NCBI GenBank assembly: GCA_046351395.1
Contig: JAXLYP010000017.1
Location: forward strand, 193,508 to 246,456
Origin: Polyangiaceae bacterium
Lineage (GTDB): Bacteria; Myxococcota_A; Polyangia; Polyangiales; Polyangiaceae
DNA: 52,949 bases
Direction: 5' to 3'
Part shown: piece by piece, positions 1 to 52,949 of the stretch
Position numbering within the stretch: position 1 is the stretch's first letter
Layout: each line of letters begins with the position of its first letter
Translations under genes and position numbers: made by a program
Notes under the pieces: generated by a model
Told to the model about the DNA's origin: nothing
Databases searched by the model: none
What the model saw: the letters and a program-made list of their open reading frames with translations, nothing else

Positions 1-242
1 TGCGTGCGGTCCGCTCGGCGCTCGAGGAGCTCACCGATCGCGAGCAGGACATCCTCCGGGTGACGGCGCTCTACCAGCGCCACGGCGAGAAGCACCAACG
101 TTTGCCGAACGACGTCTCGAGCGATCTCGCGACGCGTTGGGGCACGAACAACGAGAACATCCGCGCGATCCGCAGCCGCGCGATGAAGAAGCTCGAGGCT
201 CGCCTCCGAGAGGTGCTGCACGACGACGGGGGGGCGCGGTGA
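1..242 (+). CDS. Sigma-70 family (ECF-type) sigma factor, 3' fragment (region 4 HTH); 5' end lies outside the window
   Basis: Frame-3 translation from nt 3: RAVRSALEELTDREQDILRVTALYQRHGEKHQRLPNDVSSDLATRWGTNNENIRAIRSRAMKKLEARLREVL*. This has the region-4 pattern (LTxRExxVL ... IAxxLGxSxxTVRxRxxRALxKLR). Stop TGA at 240-242. Confidence 0.6.
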   Translation, partial: RAVRSALEELTDREQDILRVTALYQRHGEKHQRLPNDVSSDLATRWGTNNENIRAIRSRAMKKLEARLREVLHDDGGAR

Positions 243-344
243 CCGTGGAACGAAAGGACGACGAGGTGGAGGCGATCGTGAGGCGCGCCGTCGGCGGGCT
301 CCTGCCGACGACGGAGGACGAGGTCCGGCGCGCGGAAGAAGAAG

Positions 345-1415
345 GTGTCGAGTTCGATGGAGAGCTGCCCGCAGGGCTCGCGTCCTTTCGACCGCGCGCC
401 GACGCCCAGCCGGCTCGAGGAGGCGCGTCGGCGGAACCATCGAGGAGCGCCGCGCCCGCCCGCGCACCGCGGTCACGACGGCGGGCAGGGTCGCGGACGT
501 CGTCTCGCTCGAGGATCGGCGCGCCCGGCGTCCGTCGGCGGTCCTCACGCACGCGGCGTTCGGCGCGCTCTGCGGGCGGCCGCCGCCGCGGCCGTCGTGC
601 TCTTCGTCCAGCGTCCTTCCAAGGAGATCGCGGGCGCGGGCCGCGCGGACGATCGCTCCCCGGGAGCGAGCGCGCAGACACACGCCACGCCAGCGCCGAG
701 CGCCGATCCCCCTCGGATCCAGGTCCCGGCGGGGCCCGCGTGCGCATCGAGCCCGACCGAGTGCCCCTCGGGCCGGGCGTGCGTTCCGACCTCGATGGAC
801 GAGATCAGCGCGAGCCGCTATCGCCTGAGGGTCGGTGATTTCGCGCCGACCGAGATCGGGAAGGAGGCGCTCTCGCGGGGACCCATCGACGTCTGCGCGC
901 GCGTGGGCGCCTCGGAGATCGCGTGCCGCCCGGCGCGCATCGGAGAGACGAGCAGCATGGTCGTGCTGCCGATCACGTTCAGCGGCAGCGAGGGCCTCTC
1001 CGGTGTCACGATCGACGTGCGCTTCCGCGGCGCGCAGGTGCCCATCGGACAATGGTCCGGACCGCTCGGCCTGTCCGCGAAGGGCCTCTGCAACGGTCAG
1101 CTCGTCGAGCCGACGCAGCCCGGGGGAGACAAACTCGGGACCATCTCACTCTTCGCCGACGACGCGACGTACGTCGAGGTCGGTCGCGCCGCGACGAGCA
1201 CGGACGCGGAGGCCATCGGCGCCGCGTTCGACACGCCGCTGCCCCTCCGCCTGTTCGAATCGAGCCGCCTTGGACCGGAGAAGTTCGTGGTCGCGTTCGG
1301 GCCCGTCACCGTCGTGGAGGCCGAGCGGATTCGGTGGGCGGTGAACGACGGGGGCGGGCACGCGACCGTGTCGCTCGGAGCAGACTTCCTTGGGGCTCCT
1401 CGCGCGCTTCGCTGA
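345..1415 (+). CDS. Membrane-anchored protein downstream of the sigma factor (anti-sigma candidate); N-terminal frame and start uncertain
   Basis: A GTG at 239 overlaps the sigma stop (GTGA) and opens a frame-2 ORF that decays into Arg-rich sequence. The convincing protein-like sequence is in frame 0: a hydrophobic segment RALRAAAAAAVVLFV, then a ~280-aa non-Arg-rich domain (CPSGRACVPTSMDEISASRYRLRVGDFAPTEIGKEAL...VAFGPVTVVEAERIRWAVNDGGG). The last ~9 codons fall inside repeat copy A. Confidence 0.45.
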   Translation: MSSSMESCPQGSRPFDRAPTPSRLEEARRRNHRGAPRPPAHRGHDGGQGRGRRLARGSARPASVGGPHARGVRRALRAAAAAAVVLFVQRPSKEIAGAGRADDRSPGASAQTHATPAPSADPPRIQVPAGPACASSPTECPSGRACVPTSMDEISASRYRLRVGDFAPTEIGKEALSRGPIDVCARVGASEIACRPARIGETSSMVVLPITFSGSEGLSGVTIDVRFRGAQVPIGQWSGPLGLSAKGLCNGQLVEPTQPGGDKLGTISLFADDATYVEVGRAATSTDAEAIGAAFDTPLPLRLFESSRLGPEKFVVAFGPVTVVEAERIRWAVNDGGGHATVSLGADFLGAPRALR

Positions 1416-1623
1416 GCTGCTTCTCAGGCCGGTTTGGGGTGGCCCGTGAGGTGTCCCATCCCGCCTTCTCGGACGCCCACGCATGGCGCTTGGCGCCGGC
1501 CTTGCCGTTCCAAGTGAAGCGGACCTCGATGAGCCTCTCTGGCTCGCCGTGGACCACCGGATAGTAGTCGTGGAACTGGATGTCGAACACGGTGGAGACC
1601 GGCTCGGACGGTTCGTCGATCAC
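1306..1623 (-). pseudogene. Decayed partial duplicate of the 3' end of the methyltransferase gene at 4242..5039
   Basis: The minus-strand frame encodes ...FDIQFHDYYPVVHGEPERLIEVRFTWNGKAGAKRHAWASEKAGWDTSR.... This aligns to the methyltransferase C-terminus ...YLVPLIPFLFAWDGTVSALRAYAPEELLDIARGVPGTERYAWASEKGGMGLYLTGRPKAS*. Nucleotide identity is ~85% over ~115 bp (1388-1499 vs 4204-4322), with weaker similarity and indels extending to ~1650. The hydrophobic segments are lost and the frame is shifted relative to the intact copy. Confidence 0.35.
1388..1499. repeat. Direct repeat copy A (~115 bp), paired with 4204..4322
   Basis: cttggggctcctcgcgcgcttcgctgagctgcttctcaggccggtttggggtggcccgtgaggtgtcccatcccgccttctcggacgcccacgcatggcgcttggcgccgg aligns with cttgtgggctcctcgcgcgcttcgacgagctcctccctcaggaggccttggggcggcccgtgaggtagaggcccatcccgcccttctcggacgcccacgcatagcgctcggtgccgg. 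Both copies are in the same orientation and flank the 1781..3994 gene. Confidence 0.8.
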
Positions 1624-1780
1624 CGTCGCATCTTCGAAGTCGGGGCGAGGGAACTCCGCGCGGTGGACGTTCGCTTCTCCAGGCGTTGCCCATCGGACGA
1701 GGCGCGCCCCTCCGACGTCGGCAGGTCCGCCGAGGCGTGTCGGCGCTCGGGGCCGTCCTCGCGCCCGAGGTGAGGCGAGC

Positions 1781-3994
1781 TCACAGTCGCAAGATCGAGA
1801 GGAGGTTCGCGTAGTCGTCGGTGAAGGGGCGCGCGCCGGTCGGCGCGGCCGACCAGCCGAGCGCCTCGAGCGCGGCGCGCCTTTTGGGGGCTCGCGTCGC
1901 CGCGATCCAGCGGCTCGGGAGCGCGAGATCCTCGTCCGCTGCGGACCTCGCGCAGAGGAGGGGCGGCGCGCCCAGCGCGTCCAGCGCGGCGGCGAGCGGC
2001 CCCGCGAGATCGTAGAACCGGTTCGAGATCTGCACGGCCAGCACGCCATCGGGGGCGAGGACGCGCAGCGTGTCGGTGAGCGCCTCCATCGTGAGGAGGT
2101 GCACTGGGAGCGAGTCGCTCGAGAAGGCGTCGACGACGACCAGCGCGTACCTCTCGTCCGGCTCTGCGCGGAGCGAGAGGCGCGCGTCCCCCAGGACGAT
2201 CCGCGGGCGCTCCGGCGCGTCCGACACGTACGTGAAGAGGGTCGGGTTCGTCGCGATCGTGACGACGACCGGATCGATCTCGAAGAACGTCATCCTCACG
2301 CCGGGCTGGTCGTACGCGGCGAGCGTGCCCGCGCCGAGCCCGACCACCGCGACGTCGCCGCGCGCCTCCGCGTCGAGCGCGACGCCGAACACGTCCGCGA
2401 TCGGGCTACCTGGAGCGAAGTACGCCGTCGGCCGACGGCGCTTCTCCTGGGCCGTCCACTGCGATCCGTGCACCGTCGTCCCGCTGTAGAGGGTCGCGAC
2501 CTCGCCGCCCCGGGTCCGTCGGACCTCGCTCACGCCGAAGAAGCTCCGCCCGCGGTACGCCACCCCGGTGCGCAGCCCGAACGCGCCGATGACGAGCGCC
2601 GTGGCGGTCGTCGCGACGAGGATCCACGGTCGCGTGCCGAGCAGGAGCAGCAGCCCGCCGACCACGAGCGACAACAAACCGATCTGGCGATCCCTCCCGC
2701 CGTCCCGGACGAGGATCACGGCGAGCACGCCCGCGCCGAAGACGTAGGGACCCAGGCGCCCGGCGAACTCTCCGAGGATGGATCGGAGGTCCTGCCCGCG
2801 CGCGCCCCAGGCGTCTCGGTGGAGCGCGACCGCGACGAGCGCGCCGAGGAGAAGGATGGGGTACTCCCAGATGTCGGGGAACGCGCGCGGCGCCACGAGC
2901 GCGACGAACATCGAGCCCAGCGCGCCCCCGACGGACACGACGACGTAGAACTCGGTCGCTCGCGCGGGATCGGGGCGATCCCGCGCGAGGAGCCCGTGGA
3001 GCGCCACCACGACGACGCCGAACGCGACGAGCATGATCGGCAAGAGCGCGAGTACGGGCCCGGTCGACGCGCCGTAGAGGACCCAGAGCAACGTGATCAT
3101 CGCGGGCGCCGCGACGATCGCCCAGCGGACGACGCGTCGGGTCGAGAACGCGACGATGAAGGAGCCGATGTAGAGCGCGAGCGGCACGACCCAGACGAGC
3201 GGCGCCGCCACGAGATCCGTCGACAGGAACGTGGTCACCGCGGAGAGCAATCCCGAAGGGACCGCGGAGAGGAGCAACCAGCGCGCGCGCCGTCGATGCG
3301 TGATGCGGGGGGGCTCGGCCCGGGCCTCGTCCAGTGTGGCGCGGGACCCGGTCGGCGAGAGAGCGCGCCCCCTCCACCTGGTGACCGCCGCGAGCGCGAG
3401 CGCCAAGACGAGCGCGGCGTACGCCGCGAACCACGCGTGGCGCTGCGCGCGGAGCCCGAGGCGGGGCTCGACGAGGAGAGGGTAGGCGAACAGCGCGAGC
3501 ATCGAGCCCGCGTTGCTGATCGCGTAGAGCCAATAGGGATCGCGCTCGCCCTGCGGTCCGAGCGAAGACCGATACCAAGCCGAGAGCAGCGGGGTGGTCG
3601 CGGTGAGGACGAACAACGGCAGCCCGATGACGACGACGAGCAGCCGGAGCAGCTCCAGCGCGGCGGGGAGCGACCCGATGCCGAGATCGGAGAGGCGATC
3701 CGGGACGAGGAGCGACAGCGCGAGCCCGAGCGACGCGAGCCCCATGTGCACGATCGGCCCCCAACGACCGAGCCGCGTGATCGAGAGGTGCGCGTAGACG
3801 TAGCCCGCGACGAGGCAAATCTGGAAGAAGCAGAGCGCGGTAGCCCAGACCATCGGCGCGCCGCCGAAGACCGGCAGGAGGAGCTTTCCAACGAGCGGCT
3901 CCACGCTGAACAGCAAGAACGCGGAGAGCCCGATCGACACGGCGAAGGGCGCGGTCGTGCCGAGCGTCGTGGAGCGGGGGGGCGGAAGCGGCAC
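1781..3994 (-). CDS. Fused multi-TM (MFS-like) / spermidine-synthase-like polyamine aminopropyltransferase family protein
   Basis: The C-terminal domain carries the spermidine-synthase (SAM-MTase fold) signature: VAVVGLGAGTLAAYDQPGVRMTFFEIDPVVV...RIVLGDARLSL...YALVVVDAFSSDSLPVHLLTMEALTDTLRVLAPDGVLAVQ. The N-terminal ~500 aa is a run of hydrophobic helices. Stop TGA at 1781-1783 (...DDYANLLSILRL*). Start assigned to a GTG at ~3994 (VPLPPPRSTTLGTTAPFAVSIGLSAFLLF...); this is uncertain, and an alternative is the Met at ~3853. Confidence 0.75.
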   Translation of the reverse strand: MPLPPPRSTTLGTTAPFAVSIGLSAFLLFSVEPLVGKLLLPVFGGAPMVWATALCFFQICLVAGYVYAHLSITRLGRWGPIVHMGLASLGLALSLLVPDRLSDLGIGSLPAALELLRLLVVVIGLPLFVLTATTPLLSAWYRSSLGPQGERDPYWLYAISNAGSMLALFAYPLLVEPRLGLRAQRHAWFAAYAALVLALALAAVTRWRGRALSPTGSRATLDEARAEPPRITHRRRARWLLLSAVPSGLLSAVTTFLSTDLVAAPLVWVVPLALYIGSFIVAFSTRRVVRWAIVAAPAMITLLWVLYGASTGPVLALLPIMLVAFGVVVVALHGLLARDRPDPARATEFYVVVSVGGALGSMFVALVAPRAFPDIWEYPILLLGALVAVALHRDAWGARGQDLRSILGEFAGRLGPYVFGAGVLAVILVRDGGRDRQIGLLSLVVGGLLLLLGTRPWILVATTATALVIGAFGLRTGVAYRGRSFFGVSEVRRTRGGEVATLYSGTTVHGSQWTAQEKRRRPTAYFAPGSPIADVFGVALDAEARGDVAVVGLGAGTLAAYDQPGVRMTFFEIDPVVVTIATNPTLFTYVSDAPERPRIVLGDARLSLRAEPDERYALVVVDAFSSDSLPVHLLTMEALTDTLRVLAPDGVLAVQISNRFYDLAGPLAAALDALGAPPLLCARSAADEDLALPSRWIAATRAPKRRAALEALGWSAAPTGARPFTDDYANLLSILRL

Positions 3995-4203
3995 CAGGCG
4001 CCGCCATGCTATCGGGTCTCGGGGACCGGGGGCTCCTCCGCACGCTGGTACGAACGTACCTGAGCGGATCGCCGCCGCACCTGGTGGCGAATCCCGCGCT
4101 GGACCGGACCTTTTTGGACCCCGCGCGATGCGCAAGCCAATGACCGCGCAAGGATGGTTCGAATGTCCAATGAGTCCACCGAGGGGCGTGCCGCCCGGAG
4201 CGT

Positions 4204-4322
4204 TCTTGTGGGCTCCTCGCGCGCTTCGACGAGCTCCTCCCTCAGGAGGCCTTGGGGCGGCCCGTGAGGTAGAGGCCCATCCCGCCCTTCTCGGACGCCC
4301 ACGCATAGCGCTCGGTGCCGGG
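4204..4322. repeat. Direct repeat copy B (~115 bp) inside the 3' end of the methyltransferase gene
   Basis: See the feature at 1388..1499. This copy also contains a small hairpin, cctcc-ctca-ggagg, at ~4235-4250. Confidence 0.8.
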
Positions 4323-5039
4323 GACCCCGCGCGCGATGTCCAGGAGCTCCTCGGGCGCGTACGCGCGGAGCGCGGACACCGTCCCGTCCCACGCGAAGAG
4401 GAACGGGATGAGCGGCACCAAATAGGTGAGGAGCCAGCGCGACGCGCGCACCGGACGCACGAGCGGGACGAGCGCAAACGGCAGCGTGAAGAGCACGAGC
4501 GCGTTCGGCAAGAGCGCAAACGGCGACAGCGGCGCGGGCATCTTGCGCATCATCGGGTTCGCGGCGACGTCGAAGAACGCGACGTGCGCGCCGCTCGCGA
4601 CCGCATCCGCGAGGAGCGAATGGATCGCCTCGGGCGGGAAGTGGTGGAGCGCCCCGAACATGGTCCGCAAACCTCGGAGATCGGAGGGGACGTGCATCGC
4701 GTCGACCGGCTCGCCGTGCACCGCCACGTTCGCGAGTCCCCGCGTCCGCCCGATGGTCGCCTCATTGGGGTGCCGATCGGTCAGCAGGAACCGCACGTCC
4801 GTCCGCCCTCGCGCCGCGAGCGCCCTCGCCATGAAGAGCGCCCCTCCGCCGCCGCCGGAGCAGAGGTCGACGACCTGCTGCCCGCCGCTCGCGTCGATCG
4901 CGCGCTCGAGGACGTCGACGAGCGGCTGGTAGAACTTCACCAGCCCGAAGAAGGTATCCAAGAGGTCCGTCCCGCCGTCTCGAATCGCGCCCGGCATCCA
5001 GTCGAGATCCTCGAGCTCCACGAAGTGCACGCGTCTCAT
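4242..5039 (-). CDS. Class I SAM-dependent methyltransferase with a C-terminal membrane segment
   Basis: Motif I VVDLCSGGGGGALFMARAL and post-I acidic residue in RFLLTDRHP. The C-terminus is hydrophobic (LLPNALVLFTLPFALVPLV...LTYLVPLIPFLFAW). ATG (cat on the + strand) at 5037-5039 gives MRRVHFVELEDLDWMPG...; stop at 4242. Confidence 0.8.
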   Translation of the reverse strand: MRRVHFVELEDLDWMPGAIRDGGTDLLDTFFGLVKFYQPLVDVLERAIDASGGQQVVDLCSGGGGGALFMARALAARGRTDVRFLLTDRHPNEATIGRTRGLANVAVHGEPVDAMHVPSDLRGLRTMFGALHHFPPEAIHSLLADAVASGAHVAFFDVAANPMMRKMPAPLSPFALLPNALVLFTLPFALVPLVRPVRASRWLLTYLVPLIPFLFAWDGTVSALRAYAPEELLDIARGVPGTERYAWASEKGGMGLYLTGRPKAS

Positions 5040-5154
5040 GGCCCGGGAGGATAGGGTCGTTCCTGCGCCGGAGAAGCGCGGCAGATCGCCGCGCCGGTGC
5101 GCTCTTGTCAGCCTCGGCCGCCCCGGCCGTCGTCTCCCCGCGAGGAGGTCAGCC

Positions 5155-5511
5155 ATGTCGGCTGCACGAAGGAGCTCGCTCGCTGCGGCGCTCACGCTCG
5201 CCGTGGTCCACGCGAACGAGGCGAACGCCGAGGAGCCGTTCCCGATCATTTCGCTCCGCGACGCGACGGTCGGCGTCGGTTCGACGGGAGCGCCCGCAGG
5301 GTGGATCGCGCTGCCGACGCTCGCGCTCTCGCCCTCGGGCGGGTCGAGCCTGCGCCCCGTTCTCGAGATCGACGCGATCGACGTCCAGCGCGGCGCCGTG
5401 GTCCCGATCCTTCGCCTCGAGCTGAAGCTCCCCGTCGCGGACTTCGTGCTCGACTGGAGCCCCGACCCCGCCCTCGGGACTCACGCCCGCCTCCGCGTGT
5501 CCCTGAATTGA
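5155..5511 (+). CDS. Small secreted protein (118 aa), function unknown
   Basis: SD gaggagg at 5143-5149 lies 6 nt upstream of ATG 5155. Signal peptide MSAARRSSLAAALTLAVVHANEANA. Stop at 5509-5511. Confidence 0.7.
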   Translation: MSAARRSSLAAALTLAVVHANEANAEEPFPIISLRDATVGVGSTGAPAGWIALPTLALSPSGGSSLRPVLEIDAIDVQRGAVVPILRLELKLPVADFVLDWSPDPALGTHARLRVSLN

Positions 5512-5647
5512 CCGCTCGCCGCTCCGCCGCGCTGAATTTCGCGCCCGCCCCTCGGAGCGTCGTTCGCAAACCTCGGAATTTCGACCTCCCGACCAGCACG
5601 AAAGCCGCGAGAGGGATTTCATTCCGAGCTCGTCACAACGCGCACCG

Positions 5648-6859
5648 ATGCGACTCCGAAGCGCGCTCCTCCCCGCCTTGGGTGTATTGTCTGTCGCGTG
5701 TGGGGGCGGCGCCTCACCTCGTGTGCAGGAGCCGAAGCCGACTGGGCAGTGGCGGGGATCATCGACTGGGCAGTGGACGGGATCCCCGACCGGTGTGCCG
5801 TGGGGTGGCTCCATCGTCGCGGGCGGCCTTGCGATCCTGCGGAGCGGCGCGTGTCCGCTCACGGAGATCGCGCCGGGGCAGTGGGCCCAAGCGGCGTGCG
5901 CGCCCATCGTCCAGTTCAAGAACGCGCTGCCCTATCGGGCGCCACCTTTCGTGGCGAGCGCGCTCCCCGCCTATGTAGACCACCGCGCCTCGGGGCTCGA
6001 GGGCCCCGTGAAGAACCAACAGAACGTGGGCGCGTGCGGCGCCTTCTCCGTCACGACCGCGATGGAGAACGCGCTCCGCAAGCAAGGCCGGCAGGACGTC
6101 CTCTCGGCGCTCCATTACTACGTGAAGTACGGCACGGTCGCCGGCACCGGCGAGAACGGCGACGCGATCACCACGGACGCCGTCTGGCCGTACGACCCCG
6201 TGAAGGCATGCCTCTTGTCGCCCGACGAGGGCGGGGACACGTGCGATCAGGACTTCGGCGTCGTGCGGGGCGGCGGTCGCGGCGATCCGCGGTTGCGCGC
6301 CGAGCAGGCGAACGCAGACAGTCGCGGGCTCGTGCGGCTCGACCGCGCGTGGAGCATCGATCCCCGGGACGTAGACGCCATCGCGGCGATCCTCGCCGCC
6401 GGCGACGACGTCGACGCGACCTTCGCGTTCGATCGGGATGCGTGGAGCTACCGGGGGATCCAGAGCGGCGTCTTCAGCCACTACCAGGGCCCCAAGGACT
6501 ATGGTCATGGCGTCGTCCTCGCGGGGTATCGCTGGGTGAACGGAGAGCGCCAGTTCCTCATCCACAACAGCTGGGGCGCCGACTGGGCGGAGAGCGGCTA
6601 TGCGTGGATGGCGGAGAGCGACGTCCGCGCGAACCTTTGCTCGGCCTACAAGATCGATCTCGCCGAAGCGGGGACGCCGCGCCGGCCCGAGGAGACGGCG
6701 CACTATTGTCCGGGCGGGCTCCCTCCCATCGGCAACCAATGTATCCCCCTCCCGCAAGCCTCGACCGCGTGTCCGCCGGGCACGATCGGCCTTCCGGGTC
6801 TTTGTCTGCCCACCGGGGGCATCAATCCCCTCGGAGACCTCGCGCCAGGTGCGCCGTGA
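5648..6859 (+). CDS. Papain-like (C1 family) cysteine peptidase lipoprotein
   Basis: Lipobox LSVAC-GG. Catalytic residues are present in papain-like context: Gln/Cys in QQNVGACGAFSV, His in HGVVLAGY, Asn in NSWGADWAESGYAWM. Confidence 0.85.
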   Translation: MRLRSALLPALGVLSVACGGGASPRVQEPKPTGQWRGSSTGQWTGSPTGVPWGGSIVAGGLAILRSGACPLTEIAPGQWAQAACAPIVQFKNALPYRAPPFVASALPAYVDHRASGLEGPVKNQQNVGACGAFSVTTAMENALRKQGRQDVLSALHYYVKYGTVAGTGENGDAITTDAVWPYDPVKACLLSPDEGGDTCDQDFGVVRGGGRGDPRLRAEQANADSRGLVRLDRAWSIDPRDVDAIAAILAAGDDVDATFAFDRDAWSYRGIQSGVFSHYQGPKDYGHGVVLAGYRWVNGERQFLIHNSWGADWAESGYAWMAESDVRANLCSAYKIDLAEAGTPRRPEETAHYCPGGLPPIGNQCIPLPQASTACPPGTIGLPGLCLPTGGINPLGDLAPGAP

Positions 6860-7703
6860 GCTCGGTCGCGACGCGCGTGTGGAGCTCGAGCACGGTGAAC
6901 CAATCGATGAGCTCGATGCGGAGCGCGCTCACGGCCGACGCGGCCCGCGCCGTGTGCGCGCGGGGGACCTCCGCGAGCGCATCGAGGAACCCCATGTCCG
7001 TCCCCGCTCCGACGGTCGCGCGCTCGCCGCGCGCGGTCTCGCACTCGACGAGCCCCGCGGTGACGCGGATCCAGTGGTTCGCGACATCTCCCGCGCTCCA
7101 GAGGACGTCGCCTCGCTGAAACCGCACGTCCGTGGACGCGCTCGCGATCTCCGCGAGGCCCTCCACGTTCGCGCGCGCGATGGGCGATCTCCGGAGCTGG
7201 ATGACCCGCTCCACGACCGTCAGCTCCTCGTCCCGAAACGTGCCGTGCTCCGGCGGATCGGAGCGATTGGGCAATGGCCCGCGCTCCGCGAGGAGGTCCC
7301 GCGCGAGGCCCCGCAGCACGAAGCGCTGGAGCGCGAAATCCCGTTGGAGCGCGATCCGGACCGCGTCTCCGGGGATCTCGAGCGCGAGCGTCCGTGCCTC
7401 CGTCGTCGCGCTCAGGTGATCGCGCTCCGTGAGGAGCGCGGTGAACCCGAGCGCGCGCTGGCTCTCCACGCGGCCGACCAGGGTGCCTTCGTGCTCCACG
7501 CGCACGCTCCCCTCGAGCACGTAGAGCACGGACGTGATCGGATCGGTCGCGCGCCAGATCACCGCGCGCGGCCGAAACCGCCGGTAGCGGGAGCGCTCCG
7601 CCATGAGCAGGAGAGTGTCCACGCTGACCGATCGAAGATCGGGCATCGAGCCGAGGAGGCGGGCGCGCGCCTCGACGCTCGCGAGCTCGGGCTCAGCTTG
7701 CAT
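6822..7703 (-). CDS. Tandem cyclic-nucleotide-binding (CAP/Crp-effector-like) domain protein
   Basis: Two cNMP-binding-like units (LLGSMPDLRSVSVDTLLLMAE...AVIWRATDPITSVLYVLEGSVRVEH and ...FQRGDVLWSAGDVANHWIRVTAGLVECE) with no DNA-binding HTH. The start overlaps the stop of the upstream transporter gene by 11 nt; the 3' end overlaps the peptidase 3' end by ~38 nt (convergent). Confidence 0.8.
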   Translation of the reverse strand: MQAEPELASVEARARLLGSMPDLRSVSVDTLLLMAERSRYRRFRPRAVIWRATDPITSVLYVLEGSVRVEHEGTLVGRVESQRALGFTALLTERDHLSATTEARTLALEIPGDAVRIALQRDFALQRFVLRGLARDLLAERGPLPNRSDPPEHGTFRDEELTVVERVIQLRRSPIARANVEGLAEIASASTDVRFQRGDVLWSAGDVANHWIRVTAGLVECETARGERATVGAGTDMGFLDALAEVPRAHTARAASAVSALRIELIDWFTVLELHTRVATELTAHLARGLRGD

Positions 7704-10515
7704 GCGGAGTGTCTCGTGGTGCAGAAGGGAACAGCGACGTCGAGGACGGAATCGAGGCTCGGCGCGTCACCTCCGGCGCCTCGGGTTCGGCCGCGCGATC
7801 GGGAGCTCCAGCGAGGAGGGCGCGGGCGCGCGAGAAGTCGGTCACGTCCGGCTCCTCCCTACAGAGCTCCTCGATCCGCGGGAGCTGACTCGTCATCCCG
7901 AGCTCCGCCGCGTGATAGGCAGCGAACTTGCGGAGGATCGCGCTCGAGCTCCCCAGCATCTGCGCGATCGCCGTCTCGTAGTCGAGATCCACGGATGCAT
8001 GGAACTCCTTCCCGCGCGTGCGTCGCTCGACGTCGTCGACGTCATCGACGAGCCCGATGACGGCGTCGCGCAGCGGATTCTTGAGGACGATGTGGATGAG
8101 CTCGACGGCGGTCGCGCGGTGCTCCTTCCCGCCCCGCTCGATGCTCGTGAAGATCGCGTCGATCTCCTCGTTCGGGTTGAGCAGCGCCAGCAGCCGGAAC
8201 ACGCGACCCACCATGTGTCGCTGCTTGTCTCGCAGCAAATCCACGAGCAGGCCGTGCCCGACCGTCGCTCGGCGTGGGTCCTCCTCCCGCCCGCGCCGGA
8301 GCGCGACGAACCGATCGAAGGACCGGTAGGCGCGGGCGACCGTGCGCTGGATCTCCTCCCCGAGGAGGCGCTCGTCGAGGCGCGTCTCGGGCCGCGCGAC
8401 GACGATCTGTCCGAGCGCGAGGATCGAGCGATACCGCACCATCCCATCGGGCTCCTGTCCGAGGTTCGCGAGCAGGATCTCGGGCGCCTCGGGCGAGTCG
8501 ATGTCCGCGAAGAGGCTCGGCACGAGCCTCCGCACCGCCCGCGGGCGATCCCGATCGCGGAGCGCGCGGACGATCGCGCCCGCGCCCGCGGGGCCCGCGG
8601 CGCTCAGCGCGAGGCGGACGTCCGCGCCCACCTGACTGTCTGCGAGCAGGTCGACCAGGGTGTTCGCGGACGTCTCGGTCGCGAGCCCGCCGAGCGCCGC
8701 GATCGCCGCGCGGCGGACGTCGAGCTCGCGCGCGCGCGTGAGCTCGACGATCTCGGGCTCGAAGCGGGTCGCCTTGCGCCAGCCGACGACCTCGGCCAGG
8801 AGGCGCCGGCTCTCCACGCTGCCCTCCGAGACGATCCGCCCGAGCTCGTGGTGAGCCTCTTCCGCCTCCATCATGGAGAACGCAGCCATCGTCGTGAGGA
8901 TCGCCGCGCGGATGTCCGGCGAGGTCTCCCGCGCGAGCTGCTCTCTCCACCGCGTCGCGTCCGGCGCGAGCACCGCGCGAGCGGCCATCGCCTCGGCGCG
9001 GACGCGGATGGAGGGGTGGCGATCCAAGTGGGTGAGCGCGTGGAGCGCGACCTTCCGACCGCGCACGCCGAAGATCCGGAGCGCGGTCACGACGACGGTC
9101 TCCGACGGGTGATACAGGATGAGCCCCGGGATGACGTGGGCCTTCCCCTCCCGATCCAAGATCCGTAGCGAAGACACGACCGTGCTCTCCGCTTCGCTCT
9201 CGAGCGACTCGAGGAGCGACTCGAGGGAGGCCATGTCGAGCCGCATGAGCGCGCCCGCGAGCCGCCTCCGACCGGACGCGAGGGCGTCCTTGAAGAGCTG
9301 CGCGTAGTCGCCTCGGAGCCATGTCGCGAGGACGACCGCGCCCGCGGCCGTGACGACGAGGAGGACGGCGAGCCATCGCGGTGGCAGCTCGGTCGCCACC
9401 CCGACGAGGATGACGACCGAGCCCACCATCTGGGCGCCCCGTTGACCGAGCGCGTCCATGAAGCTCTTGGCGACCGTCCGCGGACCGTCCTCGAGGGGCA
9501 CGAGCAGGAGCTCCGCGGCCGTGCGGTGCACGCTGAAGCGCATGCTGCCGTCCACGGCCTTCGTGATCACGGCGGGCGCGAGCGTGCCCGTGATCGCGAC
9601 GCCGAGGCCCCCGGCGACGAGCCCGAACGGCAGCACCGCGAACACCAACGGGAGAGGCAAGCGCGCGACGAGCGATCGGACCGCGAACACCTGAACGCAG
9701 ACCGAGATCACGTTCAGGACCACGTTCACGCGGCCGAACACGCGCGCGAGCTGGTCGTGCGCGAAGTGGGCGGTGATCTGCGACTTGAAGATGAAGTCCG
9801 AGATCGTGACGGCGATCGTGATGAGGCCGCAGACCGCGACCACCCGTCGGATGTAGGGGTGGCGAAGGGCCGTGCCGAGGCGCTCGCCGAGCGTCCCGTC
9901 GCGCCCGTCGTGCTCGCCGTCGCGCGCGCGTTCGTCGAGGCCGCCGCTCGAGAACAGCATCGGCATCCAGGCGGCGCCGAAGAACAGCACGCCCGCGAAG
10001 AGGGAGAGGTTCGCCGGCGCGACCCACGTGACGAGCCCGACCGCGCCGCTGCCGAGGATCGCGCCGAGCCCGGCTCCGAGCCCGATCATCCCGTAGAGCC
10101 GTTTGGCCTGGCGAATCGAGAAGAGCCCTCCAACGAGGGACCAGAAATGGATGAGGACAATCGTCGAGAGGACGCCCGACCAGATGTAGAAGACATAGAG
10201 CCCGACCTCACCCAGGCTCGGCAGCGCACGGGAGAGCGCGATCGTCCCGAGCGACGAGGCGACCGTCCAGCCGATCAGCACGCGCCGCGGCGTCGTGCGC
10301 CGGAACACGGCTTGGGCGCGCGTCGCGACGAGCGTCGCGGCGGCGAGCGCGACGTACACCCAAGGGAGTCGGCTCGTCGGGATGTGGGCGAGGAACATCG
10401 CGTCGCGCGTCGCCTCGAGGATGCTGTGGCCGGCCACGAAGACGAACAGGAAGACAAAGGCGGTGATCGCATCCCGCCGCTCCGATCGCCGCACCGGGAA
10501 GAGCCGCCGCAGCAC
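7693..10515 (-). CDS. TLC/NTT-family (Npt1/Npt2-like, ATP/ADP-translocase-like) transporter with a C-terminal HEAT-repeat domain
   Basis: The N-terminal ~430 aa are polytopic with the NTT signature near helix 1 (AFVFLFVFVAGHSILEATRDAMFL, cf. LLLTAYYLIKPVREGL in the paralogue at 21720). The C-terminal ~450 aa are HEAT/PBS-lyase-like repeats (EAMAARAVLAPDATRWREQLARETSPDIRAAILTTMA...VRRAAIAALGGL...). GTG start at 10515, 1 nt after the stop of the upstream gene. Confidence 0.85.
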   Translation of the reverse strand: MLRRLFPVRRSERRDAITAFVFLFVFVAGHSILEATRDAMFLAHIPTSRLPWVYVALAAATLVATRAQAVFRRTTPRRVLIGWTVASSLGTIALSRALPSLGEVGLYVFYIWSGVLSTIVLIHFWSLVGGLFSIRQAKRLYGMIGLGAGLGAILGSGAVGLVTWVAPANLSLFAGVLFFGAAWMPMLFSSGGLDERARDGEHDGRDGTLGERLGTALRHPYIRRVVAVCGLITIAVTISDFIFKSQITAHFAHDQLARVFGRVNVVLNVISVCVQVFAVRSLVARLPLPLVFAVLPFGLVAGGLGVAITGTLAPAVITKAVDGSMRFSVHRTAAELLLVPLEDGPRTVAKSFMDALGQRGAQMVGSVVILVGVATELPPRWLAVLLVVTAAGAVVLATWLRGDYAQLFKDALASGRRRLAGALMRLDMASLESLLESLESEAESTVVSSLRILDREGKAHVIPGLILYHPSETVVVTALRIFGVRGRKVALHALTHLDRHPSIRVRAEAMAARAVLAPDATRWREQLARETSPDIRAAILTTMAAFSMMEAEEAHHELGRIVSEGSVESRRLLAEVVGWRKATRFEPEIVELTRARELDVRRAAIAALGGLATETSANTLVDLLADSQVGADVRLALSAAGPAGAGAIVRALRDRDRPRAVRRLVPSLFADIDSPEAPEILLANLGQEPDGMVRYRSILALGQIVVARPETRLDERLLGEEIQRTVARAYRSFDRFVALRRGREEDPRRATVGHGLLVDLLRDKQRHMVGRVFRLLALLNPNEEIDAIFTSIERGGKEHRATAVELIHIVLKNPLRDAVIGLVDDVDDVERRTRGKEFHASVDLDYETAIAQMLGSSSAILRKFAAYHAAELGMTSQLPRIEELCREEPDVTDFSRARALLAGAPDRAAEPEAPEVTRRASIPSSTSLFPSAPRDTPHAS

Positions 10516-10516
10516 G

Positions 10517-11965
10517 TCAGAACCCCGTCGTCCCGCCGACGAGGAACCGGACGCTCTCGGGCTCGCCGCCCTCCGCGAACGGCTTCGTCCCGAAGCCCAA
10601 GAGGAGGTTCAACGCGTGGTCACGGTGATTCGGCGATTGGAACCCCCCGACGAACGAGAACCGGAGTCGCTCGAGTTCGAAGTCCTCGAAGTCGCGCCCG
10701 AACACGTTCCCCACCTGCGCGCGGAGCGTGGCGTCGACGAACGACCAGATGGGCCAGGTGTACGTGACGCTCGCCGCGGCGGACGTCTCGCCGAGGAGGC
10801 GCCCGGGGGTGAAGCCGAGGAGGGGCTCGTCGTCGGGCACGCGATCGGTCCGACCGCTCCCGATGAGCTCCGTGAACGGCACGCGCGCCGTGCTCGAGAA
10901 GGGCTCGATCGCGCGGACGTCCACGAGGAGCCCGAGCACGCGCCGCGTCCCCGTGACGTCGATGAACCCGCCCACGGACCCGCCCACCTGCGCCCACTCG
11001 ACGTGCGACCCGACGTCGCTCCCGAGCTCGGCGTGCGCGTCGAGCCCGACCCCGGAGCCCGGCCCTGGGCGCGGCTGTCGCGAGTCGAGCACGACGCGCC
11101 CACCGACCTTCACCGCGGTGTATCCGGCGAACCCGTCGGGGAGGGGATAGAGCCCTCGAGCGACCGCGCGGGAGATGGGCAGCGTAGGACACTCGTGTGG
11201 CCATACCGGGCAGCTCTCGTCGGAGAACGAGTGGTGCCGGACGACGGCCCAAGCCTCCACGAAATTGGCCTTTCGCGGCTCCACGTGGGTCCGAATGCCG
11301 CCTCCGACCGAGCGCTGCTCGAACCTCGACTCGTCCGCGTAGCGAGACCGGTACCCCACACCGTAGAACAGGTAGTCGGCGCGGACGACCCCGTCCGCCT
11401 CGAGCTGCAGGTTGGAGCGCACGCGGTGAGAGCCGTCGGGTTCGACCTCGACGTCGAGCGGGACGCGGTCGACCACGCGAGCTGCGAAGTACCTCTCGCC
11501 CCCCGTCGCGACCGACGCGCGGAGTTGATTGTCTGTCACGAGGAAGTCGTCGTAGAAGTGGTAGAGGCCGACGCTCGGACGAAAACCGAACTCGTAGAAC
11601 GCCGTCGGGATGAGGCCCACGTTGTGGTGAGGGCCGAACGTGAAGAAGTCGGTCACCTTCGCCACGATGCCCTCGCGGTCGATCACCGTGGTGATCGCGC
11701 CGAGGGGGCGCCGGATGACGTAGTCCGAGACCACGTAGAGCGGCGCGAAGAGGACGCGGGGGATCCAGAGCGCGCCCTCCGCCGCGGTCGTCTCGCGCGG
11801 TCTGCCCTCGTAGTCCTGCGGTGGGCGCTTCTCTCCGGGCGGCCGGGATGGATCCTCGGGGAGCACGGCGGGGTGCTCGGGGACGTCCCCCCGCGCCGGG
11901 GGCGCCGCCGCGAGGGCAGCGCCGAACGCGAAGACCATGGCACCGAGCGCCTTGGGCGAGTTCAT
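10517..11965 (-). CDS. Secreted beta-barrel-like outer-membrane protein, paralogue of 23156..24616
   Basis: Signal peptide MNSPKALGAMVFAFGAALAAAPPARG. Alternating hydrophobic pattern; C-terminus ...SVRFLVGGTTGF* ends in Phe. Clear paralogy with the 23156..24616 product (PGEKRP.QDYEGRPRETT.AE.ALW.PRVL ... RFSFVGGF.SPNHRDHALN.LLGFGT.PFA.GG.PES.RFL.GGTTGF*). The ATG overlaps the stop of the upstream lipoprotein (ATGA). Confidence 0.75.
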   Translation of the reverse strand: MNSPKALGAMVFAFGAALAAAPPARGDVPEHPAVLPEDPSRPPGEKRPPQDYEGRPRETTAAEGALWIPRVLFAPLYVVSDYVIRRPLGAITTVIDREGIVAKVTDFFTFGPHHNVGLIPTAFYEFGFRPSVGLYHFYDDFLVTDNQLRASVATGGERYFAARVVDRVPLDVEVEPDGSHRVRSNLQLEADGVVRADYLFYGVGYRSRYADESRFEQRSVGGGIRTHVEPRKANFVEAWAVVRHHSFSDESCPVWPHECPTLPISRAVARGLYPLPDGFAGYTAVKVGGRVVLDSRQPRPGPGSGVGLDAHAELGSDVGSHVEWAQVGGSVGGFIDVTGTRRVLGLLVDVRAIEPFSSTARVPFTELIGSGRTDRVPDDEPLLGFTPGRLLGETSAAASVTYTWPIWSFVDATLRAQVGNVFGRDFEDFELERLRFSFVGGFQSPNHRDHALNLLLGFGTKPFAEGGEPESVRFLVGGTTGF

Positions 11966-13779
11966 TGGAGGGCCGCGCCCGGCTCGTCGGGCCTCTGGAT
12001 GGCGACCATCTTGAAGTGGGAGGACGCCCCGAGATCGTACAAATGAACGCGCAGCGGACCCCGCGCCGCGCCGTTCGAGACGTCGAGCACCGCGTATCGA
12101 AGGGGGTGATCGTCGGGCAGCGAGCGGTCGTCCACGACGCGCGGTAGATCCACGCAGACCGTCGCATCGTCGCCGAGGCTGACGGGGAGGGCCTTTCGCT
12201 GGTCGAGGTCGAGCCCCGTCCGGAGCTCGGCGGCGTACGTGAACCGCGTCCTCGGCCAGGTGGTCGTCTTGTGCGCGAGATCGGTCGCGCAGACGCGGTC
12301 GCCCTCGACGGTCACGTCCGCCAGCGGGGATACGACGCTGAAATACCGCGTGAGGATCTCGTCCCTTCGTTGGATGAGTGTCCGCGTGAGGAACTCCGTC
12401 GCGCGAGGGTCCGTGTAGTCGCCGACCCGCACCGCGGCCGCGATGTTCGCGTCGGTGAAGCGCGACAGGATGCGCGCCGCCCACGCGCCGTCCTCCTCCG
12501 TCATGCGAGCGAACGCGGGGTTCGGGTAGCCGCCCTTCCAGTCCTCGGGCACGAAGTCCGGCCTGAAATAGTCGAACATCGGGAGCTCGGTGTTCGCGAC
12601 GGGCCGGTCCCATGGGCGCTCGAACGAGCCGAGCGTCAGGAGGTCGATCGCCACGTCCTCCGGATCGAAGTAGTAGCTGTGGTTGATCCTCCGGTTCCAG
12701 CTCTCCCATTGCCAATGGCTGCCAAAGCAGTCCCCGAGGTCGATGTACCAATGTGTCGTCCGCCCCGGAGAGGAGTCCTTCGACTCGGGGTCCACGGCGT
12801 CCCAGGTGGTCATCGTGTTTTGCTCGCGCGAATCGAAGTGCCCGAGCCACGCGGCCATGAGCCGCGCTCCGCGGAGATCCCTTCGGTCCTCGTGAGGGAT
12901 GATGTCGTTGGGATCGTCTTCTCGCGTCTCCTCGTACCGGAAGGGGCCGATCGCGCGTCCTGGGAGCCACCGCGACGCCACCATTCGTACGAGCCCACCT
13001 CGCTTCTGTGCGCTGTCGAGGATCGCCTGGAGCTTCCCGTCGTCGAACGGCATTTTGGTGCCCGTATTGTCTGCGTAATCGAGCCCGGGCTCGAGCCTGA
13101 GCCAGGACTTGTCGACGTAGACAATCGTGTCGCACGCGGTCCACCAGCCCGCGGCGTGGTAGAGCCTGGACGCGATGGATGTCGCCCCGGTCGCCTTCTC
13201 GCCTTCGCCCTCGGCGTCTGCCTTCAGCATGAACTTGCCGACGCCCTCGATCTCGACCCGAAAGCCCGGGTTCGCGCCGTTCGCCTTGCCCATGTCGACG
13301 CGCCAGGCGCCCGGTTCGTGCGGGGCCGTGGCGATCGTCTTGTGGCCGCAGCTCCCGCGCGTGATCTCCTCGTCGGTCATCGGCCTCACGCCGATGCGGT
13401 TCGTGAACCAGCTCGAGTCGGGCACCTCGTCGACCGCGTTCACGTTCCGCGCAGCGAAGCCGACGTCCGCGGCGAAGAACTTCACGATGGGCCGGAAGAT
13501 GGTCTTGTCGGCGACGTCCCATAGGAACGGGGACTCGTACTCTTCGGGCCGACAGAGTTGCTTCTTCGCGTCCTTCGGATCGGGGCGACACGGCACTCGG
13601 ACCGCCCGCAGATCCTCGTCGATCCAGACCGGGTCGCGGAGCGGGAACCGCCGGATGCCACCGCACCCCGCGACCGAGGTCGCCGCGCCGCTCGCCAGCG
13701 CCGCGCCGATCACGACTCGGCATGCGGCTCGCAGAATCTTTACGGCCCCCGCCTCGCGATGAGCCCACCGAATCGCCAT
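11962..13779 (-). CDS. Periplasmic lipoprotein with protein-kinase-like (APH/ChoK-type) motifs
   Basis: Lipobox VKILRAACRVVIGAALASGAATSVAGC. Motifs in kinase-like order: FRVEIEGVGKFMLKAD (beta3-Lys-like), EKATGATSIASRLYHAAGW (alphaC-like), WLGHFDSREQNTM (HxDxxxxN catalytic-loop-like), HWYIDLGDCFG (metal-binding Asp-like). ATG assigned at 13779, which overlaps the divergent PAP2 start (see findings). Confidence 0.65.
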   Translation of the reverse strand: MAIRWAHREAGAVKILRAACRVVIGAALASGAATSVAGCGGIRRFPLRDPVWIDEDLRAVRVPCRPDPKDAKKQLCRPEEYESPFLWDVADKTIFRPIVKFFAADVGFAARNVNAVDEVPDSSWFTNRIGVRPMTDEEITRGSCGHKTIATAPHEPGAWRVDMGKANGANPGFRVEIEGVGKFMLKADAEGEGEKATGATSIASRLYHAAGWWTACDTIVYVDKSWLRLEPGLDYADNTGTKMPFDDGKLQAILDSAQKRGGLVRMVASRWLPGRAIGPFRYEETREDDPNDIIPHEDRRDLRGARLMAAWLGHFDSREQNTMTTWDAVDPESKDSSPGRTTHWYIDLGDCFGSHWQWESWNRRINHSYYFDPEDVAIDLLTLGSFERPWDRPVANTELPMFDYFRPDFVPEDWKGGYPNPAFARMTEEDGAWAARILSRFTDANIAAAVRVGDYTDPRATEFLTRTLIQRRDEILTRYFSVVSPLADVTVEGDRVCATDLAHKTTTWPRTRFTYAAELRTGLDLDQRKALPVSLGDDATVCVDLPRVVDDRSLPDDHPLRYAVLDVSNGAARGPLRVHLYDLGASSHFKMVAIQRPDEPGAALQ

Positions 13780-14649
13780 CCGATCGCCGTGCGCGCGGCC
13801 GAGCTCCTCGGCTCGAGTCCGCTGCTCGTGCTCGCGGGCGTGGGCGTGTTCTCGATCGGGCTCGTCCTCGTTCTCGTCGTCCTCGCGAGGTGGATGAGCG
13901 CGCGGGGCCTCGGCTGGCGGAAGGCCCTCTTTCGACGCGCCGCGCGCGCTGTCGGCGCCGCCCCGAGCGCGCGCGCGAGGCTCTCGCGGCTCGTCCGGCT
14001 CGAGTACGAGCTCGTCCACCTGGGACTTGGGCTCGCGCTCCTCGCCGGGCTGGTCGTGTTCGTGGCGCTCGCGGTCTCCGTCGTCGACGACGGCGCAGTC
14101 GCGGCGTTCGACGAGTCGCTCGCGCGTGCGGTCCACCGATCGACGCCGCCCGAGCTCGTGCGCGTCATGCTCGTCGCGACCTCGCTCGGCGGCGGTGAGG
14201 CCGTCCTCGTCGTCGCGGTGGTCGTCGCGGTGGGGCTCCTGGTGCGGCGGCGATGGCACCTCGCCATCGGCTGGATCACGGCGGAGGCGGGCGCGGGCCT
14301 CTTCAACGCGCTCCTCAAGTCGCTCTATCGGCGCGCGCGTCCCACGCTCGACGATCCGTTCACGAGCGCATCCGGGTGGAGCTTCCCGAGCGGACACTCC
14401 ATGGGGACGATCGTCACCGCTGGGATGCTCGCTTATGTGTTCTCCCGGTTCTACCCGCCGGGGTGGCCGCGCTTCGTGGCCGTCTTCCTCGCGACGCTGT
14501 GGACGCTCGTCATTGGGTTCAGCCGCGTGTGCCTCGGCGTCCACTACGCGAGCGACGTGCTCGGAGGGTTCGCCGCGGGCGCGGTGTGGCTCGTCGTTTG
14601 CGTTTCGGGCCTCGAGGTGGCGTTGCGCCCCAATCGCTCGGCCGTTTAG
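13759..14649 (+). CDS. PAP2-family integral-membrane phosphatase
   Basis: All three PAP2 motifs are present: KSLYRRARP, SFPSGHS, SRVCLGVHYASDVLGG, across six hydrophobic segments. Alternative GTG start at 13789. Confidence 0.8.
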   Translation: MSPPNRHPIAVRAAELLGSSPLLVLAGVGVFSIGLVLVLVVLARWMSARGLGWRKALFRRAARAVGAAPSARARLSRLVRLEYELVHLGLGLALLAGLVVFVALAVSVVDDGAVAAFDESLARAVHRSTPPELVRVMLVATSLGGGEAVLVVAVVVAVGLLVRRRWHLAIGWITAEAGAGLFNALLKSLYRRARPTLDDPFTSASGWSFPSGHSMGTIVTAGMLAYVFSRFYPPGWPRFVAVFLATLWTLVIGFSRVCLGVHYASDVLGGFAAGAVWLVVCVSGLEVALRPNRSAV

Positions 14650-14773
14650 TCCGTCCCAGTCGTGACGTTTTGCCCCGATTCGTGGCGTTGGTGCGCGCCA
14701 GTCTGCCCTCGAGACGGGTGCCGCGCAGTCGCCAAGTCCGTCGTCCCCCATCGAAGAGAACCGAGGCCACGAC

Positions 14774-15790
14774 ATGCCAACCGTCCTGTCGCAACCGCGT
14801 CGTACCGCGCCCGCATTCGCAGCACGTTCGATGTTCTTCGGTGTCTTGATCAATGGGATCGTCCCTTCGTCCGCGCTCGCAGATCCGCAAGTGGACACAG
14901 CGCCGAGCGCTCCGACGGAGAAGGCAACCGCCGCGCCCACGCCGCTCGCCACGAAGAGCGCCGCGGAGAAGAAGCCGGACTCGCTGGATTGGGATCCGCG
15001 TTGGCCGGAGGTGAAACCCTACGAGTACATCCTCACCGGTGTGTTCGCGCTCGCAGCGATCGGTGGACAGGCGATCCCCGGCGGCCCGAGGTGGACGGGG
15101 CACAACGCGTTCGACGACGCGGGCCGCGAGGCGTTGCTCTTGCCGGACTTCGAGGATCAGGAGCGCGCGAAGGACTTCAGCGACGTGGGCCTCGTGATCC
15201 TCGTGAACCAAGCGCTGATCGACAATCTCTTCGTCACGTGGTGGGCGCGTGATCACCCGAAGACCGCATGGCAGCTGTCCGTGATCGACACCGAGACGCT
15301 GGCGTTCAGTATCGGCGTGGACGCGCTCGTCGCCGGCGCGACGGGCCGCGAGCGCCCGTACGTCGAAGCGCTGTGCGATCAGGAGGACCACAAGAATCGC
15401 GGCTACTGCGACGGGAGCAACCGCTACCGAAGCTTCTTCAGCGGACACTCCACGGCCGCGTTCACCCTGGCGGGGCTCACGTGCATCCATCACGCGGAGC
15501 TCGGTATTTACGGCCACCCCGTCGCTGACGCGTTCGCGTGCGGCGGCGCGATGGCGACGGCGACGGGCGTCGCGCTCCTCCGTGTCGCCTCTGATCAGCA
15601 CGATCTCTCGGACGTGCTCGTCGGGGCAGTGTGGGGCACCGCGACCGGGGTCACGCTGCCGTGGCTCCTCCACTACCGGGGCGGGGCGAAGGTCGAAGAG
15701 AAGAAGCCGGACCCGCATGCCGCCGTCGAGGCCCCGCCGCCGGGCGTGGTCGTCACGCCGAGCGGCGCGTACGTCATGGGAGCGTTCTGA
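14774..15790 (+). CDS. Secreted PAP2-superfamily phosphatase
   Basis: Motifs GATGRERPY, SFFSGHS, RVASDQHDLSDVLVG. N-terminal hydrophobic signal; alternative start at the Met at 14831. Paralogue of 16722..17639. Confidence 0.8.
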   Translation: MPTVLSQPRRTAPAFAARSMFFGVLINGIVPSSALADPQVDTAPSAPTEKATAAPTPLATKSAAEKKPDSLDWDPRWPEVKPYEYILTGVFALAAIGGQAIPGGPRWTGHNAFDDAGREALLLPDFEDQERAKDFSDVGLVILVNQALIDNLFVTWWARDHPKTAWQLSVIDTETLAFSIGVDALVAGATGRERPYVEALCDQEDHKNRGYCDGSNRYRSFFSGHSTAAFTLAGLTCIHHAELGIYGHPVADAFACGGAMATATGVALLRVASDQHDLSDVLVGAVWGTATGVTLPWLLHYRGGAKVEEKKPDPHAAVEAPPPGVVVTPSGAYVMGAF

Positions 15791-15793
15791 GCG

Positions 15794-16690
15794 ATGGGGT
15801 CCTCGAGAGAACGCCGATGGAGCGTCGCCGCGCGATCGATCTTCGTGGTCGTGATCGCCGTTCTCACCCGAGAGGCGCGCGGTCAAGTGCTCGACCTCCC
15901 GGACGCGACGACGAACCCGACCGCGCCACCGCGGGACGTGGATCAGAAGCTCCCCTATTGGGAGAGAGGAGAGATCCGGCCATTCACGTCGGCGGTGTTC
16001 GACGTCGGCGGGTTCTTCGTGCGCCCCGAGTTGAACGTCGGCTACGGGCAGCCGCACTTCAACTGGATCGGCGCGGAGATCTTCAGCAAGCTCACGCTCG
16101 GCGGCGTGACGCTCGGAGCGGGCGTCCACGGTCAGATCCCGAACGTCGACGCGCGCCTCGGCGTGCGGTCGTTCCGGTCGGCGGATCAACGCCTGCTCCA
16201 GCGCAAGAACGTGTATCGGGAGTCGGACCCGACGATCCTCGATCAGCCCGCCTCGGCCTACGACAGCGTCGACGCGGATCTCGCGGTGAACGTCCGCGCG
16301 CTCGGAGGATCCGTCAGCTTGGAGACGCGCGCGCTCGCGCTCTTCCAGGTCCCCGACGGATATGACGTCTTCGAGGACGTGTTCCGCGTCGTGGTCCGAC
16401 CGCCGCTCGTCTGGCAGGCGAAATTGACGTATGTCGTCTTCGCGGGCTGGGACGATCGCCTCGCGCTCGGGTTCACGACGGAGCTCCTCGGCGCTCCAGC
16501 GAGAGACAACCTCGTCTTCCGCGTCGGCCCGGTGCTCACCGTCGCGTTGACGGAGCACCTCCAGGCGATCGGCGGCGGCGCCTTCGCGATCCTGTACCAC
16601 GACGATCTCGGCCTCAGCGGGTCGGATCTCGGGCAGATCGGTCTGCGCTACCGTTGGGCGTCGGGAGAGCCTTACCCCGACTTCCCGTGA
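15794..16690 (+). CDS. Secreted (possibly outer-membrane beta-rich) hypothetical protein
   Basis: ATG lies 3 nt after the PAP2 stop. Signal peptide MGSSRERRWSVAARSIFVVVIAVLTREARG. Amphipathic beta-strand-like C-terminal half. Confidence 0.6.
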   Translation: MGSSRERRWSVAARSIFVVVIAVLTREARGQVLDLPDATTNPTAPPRDVDQKLPYWERGEIRPFTSAVFDVGGFFVRPELNVGYGQPHFNWIGAEIFSKLTLGGVTLGAGVHGQIPNVDARLGVRSFRSADQRLLQRKNVYRESDPTILDQPASAYDSVDADLAVNVRALGGSVSLETRALALFQVPDGYDVFEDVFRVVVRPPLVWQAKLTYVVFAGWDDRLALGFTTELLGAPARDNLVFRVGPVLTVALTEHLQAIGGGAFAILYHDDLGLSGSDLGQIGLRYRWASGEPYPDFP

Positions 16691-16721
16691 CGGGCGGCCC
16701 TCGCCGAGGGCCGCCCGTGCT

Positions 16722-17639
16722 TCAGAACTGCCCGCCCCAGGAGAGCTGCACGGGCGGCCGCGCGGTGACGAGCGGCGCGGACGCCGCCGCGCTCGTGTTC
16801 GGGCCGTCGACGGTCTGCGTGTAGTGCAGGGCGAGGGGGACCGCGAGGCCTACCCCGTACCCGAAGAGGAAGCCGCTGATCGCGTCGCTCATCCAGTGCC
16901 GATCGGAGATGACGCGCATCCCGGCGATGGTGACGGCGAGGGCCGTCGAGCCGACGCACGCGACGACGTCGGGCGCGCCGCCCCCGTAGAGCGGGACATA
17001 GGCGTGGTGGGCGCACGTCAGCCCCGCGCCGACCGCGCTCATCGTCGCGTGACCGCTGAACCAGCTCGCGTTGACGCCGAAGGAGCCACAGTCGTACGCC
17101 CAGCCTTTGTCTGTTTGGCATCCGATCCCGGCTGGGCGCTCCCGCGCGGCGAGCCGGTGGTTCACGCGCATGACGAGATACGCGATCCCGTAGGCCTCGA
17201 GGTTCATCGCCGTCAGCTGCTGGAGCATATCGAGGTTCTCGTCGATCGCCGGGACGAGGACTCCATCGATGAGGACGGGGTAGGCGGCGCTCACGGCGAG
17301 CAAGACGTCGCTCGCGATCTGAATGCCGCGTCGATCCTTAAGCCGCGGCATCGCGACGGCGTCGCGGGCGATCTCGTCGAACAGGATGGGCCCGATCCAC
17401 CGGGGCTCGATGGGCTGTTCGGTCCCGAACTCGATGATGCCCGCGCCGGTGATCGACAGGGCGGTGAGCGTGTACTCGCCCCACACGACGCGCGGGTGGG
17501 ACTCGTCCCAGTGCAGGCGGTGCTCGTCCTTGGCCTGCGCCGCTGCGCGCTCGCATGGCGCGAAAGCTGCGAGCGCCGCGCCCAGAAGGATCGCGTGTTG
17601 GTGTCTGTGCAGCGAGGAGTTCACCAGGGGATCCGTCAC
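16722..17639 (-). CDS. Secreted PAP2-superfamily phosphatase, paralogue of 14774..15790
   Basis: Motifs AARERPAG, WFSGHAT, RVISDRHWMSDAISG. Signal peptide; ends ...SWGGQF*. The ATG overlaps the stop of the upstream small lipoprotein (ATGA). Confidence 0.8.
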   Translation of the reverse strand: MTDPLVNSSLHRHQHAILLGAALAAFAPCERAAAQAKDEHRLHWDESHPRVVWGEYTLTALSITGAGIIEFGTEQPIEPRWIGPILFDEIARDAVAMPRLKDRRGIQIASDVLLAVSAAYPVLIDGVLVPAIDENLDMLQQLTAMNLEAYGIAYLVMRVNHRLAARERPAGIGCQTDKGWAYDCGSFGVNASWFSGHATMSAVGAGLTCAHHAYVPLYGGGAPDVVACVGSTALAVTIAGMRVISDRHWMSDAISGFLFGYGVGLAVPLALHYTQTVDGPNTSAAASAPLVTARPPVQLSWGGQF

Positions 17640-18190
17640 TCGGGTGAGGGGGTCGACGTCGAGGGCTTGGGCGGTTCGGGCGGGGGCGGCGGTGTGGGCT
17701 CTCGCAGCGAGGGCACCGCGGACGCGCTCGATCCTGGCGTGGGCTGCTCCTTCGTCCCCCCCTTGTCGATCGGCGGGCCCTTCTCCGTCCCGTTCGGATC
17801 CTGTTCGGAGGGCTCGAGGTGCTCCTTCGCGTCACGGACAAAGCCGCTCGTGGGGACGTATTTGTAGGTCGCCTTTTGTCCACAGCCGCTGACGCCGAAC
17901 GTCGTCGCGTCGAGCTCGGTGACGTCGAGCGCCGTGTTGCCGCAGGTGAGGTCGAACGCCGCGCGCTCGCGCAGCGAGACCCAGTCGTCCTTCACGGGGT
18001 CGTGGATGATGACGTCCTTCTTCCCGCAGCCCGTGACGATCCGGATCGGGCCGGCGTGGTTCGTCTCGATGTCGTCCTCCTCGCACTCGAGCGTGTGCCG
18101 AGCCTTCGGCATGATCGATGGCCAGAAGCACGCCCCGATCAGCGTCCCCGAGACCACGGAGAGTGTGACGGCAAGCCTCGATGCGCTCAT
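17636..18190 (-). CDS. Small lipoprotein with an internal Cys-containing repeat, translationally coupled to PAP2
   Basis: MSASRLAVTLSVVSGTLIGAC; repeats VTGCGKKDV and VSGCGQKATYKYV; Pro-rich tail. GGAG sits 3 nt upstream of the ATG. Confidence 0.6.
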   Translation of the reverse strand: MSASRLAVTLSVVSGTLIGACFWPSIMPKARHTLECEEDDIETNHAGPIRIVTGCGKKDVIIHDPVKDDWVSLRERAAFDLTCGNTALDVTELDATTFGVSGCGQKATYKYVPTSGFVRDAKEHLEPSEQDPNGTEKGPPIDKGGTKEQPTPGSSASAVPSLREPTPPPPPEPPKPSTSTPSPE

Positions 18191-18280
18191 GAGCTCCGGC
18201 CTCGTCCGAGGGACGTGAAGGTGCGCGGAGGGACCGCGCCGTGAACGAGCGCCCGTGGGGCGTTCATCTCGAAGAGCCAC

Positions 18281-18956
18281 TCACGAGCGCGATCCAAGGA
18301 CCGGACCATCGCCGAGGTCGTCCAAGTGGGAGGTGTCGGCGAGGCGCGTGGGGGTCCAGGCGAGCCCCGCGCTGTCGAGCCGGAATAGACTGGCCACGGG
18401 GCATGGAATGTCCTCCTCCGTGCCCGTGAGACCCTTCACGATCCCGAGGATGGCGACCGCGTGCGTCACGAGAAGGAGTGATCCGTCGTAGGTCGCGGCG
18501 AGGGCACGAGCGGTGAGGGCCGAGCGCGCGAACGCCTCCTCGATCGTCTCGAGCGATGGGGGCACCGAGCGGCGTGTGGCTCCGGTCCACCTCGACCCGC
18601 TCGAGGCGCGCTCGGAGCTCGTCCGCGGACAGCATGTCTCCTAGCCCCGGCCCCCAGTCGGGCCGCTGGAGCTCCGCGAGCCCCGGCTCGAGCGCCACGC
18701 CGCCTCCGATCACGCGCGCGACCTCGGCGGCGGTCTGGACGCAGCGGAGATAGGGGGACGACACGATCCGCGTGATGCCCGACGTCCCGAGGCGTGTCGC
18801 CACGGCTCGGGCCTCCTCGAGGCCGCGCGCGGACAATCCGGGATCGTGGGGCCGCGGGGCGGTGCGCCCCCACTCGAGGTCACTGAAATCGGCGCGGTCA
18901 CCGTGCCGAACCAGCCAAAGCGTTCGGGCGCGGACGGGCTCTGTGGCTGAGGTCAT
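18281..18956 (-). pseudogene. Histidine phosphatase (phosphoglycerate-mutase/SixA superfamily) with a frameshift in a G5/C5 homopolymer
   Basis: The N-terminal part, in the 18264..19064 frame, is MTSATEPVRARTLWLVRHGDRADF... (RHG motif) ...LSADELRARLERVEVDRSHTPLGAP. The C-terminal part, in the 18281..18565 frame, is PSLETIEEAFARSALTARALAATYDGSLLLVTHAVAILGIV. The two frames join if one base is removed from the run ggggg at ~18560-18564. Confidence 0.65.
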
Positions 18957-18996
18957 CGACGCTCCACGGGCACACAGCGTGCTTGGTTGGTATTCG

Positions 18997-19599
18997 ATGC
19001 ACGTCCTCCGCCATGCGGTGATGGGTGCGAGCATGGCGCTCGCCGGCTGCGCCTCGTCGCCCATGCCCGCGTGGCCCGTGTCGACCCCTGCGGAGCTCTG
19101 TCAGGACCCGACCCTCGGCCCCTCCGACTTCTGCATGCCCGCCGCGCGCATCGAGGTGTGGCTCCGCGAGGGCGACTTTCGGATCACGAACGTGGCGTTC
19201 TCGAGCTCGGGCGTGACGCGCCCCTACAAACTCAGGCTCGAGCTCGCGTCGGGGCTGACCATCAACGCGAAGTTCAAGCGCGCGCCGGACGATCTCGAGG
19301 CGTTCAACAACAGCCCGCGGCGCGAGCTCGCCGCCTATGAGATCCAGAAGCTGTTCTTGGACCCGGACGACTACGTCGTCCCTCCGACGGTGCTCGCCTG
19401 CATCCCGGCGCGCACCGAGCTGATGCCGGAGCTCGAGCCGCACCCGAGGGCGACGTGCGCGATCGGCGTACTCGCGTATTGGGTGGAGGGCCTCACGGAC
19501 CAGGGGGTCGTCGACCCCGCGCGGTGGGCGGCGGACGCGGGGTACCGCGACGTACCCGTTCACCCGTCGGACGGGATCAGCGTGGGGACTTCCAGTTGA
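18997..19599 (+). pseudogene. N-terminal part of a kinase-like lipoprotein gene interrupted by the IS66-family remnant
   Basis: MHVLRHAVMGASMALAGC (lipobox). ...FRITNVAFSSSGVTRPYKLRLELASGLTINAKFKRAP (beta1-3 with Lys), ELAAYEIQKLF (alphaC-like), CAIGVLAYWVEGL (hinge-like). The protein-like sequence ends in a short non-homologous tail before the stop at 19597-19599. Confidence 0.5.
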
Positions 19600-19669
19600 G
19601 CTGGGTCGCAAGCTGCAAGGAGGAAGCCGAGGATCGACCTTCGCTGGAGGCGAAGCGAATGGATCACGG

Positions 19670-21042
19670 TCATGACTCGCTGGGCGAACAGGCATCCTCG
19701 CTCGCTCTGGGAGCCGTAAGAGACCTTGCGCCAAAGCACGAACGGCGCAGCGCGCGCTCGGCATGATTATCAGGGATCCACTTCAGGCTCGAAGGCGAAC
19801 GTGAGGAGGGCGGCCTTGTGTTCGAGTATGTCGAGGCAGGAGCCGGAGACGCCGCGCAGGCGCAGCCCCGCGCCGCGTTCGAGGAGTCCCTCGAACGCCA
19901 TCTGCGCTGGTCGCCATCCTCTGGTACTTGGCGCGTGAGGGTGCCGTCCCGCACCTTGTGCCAGGCGGCAGCACAAGGTGAGAGAGCAGAGAAGGTCCTC
20001 CCCGAGTTGGCGTCCCGCGTCCTTGCGTTCGGAGAAGGCGACGAACTTCCTGATGAGGTGCGCCCAGCAGATCTGCCGCCGCCCTGATGGCCCAGAAGCC
20101 GAACTGCGAGCCTCGGTCCGTCACCAAGGATCCCGGAGAGGGCCCATGAGCGCGGCGATTGTCCGCGACAAGCATCGGCGGTGACGAAGAACACAGCGAC
20201 GGACCGCGTTGCGATCGTCCAGAGCGCGGCATACAGGCCGGCGACTCGCCAGGTGCTTCCGTCCACGTGCTTCACGGGGTGCGCGCGGACGTAGCAGGCC
20301 GCGGCATCCACCGGGGCAGCGATAGCGTCGTTGATCCGCTCCTCGGCCTCGCTGAGGGCGCCGAGCGAGACTGGGATGCCGAAGATCTCGGAGAGGTACT
20401 CCCGGCAACTGTCGCGCCACTGTCCGCGCGCCGAGGAACAGCCGATGAACGCGAGCAGCCGGGGACCGAACATGTGGCTCGGGACGCTGCCGGCAGACTC
20501 GCCCACGTCGTCTTCCCGCAGTCCTTGCAACAGGCCCCGCCCATGACGATCTCGTGAACGTCCGGCTTGATCCTTCGGGGATGTCGACGACCTGATGCAG
20601 GCGCGGGTCGATCCCCTCCGCCGCGAGATTCCGTCCGCCGCATCCTCGACATCTCTTCGGCGCCAGCTTCGTCCGACGGGTCACCTTCTCGGGCGGGAAC
20701 AGCACGCGGGTGTTCGGCTTGTGTCCGGGCTGGCCGCCGCGACTTCGACCGGTCGGCTTCTTCTCGGGTCGAGTCCCAGGTAGATCGGTCGACGGAGGCT
20801 TGCCCGACTCCTCGAGTTCTGCCCCAGCTGCTGCTCGAGGTCGGCGACTCGCACCTTGAGCTGCGCGATCTCCGCGTCCTGCCCGCGATGATCGGTGTCG
20901 CGCTCCGCGACCATGGCAAGCAGCGCCGCGACCTGGGCTTCCAACTTCGCCAGACGCTTGCCGACCGAGGTCACCGACCCACTCGATCATGCGGCGATCC
21001 TCGTGTCGATCCCCGATCGCGTATGATCACATATGATCATGT
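19670..21042 (-). mobile_element. IS66-family transposase (TnpC) remnant with multiple frameshifts; possible imperfect terminal repeats at both ends
   Basis: Fragments in three minus-strand frames, in TnpC order: leucine zipper (LAKLEAQVAALLAMVAERD...LEQQLGQNSRSR, 20974..20681); zinc-finger region (RGGQPGHKPNTRVLFPPEKVTRRTKLAPKRCRGCGG...HQVVDIPE); DDE-core pieces (HVDGSTWRVAGLYAALW..., then LVTDRGSQFGF). AT-rich near-palindromic ends: catgattatcag (~19762) and tgatcacatatgatcatg (~21024-21042). Confidence 0.7.
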
Positions 21043-21549
21043 ATGGCTGCTCGACCCGGTGAACGGGTACACCGCGACAACCTCGGGAACTTGAACGTGC
21101 TGACGGCGCTCATCGGTCACCAAGACGACATTGGAGTGAACTTCTACCGGTCGAAGGACGCGGCGCGCCCGCGGCTATTGTCTGTCGACAATGGGCTCGC
21201 GTTCGGCGCGATGGGAGACAATCCCATTCGGTTCTTCAGCAGCGCATGGAGCGACGTGCGAGTCCCGCTCCTGCCTTCGAAGACGGTGGACAGGCTCGGC
21301 TCGGTCGACCGGGCGCGCCTCGAGCCCCTCGGCGTGGTCGCGCAGATGCGCCTCGAGGGCGGCGCGTTCCATCCCATCCCACGGACGCCGACGCTCGATC
21401 CGAACCAGGCCGTGCGCTGGAACGGGGACGACGTCCAGCTCGGGCTCACCGCCGAGGAGATCACGGACGTCGATGTCCGGCTGGCACGGCTCCTCGGCGC
21501 GATCGACTCCGAGGAGGTCCAGCGCGGTCGTCCCCGCGAATCGAAGTGA
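21043..21549 (+). pseudogene. C-terminal part of the interrupted kinase-like lipoprotein gene
   Basis: ...VHRDNLGNLNVLTALIGHQDDIGVNFYRSKDAARPRLLSVDNGLAFGA... has an HxDxxxxN catalytic-loop-like motif and a DNG (DFG-position) motif. There is an in-frame stop just upstream (21034), consistent with truncation. Confidence 0.5.
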
Positions 21550-21719
21550 TCGCTCGCTTCGAGGGGAGATCGCTGCCGACGATCGACGTCGCCGAGGAGG
21601 GCGGTGCGCTCGCCACCTCGGCGTGGGTCGAAAGTGCCTCGACTTGGCACCCAAATGCCACATCGAGCCGCCCTGCGAGCCCTCCTCGGGCTGGTGCGCG
21701 AATCGCATGAGCACCAAGG

Positions 21720-23159
21720 ATGAGCAACGCGCCGCGACGATCGTCGAGTCCACCCGATCCCAAAGAGGTCGCCCGGCGCTCCCTCGTCGAACGAGCGCTC
21801 GGGGTGATCACCGAGGTGAGGGCAGGCGAGGGGGGGACCGCACTCCTCATGACGCTCAATGTCTTTCTGCTGCTCACCGCATACTATCTCATCAAGCCGG
21901 TCCGTGAGGGCCTCATCGGGAGCGTGAAGCACGGCCCCGAGTACAAGAGCTACATGGGGGGCGCGGTCGCGCTCGCGCTCTTCGCCATCGTCCCGCTCTA
22001 CGGGATGCTCGCCGCGAGGCTGAAGCGGAACGTGCTCATCTCGAGCGTCTCGCTCTTCTTCGTCGCGAACCTCGTCGGCTTCTGGATGCTCGGCCGCCTC
22101 CCCTGGGTCGCGACCGAGACGGGGGCGACGGTCTATGCGCTCGCGTTCCTCCTCTGGGTGGGCGTGTTCAACCTCATGATCGTCGCGCAGTTCTGGGCGT
22201 TCGCCGCCGACGTGTACACCGACGAGCAGGGGAAGCGGTTGTTCGCGCTCATCGGTCTGGGCGCGTCCGTCGGCGCGGTGATGGGGAGCCTGGTCATGAA
22301 CCGCGTCGTGACCGAGCTCGGCACGGAGCACATGATGCTCGTCGCCGCCGTGACGCTCGCGCTCGCGACGGCGGTGACGCTGCTCATCCATCGGCGCGAG
22401 TCCCGGCGGCCGCGGGCGCCGGACCCGGAGAAGGAGCGGAAACAGCGCGAGGAGAAGGAGGCGAAGCAGAGCAGTCAGGGCGCGTTCTCGCTCGTGCTCC
22501 ACGACCGGTATTTGCTGCTCATCGCGGCGTTCACCGTGCTCTTCCAGATCGTGAACACCAATGGCGAGTTCATCCTCTCGAGCCTCGTGGCGGACGCGTC
22601 GCGCGCCGTGACCGAGACGCGAGAGGAGCAGAAGGCGTGGATCGCCTCGTACTACGGGAGCTTCTTTCTCTGGGTGAACATCGCGGGCGTGGCGATCCAG
22701 ACGTTCCTCGTCTCGCGGATCGTGAAGTGGGGCGGGCTCAAGGTCGGCCTCCTCATCTTCCCCGTCGTCGCGCTCATCAGCGAGGCGGCCATCGCGGTCG
22801 TCCCGGTGCTCCTCCTCGTTCGGATCGGCAAGACGGCGGAGAACTCGCTCGACTATTCGCTCAACAACACGCTCCGCAACGCCCTCTGGCTCCCCACGAC
22901 GACGCGCGCGAAGTACGTCGCGAAGCAGGCGATCGACAGCTTCGTGTCGCGCGTGGGCGACATGGGGTCGGCGCTCGCGATCTTCATCCTCATCGACGCG
23001 CTCCACTTGACCGTGCGAGCGGTCGCGACGCTCAACGCGTGCCTCGTCCTCGCTTGGATCTACGTGTCGATCGAGATCGTCCGCGAGAACGGCAAGCTCA
23101 CCGAGGACGCGAAGGGCAAAGCGCTTTCACGGCTGGAGGCGGCGGGGGCGAGCGCGTGA
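21720..23159 (+). CDS. TLC/NTT-family (Npt1/Npt2-like) nucleotide-transporter-like membrane protein
   Basis: N-terminal signature ...GVITEVRAGEGGTALLMTLNVFLLLTAYYLIKPVREGLIG.... About 12 predicted TM helices and a charged central loop (RRESRRPRAPDPEKERKQREEKEAKQ). The stop overlaps the GTG of the next gene (GTGA). Confidence 0.9.
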   Translation: MSNAPRRSSSPPDPKEVARRSLVERALGVITEVRAGEGGTALLMTLNVFLLLTAYYLIKPVREGLIGSVKHGPEYKSYMGGAVALALFAIVPLYGMLAARLKRNVLISSVSLFFVANLVGFWMLGRLPWVATETGATVYALAFLLWVGVFNLMIVAQFWAFAADVYTDEQGKRLFALIGLGASVGAVMGSLVMNRVVTELGTEHMMLVAAVTLALATAVTLLIHRRESRRPRAPDPEKERKQREEKEAKQSSQGAFSLVLHDRYLLLIAAFTVLFQIVNTNGEFILSSLVADASRAVTETREEQKAWIASYYGSFFLWVNIAGVAIQTFLVSRIVKWGGLKVGLLIFPVVALISEAAIAVVPVLLLVRIGKTAENSLDYSLNNTLRNALWLPTTTRAKYVAKQAIDSFVSRVGDMGSALAIFILIDALHLTVRAVATLNACLVLAWIYVSIEIVRENGKLTEDAKGKALSRLEAAGASA

Positions 23160-24616
23160 GGACACCGGGGGCGAGCCTCACCCTCGTCCTCGTGTGCGCG
23201 CTCGCGGGCAGGTCCGCGACGGCGCGCGCGGACGGCGCGAGCCCCCCCGCGCCGCCGCCGCACCCGTCGACGCTCCCAGAGGACGCGCGCCGCGCCCCGG
23301 GGGAGAAGCGCCCGCTGCAAGAGTACGAGGGGCGCCCGCGCGAGACCACGACCGCGGAGGACGCCCTCTGGGTCCCACGCGTCCTCCTGTTCCCCGCGTA
23401 CCTCGTCTCGGAGTTCGTGGTTCGGAGGCCGCTCGGCGCGATCGACACCGCGCTCGAGACGGGCTCGACGGGCGGCCGGCTCATCGACGTGTTCACGTTC
23501 GGACCGCGCCACAACGCCGGTTTGGTCCCGACCGCGTTCTACGACTTCGGGTTCCGTCCGAGCGCGGGGCTCTACCTCTTCTACGACGACTTCCTCGCGA
23601 CAGACAATCAGCTCCGCGCGGCGTTCGCGACCGGCGGAGAGCGGTATTTCAGGGCGCGGGTGGTGGACCGAATCCCCCTTCACGTCGTCCGGGGCGAGGA
23701 CGGCGAGCACGAGGTCAGGGCGAACCTCCAGCTCGAGCTCGCTGGGCTCGCGCGGCCCGACCATCGGTTCTACGGCCTCGGCTTCGGATCGAAGAGCGCG
23801 CACGGATCGGAGTTCGAACAGAGATCGGTCGGGGGAGGAGTCCGCTTCCGCGCGGAGCCCTGGAGGTGGTCCTTCCTCGAGTCTTGGGTGCTCTATCGGC
23901 ACCACGACTTCTCGGATGGGGGGTGCGACGCACGCCCGTCGGACTGTGATCACCCGCCGATCTCATGGGCCATCGAGAGGGGCTGGTACGCGGCGCCAGT
24001 GGGCTTCGACGGATACCAGACAATCAAAGTCGGCGCGCGAGCGGTGGTGGACACGCGCCCGGATCGACCCGCGCCGGGATCGGGCGCGGGCTCGGAGATC
24101 CGCTTGGAGCTGACGAACGACACGCGCGGCGGGGAGTGGGCGGAGGGGGGCGCCACCGTGGGCGGCTTCCTCGATCTCACCGGGACGCGGAGGGTCCTCG
24201 AGCTGACGCTCGACGTGCGCGCCCTCGAGCCGCTCTCGTCGGGAACGGCGATCCCGTTCACCGAGCTCGTCGGCGCGGCCCGCATGGATGGAATCCTCGA
24301 GGACGGCGTGCTGCGCGGGTTCATCGCGGGTCGCCTGCTCGGAGAGAGCTCCGTGGTGGCCTCGCTCGGGTATTCGTGGCCCATCTGGGCCTGGGTCGAC
24401 GCCACTCTGCAAGCCCAAGTCGGCAACGTGTTCGCGCACCGGCTCGCCGATTTCGCGCCGGAGCGGCTGCGGTTCTCGTTCGTCGGCGGCTTTCGATCAC
24501 CGAATCACCGGGACCACGCGCTCAACGTGCTGCTGGGGTTCGGGACCGAGCCGTTCGCCGACGGCGGCTCGCCGGAGAGCCTGCGGTTCCTCATCGGGGG
24601 CACGACCGGGTTCTAA
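23156..24616 (+). CDS. Secreted beta-barrel-like outer-membrane protein, paralogue of 10517..11965
   Basis: GTG start. Signal peptide MRTPGASLTLVLVCALAGRSATARA. C-terminus ...ESLRFLIGGTTGF*. Confidence 0.8.
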   Translation: MRTPGASLTLVLVCALAGRSATARADGASPPAPPPHPSTLPEDARRAPGEKRPLQEYEGRPRETTTAEDALWVPRVLLFPAYLVSEFVVRRPLGAIDTALETGSTGGRLIDVFTFGPRHNAGLVPTAFYDFGFRPSAGLYLFYDDFLATDNQLRAAFATGGERYFRARVVDRIPLHVVRGEDGEHEVRANLQLELAGLARPDHRFYGLGFGSKSAHGSEFEQRSVGGGVRFRAEPWRWSFLESWVLYRHHDFSDGGCDARPSDCDHPPISWAIERGWYAAPVGFDGYQTIKVGARAVVDTRPDRPAPGSGAGSEIRLELTNDTRGGEWAEGGATVGGFLDLTGTRRVLELTLDVRALEPLSSGTAIPFTELVGAARMDGILEDGVLRGFIAGRLLGESSVVASLGYSWPIWAWVDATLQAQVGNVFAHRLADFAPERLRFSFVGGFRSPNHRDHALNVLLGFGTEPFADGGSPESLRFLIGGTTGF

Positions 24617-24653
24617 CGACGAGGGCGCCGGGGTACTCTCCGCGGTCACGCCG

Positions 24654-26060
24654 ATGACCGAAGCGCTACCCGACGACGCCGAGATCTTGGGAACGCTCGA
24701 TGAACTCATCGAGCGCCTTTCGAAGAGCAAGCGCGGCGCTGATCTCCGGAACGCGCTGCACGACGCGAAGCGCTTGAGGAGCGCGACGCTCAAGTGGGGC
24801 ATCATCCCGCCTCCGCCCGATGCGCGGCGCGAGCTGCTCGACCGCGTCGCGCAGCTCCTCGCGCTCGCGGCGGGTGCCCAGGCGGACGGGGACGACGGTG
24901 AGCGTCCGCCGGAGTCGGCGCGGTCGCGGTCTTCGAGGAAGGCGCGCGGCGCGGCCCTCGAGGAGAAGCCCGCGCGTGGCGCAGCGTCGCTCGGTTCGCG
25001 CATCCACGACGAGGCGACGAAGCCCGAGGGGCGGTTTCCGAGCATCCACGACGAGGAGACCGCGCCCCTCCCGAGCAGGCCGCCCACCGCGGCGGAGCGC
25101 CGACGAGGCAAGGCGCGCGCGGAGGGCGCGTATGCGAAGTCGGTGCACGACGAGGACACCGCGCCCGGGCCCGAGGTTCGTGCGGCGCAAGCGGTGGAGG
25201 CGCGCGTGATTCGCCGGCCCGAGATCGCCGACGAGGAGACGGTCCGCGAGGGCTATCGCAAGGCCGCTCCACCGAAGTCGTCTCCCACACCGGTGGCCGC
25301 GCCGCCGTCGAAGGCGCCGTCCGCGCCTCCGCCGAAGGCGCCCTCCCCGACGCCACCGAAGGTGCCGTCTGCGCCTCCGCCGAAGGCGCCCTCCGCACCG
25401 CCGCCGAAGTCGCCGTCCGCGCCCCCTGCACCGCACCCCAAGCTCCAGCGGACGCAGAGCGGCGCGGTCGCGCTCGCGCCGCTCCAGGACCTCGACCTCA
25501 GCGACCTCGAGCTCTTCGCGGCGCCGCCGAGCAAGAGCTCGCTCTCGGCGAGCCCGCAGCTACCGCCGATCGTCATGCCCGCATTGTCCGACGGGGGCGC
25601 CGCGCCCAAGTCGAAGATCGAGGGGTTCAGCACGTCGGTCTCCACGCCCAAGATGGCCGCGGTGCGGCCGCCCCCGTCCAAGCCGACCGAGCCGCTGCCC
25701 GCCGTGAAGGAGGCTTCGGGCGTCACCATCGTGCGCGGGAATGCGTCGGCGTGGCGGCCGCTCCCCGCCGCTCCCGCGGTGCTCGTGCGCACCGTCCAGT
25801 CGACGGCGACGGGCGTGATCGCGCTCGTCAAGCTGCCCGTCTCGGCGCGTGTCCCCTCGAAGCGAGTGGACGGCGAGGTGCAGCTCTTCGTGTTGATTGG
25901 AGGCATCACGCTCGGTCCGCACGAGCTCGCCGCGGGCGACGCGTGTCGCCTCGAGAAGGGCTCGACGCGACAAGCGATCACGACGACGGGCCCCGCGACG
26001 ATCCTCTACGTGGGCCCGAGCCTCGGCGGCGACACGACCGATCCACAGGCCGACGTCTGA
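24654..26060 (+). CDS. Three-part protein: N-terminal helical domain, Pro/Ala/Ser/Lys-rich disordered repeat linker, C-terminal ~140-aa globular domain
   Basis: MTEALPDDAEILGTLDELIERLSK.... Three [RS][IV]HDE[AED]T[KA]P repeats (RIHDEATKPEG / SIHDEETAPLPS / SVHDEDTAPGP), five APPPKAPS-type repeats, then GVTIVRGNASAWRPL...FVLIGGITLGPHELAAGDACRLEKG. Confidence 0.65.
   Translation: MTEALPDDAEILGTLDELIERLSKSKRGADLRNALHDAKRLRSATLKWGIIPPPPDARRELLDRVAQLLALAAGAQADGDDGERPPESARSRSSRKARGAALEEKPARGAASLGSRIHDEATKPEGRFPSIHDEETAPLPSRPPTAAERRRGKARAEGAYAKSVHDEDTAPGPEVRAAQAVEARVIRRPEIADEETVREGYRKAAPPKSSPTPVAAPPSKAPSAPPPKAPSPTPPKVPSAPPPKAPSAPPPKSPSAPPAPHPKLQRTQSGAVALAPLQDLDLSDLELFAAPPSKSSLSASPQLPPIVMPALSDGGAAPKSKIEGFSTSVSTPKMAAVRPPPSKPTEPLPAVKEASGVTIVRGNASAWRPLPAAPAVLVRTVQSTATGVIALVKLPVSARVPSKRVDGEVQLFVLIGGITLGPHELAAGDACRLEKGSTRQAITTTGPATILYVGPSLGGDTTDPQADV
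25300..25435. repeat. Tandem ~24-nt coding repeats (ccgccgaaggcgccctccgcgcct-like) encoding (A/S)PPPK(A/V/S)PS x5
   Basis: Periodicity visible directly in the sequence. Confidence 0.8.
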
Positions 26061-26075
26061 GCGCGGAGGGAACGG

Positions 26076-27797
26076 GTGGCCGACGCGCAGACCGAACGCT
26101 GCGAGGGATGTGGCGCCGAGCTGACCGCGGGCGCCCGCTTCTGCGCGACGTGTGGGCGCCCGGTCGCCGCGCTCGCTCCAACCGAGCTGCACGCCCCGAG
26201 GTTCGACGCGACCCCCGCGATGCGCCTCGCGCCGGGGACGATGCTGGGGAGTTACCGGATCGAGGCGCTCCTCGGCGAAGGCGGGATGGGCGTCGTCTAC
26301 CGCGCGCGCGACGAGGTCATGCACCGCACGGTCGCGCTCAAATGTCTGCACACGAACCTCGCGGGGGACGCGGGGATCCGCCGGCGCTTCGGGCGAGAGG
26401 CGCGCGCGCTCGCGACGGTCGTGCACCCGAACGTCGTGCGCGTGTACGACTTCGTCGATCACGAGCACGTCCCCGCGATCGTCATGGAGCTCGTCGACGG
26501 ACCGAGCCTGTCCGCGCACGTCGCGGCGTGGCGTGAGTCCGTCCCGTTCGAGGAGATCCGCGGCCTCTTCGGGCAGATCCTCGCCGCCGTCGGCCACGGG
26601 CACGACAACGGCATCATCCACCGCGATCTCAAGCCAGACAATGTGCTGCTCGCGCGGGAGGCGCGCGGGCTCCGCCCGAAGGTCGTGGATTTCGGGCTCG
26701 CGAAGATCCTCGAGGGGACGACGTACACCGTCACGGGCGCCCTCCTCGGGACGTGCCGGTACATGGCGCCCGAGCAGGTGCAGGACCCGGAGCGCGCGGA
26801 TCTGCGCGCCGACATCTATTCGCTGGGCGTCACCCTCTATCAGCTCGTGACGGGGAGCGTGCCCTTCGATCGGGCGACCCACTTCGCGGTCATGATGGCG
26901 CACGTCAACGAAGCACCGCGCCCGCCATCCTCGATCCGCGCGGACGTCCCTGCGCTCCTCGAGCGCCTCGTCCTCGACGCGCTCGCGAAGGATCCGAGCG
27001 CGCGCCCTCCCTCGTGCGCCGTGTTCCGCGAGCGGCTCGACGAGGCGCTCGCGGCGTACGAGCCGGAGGACGCACCGCCGGGCTCGCTCCCGCGCGTCGT
27101 GCGAGGGGCGGAGACGGCAGATCTCGTGCTCGTGCCCGAGGGTCCGTTTCTCTTTGGCCCGCACCGGCGCCGCGTCGATTTGGACGCGTTCTACATCGAT
27201 CGGACGCCGGTCACGAACGGCGAGTTCGCCGCGTTCGTGAGGGCCACGCGATATGCGCCGTCGGACGAGGGGAGCGGACGGTTCCTGCATCACTTCCGGG
27301 GTGGGAAGGCGCCCGTCGGCGCGGAGCATCACCCGGTGACGCACGTCTCGTGGACCGACGCGCGGGCGTACGCGACGTGGGCGGGCAAGCGACTCCCGAC
27401 GGAGGCGGAGTGGGAGAAGGCCGCGCGAGGGACGGACGGACGGAGGTACCCATGGGGCCGCGCGGAGCCCACCGCGGATCGCGCGAACTACGGGAAGCTG
27501 AACGGTGGAACGACGCCCGTCACCGCGCACGCCGCGGGAGCGTCACCGTACGGTGTGTTGGATCTTGCGGGCAATGTCTGGGAGTGGTGCGAGGACGTCG
27601 ACGATCCCGCGTTTTACCTCGACGGTCCTACGCGGAACCCGAAGAACGCGCCGCGCGCGGGCGAGCGCGCGCGGCACGTGGTGCGCGGCGGCTCCTGGCT
27701 CTACGGCCCGCGCGCCCTGCGCACGGTGTACCGCGCGAGCTTCGAAGCGCACTATCGCGTCGCGAGCGGCGGATTCCGCTGCGCGCGCTCCGCCTGA
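26076..27797 (+). CDS. Ser/Thr protein kinase with N-terminal zinc ribbon and C-terminal FGE-sulfatase (SUMF1/formylglycine-generating-enzyme-like) domain
   Basis: SD ggaggg lies 5 nt upstream of GTG 26076. CEGCGAEL...CATCG. Kinase motifs GSYRIEALLGEGGMGVVYRA, VALK, HRDLKPDNVLL, DFG, APE. FGE-like domain RTPVTNGEFAAFV...HPVTHVSWTDARAYATWAGKRLPTEAEWEKAARG...GNVWEWC...RGGSW. Confidence 0.9.
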   Translation: MADAQTERCEGCGAELTAGARFCATCGRPVAALAPTELHAPRFDATPAMRLAPGTMLGSYRIEALLGEGGMGVVYRARDEVMHRTVALKCLHTNLAGDAGIRRRFGREARALATVVHPNVVRVYDFVDHEHVPAIVMELVDGPSLSAHVAAWRESVPFEEIRGLFGQILAAVGHGHDNGIIHRDLKPDNVLLAREARGLRPKVVDFGLAKILEGTTYTVTGALLGTCRYMAPEQVQDPERADLRADIYSLGVTLYQLVTGSVPFDRATHFAVMMAHVNEAPRPPSSIRADVPALLERLVLDALAKDPSARPPSCAVFRERLDEALAAYEPEDAPPGSLPRVVRGAETADLVLVPEGPFLFGPHRRRVDLDAFYIDRTPVTNGEFAAFVRATRYAPSDEGSGRFLHHFRGGKAPVGAEHHPVTHVSWTDARAYATWAGKRLPTEAEWEKAARGTDGRRYPWGRAEPTADRANYGKLNGGTTPVTAHAAGASPYGVLDLAGNVWEWCEDVDDPAFYLDGPTRNPKNAPRAGERARHVVRGGSWLYGPRALRTVYRASFEAHYRVASGGFRCARSA

Positions 27798-27863
27798 GGC
27801 CGGGGCGCCGAGCGCGCTTTTTCAGAGGCTCACCGCCCGCGGGGACCGTACACTCGGCCTCGC

Positions 27864-28361
27864 ATGCTCGATCGACCCCAGATCCTCGCCGAGCTCGCGC
27901 GCACCCGGACCCAACCGGTGGACGTGGAGGAGCTCCGCTCGCTCGGGTTTCCTCCGCACTATCTCGCGCTCGTCGCGGAGGTCGGGGTGCAGGAGATCGC
28001 GCCCGACTTCCTGATGCCGACGTCGATGCACGTCGCCGTCGAGAACCTCCGGAACGCGAAGCGACTCGGCTCGTACCTCGTCTTCGGGGTCTCCGCGTCG
28101 GGGGACATGTGGCTGCTCGACAAAGATCCGTCGAGGGATCGCGTCGCGTTCCTCCCGCAAGAAGAGGAGAGCGGGCCGCGGGTCGAGCTCGGCATCGGCC
28201 TCGACCAGTGGTTCGAGCTCGCGCTGTTCATGCGCACGCACGAGGCCGCGAAGGCGCGCGCGAAGAGCGAGAGCGAGAAGCGCGCGCTGAAGGCGCGCGC
28301 CAAGAAGTTCATCGAGACGATGTCGCGGACGCTCGCGGAGGCGTACCCGTACCTCCTCTGA
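27864..28361 (+). CDS. SUKH (Smi1/Knr4)-family immunity-like protein
   Basis: LRSLGFPPHYLALVAEVGVQE...SYLVFGVSASGDMWLLDKDP...LDQWFELALFM matches the SUKH core pattern. Confidence 0.65.
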   Translation: MLDRPQILAELARTRTQPVDVEELRSLGFPPHYLALVAEVGVQEIAPDFLMPTSMHVAVENLRNAKRLGSYLVFGVSASGDMWLLDKDPSRDRVAFLPQEEESGPRVELGIGLDQWFELALFMRTHEAAKARAKSESEKRALKARAKKFIETMSRTLAEAYPYLL

Positions 28362-28363
28362 AC

Positions 28364-29629
28364 GTGGGCAACGGAACTTCGATCCCCGCTCACGCGGAGC
28401 TCGGCGACTCGCACAACTTCGGGCGCCGCGTCTCGATCTCGGGCGATCGGGTGCGGAAGCCCCGCACGCTGTTCTGGGAGTGGCTGGTCCTCGCGGCAGA
28501 CAGTCCGCTGCGCCTCGCGCTCGATCGCATGGCGCGCGAGGCGCCGGCGTCGTCCGGCCTCGACGCGAACGCGTTCTCGTTCTTGCCTTCGCTGGCGTTC
28601 TCGGGGCACGAGTCGCGCGAGGGAGGCGAGGTCGAGCGCGTCGACCTGGATCCGCTGCCCGCGCTCTCGGACGGCGAGAGGACCCGATTTGCGAGGCTCG
28701 TGGGCCGCTCGATCGCCCTCTTCGCGTGGCTCGGGGTGTCCGACCTGCACTGGGAGAACCTCGTGCTCGGCGTCCGGAGGGACGGTGGAGTGGTGTTCGG
28801 CCCGCTGGACGTCGAGATCATCCTGAGCGACCTCTCGCTCCCGACGGAGACGAAGCTGCTCCCGGACGCGGATCCGGAGTACGCGGCGCTCTGTCGGCAC
28901 GCGTGCGGTGTGCGCCGGGCCCTGCCGTGGCTCGGCAAGCCGATCCGCGCGGGGGATCTCGTCGCGATGGCCTCGGACTATCGCGCCACGCTCGCGCTCC
29001 TCGACCGACAGTCCAACGCGGTCGCGGAGGCGCTCGCGGGCCTACCGGGGCTCGCGGACGCGCCGATCCGCGTTTGTCTGCGCAGCACGGGCGACTACGT
29101 CGAGGCGCGACGCGCCGTGCGCCGAAGCGCGCTCTGGCCTCCCTTGCTGGACGCCGAAGCGGAGCAGCTCGCGCGCGGAGACATTCCCTATTTCTTCCGT
29201 CTGTACGGGCGCCCCGGGATTCACTGGTTCCCCGAGCCGGAGTTGAAAGAGCTCGGGACGCTGCCTTCGAAGGGGGACGTCCCCAAGCTCGATAGGCTGC
29301 TCTCCGTGGCCAAAGGCCTCCGCTCGAGCTCGCGAAAGAGCCTCCGCGAAGAGGGCCTGTTCGCGCTGCTGGGCGCGTTCGATCATCCGTCGATGGGAGG
29401 AAAGTACGAAGATCGCGGCCTCGAGGTCGCGTTCCAGCGGCGCTCCATCGTGCTGACGCTGAAAGGGGGAGAGGAGCTGCGTGCGCACCGCGATTTGGGG
29501 GCGTACGTCGGGAGCGTCTATTTGCCGTGCACCTGCGGGGAGGTCCGCACGGTGTTCGTCCCTCCCGTGACCACCTGCGAAGGCGGGACCGCGGCTCCGC
29601 CACCTGCGAAGGTCAAACCGGGTCGGTGA
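28364..29629 (+). CDS. Standalone LanM-N-terminal-dehydratase-like (DUF4135-type, lipid-kinase-like) domain protein
   Basis: GTG lies 2 nt after the SUKH stop. Motif ...FAWLGVSDLHWENLVLGVRRDGGVVFGPLDVEIIL... resembles the DLHxENhh...P.hhDhE catalytic motif of class II lanthipeptide-synthetase dehydratase domains. No LanC-like cyclase domain follows. Confidence 0.6.
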   Translation: MGNGTSIPAHAELGDSHNFGRRVSISGDRVRKPRTLFWEWLVLAADSPLRLALDRMAREAPASSGLDANAFSFLPSLAFSGHESREGGEVERVDLDPLPALSDGERTRFARLVGRSIALFAWLGVSDLHWENLVLGVRRDGGVVFGPLDVEIILSDLSLPTETKLLPDADPEYAALCRHACGVRRALPWLGKPIRAGDLVAMASDYRATLALLDRQSNAVAEALAGLPGLADAPIRVCLRSTGDYVEARRAVRRSALWPPLLDAEAEQLARGDIPYFFRLYGRPGIHWFPEPELKELGTLPSKGDVPKLDRLLSVAKGLRSSSRKSLREEGLFALLGAFDHPSMGGKYEDRGLEVAFQRRSIVLTLKGGEELRAHRDLGAYVGSVYLPCTCGEVRTVFVPPVTTCEGGTAAPPPAKVKPGR

Positions 29630-29636
29630 TCGCGGA

Positions 29637-30266
29637 TCAAGGGCAGCCCCCATCGATCACGAGTCCAGTCCGGCCGAGCGGCTCGGCGTCGGGCGTCCAG
29701 TCGAGCCCGTCCGCGAACGACATCACGCCCTCCACGTCCACCGCGCAGGGGGGAGCTGAAATCGCGAGCTTCCCACCGAGCGAGGTCGCGTTCGCGATCT
29801 CGCCGATGGGTGTAGGCGGACCGATCCCGGTCCACGGCGCGCAGTCGTCCGCGTCGTGGGTGACGCGCGCGAACTTGATGAGATCGAGCGGGTATTGCCC
29901 GAGATCGACGACCTCCATCGAGAGCGCGTCGAGCCCGAGCTGGAAGCAGAGATCCCGCGCGTCGTCGCGCTTGAGGATCGCGACGGCCCCGGCGTTCGTG
30001 AAGAGGTTGATGGCGCTGTAGGCGTCGCAGGGACCCGCGCACGATCCACTCCCCGTGCTGCTCGACGCGCTCGCGCTCCCGGCTCCACTTCCGGTCGCGC
30101 TCGAGCCGACGGTCGTTCCGCCCCCATCATCCTCGAGCGTGGCGACGTCGCGACACGCGCCGAGGAGCACAATCGCGATCACGAGGGTCGCCCGCGGCGC
30201 CGTGCGCTCGCGAAGGAGTGCTCCGAGGGAGGTCCCTTGGGGTGCGGTTTCGCCGCGCGCCCTCAT
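29637..30266 (-). CDS. Lipoprotein (Gly/Ser-rich linker plus Cys-containing domain), translationally coupled to the TssC-like gene
   Basis: ATG 30266..30264 overlaps the TssC stop (ATGA). ...TLVIAIVLLGAC (lipobox), GSSATGSGAGSASASSSTGSGSCAGPCDAYSAINLF... Confidence 0.6.
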   Translation of the reverse strand: MRARGETAPQGTSLGALLRERTAPRATLVIAIVLLGACRDVATLEDDGGGTTVGSSATGSGAGSASASSSTGSGSCAGPCDAYSAINLFTNAGAVAILKRDDARDLCFQLGLDALSMEVVDLGQYPLDLIKFARVTHDADDCAPWTGIGPPTPIGEIANATSLGGKLAISAPPCAVDVEGVMSFADGLDWTPDAEPLGRTGLVIDGGCP

Positions 30267-31607
30267 GGATCGAGCGTCCCTTTCAAGCTGAGCGTGAAGA
30301 ACGCGCCCATGTGCTTGAAGTGCGGGCGCAGCCTCAGATCGAAGGAGCGCCACGCCTCGCCGTCGGTCGAGTCGCGCACGATCACCTGCACCTTCCGCAG
30401 CGGCCTTCGCCCCCGGAGCGCGGGGGGCACGACCTCCCGATCGGCGACGTATTGGCCCGCCCAGTCGTTGAGCTCGCGTTCGTCGTCCACTGCCGTCGTC
30501 GCCCATGATGGCTTTTCGACACGCCGAGGGGGCGCGCCCGGGACGAGCGCCTCTGGGTCGTTGATTTGGAAGGAGCGGTGCACCACCTTCAGGTACTGAC
30601 CAATCCTCGTGGAGATGAACACGTAGGGGAGCTCGGTGCCGAGCCGGTGGTTGAACTCGGCGGCGCGCGCCTCCTCCGAGTTGCCGAAGCGCTTGGGCTT
30701 CATGAGCGACCGCGCCGAGAAGAAGCCCGCGGACGTCGCGTCGACGAAGGAGAGGGGAATGAACCCCTCCTCCGACAGATCGTACTCGGTCCGCTCGCCG
30801 AGGTTCGCGTCGAGCGGCGAGATCGCGCCCTCGGGCGCGCGCGGCAGGTCCTCGATCAGGCCGTCCGCGCGCCCGACGATGTTCGGACACCAGCGGTACT
30901 TCGCGAACGACGACGTGAGGCGCGTCGCGAACGCAACGACCGCGAGCCCCCAAGCGAGATCTTCGGCGCGAGCGGTCTCGTCGTACGTGAAGCCCCCGAG
31001 CGTCTCGGTCGCCTCACGGGCAACGGCGAAGGGAGCGCGGAGGAGGAATCGGCCCACGGTGAGCCCCAGGAGGGATGCGCTCGCCTGGTCTCGCAGTGCA
31101 GCGAACGCGCGGTGATGCGCGGCGAAGTGCGCAAGAAGATCGACCGTGCCGATCGCGCGGCGGTCCTCGATCCCGAAGAAGCCTGGTGAGGCGGCCGCGA
31201 TGAAGGGGGCGAGGGAGCACGTCCCGACCTCCGCGATGCGCTCGAGGAGCGTGATGTCCTCCGGCGTGGGGTCGAACTCGAAGTCGGCGAGGATCGCCCC
31301 GTACGGTCGGTCGGTCGCGCCTCGGGCCGTCACCGCAAAGAACGCGCTCTCGCGCGCGGGCGCGCCGGAGCGCACGAGGTCGACGCGGAGCTCGTCGAGC
31401 GTACACGGGTAGAACGCGATCTCGATGTTCTCGCGGAAGTTCGTCCGCTCGACCAGGAACGCGAGGCTCCGCCACGCCCGCTCGAGGCGCTGGAACTTCG
31501 GGTGATGGAGGATCGCGTCGAGCTGCGCGGCGATCCGACGGTCCAGCGAGTCGATGATCGCGTCCGCGCGCGTGGCGGCGAGATCGACGAGGAGCGCATC
31601 ATCGTGC
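30263..31607 (-). CDS. T6SS contractile-sheath large-subunit (TssC/VipB)-like protein, N-terminally short
   Basis: Full-length colinear similarity to VipB: AQLDAILHHPKFQRLERAWRSLAFLVERTNFRENIEIAF..., FAKYRWCPNIVG, LPYVFISTRIGQYLKVVHR, LRLRPHFKHMGAFFTLSLKGTLDP*. Only ~30 aa precede the ILHHP motif, against ~80 in V. cholerae VipB. No tssB lies upstream; the divergent DTW gene starts 68 bp away. Confidence 0.85.
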
Positions 31608-31675
31608 CGTACCATCCTGGCATTCGGACCTGCGCGACCTCGCTTGTCAAGGCACGGTGCGCCGATGAAGGCGCC

Positions 31676-32371
31676 GTGATAACGAGCGTCGTGGACGCGA
31701 CCCCGCCCGCCCCGAAACCCGACTCGACGCCTTGCGAGGTGTGCCGGCGTCCTCGCTTCGCGTGCGTGTGCGACCGCGTCGTCGCTTACCCCACCGAGCG
31801 GCGCGTGTTGATCCTGCAGCATCCGCAGGAGCAGGACGCGCTCCTCGGCACCGCGCAGCTCCTCGCGGCGAGCTTGCCGGCGGCGCGCATCGTCATCGGG
31901 TTGAGCTGGCCGAACCTCGGCGCGGCGCTCGGCGAGCCCGAGGTGGACGTGAAGAAGTGGGCGGTGTTGTTCCCCGATCGCGAAGCGGAAGGCGAGGGCG
32001 TCGCCACGCGCCGCGGAGCTCCGGTGGATCCGCGCGCGCTCTCGGGGATCGTCGTGCTCGATGGCACGTGGTCGAAGGCGAAGGCGCTCTGGTGGCGGAA
32101 CCCGTGGCTCACGAAGCTGCACCGCATGACGCTGAAGCCGAAGCAGCCCTCGATCTACGGCAGGCTGCGAGCGGAGCCGAAGCGCGAATACGTCTCCACG
32201 CTCGAGTCCGTGGGCGCCGCGCTCACGCTCTCGGGCGAACCCCCGGAGATCGAAGCGGGCCTCTCGCGCGTCTTTCGGACGCTCGTGCAGCGTGTCCGAG
32301 ACGCGGACGTCGCCCCCGAGGAGCGCAGGCTTTCGAAGAGCACGCGGCCCCCGCGACGACGGCCGGGCTGA
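31676..32371 (+). CDS. DTW-domain protein (tRNA aminocarboxypropyltransferase-like)
   Basis: Cys-rich N-terminus (CEVCRRPRFACVCDRV) and DTW motif (IVVLDGTWSKAKALWWRNPWL). GTG start at 31676 (alternative 31691). Confidence 0.7.
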   Translation: MITSVVDATPPAPKPDSTPCEVCRRPRFACVCDRVVAYPTERRVLILQHPQEQDALLGTAQLLAASLPAARIVIGLSWPNLGAALGEPEVDVKKWAVLFPDREAEGEGVATRRGAPVDPRALSGIVVLDGTWSKAKALWWRNPWLTKLHRMTLKPKQPSIYGRLRAEPKREYVSTLESVGAALTLSGEPPEIEAGLSRVFRTLVQRVRDADVAPEERRLSKSTRPPRRRPG

Positions 32372-32622
32372 CTGGACGACCCGGCGTCTGCCCGTGGATA
32401 CGTGCGACGACCACCGAGCGCACGCAATTCCGCGGAGGACCGCGGCTGAATGGCTCCGTTCTGCGGCGGGTCCTCCACCGCATTCCACGACCGCCCTCCT
32501 GGGCGAAGTGGACAAAAGGCTCCGAATGTCCTCCTCGCGTTGGCGCGCGACGAGGAACTCCGCACGTCGCGGGTGCTCCGCGCGCCGCTCCCCGGGCCAA
32601 CGCGCTGATAGCGTCTCCATCG

Positions 32623-34107
32623 ATGGACGCAGAACCGGAGTCCGACGCTCGCGCGCCGTCGTCGGCGCCGACCTCCGCACCCCTGTCGGACGCGGAGCCC
32701 GCGGTGTCCACGCCAATGTCTGTCGCCGATCCGCCGCGACCCGAGCCCGCGCGACCGACGAGGCCCAGCCGAGATCGACGCGTCGTCGCGGGGATCGTGG
32801 CCGCGCTCGTGGCGGTCGCGGTCGCCGCGTGGGTGATCGTTCGCGCGCTCGCGGGAGCGCCGCGCGTCGCGTTCGGTGTGGCCGCGCTGTCGTCCGACGA
32901 GGCGATCCTCTTCACGCGCCGCGGGGACGGCGCGGCGGCGCGCGTGAACGCCGTCGAGCTCGTCCGCGCGACTGGAGGCCTCCGGTGGACTCATGACGTG
33001 AGCCCACTCGAACCGTTCGAGGTGTCCGGGTACTCCGCAGTCGCCGCGAGTGACGATCGCGTCGTCCTCTCCGGCGCCCGCGACGGGGGGACGGTCGTCG
33101 AAGCGCTCGTTCGGACGTCGGGCGACTTCGCGTGGGCGACCGTCGTCGCGCGGGACGCGTCCACGCCGCGCGCGGGGCCGATGCTGCTCGTGGACGCGCC
33201 TCGCGTGTACGCGATCCACGCGAAGGCGGGTGGGGGAGCGGCGATCACCGCGCTCGAGCTGGACGCGGGCCACGCGCTCTGGACGCTCGACCTCGCCTCG
33301 CCGGACGCGCCGGTCGTGCTGCTCGCGGCGGAGCGTCTCCTCGTCGGGGGGAGCGACGGCGTCGCGCTCGTCGACGGCGTCACCGGTGGAGTGAAGCGCG
33401 CGGTCCCGATGAGACAGATCGCGTGCGAGACGCCGCTCGGGGTCGTCGGGTTCGACGGGGCTCATCACGTGACCCTGTTCGCCCCGCCCGGGCCGACCGG
33501 TGAATCGGGGGCGTCGGTGACCGAGCTCGATCGAAATGCGTCGCGTGGCCCGTGCGGCGTGCGCGGCGAGGATGTGGTGTTCAGCGTCGTCCGGGACGGC
33601 AGGCGCGGCCTCATGCGACTCGAGCCGACGACGGGGAGGCAGCGGTGGATCGTGGATCTCGGCTCGGTCGAGCTCGGCGCATTCGAGACGGTCGACGGGC
33701 GGCTGCCCCGCTTCCTCCCCGTCGCGCTGACGCGTCGAGCGGACGACGCGACCCACGTGGCGGTCGTCGACGTGGACGAGGGCGTCGTCGTCAGAGACCC
33801 ACCCATCGACGCGCGCGCGAGCGCGTTCGTGAGCGCTGAGCGCGCGTGGATTCGCGCCGGTTCGGTGATCGTCGCCCTCGACCCTGCGACGGGGAACATC
33901 GAGCGCGCAACCTCCTATCCCTCGCTCTTTCGGGAGGGCGTCGTCCGTCGCGACGACGCGCGGTTCGGTGTCCTCTTCGCCGTCGGGGACGACAGTCGCC
34001 GTCCCCCCGACCTACCGTGGATCGCGATCGATCTCGCGACCGCGCTCACGCGCCGCACGAACGGTGGGGTCGCGTCGACCGACGTGACGGCTCGCGGCTG
34101 GCCCTGA
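32623..34107 (+). CDS. Membrane-anchored protein with a Pro/Ala/Ser-rich N-terminus and PQQ/BamB-like beta-propeller repeats
   Basis: TM segment VVAGIVAALVAVAVAAWVIV. Repeated units DDRVVLSGARDGGTVVEAL, HALWTLDL, ERLLVGGSDGVALVDGVTG, GRQRWIVDLG. Confidence 0.6.
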   Translation: MDAEPESDARAPSSAPTSAPLSDAEPAVSTPMSVADPPRPEPARPTRPSRDRRVVAGIVAALVAVAVAAWVIVRALAGAPRVAFGVAALSSDEAILFTRRGDGAAARVNAVELVRATGGLRWTHDVSPLEPFEVSGYSAVAASDDRVVLSGARDGGTVVEALVRTSGDFAWATVVARDASTPRAGPMLLVDAPRVYAIHAKAGGGAAITALELDAGHALWTLDLASPDAPVVLLAAERLLVGGSDGVALVDGVTGGVKRAVPMRQIACETPLGVVGFDGAHHVTLFAPPGPTGESGASVTELDRNASRGPCGVRGEDVVFSVVRDGRRGLMRLEPTTGRQRWIVDLGSVELGAFETVDGRLPRFLPVALTRRADDATHVAVVDVDEGVVVRDPPIDARASAFVSAERAWIRAGSVIVALDPATGNIERATSYPSLFREGVVRRDDARFGVLFAVGDDSRRPPDLPWIAIDLATALTRRTNGGVASTDVTARGWP

Positions 34108-34276
34108 GGGGCCATCTGGACTTCGAGCGCGCGCGGAGTCCGCTGACGGGCGCTCGATCGTCGTCGATGGATCGGCTGGGACGCCGCCTCGGTCGTCCTC
34201 CGCGCGCACGGATCCGCTGGCATCTCGTCCGCTCATCGACTGGCGGAGACACGCGTGCGGGCGTAAAAGCAGCGCC

Positions 34277-35062
34277 GTGCCCACGAGACGCGTTGCCCTG
34301 TGGTGTTCGGTTGCGTGCATGTTCGTCGCGGGTTGCGCGAGCTCGAAAGGGGTCGAGCGCGAATCCGCCGGCGACCGCTCCCCCGCGACGAGCCCTGCAC
34401 CGCGGATCTCGCGCGGGCCGATCGTCGTCAACGGCTACCCCACGAATGTCGGAAGTGGGTTCGCCGCCGTCGCGACGTACGCGGGATTCACCCGCGACGG
34501 GCGGGAGCTCGGCCTCTGCTGGAGTGACGGCGCCTCCGACGAGATGCATTGTCGCTTCGAGGACCGCGCGGGGGGCGCACGCGGGTTCGACGCGCCCTTG
34601 GCGACGCAGTTCACAATCGCGAGCGGCGAGGTCGCGACCTGGCTCGCGGCGCAGGGCATCCGGCCGTTCGAGCGAATGAAGGGACCGGACGCCGCCGCGT
34701 GGGACTCGCTGCCGCCGCCGCTCGTCGGAGAGTGGAAGCACCCCGAGATCACCCTCGAAGTGCGGGAAACTCCGCCCGTCGTCGCGCCCGGGGGTGTCGC
34801 CACGACGCCGCCTCGCCTCGAGCTCGGTGGCAGCATGCCTGGCCGCGCGCCCTTCTTTCCCTACGTGTTCGAGCCCGCGGACGATCCGCTCGACGCGCAC
34901 TACATGCAGGCGGTCTTGCTCGCGCTCTCCCCCGATGGGACCGAGCTCGGCCTCATCACACAATCCCCTCGGGGGGAGTACGACACGAGCTTCGTCATCC
35001 GCCGGATCCCACTCGACGACCTCGGGGCTCGCATCAAATTCCGCCGGCCGTGCTGCCGCTGA
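34277..35062 (+). CDS. Lipoprotein, function unknown
   Basis: GTG start; MPTRRVALWCSVACMFVAGC (lipobox). Confidence 0.55.
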   Translation: MPTRRVALWCSVACMFVAGCASSKGVERESAGDRSPATSPAPRISRGPIVVNGYPTNVGSGFAAVATYAGFTRDGRELGLCWSDGASDEMHCRFEDRAGGARGFDAPLATQFTIASGEVATWLAAQGIRPFERMKGPDAAAWDSLPPPLVGEWKHPEITLEVRETPPVVAPGGVATTPPRLELGGSMPGRAPFFPYVFEPADDPLDAHYMQAVLLALSPDGTELGLITQSPRGEYDTSFVIRRIPLDDLGARIKFRRPCCR

Positions 35063-35103
35063 CACGGGGGCGTCCGATGGACGTTCCCTTCACGCCAAGC
35101 CCA

Positions 35104-35850
35104 TCAGAACGAGCCGTGCACGAGGATCCCGGTCGGACCCACCGACACTTCCGCGGTGACACCCGACGTCGCGGCGCGCGCGCCGCGCGTCTCGTCGGGG
35201 ACCTGCTTCGCCCCCACGGCGAGGAGGGGAATGCCGACACCGATCATGGCGATGCCACCGATGAGGAAGCCCGTCGCCACCCCCGATTGCACCTCTGCGT
35301 CCGCGTACCGGGCGTTGCACGCCGCGTCGACAGGGTCGATGCTGCAGGAGTTGGCGAGGGTGTCGTTGGCGAGCGAGAGTCCGATCGCGCTGGCGGTGAG
35401 GGTGACCGCGCCCGTGCCCAAGAGGACGCCGCCCGCGATCATCATCTCGGGGCTGTTCGTTCGCGTAGGACCGACGTATTTCGGAACAGGCGGTCCAACG
35501 GGGACCTGCACCGCTCCCGCGATGGTGAGCGGCAGCCCGACGAGGACGAGCGGACCACCGACGATGGTGCCGAGTGAACCCCAGAGGATGCCGCCCCAAC
35601 CGCCCTCGGCGAACGACACGCCGGCCGTGACGATCCCGACGGTGCCGAGCCCGAGCAGCACGCTGCCGCTGACCACCATCCCGGGGCTGTTCATCCGCGT
35701 CTCCGACTGCGGCGCGGGCGCGGGCGTGCCGGCGGGGGGAAGCGAGGTGATCGTCTCCTCCGCGCGCGTCGTGGACGGGATGGCGAGCGCGAGCGACGTT
35801 GCACAAGCAGCTGCCGCGAGAGGTCCGATGCCGGGCCCTGGTCTCTTCAT
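35104..35850 (-). CDS. Secreted/membrane Gly-zipper protein with an internal duplication
   Basis: Signal peptide. Duplicated units NSPGMVVSGSVLLGLGTVGIVTAGVSFAEG and NSPEMMIAGGVLLGTGAVTLTASAIGLSLAND. Ends ...VHGSF*. Confidence 0.55.
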   Translation of the reverse strand: MKRPGPGIGPLAAAACATSLALAIPSTTRAEETITSLPPAGTPAPAPQSETRMNSPGMVVSGSVLLGLGTVGIVTAGVSFAEGGWGGILWGSLGTIVGGPLVLVGLPLTIAGAVQVPVGPPVPKYVGPTRTNSPEMMIAGGVLLGTGAVTLTASAIGLSLANDTLANSCSIDPVDAACNARYADAEVQSGVATGFLIGGIAMIGVGIPLLAVGAKQVPDETRGARAATSGVTAEVSVGPTGILVHGSF

Positions 35851-36203
35851 GCGGCGAATCAGAACAGGAGCGGCGCCAACGCGAAAGGTGAATGGCGGCG
35901 GGAGCCCGTGGGAGCGAGCTGCCGCCCGAGATCGTTCAGGAAACCGCGCGTCGGTTCAGGGCGGCCGCGCCCAGCGCGATCCTTCAGGGCGTAGCTCGTC
36001 CGCCGCGAAGGTCTCCACAGGGTCGTCGCTCGAGGGCGTCACTCCACGGAGCAGACTCAGGCCACCGGTGTAGTCCAAGGACCACGCGCGCCATTGTCTG
36101 CATACCCAGTGTCGATCGCGTCATCACGCCCGGGTGTCCGCGCGGGACTCGCGGTGGCGAGCGCGTCGTCCGACTGGAGTATCACCGAGCGGGCCGGCTC
36201 TCT

Positions 36204-36423
36204 GACAGTATGGAAATCCATGGTAGTGCGTGGTGACGGCAGCGCGCTTCGAGCGCAGTCGGCGTGATAGGGAGAACCCTTGGTTCGGTGCGCGTGAAAC
36301 GAACCCGCGCCGATCGGGCGCGCTGGTCGCCGAGACAATATGGAAATCCATGGGTTTGGTGAGCCGGATAGGCGGTTCTCGGGACGCGCTGGTTCTTTCC
36401 TCAGACAATATGGAAATCCCTGG
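36204..36423. promoter_or_regulatory. Three direct repeats of a 20-bp AT-rich motif, GACA(A/G)TATGGAAATCC(A/C)TGG, in the 830-bp intergenic region upstream of the histidine-kinase operon
   Basis: Copies at 36204-36223, 36334-36353 and 36404-36423. Each contains the inverted half-sites ATGGA-AA-TCCAT. An A8 tract follows at ~36448. Confidence 0.6.
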
Positions 36424-36679
36424 GCGGCGCGCACGAACGTGGCCGCCGAAAAAAAAGGCGCAGGAATCCCTCCATGGCGGGGACGAGGAATATCTCTCTC
36501 GCTCCACGACGGTCGCGCGCATTTCAGGTGTGTTGGTTTGATGGGTTGCAATGGACGCAATCGCTGCGGACGAATGCAGGTCTTGCGCGTCTCGCGTCTG
36601 CCGTGAAGTACCCCCCTTGGGATGGAGTCTAGCGCAGGAGGCCGTCGTCGTGGTGTGAAAGCTGCAGCCGCTGAGGGGC

Positions 36680-37753
36680 GTGACGACCTCCATTCCGCCA
36701 GCGTTCGACGAGGCGCTCGACCCTGCTCCGAGATGTGAGGACGCCGTCGCCATCCTGGACGCGCTCAGCGCTGCGGTGCTCGCGGCGCGCTCCGACGGCG
36801 TCATCACGTGGGCGAACCCATGGGCTGCGCGCGTCCTCCGGCGCTCACGGGCCTCGATCATCGGGCGAAACCTCGCGGATGTGCTGCCTCTCTCGTTCGC
36901 GGTCGGGGAGGACACGCCCTCGGAGCACCGCCGCGGTGAGCTCACTTATCAAGCGGACGACGGCTCCCGTTGTCAGCTCGGATTTTCGCTCGCTCGGCGG
37001 GCCGTCACGGCGCCGGACGAGGTCGCCATCATCGCGCTGTTCCAAGAGATCTCGAGCCTCATCGAGCTGCGACGCCAGCGCGATCGACTCCTCCAGATGG
37101 CGGCGCTCGGGGACGCCCTCCCAGCGGTGCTCCACGAGGTCCGCAACCCGCTCGCGGCGATCACCACGGCGCTGGAGGTTTTGACCGAAGACGAGGGGCC
37201 GCTGCAAGCGGATCTCCACGCGGTTCTGAACGAGGCGCGCCGCGCCACCCTGACGCTCGACGGGCTCGGGGGCCTCGCGCGCGAAACCCACAGTCGGAAG
37301 TGGGAAGCCATCGATCACGCGGTCGCGGAGGCCACCCGAGTGCTCGAACCCACCGCCGCGAGGCGGGGTATTTCCCTTCGAACGACGGGGCCGGCGCTCC
37401 CGCTCCTGCCGCTCGATCGCGCGGCGATCAGCGGCGTGGTGTTCAATCTCGTGCGCAATGCCATCGACGCGTGCGGCGAGGGTGATGTGGTCGCCGTCGA
37501 GGCCCGTTTGCCGTCGCCGAACGAGTTCCTGCTCGAGGTTCGCGACACGGGCCATGGCATGTCCGTTCCCATCGTGAAGCGCTGCACGGAGCTCTTCTTC
37601 ACGACGAAGGATACCGGGTCTGGGATTGGGCTCGCATTGTGCAAGCGGTTCGCGGAGTCGTCGGGAGGATCGCTGGAAGTGGAGAGCGAACTCGGGCGGG
37701 GGACGACGGTATCGGTTCGCGTCGCTCTCCGCACCGACGCACGAGGAGGGTGA
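36680..37753 (+). CDS. Cytoplasmic PAS-domain sensor histidine kinase
   Basis: H-box LHEVRNPLAAI, N-box NLVRNAIDA, DTGHGM, GSGIGLALC. GTG start. Confidence 0.85.
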   Translation: MTTSIPPAFDEALDPAPRCEDAVAILDALSAAVLAARSDGVITWANPWAARVLRRSRASIIGRNLADVLPLSFAVGEDTPSEHRRGELTYQADDGSRCQLGFSLARRAVTAPDEVAIIALFQEISSLIELRRQRDRLLQMAALGDALPAVLHEVRNPLAAITTALEVLTEDEGPLQADLHAVLNEARRATLTLDGLGGLARETHSRKWEAIDHAVAEATRVLEPTAARRGISLRTTGPALPLLPLDRAAISGVVFNLVRNAIDACGEGDVVAVEARLPSPNEFLLEVRDTGHGMSVPIVKRCTELFFTTKDTGSGIGLALCKRFAESSGGSLEVESELGRGTTVSVRVALRTDARGG

Positions 37754-37754
37754 C

Positions 37755-38120
37755 ATGTCACGTGTCGACAACCTGAACAAGATTCTACGTGGGCTGCAGA
37801 GCGCTTCGCCGGACGTCGAGGCGAGCGCGCTCATCTCGGACGATGGGCTCATGATCGCGAGCGCCCTGCCACAGCACATCGACGAGACGCGCGTCGCCGG
37901 GATGAGCGCCACGCTCTCGAGCCTGGGTACGCGCGCGGCGGCCGAGCTCGAGCGCGGCAACGTCGAGGAGGTCCTCGTGCGGGGCTCGAACGGCTATGCC
38001 GTCATGCTCGCCGCGGGGTCCGGGACGCTCCTCTTGGTCCTTGCGAGCAAGCAGGCGAAGCTCGGCCTCATCTTCCTCGACATGCGTCGGGCGGTCGACG
38101 ACATCCGTCGCGTCCTCTAG
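37755..38120 (+). CDS. Roadblock/LC7 (MglB-like) domain protein
   Basis: SD ggaggg lies 4 nt upstream of the ATG. ...LISDDGLMIASAL...LLLVLASKQAKLGLIFLDMRRAVDDI is typical roadblock-domain sequence. Confidence 0.8.
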   Translation: MSRVDNLNKILRGLQSASPDVEASALISDDGLMIASALPQHIDETRVAGMSATLSSLGTRAAAELERGNVEEVLVRGSNGYAVMLAAGSGTLLLVLASKQAKLGLIFLDMRRAVDDIRRVL

Positions 38121-38266
38121 ACCCGTTCGAGAAGCGAGCAGATCCCCGGGCCCGGGCGCGACAAAGCGTCATCGGGGTGACGCCCGAGCGTCATCGTTTT
38201 GACAGTCTTCGCGCGATCCACGCGTTAGAACGTACCCAACAGCCGATCGATAGGAGGGGGTCTTCG

Positions 38267-39026
38267 ATGCCCAATACGATTTTGTTCGATCAAGGTGCCC
38301 ACAAGAACGTCCTGCTCGAGGACGTGTCCGCGGGCAGCCACGCCCGTACAAGCCAATCAGCACGTCATCGTCGACCACGCGTCGGGCATGATCCTCGACC
38401 CGGGCGGACACAAGGTCTACTCGAAGGTCCTCTCCGGCACGCTCGCCACCCTCGGCAAGGCGAAGCTCGAGATCCTGTTCCTGTCGCACCAAGATCCGGA
38501 CATCGTCGCCGCGACGAATGGCTGGCTGATGACCACGGACGCCGTGGGCTACGTCTCCGCGCTGTGGACTCGGTTCGTCCCGCATTTCGGGCTCGATCAC
38601 CTCGTCCAGTCCCGCCTCCTGCCGATCCCGGACGAGGGCATGCGGATGAAGCTGGGCCAGAGCGAGCTGCTCATCCTCCCCGCGCACTTCCTCCACTCGC
38701 CGGGAAACTTCCACGTCTACGACCCCGTCTCGAAGATCCTCTACAGCGGCGATCTCGGGGCATCCATTGGTGGGGATTACGTCGAGGTGACCGACTTCGA
38801 CGCGCACCTCCCACTCATGGCGGGGTTTCACCGGCGCTACATGGCTGGGGGGGCCGCGATGCGCGGCTGGGCGAAGATGGTCCGCCAGTTGCCGATCGAG
38901 ATCATCGCGCCGCAGCACGGGGCGCTGTTTCGCGGGAAGGAGATGGTCGATCGGTTCATTGGATGGTGCGAGGGCATGCAGTGCGGACTGGATGTGATGG
39001 GCGATGGTTACCGCATCCCCGCTTGA
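38267..39026 (+). pseudogene. MBL-fold (ODP/flavodiiron-N-terminal-like) protein with a +1 frameshift near 38340
   Basis: A strong SD (aggaggggg) precedes ATG 38267. The first frame reads MPNTILFDQGAHKNVLLEDVSAGSHA... and then switches to the 38295 frame: ...VQANQHVIVDHASGMILDPGGHKVYS...FLSHQDPDIVAATNGW.... Removing one C from the ccc run at ~38344-38346 restores a continuous protein. Confidence 0.65.
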
Positions 39027-40158
39027 GTCCCCGCGCCGCACCGTGCTCGTCGTGGAGGACGAGCCGATGCTGCGCGCCTCGATGGTCAAGGGGCTCGCGA
39101 AGCTCTCGTCGGTCGCGCTCGTCGACGCCGGCTCGCTGCGAGAGGCGCGGCGACTCGCCGAGCTGCACCGCCCCGTGCTGGTCGTGAGCGATCTCGACCT
39201 GCCCGACGGCTCGGGGATCGAAATGGCGTCGACGCTCGACGAGCTCGGTCTTCGCGTCCCGATCCTGTTCGTGTCGGCCTACGTGCGGGAGTACCAGGGG
39301 CGATTGCCGAAGCGGCCGGGGATCGAGGTCTACGAGAAGCCGCTGCCCCTCGAGCGCCTTCGGAGCGCGGTGGAGGCGCACCTCGGGATCGAAGCCGAGG
39401 CTTCGCCGTTCGGTGTGATCGACTTCGTCCAGCTCGCCGGCATGGGGCGGCGCTCGGTCGTCATCGAGGTGCGAGGCCGGATCGCGGGGAGCGGGCGAAT
39501 CGTCATCCGCGCGGGCGAGGTGTGGTCGGCGCGCGACGAGCGGGGCGAAGGAATGGAAGCGTTCAAGCGCCTCGCGTTCCTTCGGGACGCGGTCGTCACG
39601 TGCCGCTCGTTCGATCGTCGCGACTCGTCTCCTCGCATCATCCAAGGGGGCTGCGAGAGTGTCCTGCTCGAGGCGGCGCGCCAGTACGACGAAGCGGGCG
39701 GGGCGCCGCCGGAGCGCGACGAGCTCGGCGACCTCGACGAGGGCTGGGACTCCCGAGACGCGGGCCGCGGTGACAGCTGGGAAGGCTCCGCGCGGTCGCA
39801 CGACCCCGTCGTCTCGTCCACGCCGGTGCCGCCCGGCCGGCATCGGTCCGAGGTTCGCCCGGTCGTGCCGGAGCCCCGAGGGGAATGGCGCTCCGCGACC
39901 CTGACGCCCGCGGTCGACGAGCCGCCGCCGACTCAGCCCTCGACGCGACTTCGTGACGTCGATCCGCGCGAGCTCGCGACGGTCGCACGGCTCGCGGCGG
40001 GGTTCTCCGACGTGTACGAGCGGGGCGTCGACGCGCTGCTCGCGAAGGACTATCGCAAAGCGTACGCGGCGTTCCTCGAAGCGCGAGAGCTCTCGCCGGA
40101 GGACCGGCGGGTCGAAGCGAACCTCGTCCGCCTCCGAGAGATGGGGTTCGGAACGTGA
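39004..40158 (+). CDS. Response regulator (REC) with a C-terminal DUF4388-like domain and a TPR-like tail
   Basis: REC motifs VLVVEDEP, VVSDLDLPDGSG, K in EKPL. Then FGVIDFVQLAGMGRRSVVIEVRG...GRIVIRAGEVWSA...GMEAFKRLAFL. The stop overlaps the next GTG (GTGA). Confidence 0.8.
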   Translation: MVTASPLESPRRTVLVVEDEPMLRASMVKGLAKLSSVALVDAGSLREARRLAELHRPVLVVSDLDLPDGSGIEMASTLDELGLRVPILFVSAYVREYQGRLPKRPGIEVYEKPLPLERLRSAVEAHLGIEAEASPFGVIDFVQLAGMGRRSVVIEVRGRIAGSGRIVIRAGEVWSARDERGEGMEAFKRLAFLRDAVVTCRSFDRRDSSPRIIQGGCESVLLEAARQYDEAGGAPPERDELGDLDEGWDSRDAGRGDSWEGSARSHDPVVSSTPVPPGRHRSEVRPVVPEPRGEWRSATLTPAVDEPPPTQPSTRLRDVDPRELATVARLAAGFSDVYERGVDALLAKDYRKAYAAFLEARELSPEDRRVEANLVRLREMGFGT

Positions 40159-40817
40159 GGCGCGCCGCGTTCGCCGTTCCCGGAGAGGAACTCGGAGTAT
40201 GGGCGCCCGCCACGCTCCTGTCGTGCGGCGCCCTGGGCGCGGTCGTCGTCGCGGTCCTCCTCGGATCCCCCGCCGTCCCCGCGGAGGCGAGCTCGATGTC
40301 GCGCGCGACGCCGGGCGCGGAGGGCGCCGCAGCGACGGTGTCCACGGACGCGATCCGCCCGCCGACCGCGCCGTCGATCGCGCCGCCGCCGCCTGCACCG
40401 AGCGCGATCGCTGCACCCCCGGGCCCCTCGGGGTCGGGCGGGGCGATCCCTCAATGTCCACCCGTGCGGGTGGGCTTCCAATCGAACGCGTTCGGCCCGA
40501 GCCCCGCGGCGATCACCGAGCTCGACCGGCTCGCGGCGTGGCTGCGCGAACATTCGGACACGACGCTCGTCGTGAGCGGGCACGCCGACGCGGTGGGCAC
40601 GGAGGACGGCAATTTGCGCCTCAGTCACATCCGCGCGGAGTCGATCGCGCGAGAGCTCTCGGCGCGAGGGGTGGCTCGGAGCCGCATGACGGTGCGGGGG
40701 TATGGAGCCTATCAGCCCCTCGAGGGCGTGCTCGAGGACGCCGCAGACAATCGAAGGGTCGTCATCTATGTCCGCGGGGATTGTCTCCGCGGCTTCGAGG
40801 AGGTCATAGGACCATGA
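40155..40817 (+). CDS. OmpA/MotB-like peptidoglycan-binding domain protein with an N-terminal membrane anchor
   Basis: VVSGHADAVGTEDGNLRLSHIRAESIARELSARGVARSRMTVRGYGAYQPL...NRRVVIYV. Confidence 0.8.
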   Translation: MRRAAFAVPGEELGVWAPATLLSCGALGAVVVAVLLGSPAVPAEASSMSRATPGAEGAAATVSTDAIRPPTAPSIAPPPPAPSAIAAPPGPSGSGGAIPQCPPVRVGFQSNAFGPSPAAITELDRLAAWLREHSDTTLVVSGHADAVGTEDGNLRLSHIRAESIARELSARGVARSRMTVRGYGAYQPLEGVLEDAADNRRVVIYVRGDCLRGFEEVIGP

Positions 40818-41746
40818 TCGTGACACTCACCTTGGTCACCGTGGGCGCGGCGTCCGCGTTGCTGGGCTCGGGATACCTCTTCGGTGCGCGGCGGGGGCGA
40901 ACGGCGCGCGCTGCGCTCGCGGCGCACGCGGAGTCGCGCGAGGTCGCGCTGCGCGAGGCGGAGTCGAGGCTGTCGCTCGAGCGGCGGACGGCGGAGAGCG
41001 ACGCGGCGCGAAGACGGGAGCTCGAGTCGATCCTCGTCCCGCTCACGCGTCAAACCCAGACCTCGAACGAGGAGCTCGAGAAGGTGGAGGAGCTCAAGCG
41101 AGAGGTGCGGGCGATCGCCCGGTCCCTCGCGGAGCGCGACAGCCATCAAGACGAGCTCCGACGCGAAGTCCGGGGCGCGCTCGCGTCGTTCGCGAAGCAG
41201 CCCGGGGACGAGGCGAAGCTCGAGGGCCACGTGCGACGGCTCGTCGCGCCGCTCCTCCAGCGCGAGGAGCAGTCGGAGAAGCTGCGCGACGCGCTGCAGG
41301 AGGTGCTCCGACCCATGATCGAGCGGGAGCGCATGGGACGCGATCTCGCGCGCCTCCCGCCGTCCACGAGCGGGCTCGGCGGGCTCCCCAAGCTGCTCGA
41401 CGCGATCGCCGAGCGGGGCGGGTTCACCGCGGTGGTGCTGAGCGACGACGTGGGGCTCCCGCTCGCGGCGAGCGCGGGCGCCCTGGACGTCGAGACGCTG
41501 GCGGGCTCCTCGTCGCTGCTCCTCACGCTCGCGGACCGCGCCGCGCGCGATGGCGCACCCCCGCCCCAGGCGGTCGTCGTTCGCGACGCGTCGAACCAGA
41601 CACTCCTTCACCGCATCTTCCGCGTCGGGGACGAACGCTTCATGCTGACGGCGGTCGCCCGCGGCGTCGAGATCGCGACGGGCGCGCTGGATCCGGCGCT
41701 TGGAACGCTGGAGCGCGCGCTCGCGCGCAACAACATCGCGGCGTGA
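40814..41746 (+). CDS. Membrane-anchored coiled-coil protein with a C-terminal roadblock-like domain
   Basis: ATG overlaps the upstream stop (ATGA). TM MIVTLTLVTVGAASALLGSGYLF. Heptad-rich middle region. C-terminal GGFTAVVLSDDVGLPLAASAG...LLHRIFRVGDERFMLTAVA. Confidence 0.6.
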   Translation: MIVTLTLVTVGAASALLGSGYLFGARRGRTARAALAAHAESREVALREAESRLSLERRTAESDAARRRELESILVPLTRQTQTSNEELEKVEELKREVRAIARSLAERDSHQDELRREVRGALASFAKQPGDEAKLEGHVRRLVAPLLQREEQSEKLRDALQEVLRPMIERERMGRDLARLPPSTSGLGGLPKLLDAIAERGGFTAVVLSDDVGLPLAASAGALDVETLAGSSSLLLTLADRAARDGAPPPQAVVVRDASNQTLLHRIFRVGDERFMLTAVARGVEIATGALDPALGTLERALARNNIAA

Positions 41747-41797
41747 TCCGCGGAGGGGCGCGGGCCGGCCCCTTGGACGCGGGGCAAACACACCCCG

Positions 41798-42376
41798 CTA
41801 TTGGAACCGGAGCTCGCGGACGAACGCGTAGGTCTTGGGCGCGAGCCGCAGCTGAAAGCTCTGTCCGCCCTCGTTCGCGCGCGACTCGAGGTCTTTTTTG
41901 TAGCGCACGGTGACGACCACGTTCCCCTCGGCGTCGGTTCCTTCGATCGTGTGCGTCCAGGCGTCGGCGGGCCACGCTCGCTTGTCGGAGACGTACGCTT
42001 CGACGGCGATCGCGACGCGCGCGTCGTCGATGTCGTCGGGCCACGGCATGACGAGTTTGCTCTCGCCGGGCGCGATGGGGCCGACGTGATCGAGGACGGA
42101 TGCGTACTTGGGATCGCCCGGCGCGTACTTCCTTTGCGCGGGCGCGGGCCGGAAGAGATCGAGGACGATCGTCCCGTCCGGGAGCATCCTCGCTTGACCA
42201 ATCGCTTCCATGGGACCTCCGCTCGACGCTGGGGCCGATGGTAGCCGCCCTTCCGCGCTTGGCGCGACGGACGCACCCGCGGGCGCCGACGGGGATCCCG
42301 TGGGTGTCCGAGGATCGGCGGAGGAGCAGGCGAAGAACGTGAGGGCGAGGGCGAGGGCCGAACCCGGGAAACGCAT
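41798..42376 (-). CDS. Lipoprotein, function unknown
   Basis: MRFPGSALALALTFFACSS. Lies 8 nt downstream of the hydroxylase stop. Confidence 0.6.
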   Translation of the reverse strand: MRFPGSALALALTFFACSSADPRTPTGSPSAPAGASVAPSAEGRLPSAPASSGGPMEAIGQARMLPDGTIVLDLFRPAPAQRKYAPGDPKYASVLDHVGPIAPGESKLVMPWPDDIDDARVAIAVEAYVSDKRAWPADAWTHTIEGTDAEGNVVVTVRYKKDLESRANEGGQSFQLRLAPKTYAFVRELRFQ

Positions 42377-42384
42377 GCGCGGTT

Positions 42385-43050
42385 CTACGGGCTCGCGGCC
42401 GCCGCGGTCTGCCCGGCTCCGTCGTTTCCTGTGGGCTCGACGACCGGGCTCGCCCCGGTGTCGCGGGCGCGACCCACGAGCTCGTAGTCGTGCTCGAATT
42501 CGGCGCGGACGGCGCCGCGCTCGTCGACCAACCAGGTCGGGGCGACGTGGCGGGGCACTTTGATGCGCTCGGACGGCACGTGACTCCGGAACGCGACGTC
42601 CCAGAGCGGGCTCGTCACACCGTGGTTGAGGCGGGGCGTCTTGTGGTGGTGCAAGAGGTGATGCCGGCGCGCCCAACGCCCGTACGCCGTGGTCGGGGGC
42701 CGCGTGTGGATCCAGCGGTGGAGGACCTCGTACCCGCCATAGACGAGGGAGAAGCCGGCGGCGAACGAGAGGGCGCGACGCGGTCCCACGAGGGGCGTGA
42801 GGGCGCCGCCGAGGAGAGGGATAGCGACCGCGGCGGCGCGCACTTTGCGCGCGGTGGGCGCGAAATAGGTCGGGGTCGCGTGGTGGGCGAGGTGCTCGGC
42901 GTTGAACTCCGCCGCGAGCCCCGAGGGCGTGAGCTTCTCGAGGAGGTTCGGCTTGAGCGCGCGCTTCGGTCCGTGACCGACGAACCGATGAATCGCGTAT
43001 TCGCTCGCCGACCAGCCGAGCCCGCCGAGCGCCATCCAGAGTATCGACAT
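42385..43050 (-). CDS. Fatty-acid hydroxylase / sterol-desaturase-superfamily membrane protein
   Basis: His boxes HRFVGH, EHLAHH, HRWIHT, HHLLHHH. SD gaaggga upstream; the ATG shares one nucleotide with the TetR stop (TGATG). Confidence 0.75.
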   Translation of the reverse strand: MSILWMALGGLGWSASEYAIHRFVGHGPKRALKPNLLEKLTPSGLAAEFNAEHLAHHATPTYFAPTARKVRAAAVAIPLLGGALTPLVGPRRALSFAAGFSLVYGGYEVLHRWIHTRPPTTAYGRWARRHHLLHHHKTPRLNHGVTSPLWDVAFRSHVPSERIKVPRHVAPTWLVDERGAVRAEFEHDYELVGRARDTGASPVVEPTGNDGAGQTAAAASP

Positions 43051-43826
43051 CACACACGTCCCTTCTTCTTCTTGATCCCAGGCTTCGATGCGGCGGGCTC
43101 GGTCTCTCCGGGCCGCGCGGTGCGAGTCAGTTGGTGCGCGGCGGAGAGCCGCGCGGGGGTCGCCCCCCAGCTCGTGAGCAGCGCGCCGGACGCGAAGCGA
43201 CCAATGTCTGCGACGCTCGGCGCGCGGCGCGCGACGCGACGCGCTTTGTCCATGCAGTGAGCCCCGTGGAGCGCGGACCAGAACGCGTAGACGCGCGCGT
43301 TCGCGTCCCCGGGGGAGAGCGCCTCGGTCTCTTGAGCGAGCGCGAAGACGGACTCCATGCGCTCGAGGAAGGCCCCGAGGAGCGGAGCGGTCTTCGTCGC
43401 CTCTTCGTCGGAGAGGAGTTGTCGGGGGTCCCCGAGGAGGCGCGCGACGAGGCGCCACTCGTGCGGGTGCGTATCGGGGAGAGAGAGGTAGAGGTCGGCG
43501 AGCGTGAGGAGCGTCGCGAGGCTCGCCGTAGCGGGTGCGACCTTGCCGAGCGTCGCGGTGAGGGTCTCGAGCTCGGATTCGAAGTGCGCGCTGATCTCGC
43601 GCACGGCGCGCCGCTGCAGGGCGGCGATGAGCGCGTCCTTGGAAGGGAAGTAGCGGTAGATGGCCGTCGTCACGAGCCCGAGGGTCTGCGCCACGCGCTG
43701 GAGGGTCAGCCCGTCGAGATCGTCGGACTCGAGGATCTCCATCGCGCGGTCCAGGATCGCCTCCGTGCGGAGCTCCCGCCGGTCGCTCGCCCGCGTCGTG
43801 GCGTCGCCGTTGTGAATCATGTTCAC
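43050..43826 (-). CDS. TetR-family transcriptional regulator
   Basis: HTH LTLQRVAQTLGLVTTAIYRYFPSKDAL. Start is GTG 43826 or the ATG 2 codons in. A poly-Lys tail precedes the stop. Confidence 0.85.
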   Translation of the reverse strand: MNMIHNGDATTRASDRRELRTEAILDRAMEILESDDLDGLTLQRVAQTLGLVTTAIYRYFPSKDALIAALQRRAVREISAHFESELETLTATLGKVAPATASLATLLTLADLYLSLPDTHPHEWRLVARLLGDPRQLLSDEEATKTAPLLGAFLERMESVFALAQETEALSPGDANARVYAFWSALHGAHCMDKARRVARRAPSVADIGRFASGALLTSWGATPARLSAAHQLTRTARPGETEPAASKPGIKKKKGRV

Positions 43827-43845
43827 AATAGTGAACCACGTTCAC
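43812..43845. promoter_or_regulatory. Two adjacent 15-bp palindromes, GTGAA-N5-TTCAC (gtgaatcatgttcac and gtgaaccacgttcac), overlapping the TetR start codon: candidate autoregulatory operator
   Basis: Read directly from the sequence; perfect 5-bp inverted half-sites, twice, 4 bp apart. Confidence 0.7.
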
Positions 43846-43972
43846 GTTGGTGTCAAGCGGGGAGGGATGAAAGGGTTGGGGAGGGATGAACGAGTTGGGG
43901 CGTACGCTCGTCAGACGCCATGCGAACGTTCCCCGCGTCGCGGGATTCCTCCCAGCACTCGAACGACCCCGG

Positions 43973-44728
43973 ATGACGCGCTTCTCTCGAACTTCAACGT
44001 GGGCGATGTGCGCGCTGATCCTCGCGGGGTGCGGCGGCAGTCCCGCGCGTGTCGCGGGGGACCGCGGTCCGAGCGCGTCGGCGAGCGTGGCGGCGAATCC
44101 ACCCGGGGCCACGAGCGCGCCCGAGCCGGTGGGAGGGGACGGCGAGCGGGTCGTGGCGGGCGAGTCGCCCGGGACTCCCGTGATCGCGCCGCCGCCCCCG
44201 GAGGAGCCGCGCCCCGCGCTGCTCTCGACGTGTGAGGAGCGCCGGAGCATCGTGATCCACAAGGCGGAGCGGACGTTGGAGCTTCGATGCGGGGACGCGC
44301 TCGCGGCGCGGTTCGCGGCGTCGCTCGGGAATGCGCCGGAGGGCGCGAAGCAGCACGAGGGGGACGGGCGAACGCCGGAGGGGGACTACTTCATCAGCAT
44401 GAAGTACCCGAGCCAGTACCATCGGTCGCTCCAGCTCGCGTATCCGAACGTCGCGGACGCGGACGCGGGGCTCGCGAAGGGGACGATCAAAGCGACGGAG
44501 CACGCGAAGATCGTGCAGGCGTACGCCACGTGTCGCGAGCCACCCCAGACGACGGCGCTCGGGAGCTTGATCCAGATCCACGGCGGCGGCGGCGGTCCGG
44601 ACGTGGGCGATTGGACGCTCGGTTGCGTCGCCGTGGACAACGACGAGATCGAGGTGGTGTTCGCGTTTCAAAAGCCGGGGTGCGACGCGCAGAATCGCCC
44701 GAACACGCTCGTCCGAATCCTTCCTTGA
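43973..44728 (+). CDS. L,D-transpeptidase (YkuD) domain lipoprotein
   Basis: MTRFSRTSTWAMCALILAGCGG. Catalytic core HEGDGRTPEGDYFI...GSLIQIHGGGG...WTLGCVAVDNDEIEVVF. An upstream in-frame ATG at 43886 is less consistent with the signal peptide. Confidence 0.8.
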   Translation: MTRFSRTSTWAMCALILAGCGGSPARVAGDRGPSASASVAANPPGATSAPEPVGGDGERVVAGESPGTPVIAPPPPEEPRPALLSTCEERRSIVIHKAERTLELRCGDALAARFAASLGNAPEGAKQHEGDGRTPEGDYFISMKYPSQYHRSLQLAYPNVADADAGLAKGTIKATEHAKIVQAYATCREPPQTTALGSLIQIHGGGGGPDVGDWTLGCVAVDNDEIEVVFAFQKPGCDAQNRPNTLVRILP

Positions 44729-44918
44729 GGGGCCGACCGCTCCCACGGGCATCGCGGATTGTCTGTCACGCCGCGGGCGCGCGCTCGCTCGGCGGTCGAC
44801 GCGGCGGTGGGACGCGCGCACGCGGGGTCGTTCTCGAGGTGGGGCGGGCGCCTGACGGGAGGCTCGGGAGGCGGTCGACGCGTGCAGCGGGCTGCGCGGA
44901 ACGCGCTATCGTCGACGT

Positions 44919-46043
44919 GTGAGCTCCTACCGAGACGAGCGCGAGGCGCTCCGAGCGCGCGTCGACTCCCTCCAGACGGACGTCGATGGGAAGCAGCGCG
45001 AGCTCGACGCGCTGCGCGCCGCGGGGCCTCCGGCCGAGCGCCTCGACGAGATGGAGCGGCAGGTCGCGGAGGCGCAGCGCGAGATCAAGCGCATGCGCGC
45101 GGCGTATGGGCCGCCGCGATCCCGGTGGCGCGGTGTGGTCGCGGGGGTCGTCGTCGGCGCCGGGGTCGCGACGGGCGTGATGCTCCTCGTGAGAACGAGC
45201 TCCGATCCCGCGCCCGTTTCGGTGGCGTCAGGGAGCGCTCGCCGTGTGAGCCTCGGGTCGTCCGCCGCGGCGGACGTGCGACCGCCACCACTACCTCTGC
45301 CTCCGACTCCGGCGCCGTCCGCGTCGGCGCGACCGTCGCGCACGATGCAGACGGCGTGGAACGCGAAGGTGAAGCGCGCGAAGGGAGCGCCCGTCGCGCT
45401 GGGGGCGCCGTGCGTCGTGAGCGCGACGCTCGTCGAGGACGGGGCGGTCCACGCGTGGGGCGTCTCGGTGAAGTGCGGGGAGGTCTCGCTCTACTCGGCG
45501 AAGGACACGTTCAACGGGACGTCGTCGATCGTGTCCTCGGTGGAGGAGGAGAAAGGGCCCAAGGGGTTCGCTCGCGCGCTCGCGTACGAGGACAAGGGCG
45601 ATCGATCGGGGCGGAGCCAAATCTCGATCGCGACGTGGGACCACGCCGCTCGCGTTTGGGACGAGGGCGTGCGCGCGATGGAGGTGGAGCTCGACGTCGA
45701 CGCGTTCGACGCGCCCACGGAGGAGCACTTCGATCCGAGGACGGGGACGCGGTGCGCGCGCACGAGCGGAGGCGCGCGCGTGAAGAGCGTCGAGGGTATG
45801 CCGGGCGTGCTCGTGGGCGCGCGGTGCACGGTCGCGACGGAGCCCGCGGACGCGGAGTGCAGGGTGACGGTGAAGTGCGGCACGACGCTGCTCTACGATC
45901 GCGGCTTCGCGCCGGTCATCGACGGGGTCATCATGGACGACGCGCCGACCTCGAGCGGGGGCGACCCGCGCCTGCGAATCGAGGGTCGGTCGGTGCTCGT
46001 GTCGGACGAGGGGTGGTCGGTGGGAATCGAGCGCGACAAGTAG
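44919..46043 (+). CDS. Membrane protein: N-terminal coiled coil, one TM helix, duplicated Cys-containing extracytoplasmic domain
   Basis: GTG start. LRARVDSLQTDVDGKQRELDALRAAG...; TM VVAGVVVGAGVATGVMLLV. Duplicated CVVSATLVEDGAVHAWGVSVKCGEVSLYS / CTVATEPADAECRVTVKCGTTLLYD. Confidence 0.55.
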   Translation: MSSYRDEREALRARVDSLQTDVDGKQRELDALRAAGPPAERLDEMERQVAEAQREIKRMRAAYGPPRSRWRGVVAGVVVGAGVATGVMLLVRTSSDPAPVSVASGSARRVSLGSSAAADVRPPPLPLPPTPAPSASARPSRTMQTAWNAKVKRAKGAPVALGAPCVVSATLVEDGAVHAWGVSVKCGEVSLYSAKDTFNGTSSIVSSVEEEKGPKGFARALAYEDKGDRSGRSQISIATWDHAARVWDEGVRAMEVELDVDAFDAPTEEHFDPRTGTRCARTSGGARVKSVEGMPGVLVGARCTVATEPADAECRVTVKCGTTLLYDRGFAPVIDGVIMDDAPTSSGGDPRLRIEGRSVLVSDEGWSVGIERDK

Positions 46044-47180
46044 ATGAACGCACCGCTCTCATGGCCGGTGACGGTGTTCTTCGTCCTCGTGTTCGGGGTG
46101 CTTCTCCCGCTCGGGGTCGCGGTCATCGCCGCGATCCGCGTGAGAGGGTACCTCGCGCGAGCGAGGCATTTTCGGGACGCGGCGAGCGCGCCGTTCACCG
46201 GTCGCCCGGGGCCCGCCGTGCTGAGCGGGCGGACGCGATGGATCGAGCCCGCGGAGTGCCCGGTCCACGTGACGATCACGCAGGCGGGATCGGAGCGGAC
46301 CGCGAAGGGCAACCCGTACGTCGCGTGGACGGAGCAGGGCCGGCGCGCGCACTTCGCGCCGTTCGAAGTGGAGACGGGGAAGACCCCGATCCGCGTCGAG
46401 CCGGACGACGAGACGCTGTACGCGGACGCGCTGGACGAATCGGAGATTGTCGGTCCGGGTGTCCGTGAGAAGCGAGCGCGCCTGAGTCAGGGCGAGCCGG
46501 TGTGGATCGAGGGAGCGCTACGGCCGACGCGCAACCGGACGGGGGCGGCGACGGCGTATCGGGGCGCGGTGGCGACGGATCCGGAGTCCGTCACGCGCCC
46601 GCTCGTGTTCATGCGCAAGCCGTTCGAGCCGCTGGTGATCCACACGTCGCCTCCTGGGCAGGAGCAGCGATCGCGCATTTTGTTCAACGTCGCGGCGATC
46701 GCGGGCGCGATCGCGGTGTTCCTCGCGATGAACCTCGTGGTGAACCGGGACTTCGTCGACTCGCTGCTCCACGGCCGGGTCGCGCTCGGGGTGGCGACGG
46801 GGCGGCGGACGGAGATCGGCGCCCGGAGCAAGACGGGGGCGGTGATTCGGCTCGTGCACTTCGTGACGTTCGAGCTTCCGCCGAGCGAGCTCGAGCGGAC
46901 GGTCGAAGCGCGCACGGATCCGGAGACGTACGCCGAGGTCGAGCAAGACGAGCACACGCGCAAGACGTGTAGCCGGCTGGTCCGGTACACGCCGGGGGAT
47001 CCGTGGAATGCGGTGCTCGGAGAGCGCCCCCTCGCGCGGTGGTGGGTGGTGGTGGTGTCGCCGATCGTGATGATCCTCGCGGCCGCCTACTTCCTTCAAG
47101 AGCGGAACCTCAGGCCCTGGTACGAGGGGAGGAAGCTGAACGAGACGGAGCCCGGGCGGCTGCCGTGGAGCCCGCGCTGA
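46044..47180 (+). CDS. Membrane protein (3 TM segments), function unknown
   Basis: ATG follows the upstream TAG directly. The 3' end overlaps the AraC 3' end by ~70 nt (convergent). Confidence 0.55.
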   Translation: MNAPLSWPVTVFFVLVFGVLLPLGVAVIAAIRVRGYLARARHFRDAASAPFTGRPGPAVLSGRTRWIEPAECPVHVTITQAGSERTAKGNPYVAWTEQGRRAHFAPFEVETGKTPIRVEPDDETLYADALDESEIVGPGVREKRARLSQGEPVWIEGALRPTRNRTGAATAYRGAVATDPESVTRPLVFMRKPFEPLVIHTSPPGQEQRSRILFNVAAIAGAIAVFLAMNLVVNRDFVDSLLHGRVALGVATGRRTEIGARSKTGAVIRLVHFVTFELPPSELERTVEARTDPETYAEVEQDEHTRKTCSRLVRYTPGDPWNAVLGERPLARWWVVVVSPIVMILAAAYFLQERNLRPWYEGRKLNETEPGRLPWSPR

Positions 47181-48072
47181 CGGGCGCCGCGTGGACGGAT
47201 TGGATGTACGCGCTCGGTGATGCGCCGACGACGCGCTTGAAGTCGCGCGCGAAGTGGGCCTGATCGGAGTAGCCGAGGGCGAGCGCGAGATCGGCGAGGG
47301 ATGGGGGCGAGGGGGCCTTGAGGCGCTCCGCGGCTTCATGGAGTCGATAGCGAGCGAGCACCCACTTCGGGGTGACGCCGACGAAGCGCTGGAACTGGCG
47401 CTGGAGGGTGCGGACGTCGACGCGCGCGATCCGCGCGACGTCCTCGACGCGCACGAGGGTTCGATCCTCGGAGATCCGCTCCACGAGGTCGCGGACGCGC
47501 GCGATCTCGACGGGGGGGCGCTCGAGGCGGGGGCGGAGGAAGGCTTCGGACGCGTCGATCCGCGCCGCGGTGTCCGGGAGGGATGCGATGAGGCGCCCGA
47601 GCTCGATTCCAGGGGCGCCGAACAGGTCCTCGATGGGGACGACCTTCCCCGTGAGGGTGTGGAGCGAGCGCCCGAGGACGGGGTGGAAGCAGGCGGGTCG
47701 GAATTTGATGCCGAACACCCAGCCATCCCCGTGGAGCGTGCGCTCGAAGCGCGCGCGGGGCACGCCGCTCACCTCGGCGGTCGGGGCGCGTCTGGATTGC
47801 TGGCTCTCGAAGAGGATGTGGACCGTGGGGTGCGGGAGCGTCGCGGCGGTGAAGGGGGCACGAAGGGCCCATTGGACGCTCCAGAAGTGGGCGATGCTGT
47901 GCGCGAGCGCGGCGGAAGGCGCGACGCGATCGTGATGTGTGGTGCCGTTCGGTGCGGGCGGATGGGCGTGAAGGACGCCTCTCGGCGGACCGAGTCGGGG
48001 GCTCTGCGAGCTGAACCGGTCGTGGGCCGACGAACTGAGTGCACGTGCGGGCCGAGGCGTCAGACCCGTCAT
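47110..48072 (-). CDS. AraC-family transcriptional regulator with an N-terminal effector domain
   Basis: HTHs ARIARVDVRTLQRQFQRFVGVTPKWVLARYRLHEA and LADLALALGYSDQAHFARDFKRVVGASPSAY. Start uncertain (ATG at ~48072). Confidence 0.7.
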   Translation of the reverse strand: MTGLTPRPARALSSSAHDRFSSQSPRLGPPRGVLHAHPPAPNGTTHHDRVAPSAALAHSIAHFWSVQWALRAPFTAATLPHPTVHILFESQQSRRAPTAEVSGVPRARFERTLHGDGWVFGIKFRPACFHPVLGRSLHTLTGKVVPIEDLFGAPGIELGRLIASLPDTAARIDASEAFLRPRLERPPVEIARVRDLVERISEDRTLVRVEDVARIARVDVRTLQRQFQRFVGVTPKWVLARYRLHEAAERLKAPSPPSLADLALALGYSDQAHFARDFKRVVGASPSAYIQSVHAAPVSAGSTAAARAPSRSASSPRTRA

Positions 48073-48427
48073 CGTAGGTGAAGGAGCGCGACTCGGGGGG
48101 GTTGGGTGGGCCCCCACTCGCGCGCTGGCGCGCGCGGTCTCCCCCTTGTCCGTGCTCGGGCGCGCCCGCGGCGGTGACTTTTTCGTGCGGGGCGCTCGTG
48201 CGGCGCGCCCTGCGCGCGGACGGGGGAGACAGGTCCGACTCACCCCACCCGCTGGATCGTGTGGCGACGATCGACAAGACCCGGTCGCGGCTCCGAGGGT
48301 GCCTCCATGTCGCGAGCCCGGGCTTCAATGCGGGGTATCGGGGGACCGCTCTCCTCGCATCTTGGAGGCGGTAGCCGCCCCCTCGCGCCTATCGCGCGCG
48401 GCGACTCACGTCGCGCGGGGTGCGGTG

Positions 48428-48477
48428 AAGACTCATGCCCCCAAGTTCCCACGTGCGCGAGATGGACACTACTGCGC
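48428..48477. repeat. Conserved ~50-nt element, copy 1 (paired with 50164..50215)
   Basis: gaagactcatgcccccaagttcccacgtgcgcgagatggacactactgcgc versus gaagactcatgcccccaagtcttcttacgtgcgcgagatggacgctattgcgc. Copy 1 overlaps the stop of the 48469..50106 gene and lies ~350 bp upstream of the AraC start. Confidence 0.7.
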
Positions 48478-50106
48478 GGGAAGCTTCAGCGTCTCCGCGC
48501 CGGATCCGTCGTCGCCCTTGCCGCCGGCATCCGATGCACCACCCAGCCCGCCGCCCGCTCGCGTGGACGTGAAGCCAGCGGCCGGTGCCGAGGTCACGTA
48601 GGCGATTGCCAACGAGTGTCCGCCGTGGCCGCCGCCACCCGCGCCGCCATTGCTGCCCTGGCCTCCCTTGCCTCCATCGCAGGCCGTCGGGGTGCCGGCG
48701 CCAGAGCCGGCATTGCCGCCCTTTCCGCCGACCGCACCAAACTGTCCAGCTGCGCCGCTTCCGCCGGCGCCACCCTTGCCGACGGTGAAGCTCACGCCCG
48801 AGAGAGTTGGGGCCGCGCCCAGGACGATCATCCCGATGCTCGCGCCCCCAGCGCCGCCTCCGGGGGCTCCGTGGCCCCCGCAACCGCCCGCGCCGCCGCC
48901 GCCCCTGCTCGCGCCGCGAATGTCTGCGAGAGGCGGCGTCACGTCCTTGAGTCCCTTCGCGCCGCCGCCTCCGCCTCCGAGGCCGGGACGCCCGTCCTCG
49001 CCGACTCCGCCGGAAGCTCCTGCGTAGCCCATCGAGGAGATTGTCCCCGGCAGGGTCGCGTTCGGGCCCGGCATGACGGAGGCGCCGTTGGAGCCCTGAT
49101 GTCCGGGCGCGCAGCCACCCCCCATGTCACCAGGTCCTCCCACGCCATCATTCCCCGCCACAATCGGGGGCGTTGGCGTCGCAGTCCCATCATCACCCTT
49201 TATGCCGTCGCTTGCGACCGCAACGACCTTTCCACCCTCTCCTCCAGCCCCGCCAGTGGTCGTGCAAAACGGGTTCGTCCCCGGGAGTCCACCTGGATTG
49301 GTCATGGTCGGCGTGGTCGTGTTGGCGTCGGCCCCGACGCCGCCCGCGATGGGGGCGGCCATCGAGTTTGTCGGACCGATGTTGTCCGTCGGCGTGGTGC
49401 TGTCCTGTCCCGCGGCAGCGTCGCCCGTCTCCACGTCCACGTCCGCAAACACGGACGGGACCTCGCCCACGATCACTCCAATCGCGCTCGAGCCCGGCGC
49501 CGCGCCCGCAGTCGCAAGGACCTTCAGGCGGTCGACCTCCGTCGTCCCCTGACCATCCGCCAGCCTCAGGCCGATCTCGCCCGCATCCGGCTCGAGCGTG
49601 GTGCGCGCGTCCGCCGCCTTGATCTTGTACCCCGCCGAACAATCCAGGCCGCCATACACGACCACCCCCGCCGGAAGCACGATGCCGCTCGTGTCCGTCA
49701 GCGCGCCCTCACAGACATAGATCGTCTTGCCCGCCGTCCACGCGATGACCGCGGCGCTCAACGTCTTGAGGGGCGCCGCCATCGTCCCCGCCTGCATGTT
49801 GTCGCCCCCCACCGGGTCGACGAACACCCCGCACGAGTCCCCCTTCGTCGGACCGCTCGTCAGAGACACGGCGCAGTCCATCGACACCCCCGTGCTGCTC
49901 GACGTCATCGTCGCGGATGACGAATTCGTCATGCTCGCCGCCGTCGTACTCGAGGTCGCGCCTCCTGCGCCCCCGGAGCAAGGAGCCGAGTGATCCGCGC
50001 AGGAGTCCGTGGACTCCGAGGGGCACCCGGCCATGAGGCTCGCGAGCGCGAGCGACGCCACGAGCGCGCAGGCGCTGGTCTTGATGTGCGAACGAGGAAG
50101 CGTCAT
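48469..50106 (-). CDS. Gly-rich repeat lipoprotein
   Basis: MTLPRSHIKTSACALVASLALASLMAGC. Long GGxGG / PGxxG-rich C-terminal half. Paralogue of 50299..51897. Confidence 0.7.
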   Translation of the reverse strand: MTLPRSHIKTSACALVASLALASLMAGCPSESTDSCADHSAPCSGGAGGATSSTTAASMTNSSSATMTSSSTGVSMDCAVSLTSGPTKGDSCGVFVDPVGGDNMQAGTMAAPLKTLSAAVIAWTAGKTIYVCEGALTDTSGIVLPAGVVVYGGLDCSAGYKIKAADARTTLEPDAGEIGLRLADGQGTTEVDRLKVLATAGAAPGSSAIGVIVGEVPSVFADVDVETGDAAAGQDSTTPTDNIGPTNSMAAPIAGGVGADANTTTPTMTNPGGLPGTNPFCTTTGGAGGEGGKVVAVASDGIKGDDGTATPTPPIVAGNDGVGGPGDMGGGCAPGHQGSNGASVMPGPNATLPGTISSMGYAGASGGVGEDGRPGLGGGGGGAKGLKDVTPPLADIRGASRGGGGAGGCGGHGAPGGGAGGASIGMIVLGAAPTLSGVSFTVGKGGAGGSGAAGQFGAVGGKGGNAGSGAGTPTACDGGKGGQGSNGGAGGGGHGGHSLAIAYVTSAPAAGFTSTRAGGGLGGASDAGGKGDDGSGAETLKLPAQ

Positions 50107-50163
50107 GGGTGTTCTCCGAACGGAGCGGCAGTTGGAGGGCGGAGGAGTGTGCGTGCGCGGACG

Positions 50164-50215
50164 AAGACTCATGCCCCCAAGTCTTCTTACGTGCGCGAGA
50201 TGGACGCTATTGCGC
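50164..50215. repeat. Conserved ~50-nt element, copy 2, ~60 nt upstream of the Gly-rich lipoprotein start
   Basis: See the feature at 48428..48477. On the minus strand it reads ...GCGCAATAGCGTCCATCTCGCGCACGTAAGAAGACTTGGGGGCATGAGTCTTC, ending in GGGGG-ATG. Confidence 0.7.
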
Positions 50216-50298
50216 CGAAAGTTAAAATTCTCGTGCCGCGGCCTCCTACGCTCGAGTCCAACCCCAACGAATCCCATGGTCGAGACTGCCGAAGCCAT

Positions 50299-51897
50299 TC
50301 ATTCGGGCAACTCCATGGACGCCGCGACGCTGCCGTCTGCGCCACTCGTCGCCTGATCAATACCGTTCGAGCCACCGCTGCCGCCCATGCCGGCGGTTCC
50401 GGGAGACGCGACTGTGGGCATCTCCGTCGGTGGCGATCCCGCATAGGCCACCGCGATAGCGTGCCCGCCACGACCGCCGCCCCCAGACCCGCCGTTCCCG
50501 CCGGAACCTCCAGTGCCACCACCACACGCGGGTTTGACGCCCCCGCCGCCCATACCCCCGCCCATGCCTGTGCCCCCCAGCTGACCAAGCTGCCCGTTCC
50601 CGCCTCTACCGCCGACGCCACCCGACCCGAGCGAGATGGAGACATTGCTGAATGAGATCGTCGAGTGGAACGACAGAACGCCGATGCTCGAGCCACCGCC
50701 GCCGCCACCGGTTCCCTTGGTACCCCCACAGCCCCCCGCACCGCCACTCCCGCCGCCAGCCCCGTGCACTGTGGCCGTGGCCTTCGATCCCCCGCCGCCT
50801 CCCGCGCCTTGGCCCCTCTTTCCAGATCCGCCGTCGCCACCCGACGCGTTTGCATAGGCGCCCGCCGTCAGCTGTCCGAAGGTACTCATCGATGCCCCTT
50901 GCCCGGTTGAGCCATCCATTCCGCCCGCGCCGAACCCTCCACCACCAACTCCGGTCGCGCAACTCCACATCACGCCGCCGTTGTCGCCGATTCCGCCCAG
51001 CGTGGGACCCAGGTTGTCGTCTCCATTGTCTCCGGCGGCTCCGTTTCCGTTCATGATGGTGCCTCCGTCACCGCCCTTGCCACCATTGCTTACACCGTCC
51101 GGGCACGTGTTGTTGGCCGATTTTGCGCCACCCGCAAGCATCACGTCTGCTGCATTCTTGCCAGGGTTGCCGCCTGGCGCCTGATTGGCCTGCGGCCCAC
51201 CGTCGACGCCGGCAGACCCGGGGGCGCCATCTCCGCCCACGAGTACCGCGTTGTTGATGTCCAGGGTGGCATTCGCAGCATGAACTACTACGCTCGAGGC
51301 TCCCATCGTGGTCGCCTTGGGTGAGGTCAGGTCGATTGAATCGACCACCGAGCCCCCTGAACCAGTGATAGAGAGTGCCGGCTGGTTGACGGATCCCATC
51401 ACCTGGGGGTGAGGGTTGGAGTGCGAAAACGTCCAGTCGGTGCATGACAGCCCGCCGAGCAGGGAAATGCCGCCTGGCAGTGTGATGGAACCGTCGAAGG
51501 ATCCGCTGCCGCAGACATATACGCGTGGCTTCTCACTCGTCGTTGCAGCAACGGCCTCAGCGATACTCCCCAGAGGATCCATCTGAGTTCCGCCTCCCGA
51601 CGCCCCCTGCTTTACGAACACGCCACACTCGGCACCGACCGGCTTCCCCTCGACGAGCGCACATTGCTCAGGGGTTCCGGTCGAGGAAGACACTGTTGAC
51701 GTACTCGTCATGCTCGCCGCCGTCGTGCTGGACGACCCCGAGCCACCACCCGTTCCCGACGGGCAGCCCGCGTCGTACAGTTCGGGGTGTGTGTTGCAGG
51801 TGTTCTCTTGGTCGAAGAACACGCATGAGCCCGTCAAGCAGGCGGCGACCAGCGAAAGTGCGATGGAACCTCGGGTCAACTGTCGCTGGCTTCTCAT
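50299..51897 (-). CDS. Gly-rich repeat lipoprotein, tandem paralogue
   Basis: GGAG 9 nt upstream. MRSQRQLTRGSIALSLVAACLTGSC. The C-terminus ...GGRGGHAIAVAYAGSPP... parallels ...GGHGGHSLAIAYVTSAP... in the neighbouring gene. Confidence 0.7.
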   Translation of the reverse strand: MRSQRQLTRGSIALSLVAACLTGSCVFFDQENTCNTHPELYDAGCPSGTGGGSGSSSTTAASMTSTSTVSSSTGTPEQCALVEGKPVGAECGVFVKQGASGGGTQMDPLGSIAEAVAATTSEKPRVYVCGSGSFDGSITLPGGISLLGGLSCTDWTFSHSNPHPQVMGSVNQPALSITGSGGSVVDSIDLTSPKATTMGASSVVVHAANATLDINNAVLVGGDGAPGSAGVDGGPQANQAPGGNPGKNAADVMLAGGAKSANNTCPDGVSNGGKGGDGGTIMNGNGAAGDNGDDNLGPTLGGIGDNGGVMWSCATGVGGGGFGAGGMDGSTGQGASMSTFGQLTAGAYANASGGDGGSGKRGQGAGGGGGSKATATVHGAGGGSGGAGGCGGTKGTGGGGGGSSIGVLSFHSTISFSNVSISLGSGGVGGRGGNGQLGQLGGTGMGGGMGGGGVKPACGGGTGGSGGNGGSGGGGRGGHAIAVAYAGSPPTEMPTVASPGTAGMGGSGGSNGIDQATSGADGSVAASMELPE

Positions 51898-51921
51898 GTT
51901 TCAAATCTCCAAGCTTCGGAA

Positions 51922-52800
51922 TCAGAAGTGCGTCGAGAGCTCGACGCCGAACGCATCTGTGCTGACGATGGGGACGACGGCCACGGGCGCGGGCTCGGAC
52001 TGTGGCTTTCCCAGCGCCCATATCAAGAGGACTGTGGAGGGGATGGCCACTACGCCCGCGCTGATGAACAACCACGGAGACGCGTTGCTCAACGTTCGCT
52101 TGTTCGTTTCGAAGTCCGTCCCCGCCTCGCACGGGTAGGAAGGGCAGTGAAAGTCCGGGTCGGCATTGGCCGCGACAGCGGTTCCAATGCCCGCACCGAG
52201 GAGTCCCGCGGTCACGCTCAGGCCCAAGATGGCCGGCCAAATCGGTCTGTGCTGCCCGGGCGGAGGCGTCGTCGGAAAAGGGATGACCACGGGCTCTGGT
52301 GGCTTCGTGCCCGCCACCGCATCGAAGTCCACCGCACCCTTCTTGGCGCCCGAGGTCGCTTCGAAGTGGTGCTTGCCCGGGTCCAAGAACAGCGTGATGG
52401 GGCCGCGTCCCATAGGCTGTGAATCGATGGTGATATCCGCCGAGGTCTCGGCACCCTGCACCGTCAGCTCGGCCACGTGCTCCTTCGCCTTCTTCAGGGC
52501 GTCCAGAAAGTCCTGCTCGACTCCCGACGTCGAATTCTTCGCGTAGAACGCGATGTGCGTCGCCCCCTCGCGGTACTTTCCGAGCTCGACCTCACACTTC
52601 CCCTGAAGTCCGCGGATCTGGCCGTGCTGGAAAATGGCCCACGCTGCTTCGGCTTTTGCGACGCACTCGCTCCAATCCTTTCGCCCCGCGGCGATTCCGG
52701 CCTGTTCGAACACCTTGGCGGCATCGTCCGCCGGGTCTGCGCTCGCCACCCCCGCCACGCTCATGGCGGCGAGTGAGGCGATCATCCATGACGCTTTCAC
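51922..52800 (-). CDS. Secreted protein with C-terminal hydrophobic segments, function unknown
   Basis: Strong SD ggagggag 8 nt upstream of GTG 52800. MKASWMIASLAAMSVAGVASA. Ends ...VELSTHF*. Confidence 0.6.
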   Translation of the reverse strand: MKASWMIASLAAMSVAGVASADPADDAAKVFEQAGIAAGRKDWSECVAKAEAAWAIFQHGQIRGLQGKCEVELGKYREGATHIAFYAKNSTSGVEQDFLDALKKAKEHVAELTVQGAETSADITIDSQPMGRGPITLFLDPGKHHFEATSGAKKGAVDFDAVAGTKPPEPVVIPFPTTPPPGQHRPIWPAILGLSVTAGLLGAGIGTAVAANADPDFHCPSYPCEAGTDFETNKRTLSNASPWLFISAGVVAIPSTVLLIWALGKPQSEPAPVAVVPIVSTDAFGVELSTHF

Positions 52801-52949
52801 GGTTTGCTCCCTCCGAACTTCGTCGAATAGGGACTGCTTGCTGTCGGTGCTGCGCTCGGCGTGACCTGGGGTGTCGTGGGGGTCGTGCCGACGCTCGGGC
52901 TCGTGCTCTTCACCGTCGGCGCGATCGGTGCCCCCGTCGTCACCGCCGG
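52797..52949 (-). CDS. 3' end of a gene continuing beyond the window (Pro/Thr/Ser-rich tail)
   Basis: Open minus-strand frame ...PAVTTGAPIAPTVKSTSPSVGTTPTTPQVTPSAAPTASSPYSTKFGGSKP*. Its TGA overlaps the GTG of the downstream gene (GTGA). The low-complexity sequence makes the coding call weak. Confidence 0.3.
   Translation of the reverse strand, partial: PAVTTGAPIAPTVKSTSPSVGTTPTTPQVTPSAAPTASSPYSTKFGGSKP

Follow-up and report, generated by a model that had tools for sequence, protein, structure and literature searches.

Gene content of the locus

The window, that is, the whole 52.9-kb stretch of DNA analysed here, belongs to a metagenome-assembled genome (MAG) of an uncultured Polyangiaceae bacterium. 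The locus under study comprises two convergent genes, a pair of direct repeats and the DNA enclosed by them, which we call the insert. Its features, with the evidence for each in brackets, are as follows.

239 to 1415, plus strand: anti-sigma-like gene, convergent with the methyltransferase gene (tblastn with orthologues of four related lineages, L011 to L014; gene order in relatives)
1367 to 1499, no strand: repeat copy A, core (BLASTN; junction alignment to relatives)
1500 to 1535, minus strand: tentative extension of copy A (matches methyltransferase codons at window ~4379-4413)
1538 to 1722, minus strand: dead internal gene fragment of ~60 codons, without a start codon (similarity to protein P0242)
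1781 to 3994, minus strand: intact fused MFS/spermidine-synthase-like gene, 737 aa, GTG start inferred (NCBIfam NF037959; homologue coverage)
3995 to 4186, minus strand: 5' flank of the preceding gene, ~190 nt, non-coding by eye (unmatched in the flanks of relatives)
4187 to 4321, no strand: repeat copy B, core (BLASTN; junction alignment to relatives)
4242 to 5039, minus strand: putative class I SAM-dependent methyltransferase (MTase), 265 aa, U0414_27300 (100% named match)

The relatives of the MTase are also named class I SAM-dependent methyltransferase, and the Pfam family Methyltransf_25 was detected on it at sub-threshold level only; above threshold, Pfam had no hit on any of the three proteins (MTase, fusion protein, anti-sigma-like protein). 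The orthologues of the anti-sigma-like protein are about 365-394 aa long. According to tblastn with the L011 to L014 orthologues and to the DNA alignment, the window version of the gene is spread over three frames when compared with them (+2 at 254-433, +1 at 457-573 and +3 at 612-1412), and its aa identity to L011 is 76% across 267 residues. Upstream of it lies a gene of the sigma-70 family, inside which the window starts.

The intact gene between the repeats, hereafter the cargo gene, encodes a long polytopic N-terminal region followed by a C-terminal aminopropyltransferase-like domain. It scores 49.6 bits against NF037959 (cut-off 40), with the match in the C-terminal domain (residues 521-665), and more than 1000 homologues were found, with 97-99% query coverage and lengths of 729-782 aa, some of which carry the name spermidine synthase or fused MFS/spermidine synthase in their source records. 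The score and the architecture are those of the NF037959 fused MFS/spermidine synthase family, and the function is putative here. The best homologues share 71, 66 and 64% aa identity with it (BLASTP) and all lie in other genomic contexts. Compared with the closest homologues, the cargo gene has a dS of 0.59-0.68 and an omega (dN/dS) of 0.29-0.44, the dS of the MTase being 0.51-0.80, and this substitution pattern shows purifying selection on the cargo gene. The cargo protein itself is ordinary; its genomic position alone differs from that in relatives.

The repeats span a junction of two convergent genes

BLASTN of the two repeat regions gave a single significant match, which is collinear: positions 1389-1499 and 4205-4321 of the window are 83.8% identical over 117 columns, with an E value of 6e-26 against the whole window. 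A preliminary description of this DNA had placed the repeats at 1388-1499 and 4204-4322 with ~85% identity and had proposed this very search, which bears it out on the coordinates, the identity and its significance; its peptide readings, ...ERYAWASEKGGMGLYLTGRPKAS* for copy B and ...KRHAWASEKAGWDTSR... for copy A (the asterisk marks a stop), are correct as well. Under more permissive scoring the repeat reaches 1367-1499 and 4187-4321 (80-82% identity, 138-139 columns, 3-4 small indels), and the core duplication is 133 nt long in copy A and 135 nt in copy B. The mismatches are spread along the repeat, leaving one 19-nt and one 21-nt block perfectly conserved, the latter being the longest exact run, and no third copy was found within the 52.9-kb window. 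Homologous recombination has minimal homology requirements, on which the expectation is based that it is inefficient at such short exact runs. Because the copies are 82-84% identical, with indels and a longest perfect run of 21 nt, efficient recombination between them today is unlikely, and the case for the earlier suggestion that excision or amplification may still occur through them is weak.

The repeat had been described as the tail of the MTase gene, a reading that holds for one of its halves. It also passes the MTase stop codon, and the ~55 nt beyond are the 3' end of the convergent anti-sigma-like gene (stop at 1413-1415). In copy A, positions 1367-1415 are the live anti-sigma-like 3' end on the plus strand, with the last ~16 codons and the stop (ADFLGAPRALR*, compared with ADFVGAPRELR* in L011), and positions 1424-1499 are a dead MTase 3' end on the minus strand, with a 3-nt deletion and a frame-shifting 1-nt deletion. 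In copy B, positions 4242-4321 are the functional MTase end on the minus strand, with the last 26 codons and the stop, and positions 4187-4241 are a dead remnant, in plus sense, of the anti-sigma-like 3' end, whose stop has been lost by a change of TGA to CGA. The alignments show the repeat to be the whole ancestral MTase/anti-sigma-like junction, each copy being live in the half that is dead in the other. The “live” anti-sigma-like half of copy A may no longer be under selection, because the gene appears frameshifted in the window.

Copy A possibly extends to ~1535, which requires a 57-nt deletion in this copy. In the tentative extension, LIEVRFTWNG stands against LIPFLFAWDG of the MTase (22/29 nt; codon-shuffle P = 0.004, protein-shuffle P = 0.01); MAFFT --add places it at the same LIPFLFAWDG, and copies A and B have in common a derived CTCATC (Ile codon) where 4/4 relatives have CTCGTC/G. 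The weaker similarity to ~1650 that had been reported can be followed, tentatively, up to this end, and the sequence beyond (~1538-1722) is the fragment of a different gene. Another alignment of the upstream part of copy A, PERLIEV with PEELLDI, was set aside, since the LIEVRFTWNG/LIPFLFAWDG alignment has DNA-level and shared-derived-base support.

Composition of the insert

The insert occupies ~1536-4186, about 2.65 kb, and consists of one intact gene, a dead gene fragment and flanks; its three joints fall at about 4186/4187, 1722-1780 and 1535-1540. The repeats had been said to bracket a single gene; they do enclose the cargo gene, together with a ~185-nt unrelated fragment and ~190 nt of 5' flank. 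The fragment resembles part (residues 468-524) of P0242 (U0414_20070), a hypothetical protein of 683 aa encoded in this MAG, and P0242 was its sole real match (E 9.6e-4) in a phmmer search of 1.84 billion representatives; when positions 1501-1740 were used to query a word index of proteins, no homologues appeared. Pairwise comparison with P0242 gave E values of 4e-11 (tblastn) and 2e-12 (BLASTP), and the GC3 of the fragment is 0.82 in the coding frame versus 0.70 and 0.43 in the other frames. Pfam returned nothing on P0242, and no genomic context of this protein is on record. These matches show that the insert is composite, made of the cargo gene and a fragment of an unrelated gene.

The 5' flank of the cargo gene (3995-4186), which presumably holds its promoter, has no match in the flanks of relatives or elsewhere in the window, and a pattern scan of the locus found neither a sigma-70 consensus promoter nor a consensus terminator. 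On the 3' side, the flank within the insert measures ~60 nt. The GC content is 0.70-0.75 in the insert versus ~0.70 in its flanks and GC3 is 0.928 in the cargo gene versus 0.921 in the MTase, with no compositional or codon-usage anomaly. The window contains no second copy of the insert or its flanks, and no donor locus was found in it or through the homologues of the fragment.

Related lineages carry an empty site

The MTase gene abuts the anti-sigma-like gene in four related lineages, represented by five contigs (L011, L012, L013, L014 and L023, with L012 and L023 counted as the same lineage). The gene order in these relatives is MTase, a gap of 0-21 nt, the convergent anti-sigma-like gene and then the sigma-70 gene. 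The MTase orthologues of L011 to L014 have 77-87% aa identity to that of the window, and the outgroups used for polarity are lineages at no more than 87%. L011 aligns to window positions 5095-4247 and then to 1499-492, with an overlap of 75 nt in the coordinates of its locus, and the single junction of the relatives aligns to both copy A and copy B. The outer flanks on both sides are syntenic with the relatives, and therefore nothing else has been inserted nearby. A synteny comparison of this kind had been proposed in the preliminary description, and the empty site supports its view that the live MTase 3' end and the decayed duplicate mark an old event, an insertion or a duplication-deletion, which brought the cargo gene next to the MTase. 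The neighbours of more distant MTase homologues (Kofleriaceae L020, Polyangiaceae L021/L022) are unrelated and thus uninformative on the site, and a search of genome contigs with the MTase returned only distant alphaproteobacterial methyltransferases without useful synteny.

In the MTase half, copies A and B are 88% identical to each other, versus 70-80% for copy A to the relatives. The copies have in common several derived states that are absent from all relatives, namely TAT/CAT versus TAC, CCCCAA versus CCCGAG, an extra codon before the stop and a TTC(C)TTG.GGGCTCCTCGCGCGCTTCG block, and these states fall in both halves of the repeat. Because the derived bases shared by the copies are without counterpart in the relatives, the comparison places the duplication within this lineage. 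Gene conversion between copies A and B could mimic the shared-derived signal. Loss of the insert in the relatives through recombination between repeats is conceivable in principle and is argued against by the same shared derived characters.

Two of the best cargo homologues come from the same samples as the empty-site contigs, and the cargo gene family occupies at least three different contexts among close relatives. By blastn, DNA homology of the insert to the cargo loci of relatives is confined to 3946-1795, within the coding sequence; tblastx of the insert against these loci gave noise at 70% GC. No flanking repeats were found around the cargo homologue in L015 to L017, with the window as positive control, and no spermidine-synthase-like gene was found within 5-8 kb on the sigma-70 side of the relatives' junction.

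Search for mobile and functional elements

Pfam and NCBIfam scans of the insert found no transposase, no tyrosine or serine recombinase or integrase beside the repeats and no other ORF with a family match. Terminal inverted repeats are absent, the two 120-nt ends scoring 9 versus a shuffle mean of 9.9 (SD 1.7). The duplication, of 133/135 nt and possibly ~227 nt, is not a short target-site duplication of fixed length (2-15 bp), and the copies contain neither a perfect att core nor foreign sequence in one of them. In positions 1-6000, no Rfam family reached threshold and none overlapped copy A or copy B; the sole match, the sR14 snoRNA at 3599-3650 (21.2 bits versus a gathering score of 38), was treated as chance. 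There is no excess of RNA structure in copies A and B on either strand (fold z +0.3, +0.6 and +1.7 versus shuffled). The repeats are without present function, a decaying scar and not a working element.

Origin of the repeats

We conclude that the two repeats very probably arose when an old insertion, specific to this lineage, duplicated its target. Ancestrally, the MTase and anti-sigma-like genes would have stood tail to tail with their stop codons touching, as in the four related lineages. A composite segment of ~2.65 kb (~190 nt of 5' flank, the cargo gene, ~60 nt of 3' flank and the ~185-nt fragment) would then have been placed into the junction, which would have been duplicated on both sides over at least 135 bp, or over ~227 bp should the tentative extension hold. 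With both gene ends present twice, the neighbour genes would have escaped truncation. Selection would have maintained copy B for its MTase end and copy A for its anti-sigma-like end, and the redundant halves would have decayed through substitutions, small deletions, a frameshift and the loss of a stop codon. The source of the inserted DNA was probably this genome or a close relative of it, because the cargo gene equals its vertically inherited neighbour in GC3 and in dS to relatives, and the fragment has its only homologue within this genome.

As mechanism, we infer transposase-independent illegitimate recombination, for which two routes can be drawn. By the one, replicative template switching would have re-entered the target upstream of its exit point; by the other, a larger tandem duplication would have formed, with a novel joint of MTase codon ~210 fused to the interior of the anti-sigma-like gene, later trimmed by deletions. 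Both routes fit the data. Amplification and remodelling of tandem duplications have been described in Salmonella and E. coli genetics. The locus resembles the products of such remodelling and of FoSTeS/MMBIR template switching in its enzyme-independent joints, its composite insert, flanking duplications of arbitrary length, intragenomic source DNA and the retention of only the selected gene, a likeness of outcome and not of a demonstrated mechanism. With the target-site duplications of insertion sequences and transposons it has in common the direct target repeats around an insert and the single-copy empty site in relatives; it differs from them in a duplication of at least 135 bp versus the 2-15 bp typical of transposases, in having no transposase and no terminal inverted repeats, and in an insert pieced together from a gene and a fragment unrelated to it. 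A search of the literature turned up no directly relevant bacterial parallels.

Among the other explanations that we weighed, a Campbell-type integration, in which a circle bearing the cargo and a ~135-230-bp copy of the junction enters by a single homologous crossover at the chromosomal junction, would produce exactly this geometry, with direct repeats of the homologous segment around the insert, and both copies carry the lineage-specific junction sequence, as would be expected of a circle derived from this genome or a sister genome. Yet there is no plausible source of a circle in which this junction would be combined with a gene not linked to it and a piece of another, the 2.65-kb insert shows no plasmid or vector remnant and no replication gene, and the relatives carry the cargo gene in unrelated contexts without repeats, and we consider such an integration quite unlikely. 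A site-specific genomic island or prophage remnant at the MTase 3' end, which brought a replacement gene end and later lost its integrase and the rest by deletion, has a very low probability. Pairs of attL and attR sites at gene 3' ends typically leave the target gene intact, and the repeat does include the duplicated 3' end of a protein-coding gene that the insertion left intact, with one copy redundant; however, there is no integrase or other mobile-element gene, the 2.65 kb hold one housekeeping-type gene of native composition and GC3, the mismatches are dispersed and not arranged around a perfect core, and both copies carry lineage-specific characters over their full length, including the anti-sigma-like part. 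The duplication here also preserves the 3' end of a second, convergent gene, which sets it apart from attL/attR islands.

That the structure is an assembly artefact, a chimeric contig that joins junction-like sequences of two strains, or of loci not 2.8 kb apart on one molecule, is similarly hard to credit. The source is a MAG, this contig alone covers the right junction (~1499-1540) and positions 1500-3249, and the apparent frameshifts at ~406-470 and 574-576 in the neighbouring anti-sigma-like gene could be consensus errors. The left junction, however, recurs at 100% identity in L018 and L019, two independent Logan assemblies of other sequencing runs, which cover window positions 5871-3250 and 5130-4093, a stretch leading from the MTase through copy B into the cargo gene; moreover, copies at 82-84% identity are too diverged for a repeat-induced misjoin, and strain mixing does not explain a dead half in each copy. 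We give the least credence, next to none, to a functional repeated element at two gene ends, be it a terminator, a regulatory RNA, a REP- or MITE-like element or a C-terminal peptide module. Both copies do lie at gene 3' ends and contain the perfectly conserved blocks, but only two copies occur in 52.9 kb, neither shows a terminator pattern, an Rfam match or folding better than shuffled sequence, the frameshift in one and the missing stop in the other are signs of decay and not of conservation, and the single junction of the relatives aligns to both.

If the repeats are the duplicated target of an insertion, the event may further represent a transposase-independent mode of single-gene relocation in large myxobacterial genomes, which we regard as unlikely. 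Intragenomic pieces would be captured by, or copied into, a staggered break or stalled fork, leaving behind target duplications of at least 100 bp and both neighbour genes intact. The three or more contexts of the cargo family would fit recurrent relocation, and such scars, should they turn out to be widespread in Polyangiaceae, would amount to a rearrangement signature of a class of its own.

The event is of an ordinary kind and an unusually legible example of it, with no new element, enzyme or regulatory system. What it offers is a clean, datable scar of a single chromosomal gene that moved without a recognisable mobile element, in which the duplication of the junction spared both neighbouring genes, and with it a worked example that is useful for studying how gene order evolves and how genes relocate in large myxobacterial genomes. 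The locus is also a warning for annotation, where dead gene ends and a gene fragment create a spurious ORF: the two dead tails, of the MTase and of the anti-sigma-like gene, combine with the P0242-like fragment into one of 247 aa (1306-2049).

Anatomy of the repeats at the methyltransferase locus

A fused MFS/spermidine-synthase-like gene lies between two direct repeats next to a methyltransferase gene, as the preliminary description had reported, with coordinates, an identity figure and peptide readings that proved correct. The features of the locus are as follows.

ends at 242, +, sigma-70 family gene
239-1415, +, anti-sigma-like gene following the sigma-70 gene; its stop (1413-1415) is inside copy A
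1367-1499, repeat copy A
1722 to ~1538, -, dead gene fragment, with one frame of clear coding signature
~60 nt, 3' flank of the fusion gene
1781-3994, -, fused MFS/spermidine-synthase-like gene, 737 aa (NCBIfam NF037959, 49.6 bits against a cut-off of 40)
3995-4186, 5' flank of ~190 nt, apparently non-coding
4187-4321, repeat copy B
4242-5039, -, putative class I SAM-dependent methyltransferase, 265 aa, identical in sequence to NCBI protein U0414_27300 ("MAG: Polyangiaceae bacterium")

Against a window G+C content of 70%, the repeat finder returned three collinear pieces (1386-1421/4203-4238, 1423-1452/4241-4270 and 1464-1499/4286-4321). BLASTN against the whole window aligned 1389-1499 with 4205-4321 at 83.8% identity over 117 columns (E 6e-26), gentler scoring gave 80-82% identity for 1367-1499 against 4187-4321, and no third copy was found by BLASTN in the 52.9-kb window. 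The longest exact run between the copies is 21 nt, and the mismatches occur throughout the repeat instead of flanking a perfectly matching core. Homologous recombination has minimal homology requirements; with 82-84% identity interrupted by indels and a perfect match of at most 21 nt, the repeats are probably relics and poor substrates for it.

The empty site in relatives

The contigs carrying the closest methyltransferase homologues (L011-L014, at 87, 83, 77 and 81% amino acid identity, respectively) all present the methyltransferase gene followed within 0-21 nt by a convergent anti-sigma-like orthologue of 365-393 aa and then by a sigma-70 gene, and none of the four has a gene between the first two. 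A JGI contig from another sample (L023) repeats the arrangement of L012. This synteny supports and sharpens the main interpretation of the preliminary description, an old insertion or duplication-deletion event beside the methyltransferase gene.

The L011 contig aligns to the window at 5095-4247 and then at 1499-492, with 75 nt of L011 shared by both blocks, so that a single ancestral junction matches both copies. In the multiple alignment, copy B retains the intact methyltransferase tail (...ERYAWASEKGGMGLYLTGRPKAS*), beyond which lies a remnant of the last ~16 codons of the anti-sigma-like gene with its stop mutated from TGA to CGA. In copy A it is the anti-sigma-like gene whose end is intact (...ADFLGAPRALR* versus ADFVGAPRELR* in L011), and beyond it the methyltransferase tail has suffered 3-nt and 1-nt deletions. 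These reciprocal intact and decayed halves indicate a duplication of the entire two-gene junction, leaving one working half per copy and, as read from the alignment, neither gene truncated. The event belongs to an ordinary class, insertion with target duplication; its state is unusually legible.

The anti-sigma-like gene next to the insert is read in three frames when compared with its intact orthologues in L011-L014 (+2 at 254-433, +1 at 457-573 and +3 at 612-1412). Relative to them it has a net 41 nt inserted at ~406-470 and two additional G at ~574-576; its C-terminal 267 aa are free of stops and still 76% identical to L011. The frame breaks reflect either a recent pseudogene or consensus errors in the MAG.

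As for the polarity of the duplication, the methyltransferase halves of both copies share bases found in no relative (TAT/CAT versus TAC, CCCCAA versus CCCGAG) and one extra codon ahead of the stop that none of the relatives has, while the anti-sigma-like halves share a block of ~25 nt that is likewise in no relative. In the methyltransferase half, copy A is 88% identical to copy B and only 70-80% identical to the relatives. The shared derived bases and the closer identity between the copies point to a duplication that arose in the lineage of the window after its split from that of L011, the empty site being the ancestral state. The shared bases might in principle also result from gene conversion between the copies; this is unlikely, given the indels that tell the copies apart.

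The similarity of copy A had been described as reaching ~1650, which is farther than the alignments carry it, and an extension is at best tentative. Upstream of 1499, copy A encodes LIEVRFTWNG, comparable to LIPFLFAWDG of the methyltransferase 19 codons further up (22 of 29 nt matching; P = 0.004 by codon shuffling and 0.01 by protein shuffling), and MAFFT --add independently placed the segment at the same position. Both copies share a derived Ile codon (CTCATC) where four of the four relatives have Val. If the extension is real, the duplication may have been ~227 bp, with a later loss of 57 nt from copy A.

Origin and maintenance of the fusion gene

As a result of the insertion, the fusion gene is co-directional with the methyltransferase gene and starts ~250 nt downstream of its stop. 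Its best homologues show 71, 66 and 64% identity by BLASTP and are placed in relatives' contigs as follows.

L015, 10001-12226, after an AddAB-like helicase-nuclease pair
L016, 2416-4605, and L017, 1322-3544, after a PlsC-type acyltransferase gene (4-nt overlap)

The samples that yielded L015 and L016 also yielded the empty-site contigs L013 and L014. DNA homology to these loci is limited to the coding sequence, and no flanking repeats surround the homologues in L015-L017. The gene occupies at least three different neighbourhoods in close Polyangiaceae relatives, counting the methyltransferase locus, which suggests that the fusion gene has moved more than once.

Its dS against the homologues is 0.59-0.68 and its omega 0.29-0.44; the dS lies in the same range as that between the methyltransferase gene and its orthologues (0.51-0.80). 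GC3 is 0.93 compared with 0.92 for the methyltransferase gene, and G+C content resembles that of the flanks. These values fit a gene native to this genome group, probably relocated or copied rather than received from a distant donor. The dead halves of the repeats have accumulated 3-4 indels in ~130 nt, whereas the gene remains open over 2.2 kb, which argues that it has been maintained by selection.

The exact product is missing from a collection of 5.8 billion proteins, where its best match is 71%; the gene may have been skipped or called differently in the NCBI annotation. The neighbouring methyltransferase has a 100% match in the same collection. In the Logan contig L018, the fusion gene is cut by the contig end.

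Composition of the insert and mechanism of insertion

The insert comprises four pieces: the 5' flank, the fusion gene, its 3' flank and the gene fragment. The coding-like frame of the fragment has a GC3 of 0.82, compared with 0.70 and 0.43 in the others, and lacks a start codon (1538-1722, -). Searched exhaustively with HMMER, 1.84 billion representative proteins yielded only one real homologue of the fragment (E 9.6e-4), U0414_20070, a 683-aa hypothetical protein from the same MAG, matched at residues 468-524 (pairwise BLASTP 2e-12, tblastn 4e-11). A stronger-scoring match, P0241 (E 6.4e-09, 7 stretches), was rejected as a tandem-repeat protein covering query residues 8-22 only. By this homology, the fragment is a dead internal piece of a gene that belonged, as a diverged member, to a family represented in this genome. 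U0414_20070 carries a metzincin-like HELTHALGFEH motif and has no Pfam family.

The length of the target duplication, the native composition and the patchwork nature of the insert, which has three joints or more, argue for transposase-independent illegitimate recombination. This could have proceeded by replicative template switching, the target being re-entered behind the departure point, or by a larger tandem duplication, deletions having later trimmed the new joint that it created. The donor locus was not found by seeking a second copy in the window, by a protein word-index search with the fragment or by looking up the context of U0414_20070.

Pfam and NCBIfam scans showed no transposase or integrase in the insert, and it has no terminal inverted repeats. 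Campbell-type integration of a circle, of which no plasmid or vector remnant is present in the insert, and a decayed integrase island are both less likely. An assembly chimera, which would make the arrangement artificial, is also less likely: the right junction is supported by this contig alone, but the left one is confirmed by two independent Logan assemblies with 100% identity to window 5871-3250 and 5130-4093.

A 247-aa ORF at 1306-2049 (-) is spurious, composed of an out-of-frame overlap with the 3' end of the fusion gene, the U0414_20070-like fragment, the frameshifted methyltransferase tail and the anti-sigma-like end in antisense, and it could be mis-annotated by gene callers. No Rfam family exceeded threshold in 1-6000, where the single match, sR14 at 3599-3650, was sub-threshold and taken as chance; no consensus terminator or promoter was found for the insert, and RNA structure showed no excess. 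A candidate sigma-54 -24/-12-like site, TGGCTTGCGCATCGC at 4125-4139 (-), with GG-N10-GC spacing, was spotted by eye ~130 nt ahead of the fusion gene's inferred start and is unique in the window.

Follow-up and report, generated by a model that had tools for sequence, protein, structure and literature searches.

Why do genes for kinase-fold lipoproteins, ATP/ADP translocase-like (NTT-type) carriers, and outer-membrane barrels lie together twice in a Polyangiaceae bacterium? The original prediction was that they form a duplicated module, in which the carrier exports ATP to a periplasmic kinase and the barrel serves as the outer gate. Using third-codon-position GC and open reading frame analysis, we called genes in the window, the whole 52,949-nt stretch of DNA that was analyzed, and reproduced all of the predicted genes and coordinates, as well as disruption of the second kinase gene by an insertion sequence (Table 1).

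Table 1. Features of the locus and their positions in the window.
Feature	Coordinates	Strand	Description
Tandem cNMP-binding protein	7703..6822	-	293 aa; two cyclic-nucleotide-binding domains; cytoplasmic
NTT-HEAT	10515..7693	-	940 aa; TLC/NTT-like MFS domain plus HEAT repeats
barrel1	11965..10517	-	482 aa; POTRA-less (noNterm) Omp85-superfamily barrel; signal peptide; C-terminal ...GGTTGF
kin1 lipoprotein	13779..11962	-	605 aa; lipobox VAGC
PAP2a	13759..14649	+	Integral-membrane PAP2 phosphatase; divergent from kin1
PAP2b	14774..15790	+	PAP2 phosphatase; signal peptide
unk298	15794..16690	+	298 aa; secreted; in an operon with PAP2b
PAP2c	16722..17639	-	PAP2 phosphatase; signal peptide
unk214	17636..18280	-	Small probable lipoprotein; Pro-rich tail
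Histidine phosphatase (branch 1)	18264..18956	-	Without signal peptide; divergent from kin2
kin2, N-terminal part	18997..19551	+	Lipoprotein; lipobox LAGC
Insertion sequence	19552..21070	-	1519 bp; splits kin2
kin2, C-terminal part	21071..21549	+	Catalytic loop GHQDDIGVN; metal-binding SVDNGLAFG
NTT2	21720..23159	+	479 aa; single-domain TLC/NTT-like MFS carrier
barrel2	23156..24616	+	486 aa; POTRA-less Omp85 barrel

Module 1 runs on the minus strand in the order kin1, barrel1, NTT-HEAT, and the cNMP-binding gene. Its junctions, read directly from the sequence letters, include the predicted ATGA overlap between kin1 and barrel1 and an 11-nt overlap of the cNMP-binding gene with the NTT-HEAT stop, which are translationally coupled, while barrel1 and NTT-HEAT are separated by a 1-nt spacer rather than the 1-nt overlap that had been claimed. 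In module 2, NTT2 and barrel2 share a GTGA overlap, as predicted. The modules are not duplicates of one another, since each kinase comes from its own, unrelated sequence family and the carriers are of different subtypes (23% identity); the barrels, at 62% identity, are the sole clear paralogue pair.

The expectation that both lipoproteins are kinase-like with ordered motifs held, with the fold present in confident structure models (pLDDT 81 and 89) and the catalytic motifs intact. Kin1, whose start codon is ambiguous (13779, 13743, or 13713), has an atypical protein-kinase-like fold (~aa 150-480) followed by an Ig/FN3-like beta-sandwich (~aa 486-595). Kin2 comes from another family with a kinase fold, akin to Fam20 and type II PI 4-kinase. 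The two have a common fold despite unrelated sequences, with no significant sequence similarity found between them (hhalign E 0.011, probability 3.8%). The catalytic Lys, Glu, HxDxxxxN, and DxG were invariant among 30-32 diverse homologues of each family (in kin2, invariant residues are D206, N211, D227, and N228 in P0121 numbering), which is not as expected of pseudokinases. The lipobox Cys was invariant in the kin1 family and present in 24/30 kin2 sequences, and the families have three and two conserved Cys pairs, respectively. We infer that kin1 and kin2 would be active as exported kinases.

Kin1 matched no Pfam family and gave weak matches only in a Foldseek search of the PDB (best E 1.3e-3, TM below 0.3), while kin2 members weakly matched Pfam PI3_PI4_kinase, all below the gathering score. 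Type II PI 4-kinase was near the top of the structural matches for both families, with Fam20 protein/sugar kinases equal or higher; CtkA and CotH also ranked among the best. Neither kin1 nor kin2 has sequence-profile membership with the Fam20 secretory-pathway kinases (Fam20C, Fam20B, and the Caenorhabditis elegans Golgi casein kinase), from which they also differ as bacterial lipoproteins, kin1 having in addition an extra N-terminal region and its C-terminal beta-sandwich. PI4KIIalpha, in contrast to these exported proteins, is a palmitoylated eukaryotic enzyme of the cytosolic face. Kin1 and kin2 likewise fall outside the sequence families of CotH, a spore-coat kinase, and CtkA, which is secreted by Helicobacter pylori, and neither of these is known to have a gene for a nucleotide carrier or Omp85 barrel beside its own.

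The element interrupting kin2 has 13-bp terminal inverted repeats (GTACCCGTTCACC / GGTGAACGGGTAC) and is flanked by a perfect 8-bp target duplication, ACCGCGAC, at 19544-19551 and 21071-21078. It looks IS66-like, with sub-threshold profile matches to DDE_Tnp_IS66 (E 0.01) and DUF6444, and its transposase frame is broken. The C-terminal part of kin2 aligns to P0121 residues 185-342, keeping the reading frame of the N-terminal part.

Assignment of both transporters to the TLC/NTT type was borne out by Pfam TLC scores above the cut-off of 21 bits (60 for NTT2; 32.3 for NTT-HEAT, a partial match at aa 106-158) and by solved NTTs as their best PDB relatives. The top PDB sequence matches of NTT2 were two NTT structures, 9j3n (E 4.5e-10) and 9j3j (E 5.6e-5), aligned over the stretches FWxFA...KRxFxLxGxGA and KxxAKxAID. 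The transporter domain of NTT-HEAT matched AtNTT1 best (9j3j, E 9e-4), below artificial HEAT-repeat proteins that matched the C-terminal half. The helix-1 stretches on which the prediction drew (YYLIKPVREGL and ILEATRDAMFL) lie outside the Pfam- and PDB-matched regions. Identity to characterized antiporters, such as Rickettsia Tlc1, Chlamydia Npt1, and plastid NTT1, is ~20%; scores against the NCBIfam NTP/NDP exchanger TIGR00769 (55 bits for NTT2 and 22 for NTT-HEAT) are far below its cut-off of 387; and NTT2 matches MFS_1 (61 bits) about as well as TLC. The substrate of the carriers could therefore be other than ATP.

In NTT-HEAT, a membrane domain (~aa 1-410) precedes cytoplasmic HEAT repeats (HEAT_2 E 5.9e-12), and two stretches of the adjoining gene product match Pfam cNMP_binding (E 1e-19). 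This is exactly the architecture of the NTT-HEAT(+cNBD) clade described by Major et al. 2017, a conserved unit already recognized there, for which linkage to kinase-fold lipoproteins, Omp85 proteins, or phosphatases was not reported (PMC5381601). The gene pair recurs at loci L004-L011, L014, L046, and L083, and both carrier subtypes occur together in single operons at L004-L011, L046, and L083.

We counted linkage outward from kin1 or kin2 loci in other genomes. Among 56 kin1 loci flanked by 5 kb or more of sequence, a barrel gene was present at 43, an NTT-like gene at 42, and both at 35, with neither within 10 kb at six. Closely related Sorangium genomes contribute many of the kin1 loci, which are thus not independent. 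An NTT-like gene accompanied kin2 at 24/80 loci, rising to 13/27 with at least 1.5 kb flanks and 8/16 with at least 2.5 kb, and none was found nearby on the contigs of the closest kin2 orthologues (L088, L169, and L170) or at L165-L167. No barrel was found at any of the 80 kin2 loci. The predicted twice-repeated linkage of carrier, lipoprotein, and barrel thus stood insofar as related genomes conserve the genes together, but did not extend to a barrel with kin2 and was only partial for kin2 and the carrier. At L046, NTT-HEAT, cNMP, barrel, kin1, NTT2, PAP2, and unk298 genes lie on a single strand, and at L083 an operon runs from a Metallophos lipoprotein through NTT-HEAT, cNMP, and kin2 to an NTT2-type carrier. 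In P0440, one contig from one sample, a TLC-carrier open reading frame leads through a hydrophobic signal-like stretch into kin2, a layout in which the kinase would sit outside the membrane. A comparable TLC-barrel fused call, P0339, is physically implausible and probably artefactual.

The linkage of kinases to these partners is far above chance, and that of kin2 is independent of that of kin1 because kin2 belongs to an unrelated sequence family. If it reflected only shared ancestry and synteny in the Polyangia, with the kinase-like proteins acting as non-catalytic binders, the many related Sorangium loci, the incomplete linkage, and an insertion that destroyed one kinase copy without obvious loss of neighbouring genes would be accounted for. 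Such an absence of any functional system is very improbable, however, given that proximity is kept across about ten reshuffled gene orders and orientations around kin1 (in Sorangium, Labilithrix, Haliangiales, and Polyangiaceae MAGs), that both kinase families show the association (with contig GC of 0.43 to 0.76 at kin2 loci), that kin2-Metallophos fused gene calls exist in two representative clusters (P0371 and P0385), and that the catalytic residues are invariant.

Pfam matches confirmed three PAP2 genes (PAP2a, E 4.3e-21, with several hydrophobic segments; PAP2b, E 8.9e-13; PAP2c, E 3.2e-9, a paralogue of PAP2b at 32% identity) and a histidine phosphatase between the modules. The latter matches His_Phos_1 (E 7.6e-16) over profile positions 1-86 only, and its frame shifts near 18640, leaving the C-terminal half in another frame (18640..18281). 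Conservation of the neighbourhood extends to phosphatases: PAP2b, conserved adjoining kin1 in relatives, has matches within 10 kb of kin1 at 24/81 loci; PAP2b and unk298 together sit immediately upstream of kin1 at L002, L004-L014, and L046; and phosphatases are the most frequent kin2 neighbours, with the divergent histidine phosphatase-kin2 pair recurring at L086 and L088 and a PAP2 gene divergent from kin2 at L167 and L169. Neither unk298, possibly an outer-membrane beta-barrel, nor unk214 matched Pfam or NCBIfam families; the latter is a probable lipoprotein, judging from a lipobox-like LIGAC in its translation, and its membership of the system is uncertain.

PAP2 genes recur as neighbours more regularly than any others, and with the PI 4-kinase-like structural and Pfam matches and the equal MFS_1 and TLC scores of NTT2, they also fit remodelling of envelope lipid head groups. 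The lipoproteins would add, and PAP2 enzymes remove, phosphate on outer-membrane lipids, for example the sphingolipids, or other uncommon lipids, of Polyangia without LPS, while the carriers transported a lipid, a precursor of its head group, or some other phosphorylated metabolite. Phosphate would then come from a donor other than free periplasmic ATP, much as undecaprenyl-PP serves the PAP2 enzyme LpxT. However, a kinase fold that retains the full Lys/Glu/Asp/Asn/Asp set works with nucleotide triphosphates, so a nucleotide source would still be required, and the characterized proteins closest to the carriers are nucleotide exchangers. Sorangium reportedly lacks LPS and has unusual outer-membrane lipids (Keck et al. 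2011, as cited in PMC11324152), in keeping with this alternative, but Fam20 kinases score at least as high as PI4KII, and kin2 is fused or paired with soluble Metallophos enzymes rather than lipid phosphatases; we regard it as unlikely.

The barrels are POTRA-less Omp85 proteins, for which a role in protein handling is more plausible than one as a solute gate. Although barrel1 and barrel2 are themselves below Pfam significance, PF01103 is present in many homologues, which bear BamA/TamA family names, 13/31 aligned family members match Pfam Omp85, and (L/M)RGF L6 (LLGF in barrel1, LRGF in barrel2) and FLDG-type motifs are conserved. Lack of POTRA domains, RGF- and FxDxG-type motifs, and an adjoining lipoprotein gene, as for barrel1, are shared with noNterm Omp85 proteins (PMC11358297, PMC4104836), while both window copies carry a conserved KRPxPDYEGR...TT..E segment at the N-terminal end. 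We therefore think the barrel unlikely as a gate for nucleotides, since characterized Omp85 relatives insert or translocate proteins.

This assignment raises a further alternative, in which the barrel exports the lipoprotein to the surface, like two-partner-secretion or Slam-type barrels, and the kinase acts on prey, matrix, or spore-coat proteins with extracellular ATP set free by lysis of prey. The carriers would import nucleotides, as do all characterized NTTs (PMC5381601), the phosphatases would harvest phosphate, and the cluster would be one predation or scavenging regulon rather than a carrier feeding a kinase. Tight coupling of barrel to kin1 (the ATGA overlap, and a barrel-kin1 order at many loci), the likeness to CtkA and CotH, a Peptidase_C1 lipoprotein among neighbours along with Metallophos, PAP2, and His_Phos enzymes, and the adjoining lipoprotein genes of Leptospira noNterm Omp85 (PMC11358297) are consistent with it. 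Against this, kin2 is associated with NTT-like genes without a barrel, the His_Phos and cNMP/HEAT parts are cytoplasmic, the frequent same-strand adjacency of kinase and carrier genes at kin2 loci (L109, L119, L126, L143, L158, and L163) is left unexplained, and the authors who described noNterm Omp85 remark that its extracellular dome speaks against transport through barrels of this kind (PMC11358297). We doubt this explanation.

Instead, we favour the supply of exported ATP to envelope kinases within a cell-envelope phosphorylation system, at a probability of roughly 45%; ATP export itself is what we purely infer. NTT-like carriers in the inner membrane would swap cytoplasmic ATP for periplasmic ADP (+Pi), in the direction opposite to energy parasitism and in a free-living host with a large genome, unlike classical NTT/TLC antiporters. 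The cytoplasmic HEAT domain and the cNMP-binding protein may gate NTT-HEAT upon binding of a cyclic nucleotide. Kin1 and kin2 would phosphorylate an envelope lipid head group or protein outside the cytoplasm, and the PAP2, histidine, and metallo-phosphatases would either undo this phosphorylation or act on the nucleotide that it yields. The Omp85 barrel more likely serves to insert or anchor the kin1-type lipoprotein or to expose it on the surface, or could itself be the outer-membrane partner or substrate of that lipoprotein. Linkage is not obligatory for either kinase family, and ATP should leak through outer-membrane porins; both count against a periplasmic ATP supply. The eukaryotic secretory pathway, where ATP/ADP exchangers feed lumenal kinases, offers a parallel. 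If this reading is true, these findings suggest that a soil myxobacterium runs ATP-dependent phosphorylation outside its cytoplasm.

Gene calls in this stretch (window GC ~70%) were made from third-codon-position GC and ORF analysis, and they recovered the genes named in the original prediction. Reading of the DNA at the minus-strand junctions gave an ATGA overlap between kin1, the first of two kinase-fold lipoproteins, and barrel1, an Omp85-type outer-membrane protein; a 1-nt spacer between barrel1 and NTT-HEAT, a 940-aa carrier with HEAT repeats; and an 11-nt overlap of the NTT-HEAT stop with the gene immediately downstream, which encodes a protein with two cNMP_binding domains. The plus-strand set comprises the second lipoprotein, kin2, the single-domain carrier NTT2, and barrel2. 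Between the two sets lie three genes for PAP2 phosphatases (PAP2a, PAP2b, and PAP2c), two for exported proteins without a family (unk298 and unk214, neither with a Pfam or NCBIfam match), and one His_Phos_1 gene.

Coordinates of the two gene sets, the insertion sequence, and further features (window positions)
Feature	Position	Strand	Remarks
Peptidase_C1 (papain-family) protein	5648-6859	plus	
Tandem cNMP-binding protein	7703..6822	minus	
NTT-HEAT	10515..7693	minus	
barrel1	11965..10517	minus	conserved N-terminal segment at 11780-11870
kin1 lipoprotein	13779..11962	minus	
PAP2b and unk298	14774-16690		
Histidine phosphatase	18264-18956	minus	
kin2 lipoprotein, IS-interrupted	18997..21549	plus	
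Insertion sequence in kin2	19552..21070		1519 bp; 13-bp terminal inverted repeats, GTACCCGTTCACC
NTT2	21720..23159	plus	
barrel2	23156..24616	plus	GTGA overlap with NTT2; conserved N-terminal segment at 23250-23340
Ser/Thr protein kinase	26061-27797	plus	
VipB-domain open frame	30263-32911	minus	

A perfect 8-bp target duplication (ACCGCGAC) flanks the element that interrupts kin2, which suggests a recent insertion. When the element was removed, the two halves of kin2 aligned, in a single frame, with intact homologues of 345 aa (67% identity and 99% coverage for the representative P0121). The transposase frame is itself broken and spread across several reading frames, with sub-threshold matches only (DDE_Tnp_IS66, E 0.01; DUF6444, E 0.0099-0.058).

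Several features of the remaining genes were recorded alongside. Within 13743-13779, the annotated 5' ends of the divergent kin1 (start 13779) and PAP2a (start 13759) overlap; the NCBI start of kin1 is 22 codons shorter, and a GTG at 13743 yields a better signal peptide. PAP2b and PAP2c have aromatic C-termini (...GAF and ...GGQF), tails more typical of outer-membrane proteins, and PAP2b with unk298 forms a conserved gene pair directly upstream of kin1 in relatives (loci L002, L004-L014, and L046). In the histidine-phosphatase gene the reading frame switches near 18640: the Pfam match is limited to positions 1-86 of the 194-position profile, and the remainder, with an LLVTHA motif, lies in the frame 18640..18281, which points to a pseudogene or an error in the assembly. 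The Peptidase_C1 protein has a lipoprotein-like N-terminus (VACGG), and the 3' end of its gene runs 38 nt into the convergent cNMP gene. The Ser/Thr protein kinase (Pkinase E 3e-48) carries an N-terminal zinc ribbon and a C-terminal FGE-sulfatase domain (E 1.4e-54). In the 882-aa VipB frame, the type VI sheath VipB/VipB_2 domains are confined to residues 450-879, and the frame has either a long N-terminal extension or a true start further downstream.

Both lipoproteins had been proposed to carry a kinase fold with ordered motifs (beta3 Lys, alphaC Glu, HxDxxxxN, and DxG), and alignments and structure models of the two families support this assignment. The models point to similarity across the whole catalytic domain with the Fam20, PI4KII, CotH, HipA, and CtkA group. 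Residues K186, E194, H314, D316, N321, D347, and G349 of kin1 are invariant in 32 sequences and fall on the strand and helix where they would be expected in the structure model; in the kin2 family, E113, D206, N211, D227, and N228 are invariant and K95 nearly so. The window copies of both keep the Lys, Glu, HxDxxxxN, and DxG positions. Foldseek matches for kin1 were weak, with Fam20 again at the top, and an Ig/FN3-like sandwich lies C-terminal to its kinase domain. Neither protein reached membership of the Fam20C, CotH, PI3_PI4_kinase, or HipA_C profiles: kin1 had no Pfam, NCBIfam, or PDB profile match, and the window kin2 protein had none in Pfam or NCBIfam. The PI3_PI4_kinase profile was found in 10 of 30 kin2 family members, below the gathering score (best E 6e-4), and the PDB profile search with kin2 returned weak PI3K/PI4K matches only (E 0.18 or worse). 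Both families are sizeable, with at least 1971 clusters at 90% identity for kin1, all annotated 'hypothetical' (the window protein is identical to NCBI U0414_27330), and 720 representative clusters at 50% identity for kin2.

The two lipoproteins had also been described as paralogues. We dropped this idea, as neither BLASTP nor profile-profile comparison found significant similarity between them (hhalign E 0.011, probability 3.8%, with the catalytic loop alone aligned), and replaced it with one fold represented by different families. The framing of the locus as a duplicated module likewise gave way to two sub-modules with different kinase families and different carrier subtypes. A lipobox is present in kin1 (VAGC, Cys column conserved in 32/32) and kin2 (LAGC, 24/30), the remaining kin2 members have ordinary signal peptides, and conserved cysteine pairs number three in kin1 and two in kin2; on these grounds both proteins are placed outside the cytoplasm. 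A rival to ATP export would combine a surface-exposed kinase with nucleotide import.

The TLC/NTT identity proposed for both carriers was confirmed at the Pfam TLC gathering threshold (PF03219, 21 bits), with 60 bits for NTT2 over profile positions 148-487 and 32.3 bits for NTT-HEAT over just 53 residues. Both missed the 387-bit cut-off of the NCBIfam NTP/NDP exchange transporter model TIGR00769 (55.3 bits for NTT2 and 21.8 bits for NTT-HEAT), and they are ~20% identical to characterised NTTs and 23% identical to each other. Judged by sequence, both are distant relatives, not orthologues, of characterised exchangers. NTT2 scored equally against MFS_1 and TLC, as might be expected if this were a lipid-remodelling system whose MFS proteins carry something other than ATP. 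Weighing on the other side, the best solved relatives of NTT2 by sequence were the NTT structures 9j3n (E 4.5e-10) and 9j3j (E 5.6e-5), the next MFS chains following at E ~0.1 or worse. The stretches FWxFA...KRxF and KxxAKxAID were aligned in this match. Nucleotide counter-exchange needs conserved charged residues, in AtNTT1 K155, E245, E385, and K527. The best PDB match of the NTT-HEAT transporter domain was 9j3j (E 9e-4), outranked for the full protein by artificial HEAT-repeat proteins aligning with its C-terminal half, where HEAT_2 is found C-terminal to the NTT domain (aa 563-636, E 5.9e-12). The helix-1 motif first quoted for the carriers is without statistical support, since the profile and PDB alignments start after residue 100-140. 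NTT-HEAT and the adjoining cNMP gene correspond exactly to the NTT-HEAT(+cNBD) unit of Major et al. 2017, who describe it as widespread and of unknown function (PMC5381601).

For the barrels, which are 62% identical to each other, a role as an outer gate for nucleotides had been suggested. Characterised Omp85 proteins insert or translocate proteins, and with the barrel family assigned to Omp85 the proposed gate is unlikely. We rejected it on three lines of evidence: precomputed PF01103 annotation of many homologues, which are named as BamA/TamA family; Omp85 profile matches (PF01103) in 13 of the 31 family members aligned, the lowest E being 4.3e-8; and conserved motifs. The L6 motif reads LRGF in barrel2, LLGF in barrel1, and MRGF or LRGF in most family members, and a W/F-(L/I/V)-D-(G/A) motif of the FxDxG type is conserved throughout. 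The window barrels themselves gave no PF01103 match at E <= 0.01, and their PDB profile search returned spurious nanobody matches only. Their length of 482-486 aa and the absence of a Pfam POTRA match fit the noNterm subclass, and on these sequence signatures we provisionally assign both to noNterm Omp85. The L6 (V/L/M)RG(F/Y) and barrel-wall FxDxG-type motifs are as defined in PMC11358297; noNterm Omp85 proteins are an established class whose function is unknown, and in Leptospira too their genes lie beside lipoprotein genes (PMC11358297; PMC4104836). Separately, a strongly conserved segment, KRPxPDY(E/D)GR...TT..E..LW(V/I)PR, precedes the first predicted strand, with R47, D51, Y52, G54, and R55 nearly invariant. 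Purely as speculation, the neighbouring kinase-like lipoprotein might dock onto this segment or modify it.

Conservation of these associations was assessed by tblastn with the window proteins at 80 fetched kin1 loci, all from Myxococcota/Polyangia (among them 17 complete Sorangium genomes, Labilithrix, and Haliangiales), plus one further Sorangium locus. A barrel gene lay within 10 kb at 56 of the 81 loci. With flanks of at least 5 kb (n=56), a barrel was found at 43, an NTT-like gene at 42, both at 35, and neither at 6, bearing out the expected co-conservation of kinase, carrier, and barrel in relatives. Across all 81 loci, NTT2-type genes occurred at 51, NTT-HEAT at ~20, PAP2b at 24, and unk298 at 15. 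The associations might reflect mere synteny, as many of these loci are phylogenetically close. Gene order and orientation around kin1 vary in about ten ways, including kin1> <barrel NTT2> in Sorangium, NTT2> barrel> kin1> PAP2> in many MAGs, NTT-HEAT> cNMP> NTT2> PAP2b> unk298> kin1> in L004-L011, and all seven genes on one strand in L046. We infer that chance proximity would have a probability below 1%, given the handful of such genes per 10-16 Mb genome.

The 80 kin2 loci came from metagenomes (GC 0.43 to 0.76), and because most contigs are short, counts depend on the available flank: an NTT-like gene was present at 24 of all 80 loci, 13 of the 27 with at least 1.5 kb on both sides, and 8 of the 16 with at least 2.5 kb. 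It was often directly adjacent on the same strand. None of the 80 loci had a barrel, and the contigs of the closest kin2 orthologues had no NTT-like gene nearby. The L083 operon reads Metallophos lipoprotein, NTT-HEAT, cNMP, kin2, NTT2-type carrier, and a 246-aa exported protein; neither this accessory protein nor the Metallophos enzyme had a homologue in the window or at kin1 loci. Phosphatases were the most regular kin2 neighbours, with Metallophos adjoining in L165, L166, L121, and L114, PAP2 in L167 and L169, and, in L086 and L088, a His_Phos gene divergent from kin2, the arrangement also seen in the window. An exported protein of ~240 aa without a known family, for which the window has no homologue, recurs beside kin2 in several metagenome contigs (L083 10336-11076, L166 2230-2952, L088, L091, L114, L123, L142, and L147).

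Fused kin2 calls (P0371, P0385, P0446, and P0440) joined kin2 to Metallophos in two representative clusters and to Beta-lactamase2 once. In P0440, from a single contig, the ORF runs from a TLC carrier through a hydrophobic segment resembling a signal peptide into kin2; neighbours at this locus (L168) showed no further system genes. A TLC and barrel fusion (P0339) was set aside as a probable artefact, since the barrel retains its own signal peptide, and the similar P0440 call should thus be read as suggestive at most.

Collectively, what is conserved at the centre of these loci is a kinase fold outside the cytoplasm together with a phosphatase. NTT-like carriers often accompany it, and the Omp85 barrel is a partner of kin1 specifically. 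That two unrelated kinase-fold families are independently linked to NTT-like carriers strengthens the argument for this connection, and the central idea of the original prediction survived the tests run (TLC match, kinase fold, and co-conservation). ATP export by NTT-like carriers, feeding a phosphorylation cycle in the periplasm or at the outer membrane, is in our view the best mechanistic reading, with a probability of roughly 45%. The carriers would supply nucleotide through ATP/ADP exchange, regulated by the cytoplasmic HEAT and cNMP parts; the kinase-fold lipoproteins and phosphatases would run the cycle; and the barrel would handle the lipoprotein, not the nucleotide. A broader version, held tentatively and with the odds somewhat against it, is that free-living diderms have a dedicated way of energising the periplasm. 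Here, cyclic nucleotide would act via the HEAT and cNBD parts to gate NTT-type carriers, which would export ATP, or another nucleotide cofactor, for ADP. The nucleotide would feed lipoprotein kinases resembling Fam20 and PI4KII, which would phosphorylate lipids or proteins of the outer membrane in a reversible manner and have phosphatases and a POTRA-less Omp85 for partners.

Taken singly, the parts are distant members of known superfamilies, and the NTT-HEAT/cNBD pair and noNterm Omp85 have already been described. What is new are two sizeable unannotated families of kinase-fold lipoproteins without a Pfam model, and the conserved linkage of their genes to those for NTT-like carriers, phosphatases, and, for kin1, the Omp85 barrel. 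A literature search covering periplasmic ATP or kinases, NTT-HEAT function, NTT structures, and Fam20-like lipoproteins of bacteria turned up no paper, within the library searched, that describes the system. Whether it amounts to a truly new kind of system, one for nucleotide supply to the bacterial periplasm, is a possibility we would put a little under even.

In the textbook view the periplasm is ATP-free, and any ATP-dependent chemistry in it is assumed to require trans-envelope machines. Exported enzymes with a need for nucleotide cofactors pose a recognised puzzle, raised for CerR, which is NADH-dependent while the periplasm is NADH-free (PMC11324152); the ATP-dependent ligase Lig E has likewise been described as targeted to the periplasm. 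What NTT homologues do in free-living bacteria, and with them the widespread NTT-HEAT/cNBD unit, has been an open question ever since that unit was described (PMC5381601). This locus offers genetically linked candidates for a carrier, an extracytoplasmic kinase fold, a phosphatase, and an Omp85 partner, some of them in cultivable Sorangium strains, which makes periplasmic ATP and NTT function experimentally approachable. If the broader version is true, bacteria would have their own counterpart to the lumenal phosphorylation of the eukaryotic secretory pathway, and NTT homologues would gain a first function beyond parasites and organelles.

Follow-up and report, generated by a model that had tools for sequence, protein, structure and literature searches.

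A divergent NTT-family transporter with a HEAT-repeat tail and its overlapping tandem-CNB gene in a Polyangiaceae bacterium: a candidate regulatory subunit with non-canonical sensor pockets

Introduction

NTT-HEAT proteins whose genes have a cNBD gene at most a few nucleotides downstream have been described (Major, Embley & Williams, 2017; Genome Biol Evol 9:480; PMC5381601), together with NTT-HEAT-cNBD fusions and a list of deltaproteobacterial members, and cAMP control of NTT-HEAT uptake or transport was already proposed in the same work (PMC5381601). Here we analyse a gene pair in a 52,949-nucleotide stretch of DNA from a Polyangiaceae bacterium (GCA_046351395.1 JAXLYP010000017.1:193508-246456), hereafter the window, in which all positions are counted from its first letter. 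The pair has the same order as the published family (PMC5381601), namely NTT, HEAT (PF13646/PF02985) and a cNBD (PF00027) gene, and it is a further member of the 2017 NTT-HEAT(+cNBD) family, with nothing different in kind. A previous reading of the stretch, made from the sequence alone (the sequence-only reading), had presented the arrangement as new, a claim that falls to the 2017 publication, which carries the same suggestion of cAMP gating (PMC5381601). What the present work adds to that publication is the partner as a tandem CNB protein, its pairing with the transporter in 80 of 80 loci with recurrent overlaps of -4, -8 and -11 nt, and the non-canonical cassettes of its two domains.

Results

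A divergent NTT branch with a HEAT-like solenoid

The transporter gene and its parts are as follows.

7693..10515, minus strand: NTT-HEAT gene, 940 aa, GTG start, TGA stop at 7693-7695 (ORF and translation)
9256..10515, minus strand: membrane domain, 12-helix NTT/TLC-type MFS fold (aa 1-420)
7813..9234, minus strand: HEAT-like helical solenoid, cytoplasmic (aa 428-901, ~470 aa; Pfam, profiles and AF2)
7696..7812, minus strand: non-conserved C-terminal tail, predicted disordered from about aa 909 (aa 902-940)

A Polyangiaceae MAG protein with the NCBI name 'Npt1/Npt2 family nucleotide transporter' shows 100% identity to NTT-HEAT, PF03219 is listed in the precomputed Pfam entry of the identical database protein, and the orthologue alignments begin at residue 1. 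GC3 is 0.91, and both genes of the pair are of the coding type (~0.9). Pfam TLC (PF03219; TCDB 2.A.12) matches at 32.3 bits, over a cut-off of 21, the aligned part being aa 106-158 only (53 aa). The AF2 model (pLDDT 91) has 12 long TM helices within aa 10-420, followed by a helical solenoid, and in a Foldseek search of the PDB its ranks 1-3 are NTT1 structures (TMt 0.66-0.73). The NTT-HEAT family profile matches PDB 9j3n (E = 1.5e-21) and 9j3j (2.1e-21) over profile positions 95-423, and the motifs AK(R/K)xY (K138), (D/E)xx(F/W)KS (D240, K244), E(L/M)xxxPL (E335) and KxxIDV (K350) are common to all three. Opposite K138, D240 (Glu in NTT1), K244, E335, K350 and D354 the solved NTTs have either the same residue or one of like charge, and the charged intramembrane positions shared with them include K138, D240, K244, E335 and K350. 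The NCBIfam NTP/NDP exchanger model TIGR00769 was not matched (21.8 bits against a cut-off of 387.2). By these comparisons NTT-HEAT is assigned to a divergent NTT branch and not to the canonical ATP:ADP antiporters; since TIGR00769 lies far under its cut-off and the TLC match spans 53 aa, the cargo may not be a nucleotide.

Behind the membrane domain, the sequence-only reading had placed a HEAT-repeat tail on a 940-aa transporter, and this description is borne out by the TLC match, by Pfam HEAT_2 (46.2 bits; HEAT is matched as well) and by the AF2 solenoid, which is made of paired helices throughout with pLDDT >90. The region also gives a weak NblB-like NCBIfam match, its profile matches to alphaRep/HEAT proteins reach E = 4e-38, and in the orthologue alignments P463, L467-Y468-H469-P470 and E805 are family-invariant. 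These alignments end at about aa 870-905; the tail beyond has pLDDT <50 at aa 909-913 and 915-940, and its DNA holds, in another frame, the start of the next gene.

A tandem-CNB protein with no output domain

The downstream gene encodes two domains, each with a phosphate-binding cassette (PBC).

6822..7703, minus strand: tandem-CNB gene, 293 aa, ATG start (ORF and translation)
7693..7703, minus strand: 11-nt stop/start overlap, ATGCAAGCTGA, with ATG at 7703-7701 and TGA at 7695-7693
7281..7676, minus strand: CNB domain 1 (aa 10-141; AF2 secondary structure)
7401..7448, minus strand: domain 1 PBC (aa 86-101), G86-F-T-A-L-L-T-E-R-D-H96-L-S-A-T-T
6828..7217, minus strand: CNB domain 2 (aa 163-292)
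6942..6992, minus strand: domain 2 PBC (aa 238-254), G238-F-L-D241-A-L-A-E-V-P-R248-A-H-T-A-R-A

As the sequence-only reading had it, the product consists of two cNMP-binding domains: Pfam cNMP_binding (PF00027) matches twice (70.7 bits), and the AF2 model (pLDDT 92, pTM 0.87) contains two complete CNB folds, a fold defined by an eight-stranded beta-barrel and a PBC helix; the helices span aa 87-92 in one barrel and 239-244 in the other, with no further or output domain found in the 293 aa by Pfam or in the model. The fold of the protein is matched best by the tandem CNB modules of PKG, PKA-R and Epac. At E <= 1e-30 the family comprises ~970 clusters (50% identity), and among the best 150 of these nearly all members are standalone proteins of 290-340 aa. 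An output-less family of ~300 aa that matches end to end fits a subunit acting via protein contacts.

Overlapping and constantly paired genes

The ATG at 7703 is the first start codon past the upstream in-frame stop and the only start upstream of the conserved N-terminal R13/L15/L17 of the tandem-CNB protein, and therefore the overlap is not a start-calling artefact; in a relative with 33% identity, gene calls made independently likewise give an 11-nt overlap. It is likely, judging from the sequence, that the overlap is a site of translational coupling.

A tandem-CNB ORF lies directly downstream of NTT-HEAT in 80/80 related loci, drawn from Myxococcota, Acidobacteriota, Gemmatimonadota, Krumholzibacteriota, Eisenbacteria, Latescibacterota and Binatia. 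The junctions are overlaps of 1-17 nt in 61 loci and gaps of 0-8 nt in 11, so that 72/80 fall between -17 and +8 nt, the commonest being -4 nt (21 loci), -11 nt (18) and -8 nt (15), and one locus (L071) carries an in-frame NTT-HEAT/CNB fusion. The genes flanking the pair vary by clade, and the pairing stays constant. Together with the published NTT-HEAT-cNBD fusions (PMC5381601), which supply a 'Rosetta stone' argument for interaction, this upholds the coupling of transporter and CNB protein proposed in the sequence-only reading. A functional link between the two genes is thus strongly supported by comparative sequence evidence, and there is good support for interpreting the pair as a transporter with its regulatory subunit.

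Non-canonical phosphate-binding cassettes

In canonical CNB sites, the PBC Glu (G-E-L-A-L) touches the ribose 2'-OH, the PBC Arg (P-R-[AST]-A) binds the cyclic phosphate, and Ala is usual at R+2. Epac, which lacks the PBC Glu, nevertheless binds cAMP, and therefore a missing Glu alone is not decisive. We counted these positions in 179 members of the tandem-CNB family, the newly added ones being taken from separate 50%-identity clusters.

CNB domain 1 has F87 at the Glu position and H96 at the Arg position, and in the profile alignment to PKG F/L/G stand opposite the PBC Glu and a variable position opposite the PBC Arg. Across the family, position 87 is F in 63, G in 37 and L in 28 members (n=179), Glu being absent from its six commonest residues, and position 96 is G in 104/179 and R in 11/179 only. 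By alignment, domain 1 is therefore without both the PBC Glu and the PBC Arg, in the window protein and in the family.

In domain 2, phmmer alignments to 2pqq (G-E-L-S-L-F-D-P-G-P-R-T-A-T) and to Epac1 (G-Q-L-A-L-V-N-D-A-P-R-A-A-T) agree in aligning R248 with the PBC Arg and F239 with the Glu. The family keeps G238 in 179/179, E/D241 in 154/179 (86%), R248 in 138/179 (77%), W249 in 97, Y/F250 in 130 and A252 in 152 (85%) members, and the six commonest residues at position 239 of these 179 sequences (L/A/G/N/I/M) do not include Glu, whose place is taken by a small or hydrophobic residue. From its conserved G238, E/D241, R248, W249, Y/F250 and A252 we conclude that the domain 2 pocket is under selection; in domain 2 outside the cassette, W202 and E273 are also strongly conserved (~180 members). 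On the alignment, domain 2 has its own conserved signature, G-x-x-[ED]...P-R-W-Y, in which R248 is followed by W-Y as against the canonical [AST]-A. In the window protein W249/Y250 are replaced by A249/H250, and this copy could thus bind weakly or not at all.

Judged by their residues, then, the sensor pockets seem unlike ordinary cAMP/cGMP sites. The cyclic-nucleotide sensing envisaged in the sequence-only reading keeps the CNB folds and R248 of domain 2 on its side, and loses the Glu in both domains and the Arg in domain 1; the alignment of PBC residues, which had been set beforehand as its check, went against it in part, with R248 (138/179) in favour and F87, H96 and F239 against.

Genes around the pair

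Four further genes of the window were considered.

10517..11965, minus strand: geneB, 482 aa, signal peptide, ends ...GGTTGF (frame plot and translation)
11962..13779, minus strand: geneA, ~605 aa, putative lipoprotein (lipobox ...VAGC)
21720..23159, plus strand: short TLC/MFS transporter without HEAT tail, 479 aa
23270..24616, plus strand: geneB paralogue, 62% identity to geneB, directly after the short TLC gene

The TGA of geneB lies 1 nt before the GTG of NTT-HEAT, and geneA shares 4 nt (ATGA) with the start of geneB. geneB has no Pfam, NCBIfam or PDB match and geneA no Pfam or PDB match; homologues of geneB adjoin the NTT-HEAT/CNB pair in L023, L035, L049 and L066, and homologues of geneA lie <=8 kb from it in 10 loci. 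As it has a signal peptide and ends in Phe, the geneB product might be an outer-membrane barrel. The short TLC transporter is 23% identical to NTT-HEAT aa 109-422 (tblastn), matches Pfam TLC with 60 bits over profile positions 148-487 and also MFS_1, and its gene occurs near the pair in 12/80 loci, plus L081-L083. The window genes that were scanned included no adenylate or guanylate cyclase. In one related locus (L034), a GGDEF protein follows the pair.

Discussion

Based on these findings, we propose, as the reading that we hold to be rather probable, a two-gene module of a divergent NTT-family (TLC/MFS) inner-membrane transporter and a dedicated soluble, ligand-responsive CNB regulatory subunit. 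The C-terminus of an MFS protein is cytoplasmic, and from it the HEAT-like solenoid of ~470 aa would extend. Translation of the CNB gene by coupling at the 11-nt overlap would let the CNB protein be made alongside the transporter, where it may dock on the HEAT/C-terminal helical domain. CNB domain 2 could then accommodate, in a family-specific pocket of G238, D/E241, P247 and R248, a small ligand that probably carries phosphate, the degenerate domain 1 serving perhaps as a structural or interaction element. Depending on ligand occupancy, the HEAT/CNB assembly may act differently on the cytoplasmic side of the transporter and thereby open or close it to a cargo that is probably a nucleotide or related organophosphate. 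A more specific version, which we put forward as an unlikely conjecture, is that the domain 2 pocket senses a non-cyclic nucleotide or organophosphate, possibly the substrate or product itself, in a Polyangiaceae envelope-spanning scavenging locus. If true, this MFS transporter would be gated by substrate feedback through a HEAT scaffold and a tandem-CNB subunit recruited to a new role, and the organophosphate/nucleotide scavenging locus would include the short TLC transporter, PAP2 phosphatases, a lipoprotein and a secreted protein with an outer-membrane-like ending.

The CNB protein could instead be a canonical sensor that binds cAMP (or cGMP) in the manner of PKA-R/CRP and adjusts NTT-mediated uptake of ATP or nucleotides, as suggested by Major et al. 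(2017; PMC5381601) and in line with the main idea of the sequence-only reading. We regard this as possible but doubtful. Two CNB folds over the Pfam cut-off, the resemblance to the PKG/PKA-R/Epac tandem modules and the phosphate-binding Arg of domain 2 at the canonical G+10, in a P-R-A context as in Epac, which binds cAMP likewise without the Glu, all speak for it; domain 1, however, is without both key residues family-wide, domain 2 has no Glu among its commonest residues and has exchanged the R+2 Ala for a conserved Tyr/Phe, and many similarly altered CNB-fold proteins bind other ligands. The degeneracy of domain 1 across the family, the departure of window domain 2 from the family consensus at 249 and 250 and the lack of an output domain would also suit a ligand-free pseudo-receptor, one that senses nothing and constitutively serves the HEAT tail as structural subunit or chaperone, but the conservation of G238, E/D241, R248, A252, W202 and E273 is hard to explain without a pocket function and makes this reading improbable.

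That a cyclic mono- or dinucleotide is itself transported, as the sequence-only reading had also considered, with the CNB protein delivering or sensing it for import or export, seems very improbable: in its favour are only the joint presence of a nucleotide-transporter fold and a CNB fold, and the GGDEF protein of the single locus mentioned above, while there is no consistent cyclase or phosphodiesterase link in the window or the related loci, the pocket residues are non-canonical and, to our knowledge, CNB domains do not bind cyclic dinucleotides via the PBC. Short same-strand overlaps are common in compact bacterial operons, and the two genes might on that account be mere operon neighbours with no direct functional link; a pairing kept in 80/80 loci over distant phyla despite differing flanking genes, and the existence of in-frame fusions (L071; PMC5381601), leave this with hardly any probability.

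Compared with the classical NTT ATP/ADP translocators, AtNTT1 and Chlamydia pneumoniae NTT1 (PDB 9j3j/9j3l/9j3m, 9j3n/9j3o), NTT-HEAT shares the 12-helix MFS-type fold with profile homology over TM3-TM12 (E ~1e-21), although identity is only ~15%. The classical NTTs have neither a HEAT tail nor a CNB partner, whereas NTT-HEAT has both, and they belong to intracellular parasites or plastids, whereas the NTT-HEAT host is a free-living Polyangiaceae bacterium.

Like PKA R, PKG and Epac, the tandem-CNB protein has two consecutive CNB folds, which in those systems are regulatory units of separate effectors. Nevertheless, the TM-scores to their modules are only 0.34-0.44, and therefore the two CNB domains are oriented differently; the protein lacks a dimerisation/docking or inhibitor segment, its cassettes are without the Glu and that of domain 1 also without the Arg, and its presumed target is the transporter tail, not a kinase. 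CNB-fold proteins with other ligands include CooA (haem), CprK (chlorophenol acetate), NtcA (2-oxoglutarate) and trypanosome PKA-R (nucleosides). Of these, the PKA-R of Trypanosoma, which is cAMP-independent, offers an earlier example of altered cassettes that take a non-cyclic ligand, and its nucleoside-bound structures are among the fold matches.

Control of a membrane transport protein by a cytoplasmic CNB domain is established for MloK1, the HCN/CNG channels and the sperm Na+/H+ exchanger SLC9C1, and the CNB domains of MloK1 and HCN are sequence-level matches of the tandem-CNB protein. Each of these channels and exchangers carries one canonical CNB domain as a fused part of its own chain, whereas the window pair has a separate tandem-CNB protein with non-canonical pockets, which would engage an MFS/NTT partner via a HEAT solenoid.

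Results

A divergent NTT transporter gene with a HEAT-like extension overlaps a tandem-CNB gene

In the window, whose G+C content is ~70%, the two genes under study lie on the minus strand, and both show the third-position bias typical of real genes.

7693..10515 (-): transporter (NTT-HEAT), 940 aa, GTG start, GC3 ~0.9
6822..7703 (-): CNB protein, 293 aa, ATG start, GC3 ~0.9

The ATG of the CNB gene (7703-7701) precedes the TGA of the transporter gene (7695-7693), so that the two reading frames share 11 nt inside ATGCAAGCTGA. This ATG is the earliest start codon following the upstream in-frame stop of the CNB frame, and the sole start upstream of the family-conserved R13, L15 and L17; therefore, the overlap is not an annotation artefact produced by a different start. 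At its other end, the CNB gene meets a converging Peptidase_C1 (papain-family) gene (5648..6859(+)), and the 3′ ends of the two genes overlap by ~38 nt on opposite strands.

A Polyangiaceae (Myxococcota) MAG protein, named 'Npt1/Npt2 family nucleotide transporter' at NCBI, has the same sequence as the transporter (100% identity). Pfam assigned it to TLC (32.3 bits against a cut-off of 21, with an aligned stretch of only aa 106-158) and to HEAT_2 (46.2 bits), and its score with the NCBIfam NTP/NDP-exchanger model was only 21.8 bits (cut-off 387). A membrane-domain profile built from 11 family members and compared with solved NTT structures matched Chlamydia pneumoniae NTT1 (9j3n) and Arabidopsis NTT1 (9j3j) with E ~1e-21 over profile positions 95-423. 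The profile has the motifs AK(R/K)xY, (D/E)xx(F/W)KS, E(L/M)xxxPL and KxxIDV in common with these structures, a likeness to AtNTT1/CpNTT1 residues that is claimed at the motif level only; K138 and E335 are invariant in the NTT-HEAT family, and conservation reaches 90% or more at D240, K244 and K350. In the AF2 model, predicted from 95 sequences (pLDDT 91, pTM 0.71), 12 long helices (aa 10-420) are joined through a linker of low confidence (aa 416-426) to a solenoid of helical repeats (aa 428-901), which a disordered tail follows. Among PDB folds, the model lies closest to the NTT1 structures (TMt 0.66-0.73), with generic MFS transporters ranking next, and the HEAT extension matches HEAT-type alphaRep proteins with E as low as 4e-38. 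Taken together, the Pfam, profile, fold and alphaRep matches identify the transporter as a divergent NTT family member with a ~470-aa HEAT-like cytoplasmic extension.

The downstream product gave two Pfam cNMP_binding matches (70.7 bits) and no other domain in the Pfam scan, and its translation shows no apparent N-terminal signal peptide. Its AF2 model from 40 sequences (pLDDT 92, pTM 0.87) resolves into two CNB folds (domain 1, aa 10-141; domain 2, aa 163-292), both of them complete and each with the helix of the phosphate-binding cassette (PBC). Among solved structures, it most resembles the tandem CNB modules found in PKG, PKA regulatory subunits and Epac, with TM-scores of only 0.34-0.44 because the two CNB domains are differently oriented to each other; the fold matches also include a Trypanosoma PKA-R that is cAMP-independent. 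In a full HMMER scan, ~970 clusters among 1.84 billion representatives matched at E <= 1e-30, and the best 150 of these are nearly all standalone proteins of 290-340 aa matched from end to end. The protein thus belongs to a defined family whose members are tandem-CNB proteins without an output domain. The sequence-only reading, which had proposed an NTT-like transporter with a HEAT-repeat cytoplasmic tail whose stop overlaps the start of a gene encoding two cNMP-binding domains and no output domain, is accordingly confirmed in its architecture.

The transporter and the tandem-CNB gene are paired across distant lineages

A scan of one genome per species yielded 427 transporter relatives, and the best 80 loci of these were fetched; they span Myxococcota, Acidobacteriota, Gemmatimonadota, Krumholzibacteriota, Eisenbacteria, Latescibacterota and Binatia. 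Among these best 80, tblastn detected a tandem-CNB gene immediately after the transporter gene, in the same orientation, in 69 loci, and an HMM of the orthologues found the gene in 80/80, including two loci that are truncated by contig ends. Short overlaps of 1-17 nt dominate the junctions (61/80 loci; -4 in 21, -8 in 15 and -11 in 18), followed by gaps of 0-8 nt (11/80), larger apparent overlaps (7/80) and a continuous in-frame fusion in a single locus (1/80, L071). The same 11-nt overlap recurs in the independently made gene calls of a relative with 33% identity (P0095, loci L081-L083). Since the flanking genes vary from clade to clade, the conserved unit is the NTT-HEAT/CNB pair itself. The functional coupling of the two genes suggested by the sequence-only reading is therefore strongly supported by the constant pairing, the short overlaps and the L071 fusion, and they are probably coupled in translation as well.

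Two further candidate fusions were set aside: that of locus L012 is no more than an alternative frame that stays open over a long stretch of GC-rich DNA, and the one fused protein in the database (P0059, 1205 aa), whose C-terminus is frame-shifted and garbled, is unfit as a fusion model.

The CNB pockets depart from the canonical cassette

The canonical CNB cassette reads F-G-E-[LI]-A-L-x-x-x-x-P-R-[AST]-A-[TS], wherein the Glu contacts the ribose 2′-OH and the Arg contacts the cyclic phosphate. HMMER comparison of the family profile with PKG showed that in domain 1 the Glu faces F/L/G and the Arg faces a variable position (F87 and H96 in the window protein), while alignment of domain 2 to 2pqq and Epac1 placed R248 on the Arg position and F239 on the Glu position. 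Residues were counted in 179 members, most of them from a 50%-identity representative library.

Residues at cassette positions of the two CNB domains (179 members)
86, domain 1, cassette Gly: G 176/179
87, domain 1, canonical Glu position: F 63, G 37, L 28; Glu absent from the six commonest
96, domain 1, canonical Arg position: G 104, R 11
238, domain 2, cassette Gly: G 179/179
239, domain 2, canonical Glu position: L/A/G/N/I/M; Glu absent from the six commonest
241, domain 2, acidic, G+3: E 101, D 53
247, domain 2, Pro preceding Arg: P 103/179
248, domain 2, canonical Arg position: R 138, Y 19, H 14
249, domain 2, family-specific: W 97/179
250, domain 2, family-specific: Y 104, F 26
252, domain 2, cassette Ala: A 152/179

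W202 (168/179) and E273 (176/179) are also conserved in domain 2, and the window protein carries A249 and H250 in place of the family W and Y. Judged from these residues, cyclic-nucleotide binding of the canonical kind is unlikely in domain 1. Domain 2 contains a conserved family-specific pocket, which keeps the phosphate-binding Arg and is otherwise non-canonical. A phosphate-bearing ligand is plausible. As Epac also lacks the cassette Glu, this ligand could possibly be cAMP or cGMP.

Genes around the pair

The pair forms the 3′ end of a tightly packed minus-strand run of four genes (geneA, geneB, the transporter gene and the CNB gene), with the following genes upstream or nearby.

11962..13779 (-): geneA, putative lipoprotein, ~605 aa; ATGA overlap with geneB
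10517..11965 (-): geneB, 482 aa, signal peptide, C-terminal ...GGTTGF; TGA 1 nt before the transporter GTG
13558..14649 (+), 14774..15790 (+), 16722..17639 (-): three PAP2-superfamily phosphatase genes, between two TLC clusters
15794..16690: further uncharacterised gene, accompanying the pair in some Polyangiaceae-type loci
21720..23159 (+): short TLC/MFS gene, 479 aa, without HEAT tail or CNB partner, 11 kb away

Neither geneA nor geneB matched Pfam (even at E <= 10), geneB had no match in NCBIfam, and against the PDB neither gave a significant match; one of these searches listed just two chance capsid matches at E about 1-2. A PI3K/PI4K-like pattern in geneA ('GHFDSREQN...IDLGDCFG') was noticed by eye only, without tool support, and is noted as a lead. 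A 62%-identical paralogue of geneB directly follows the short TLC gene (21720..24616(+) together).

In Polyangiaceae-type loci, the short TLC gene, DUF2252, PAP2, the 15794..16690-type gene, geneA and sometimes geneB accompany the pair in varying combinations: PAP2 in nine loci, DUF2252 in six and the 15794..16690-type gene in nine or fewer. In 12 of the best 80 loci, a short TLC gene lies close to the pair. In the unrelated lineage of P0095 (33% identity), the stretch 2060..8852 of L081-L083 encodes, in this order, a short TLC/MFS protein, an alkaline phosphatase (PF00245), NTT-HEAT, cNMP_binding and NTP_transf_9. The recurrence of phosphatases and a second TLC transporter near the pair hints at organophosphate or nucleotide scavenging, limited to certain clades.

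The CNB gene is followed by the gene of a large hybrid histidine kinase (GAF-REC-PAS-HisKA-HATPase-REC; about 11650..15550) in L008, L009, L014 and L031, and by a GGDEF diguanylate cyclase gene (11698..14748) in L034; such signalling neighbours are not conserved across the NTT-HEAT/CNB loci.

Elsewhere in the window, a 573-aa protein (26076..27797(+)) has a zinc ribbon at its N-terminus, an FGE-sulfatase (formylglycine-generating-enzyme-like) domain at its C-terminus and a Ser/Thr protein kinase domain as well, and a 912-aa frame (1781..4519(-)), whose GC3 (0.87) is of the coding type, gave no significant match in Pfam. Within about 42000..52000, GC skew is +0.11 to +0.17 at 42-48 kb and -0.11 from 48 kb, a flip that may reflect a coding-strand change or a replication-related switch.

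Discussion

Beyond the observed folds, family assignments, universal pairing, junction and pocket content of the gene pair, we propose a model in which the soluble tandem-CNB protein would be made together with the transporter and bind its cytoplasmic HEAT/C-terminal helical domain, and in which domain 2 would sense a small ligand, whereby the CNB protein could alter transporter activity. The C-termini of MFS proteins are cytoplasmic and the CNB protein has no apparent signal peptide, a topology consistent with such a complex. We lean slightly towards this model of a regulated transporter with a dedicated subunit.

The identity of the ligand and of the cargo has to be weighed separately. The sequence-only reading, which had coupled the nucleotide transporter to a cyclic-nucleotide sensor or taken the cargo itself to be a cyclic (di)nucleotide, is partly supported: the coupling is real, but the pocket alignment that it had called for weakens the case for a cyclic-nucleotide ligand, which, like a cyclic-nucleotide cargo, is at present conjectural. 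Domain 2 retains the Arg in most members (138/179, R248 in the window), but Glu is absent from the six commonest residues at its position in both domains, and domain 1 has the Arg in only 11/179. Within the regulated-transporter model, cAMP or cGMP is a rather doubtful candidate. For the cargo, the conserved charged NTT motifs suggest that it may be a nucleotide-like anion. Both the very low score with the canonical exchanger model and the free-living way of life of the hosts speak against simple ATP/ADP exchange.

Two results narrow future work, namely the constant pairing with a dedicated tandem-CNB subunit and pockets that are not standard cAMP/cGMP sites. If the ligand is not a cyclic nucleotide, the pair would represent another re-use of the CNB fold for a different signal, and a new mode of MFS transporter regulation as well.

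NTT transporters are best known for ATP uptake from the host in chlamydiae, rickettsiae, microsporidia and plastids. The NTT-HEAT branch occurs widely among free-living bacteria, with 427 species-level genomes matched in a single scan. Exactly this NTT-HEAT and cNBD arrangement was described by Major, Embley and Williams (2017; PMC5381601), who found the NTT-HEAT family to be monophyletic and widely distributed, noted a cNBD gene only a few nucleotides downstream, reported NTT-HEAT-cNBD fusions, in some of which the cNBD is duplicated, and suggested that ATP uptake might be adjusted by cAMP. Our literature search found no functional work on NTT-HEAT proteins after 2017. The pair in the window is a further example of the already published NTT-HEAT/cNBD arrangement.

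What the first reader, a model, noticed from the sequence alone, without database searches (positions are those of the whole stretch)
18997..21549. Kinase-like lipoprotein gene of module 2 is split by a decayed IS66-family element
The N-lobe-like half (18997..19599) and the catalytic-loop half (21043..21549) of one kinase-like ORF are separated by ~1.4 kb carrying frameshifted IS66 TnpC fragments (leucine zipper, GGQPGHK zinc finger, DDE pieces) on the opposite strand. AT-rich near-palindromic ends lie at ~19762 and ~21024-21042. Module 2 may therefore be non-functional while module 1 is intact, which gives a natural loss-of-function comparison.
Basis: partly seen in the sequence, partly recalled or inferred. 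Interest (0 to 1): 0.6.

Follow-up and report, generated by a model that had tools for sequence, protein, structure and literature searches.

The report
Insertion sequence splits exported kinase gene
A 1.5-kb mobile element of the IS66 family has landed in the middle of a gene for an exported kinase-like lipoprotein in an uncultured Polyangiaceae bacterium; gene disruption of this kind is ordinary, but the broken gene belongs to an undescribed family that resembles animal secretory-pathway kinases.

Summary
The core observation holds, but the coordinates and part of the interpretation do not. One 341-codon gene is cut between codons 185 and 186 by a 1,519-bp single-ORF IS66-family element (ISBst12 type). 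The element lies at 19552-21070 on the minus strand. It has perfect 13-bp terminal inverted repeats (GTACCCGTTCACC) and an 8-bp target duplication (ACCGCGAC).

Removing the element and one repeat copy restores an in-frame protein. It aligns end to end with uninterrupted homologs (up to 69% identity). It folds confidently (pLDDT 91.9) into a Fam20 / PI4K-type-II-like kinase with conserved catalytic residues.

The transposase gene has 17 small frameshifting indels relative to an intact 92%-identical relative. The host gene halves show no damage at all. Decay in place after insertion is therefore very unlikely (P about 1e-5). Either a copy that was already defective was mobilised in trans, or the indels are assembly errors.

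The window holds no second copy of the kinase-like gene, so the proposed "module 1 versus module 2" comparison fails.

A side result: this small family is repeatedly adjacent to, and once fused with, TLC/NTT nucleotide transporters.

The parts
18997..19551 (+). Native 5' part of the kinase-like lipoprotein gene (codons 1-185). It has a signal peptide with lipobox LAGC (Cys18), the N lobe with K92 and E110, and Cys pairs 35/46 and 135/154.
   Evidence: In-frame join. It aligns with full-length homologs. It is annotated in the source as U0414_27365, which includes a 15-codon element-derived tail. Residue conservation.
19544..19551 (.). Left copy of the 8-bp target-site duplication ACCGCGAC (parts of codons Y183-R184-D185).
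   Evidence: Identical 8-mers directly abut both inverted repeats.
19552..21070 (-). IS66-family, ISBst12-type insertion sequence, 1,519 bp, single-ORF layout.
   Evidence: End-to-end blastn alignment with the intact element L001:89-1617 (92% identity). It is the only copy in the window. The same terminal sequence, GTAMCCGTTCAC, occurs in about 20 related metagenomic elements of about 1.5 kb.
19552..19564 (.). Terminal inverted repeat at the transposase-distal end (GTACCCGTTCACC). On the minus strand it contains the transposase stop codon (19560-19562).
21058..21070 (.). Terminal inverted repeat at the transposase-proximal end (GGTGAACGGGTAC on the + strand).
19560..20974 (-). Transposase (TnpC-like, DDE) pseudogene. 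It has 17 indel events of 1-2 nt relative to the intact 474-aa P0121 gene, but no in-frame stop once the frame is repaired.
21023..21040 (.). Subterminal near-palindrome ATGATCACATATGATCAT, between the inverted repeat and the transposase start.
   Evidence: It is nearly identical in L001. Its function (promoter or transposase-binding site) is inferred, not tested.
21071..21078 (.). Right copy of the 8-bp target-site duplication ACCGCGAC.
21079..21549 (+). Native 3' part of the kinase-like gene (codons 186-341 plus stop). It holds the catalytic-loop equivalent GHQDDIGVN (H199, D201, N206) and the VDNG motif (D222-N223-G224).
   Evidence: It is annotated in the source as U0414_27380, starting at an element-borne ATG at 21043.
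21720..23159 (+). Downstream TLC/NTT-type (MFS-like) transporter gene on the same strand, 171 bp after the kinase-like stop. It is the conserved partner of the kinase-like family and appears intact.
   Evidence: Pfam TLC 2.6e-16 and MFS_1 1.1e-16. Adjacency in other genomes. The fusion protein P0324.
18281..18957 (-). Divergently oriented histidine-phosphatase (His_Phos_1) gene with a frameshift at the G5 run 18558-18562. It is a neighbour and is not part of the insertion event.
   Evidence: Pfam hits split over two frames. The single-ORF homologs in L006 and L007 align to the window in frames -1 and -2.

Best explanation
A single-ORF IS66-family insertion sequence (ISBst12 type, about 1.5 kb) transposed into the target ACCGCGAC, inside codons 183-185 of a 341-codon gene, and duplicated those 8 bp.

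The gene encodes an exported lipoprotein with a Fam20 / PI4K-type-II-like atypical kinase fold. The element sits inside the helix (residues 181-196) that leads into the catalytic loop. The signal peptide and N lobe are therefore separated from the catalytic C lobe. The 5' fragment ends after 15 element-encoded codons. The 3' fragment has no export signal. The allele is therefore expected to be null (inferred).

As sequenced, the element cannot make transposase, because at least 15 of its frameshifts are uncompensated. The host gene halves, however, are undamaged. The insertion is therefore recent compared with the damage to the element. The most likely account is that a copy that was already defective, but had intact ends, was mobilised in trans by a functional copy elsewhere in the genome. 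The alternative is that the indels are consensus errors in a repeat.

Shown here: the boundaries, the target duplication, the family, the continuity and fold of the restored protein, and the contrast between element and host in indel load.

Inferred: loss of function, mobilisation in trans, and any polar effect on the downstream TLC transporter gene.
For: - Ends and target duplication read directly from the sequence.
- The alignment with the intact element L001:89-1617 starts and stops exactly at the inverted repeats: 1408/1536 identical, 24 gap columns.
- The closest intact protein, P0121 (474 aa), carries PF03050 + PF20042 and scores 242.6 bits on NF033517. The repaired window translation scores 217.5 bits; the cutoff is 180.
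- The terminal sequence GTAMCCGTTCAC recurs in about 20 related 1.5-kb elements. Three of them (L054, L124, L125) show 8-bp duplications.
- ISBst12 elements are defined by a single ORF and an 8-bp direct repeat (PMC12898284).
- The joined protein matches uninterrupted homologs at 99% coverage (P0001, 69% identity). It aligns without a gap across DAGYRD|NLGNLN, where Y183 is conserved in 68 of 69 sequences.
- All 45 loci from GTDB genomes, and nearly all of the top 150 hits in an exhaustive search, are single uninterrupted genes of about 320-360 aa.
- AlphaFold2: pLDDT 91.9, pTM 0.90.
- The element has 17 indel events, 111 mismatches (codon positions 26/14/68), 0 stops after repair, and 57 synonymous versus 32 nonsynonymous codon differences.
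- The host halves have 0 indels in 1,026 nt and keep 41 of 42 positions conserved at 90% or more. P(0 indels) is about 1e-5 at the element's indel rate.
Against: - No empty-site allele was found.
- No closer or identically frameshifted copy of the element was found. Mobilisation in trans is therefore unproven.
- The indel-to-substitution ratio is unusually high for natural decay.
- The source contig is 246 kb, which would fit a long-read assembly. The neighbouring His_Phos frameshift lies in a homopolymer. Both fit sequencing error.
- Only 53 kb of the genome could be examined, so whether an intact helper copy exists is unknown.
- Loss of function was not measured.
Confidence: 0.85

Rival explanations
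1. Old insertion that decayed in place. The element inserted long ago, and its transposase gene then picked up frameshifts at this site.
For: 17 frameshifting indels with a deletion bias (12 deletions, 5 insertions, net -10 nt), as expected for bacterial pseudogene decay. A neighbouring gene (His_Phos) is also frameshifted.
Against: After the insertion the two host gene halves would also be free of selection. They have 0 indels and 0 stops in 1,026 nt and keep 41 of 42 highly conserved residues, the same as intact homologs. P is about 1e-5 at the element's indel rate. The element's substitutions look selected: third-position bias 26/14/68, 57 synonymous versus 32 nonsynonymous, no nonsense codon.
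Confidence: 0.05
2. The element is intact and recently active. Its 17 small indels are consensus errors left in a repeated sequence of a metagenome-assembled genome, for example a long-read assembly whose repeats were not polished.
For: The indel density in the element is about 1.1%. The surrounding genes are nearly free of indels, with full-length Pfam coverage across many genes. After repair there are no in-frame stops, and identity to an intact transposase is 91% at the protein level. The contig is 246 kb. The other frameshift seen lies in a G5 homopolymer.
Against: Most of the element's indels are not in homopolymers. The copy is a distinct variant, 7% diverged by substitution from the nearest known element, so cross-mapping of reads from other copies is not evident. 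No read data could be examined.
Confidence: 0.3
3. The junctions are an assembly chimera, or the insertion is present in only a minority of the population. The organism would then effectively have an intact gene.
For: This is a metagenome-assembled genome. Insertion polymorphism within populations is common. The pristine host halves fit a very recent or polymorphic event.
Against: Both junctions lie in one contig. A perfect 8-bp duplication of the length expected for this family is present, and removing the element restores the frame exactly. An assembler join would not create a target duplication. No empty-site sequence was found in the metagenome collection, although this is weak because the source sample may not be in that collection.
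Confidence: 0.05

Closest known systems
ISBst12 group of the IS66 family (e.g. ISBst12; ISDge4 of Deinococcus geothermalis)
   Same: A single transposase ORF with no tnpA/tnpB. Length about 1.5 kb. An 8-bp target duplication. Terminal repeats beginning 5'-GTA. A transposase with an N-terminal coiled coil (DUF6444) and the IS66 DDE domain.
   Different: The terminal repeat is GTACCCGTTCACC, not GTAAC/GTGAC.... This copy carries 17 frameshifting indels. The nearest intact relative is only 92% identical in DNA and comes from an unnamed metagenomic contig. ISfinder could not be queried, so no element name can be assigned.
Canonical IS66 (tnpA-tnpB-tnpC, about 2.5-2.7 kb)
   Same: Homologous TnpC transposase (NF033517, PF03050) and an 8-bp duplication.
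   Different: There is no room for tnpA and tnpB, and none is present. The whole element is 1,519 bp and is almost filled by the TnpC-like ORF.
Fam20 secretory-pathway kinases (Fam20C, Fam20B) and type II PI 4-kinases
   Different: Sequence identity is 12-18%. The window protein has no Pfam hit. Only 1 of 69 family members touches PF06702 (E 0.022). 23 of 69 weakly touch PF00454. The protein is bacterial and a lipoprotein, about 340 aa long, and its substrate is unknown.
CotH (Bacillus spore-coat kinase), the described bacterial relative of Fam20C
   Different: The structural match is much weaker than to Fam20 or PI4KII, with 7% identity. The architecture and gene context are different.
NTT/TLC nucleotide transporters, including NTT-HEAT with an adjacent cNMP-binding gene (Major et al. 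2017)
   Same: The window has an NTT-HEAT gene followed by a cNMP-binding gene (7693-10515 and 6822-7703). This is the arrangement described in PMC5381601. It also has a short TLC gene just after the kinase-like gene.
   Different: The link between TLC genes and this kinase-like family was not mentioned in the parts of that paper I read. The transport substrate and direction are unknown.

Membership tests
IS66 family | DDE transposase homologous to IS66 TnpC (NCBIfam NF033517 / Pfam PF03050) | tested here: met
   The repaired translation scores 217.5 bits (cutoff 180). The intact relative P0121 scores 242.6 bits. The unrepaired fragments hit profile positions 1-52, 82-195 and 342-383, each below the cutoff.
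IS66 family | 8-bp target-site duplication | tested here: met
   ACCGCGAC at 19544-19551 and 21071-21078. Related elements in L054, L124 and L125 also show 8-bp duplications.
IS66 family | Terminal inverted repeats beginning 5'-GTA(A) | tested here: met
   A perfect 13-bp repeat, GTACCCGTTCACC. It starts GTAC rather than GTAA. Related elements show GTAACC, GTACCC or GTATCC.
IS66 family (canonical three-gene type) | Accessory genes tnpA and tnpB upstream of tnpC | tested here: not met
   The element is 1,519 bp, and the TnpC-like frame occupies 19560-20974. There is no space for further genes.
ISBst12 group of the IS66 family | A single transposase ORF, about 1.5 kb, an 8-bp direct repeat (as described in PMC12898284) | tested here: met
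   The intact relative L001 is 1,529 bp with one 474-aa ORF.
Autonomous (active) insertion sequence | An uninterrupted transposase reading frame | tested here: not met
   17 indel events of 1-2 nt relative to L001. The frame changes repeatedly. This holds for the sequence as given. Sequencing error cannot be excluded.
Protein-kinase-like superfamily, Fam20 / PI4K type II branch | A bilobal kinase fold that superposes on solved members | tested here: met
Protein-kinase-like superfamily, Fam20 / PI4K type II branch | Conserved catalytic residues (ATP-binding Lys, paired Glu, catalytic Asp, metal-binding Asn and Asp) | tested here: inconclusive
   K92 is conserved in 67/69, E110 in 63/69, D201 in 68/69, N206 in 67/69 and D222 in 69/69. 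Their equivalence to the catalytic residues of Fam20 and PI4KII rests on motif order, not on a residue-level superposition.
Pfam Fam20C (PF06702) / PI3_PI4_kinase (PF00454) | A sequence match above the family gathering threshold | tested here: not met
   The window protein has no Pfam or NCBIfam hit at E <= 1. Among 69 members, 23 touch PF00454 at E <= 0.1 (best 1.4e-7) and 1 touches PF06702.
Protein-kinase-like superfamily | Phosphotransfer activity | not testable with these tools
   This needs a biochemical assay.
Bacterial lipoprotein | A signal peptide ending in a lipobox with an invariant Cys | tested here: met
   MHVLRHAVMGASMALAG|C with Cys18. The Cys is conserved in 45/69 members. Cys pairs 35/46 and 135/154 are co-conserved. 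No dedicated signal-peptide predictor was available.

The most novel reading that the evidence does not exclude
The disrupted gene belongs to an undescribed bacterial family of extracytoplasmic Fam20/PI4KII-like kinases. These would work together with a TLC/NTT-type ATP/ADP exchanger that supplies ATP to the periplasm and returns ADP. Partner phosphatases (PAP2, His_Phos, Metallophos) would reverse the modification. This would be a bacterial counterpart of phosphorylation in the eukaryotic secretory pathway.

Evidence so far:
- fold and conserved catalytic residues;
- lipobox and co-conserved Cys pairs;
- a TLC gene directly adjacent in 9-10 of 45 loci, from genomes labelled Myxococcota/Deltaproteobacteria, Spirochaetaceae and Polyangia, and within 8 kb in 17 of 45;
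- one TLC-kinase-like fusion, with an extra hydrophobic segment between the two domains (P0324);
- kinase-like-Metallophos fusions (P0257, P0274);
- PAP2 or His_Phos neighbours in the closest relatives.

The direction of transport, the substrate and the activity are all untested.
Probability: 0.25. Interest if true: 0.7.

Novelty: new member of a known kind. Interest (0 to 1): 0.3.

Why it matters
The insertion itself is routine genome biology. Its practical value is a corrected annotation. Two 'hypothetical proteins' in the public record (U0414_27365 and U0414_27380) and a 97-aa fragment (U0414_27375) are really one broken gene plus a defective IS66-family element.

Two by-products are more useful. 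First, a heavily frameshifted element sits next to an undamaged host gene. That dates the insertion as recent, and it warns that 'decayed' elements in metagenome-assembled genomes may be either trans-mobilised defective copies or unpolished repeats. Second, the host gene marks a small, unannotated family: about 300 clusters at E <= 1e-30 among 1.84 billion representatives. The family has a Fam20/PI4KII-like fold, a predicted location outside the cytoplasm, and a repeated genomic link to nucleotide transporters. That points to a testable question: do some bacteria phosphorylate targets in the periplasm using exported ATP?

Tried and rejected
1. A second kinase-like gene ('module 1') in the window. 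tblastn with the joined protein and a family HMM over all six frames found only the two halves. hhalign of 15794-16690 against the family gave probability 0.1%. Its AF2 model is all-beta. It has no PDB sequence match and is unrelated to 17636-18280.
2. An empty-site allele. An exact 24-mer across the restored junction gave 0 hits in metagenome contigs.
3. Other copies carrying the same frameshifts. Exact look-ups of six element ORF fragments found none, or only the source contig. A JGI metagenome scan with P0121 found nothing closer than 73%.
4. The source contig through the look-up of encoding contigs: not on record. The source genome is not among the GTDB representatives.
5. Target duplications in L001-L005. 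The flanks differ on the two sides, probably because these are short contigs assembled across a multi-copy repeat, so they are uninformative.
6. Pfam and NCBIfam on the joined protein: no hits. A PDB sequence profile search gave only insignificant hits, including Vps34 at E 0.35.
7. A promoter scan of 18200-21800: no sigma-70-like sites.
8. The afdb50 fold library was not available. Han et al. 2001 (PMC95320) is not held.
9. Other mobile elements in the window, wanted as an internal control for indel errors: none found among the ORFs scanned.
Full report
**What is in the sequence.** The window has about 70% G+C. Its proteins match a Polyangiaceae metagenome-assembled genome (locus tags U0414_, contig of 246,456 bp).

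On the + strand, an ORF starting at 18997 encodes a signal peptide with a lipobox (MHVLRHAVMGASMALAG|C) and runs to a stop at 19597-19599. A second + strand ORF runs from 21043 to 21549.

The DNA between them, read on the minus strand, shows pieces of an IS66-type transposase spread over all three frames. These pieces match NCBIfam NF033517 at profile positions 1-52, 82-195 and 342-383. Each piece is far below the cutoff because the frame is broken.

**Limits of the element.** A perfect 13-bp inverted repeat, GTACCCGTTCACC, lies at 19552-19564 and, as its reverse complement, at 21058-21070. Directly outside both arms is the same 8-mer, ACCGCGAC (19544-19551 and 21071-21078). The element is therefore 19552-21070, 1,519 bp long.

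A rough stitched transposase found an intact 474-aa protein, P0121, which carries PF03050 and PF20042. Its contig L001 holds a 1,529-bp element (L001:89-1617). That element aligns with the window element from its first base to its last and no further: 1408/1536 identical, 24 gap columns.

About 20 more distant 1.5-kb relatives from metagenomes have the same termini (GTAMCCGTTCAC). Three of them, which have usable flanks (L054, L124, L125), show 8-bp duplications.

A single ORF, an 8-bp repeat and GTA-type ends are the features of the ISBst12 group of the IS66 family, as described for ISDge4 (PMC12898284).

Position ~19762 is the DPTNNHAER coding region, where 2 nt are missing. 21023-21040 is a subterminal palindrome that is nearly identical in L001.

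**The host gene.** Joining 18997-19551 to 21079-21549 removes the element and one repeat copy. This gives an in-frame 341-aa protein.

- It matches uninterrupted proteins over 99% of its length (P0001, 69% identity; P0002 and P0003, 65%).
- It aligns without a gap across the junction DAGYRD|NLGNLN, where Y183 is conserved in 68 of 69 sequences.
- All 45 related loci in GTDB genomes are uninterrupted.
- An exhaustive profile search of 1.84 billion representatives finds 723 clusters at E <= 1e-3 and 303 at E <= 1e-30. Nearly all of the top 150 listed are 320-360 aa and are matched in one stretch.

In the 3' ORF, the 'HRD' in VHRDNLGNL is made from the last base of the element plus the repeat. 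The native residues are YRD.

**Fold and likely activity.** With a 69-sequence alignment, AlphaFold2 gives pLDDT 91.9 and pTM 0.90. The junction falls inside helix 181-196, just before the H199-D201-N206 loop.

- At the sequence level the window protein hits nothing in Pfam or NCBIfam.
- 23 of 69 members touch PF00454 weakly, and one touches PF06702.
- K92, E110, D201, N206 and D222-N223-G224 are conserved in 63-69 of 69 members. The lipobox Cys and two Cys pairs (35/46 and 135/154) are co-conserved.

I infer that the family consists of active, extracytoplasmic atypical kinases. Activity and substrate are untested.

**State of the element compared with the host gene.** Relative to L001, the window element has 17 indel events, all of 1-2 nt: 12 deletions and 5 insertions, net -10 nt. 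It also has 111 mismatches, distributed 26/14/68 over codon positions. Two of the indels lie 10 nt apart and compensate each other, which leaves about 15 real frameshifts.

After the frame is repaired, the translation is 432/475 identical to P0121. It has no in-frame stop, and codon differences are 57 synonymous to 32 nonsynonymous. It scores 217.5 bits on NF033517. The substitutions therefore look like divergence between working elements, with an unusual excess of indels on top.

By contrast, the 1,026 nt of host coding sequence have no indel and no stop. They keep 41 of 42 positions that are at least 90% conserved, the same as intact homologs. At the element's indel rate, the chance of zero indels is about 1e-5.

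Decay in place after an old insertion can therefore be set aside. Two explanations remain. Either a defective copy with good ends was moved by a transposase supplied in trans, or the indels are consensus errors in a repeat. I could not separate these two:

- no closer copy was found;
- no empty site was found;
- the window has no other repeat that could serve as a control.

The neighbouring His_Phos gene is also frameshifted, at a G5 run (18558-18562). Its homologs in L006 and L007 are single ORFs. This could be a real slippage mutation or a sequencing error.

**The 'modules'.** A family HMM run over all six frames finds only the two halves. The unannotated gene at 15794-16690 is a predicted all-beta protein with no detectable relation to the family.

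What does recur in the window is:

- two PAP2 genes, 32% identical;
- two TLC-type transporters: a long TLC-HEAT gene followed by a cNMP-binding gene at 6822-10515, and a short TLC gene at 21720-23159.

In other genomes, the TLC-HEAT, cNMP, kinase-like and short TLC genes occur together in one cluster (L015, L017, L020). They look like parts of one neighbourhood, not duplicate modules. The proposed natural loss-of-function comparison within this window is therefore not available.

**Gene context of the family (side result).**

- A TLC gene is directly adjacent to the kinase-like gene in 9-10 of 45 loci, mostly on the same strand and 8-140 bp away. It lies within the fetched flank in 17 of 45.
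- One protein (P0324, 804 aa) fuses a TLC domain, an extra hydrophobic segment and the kinase-like domain. Two others (P0257, P0274) fuse the kinase-like domain to a Metallophos phosphoesterase.
- The closest relatives have a PAP2 or His_Phos gene as the divergent neighbour.
- NTT-HEAT with an adjacent cNMP-binding gene is a described but functionally unexplained arrangement (PMC5381601).

A model that fits these data is an exported kinase fed by an ATP/ADP exchanger and opposed by partner phosphatases. This is inference only.

**Verdict.** This is a real but ordinary event: an ISBst12-type IS66-family element interrupting a gene. The corrected boundaries are 19552-21070, with the target duplication ACCGCGAC. 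The finding itself is of low interest. The host gene family is the part worth following up.

Noticed in passing
window 18281-18957 (-), frameshift at the G5 run 18558-18562: The histidine-phosphatase (His_Phos_1) gene, divergent from the kinase-like gene, is split over two frames. Its homologs in L006 and L007 are single ORFs. The shift sits in a homopolymer, so it could be a real slippage mutation or a sequencing error.
   Followed up: partly
window 19552-21070 compared with 18997-19551 + 21079-21549: The element has 17 small indels but no nonsense codon, and its substitution pattern looks selected. The interrupted host gene has no lesion at all. The indel-to-substitution ratio is unusually high for natural decay.
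   Followed up: partly
window 21720-23159 (+); loci L014, L016, L017, L020, L032, L038, L040 (same strand) and L009, L019, L042 (divergent); protein P0324: The kinase-like family is repeatedly next to a TLC/NTT-type transporter gene. In one 804-aa protein it is fused to one, with an extra hydrophobic segment between the two domains.
   Followed up: partly
proteins P0257 and P0274; loci L006, L007, L131: Members of the kinase-like family are fused to a calcineurin-like phosphoesterase (Metallophos), or sit beside PAP2 or His_Phos phosphatase genes. This suggests a kinase-phosphatase pairing.
   Followed up: partly
window 6822-10515 (-): A TLC-HEAT transporter gene (940 aa) is immediately followed by a cNMP-binding protein gene. 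This is the NTT-HEAT + cNBD arrangement described by Major et al. 2017. In L015, L017 and L020 the same pair lies in the same cluster as the kinase-like gene.
   Followed up: partly
window 14774-15790 (+) and 16722-17639 (-), with 15794-16690 (+) between them: Two PAP2 paralogs (32% identity) in convergent orientation flank a gene for a predicted all-beta, barrel-like protein (U0414_27345). Only about 10 homologs of that protein were found in the 5.8-billion-protein collection.
   Followed up: partly
window 21023-21040: A near-palindrome, ATGATCACATATGATCAT, lies between the terminal repeat and the transposase start. It is nearly identical in the intact relative L001. It may be a promoter or transposase-binding site.
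   Followed up: no
loci L051-L079, L124, L125: A subfamily of about 1.5-kb single-ORF IS66-type elements shares the terminus GTAMCCGTTCACSGGG across about 20 metagenome contigs. Most contigs are barely longer than the element, as expected for collapsed multi-copy repeats.
   Followed up: partly
window 26076-27797 (+) and 30263-32716 (-): A Hanks-type Ser/Thr kinase is fused to an FGE-sulfatase domain and has an N-terminal zinc ribbon. There is also a type VI secretion sheath gene (VipB/TssC) whose ORF, as listed, extends far upstream of the domain match.
   Followed up: no
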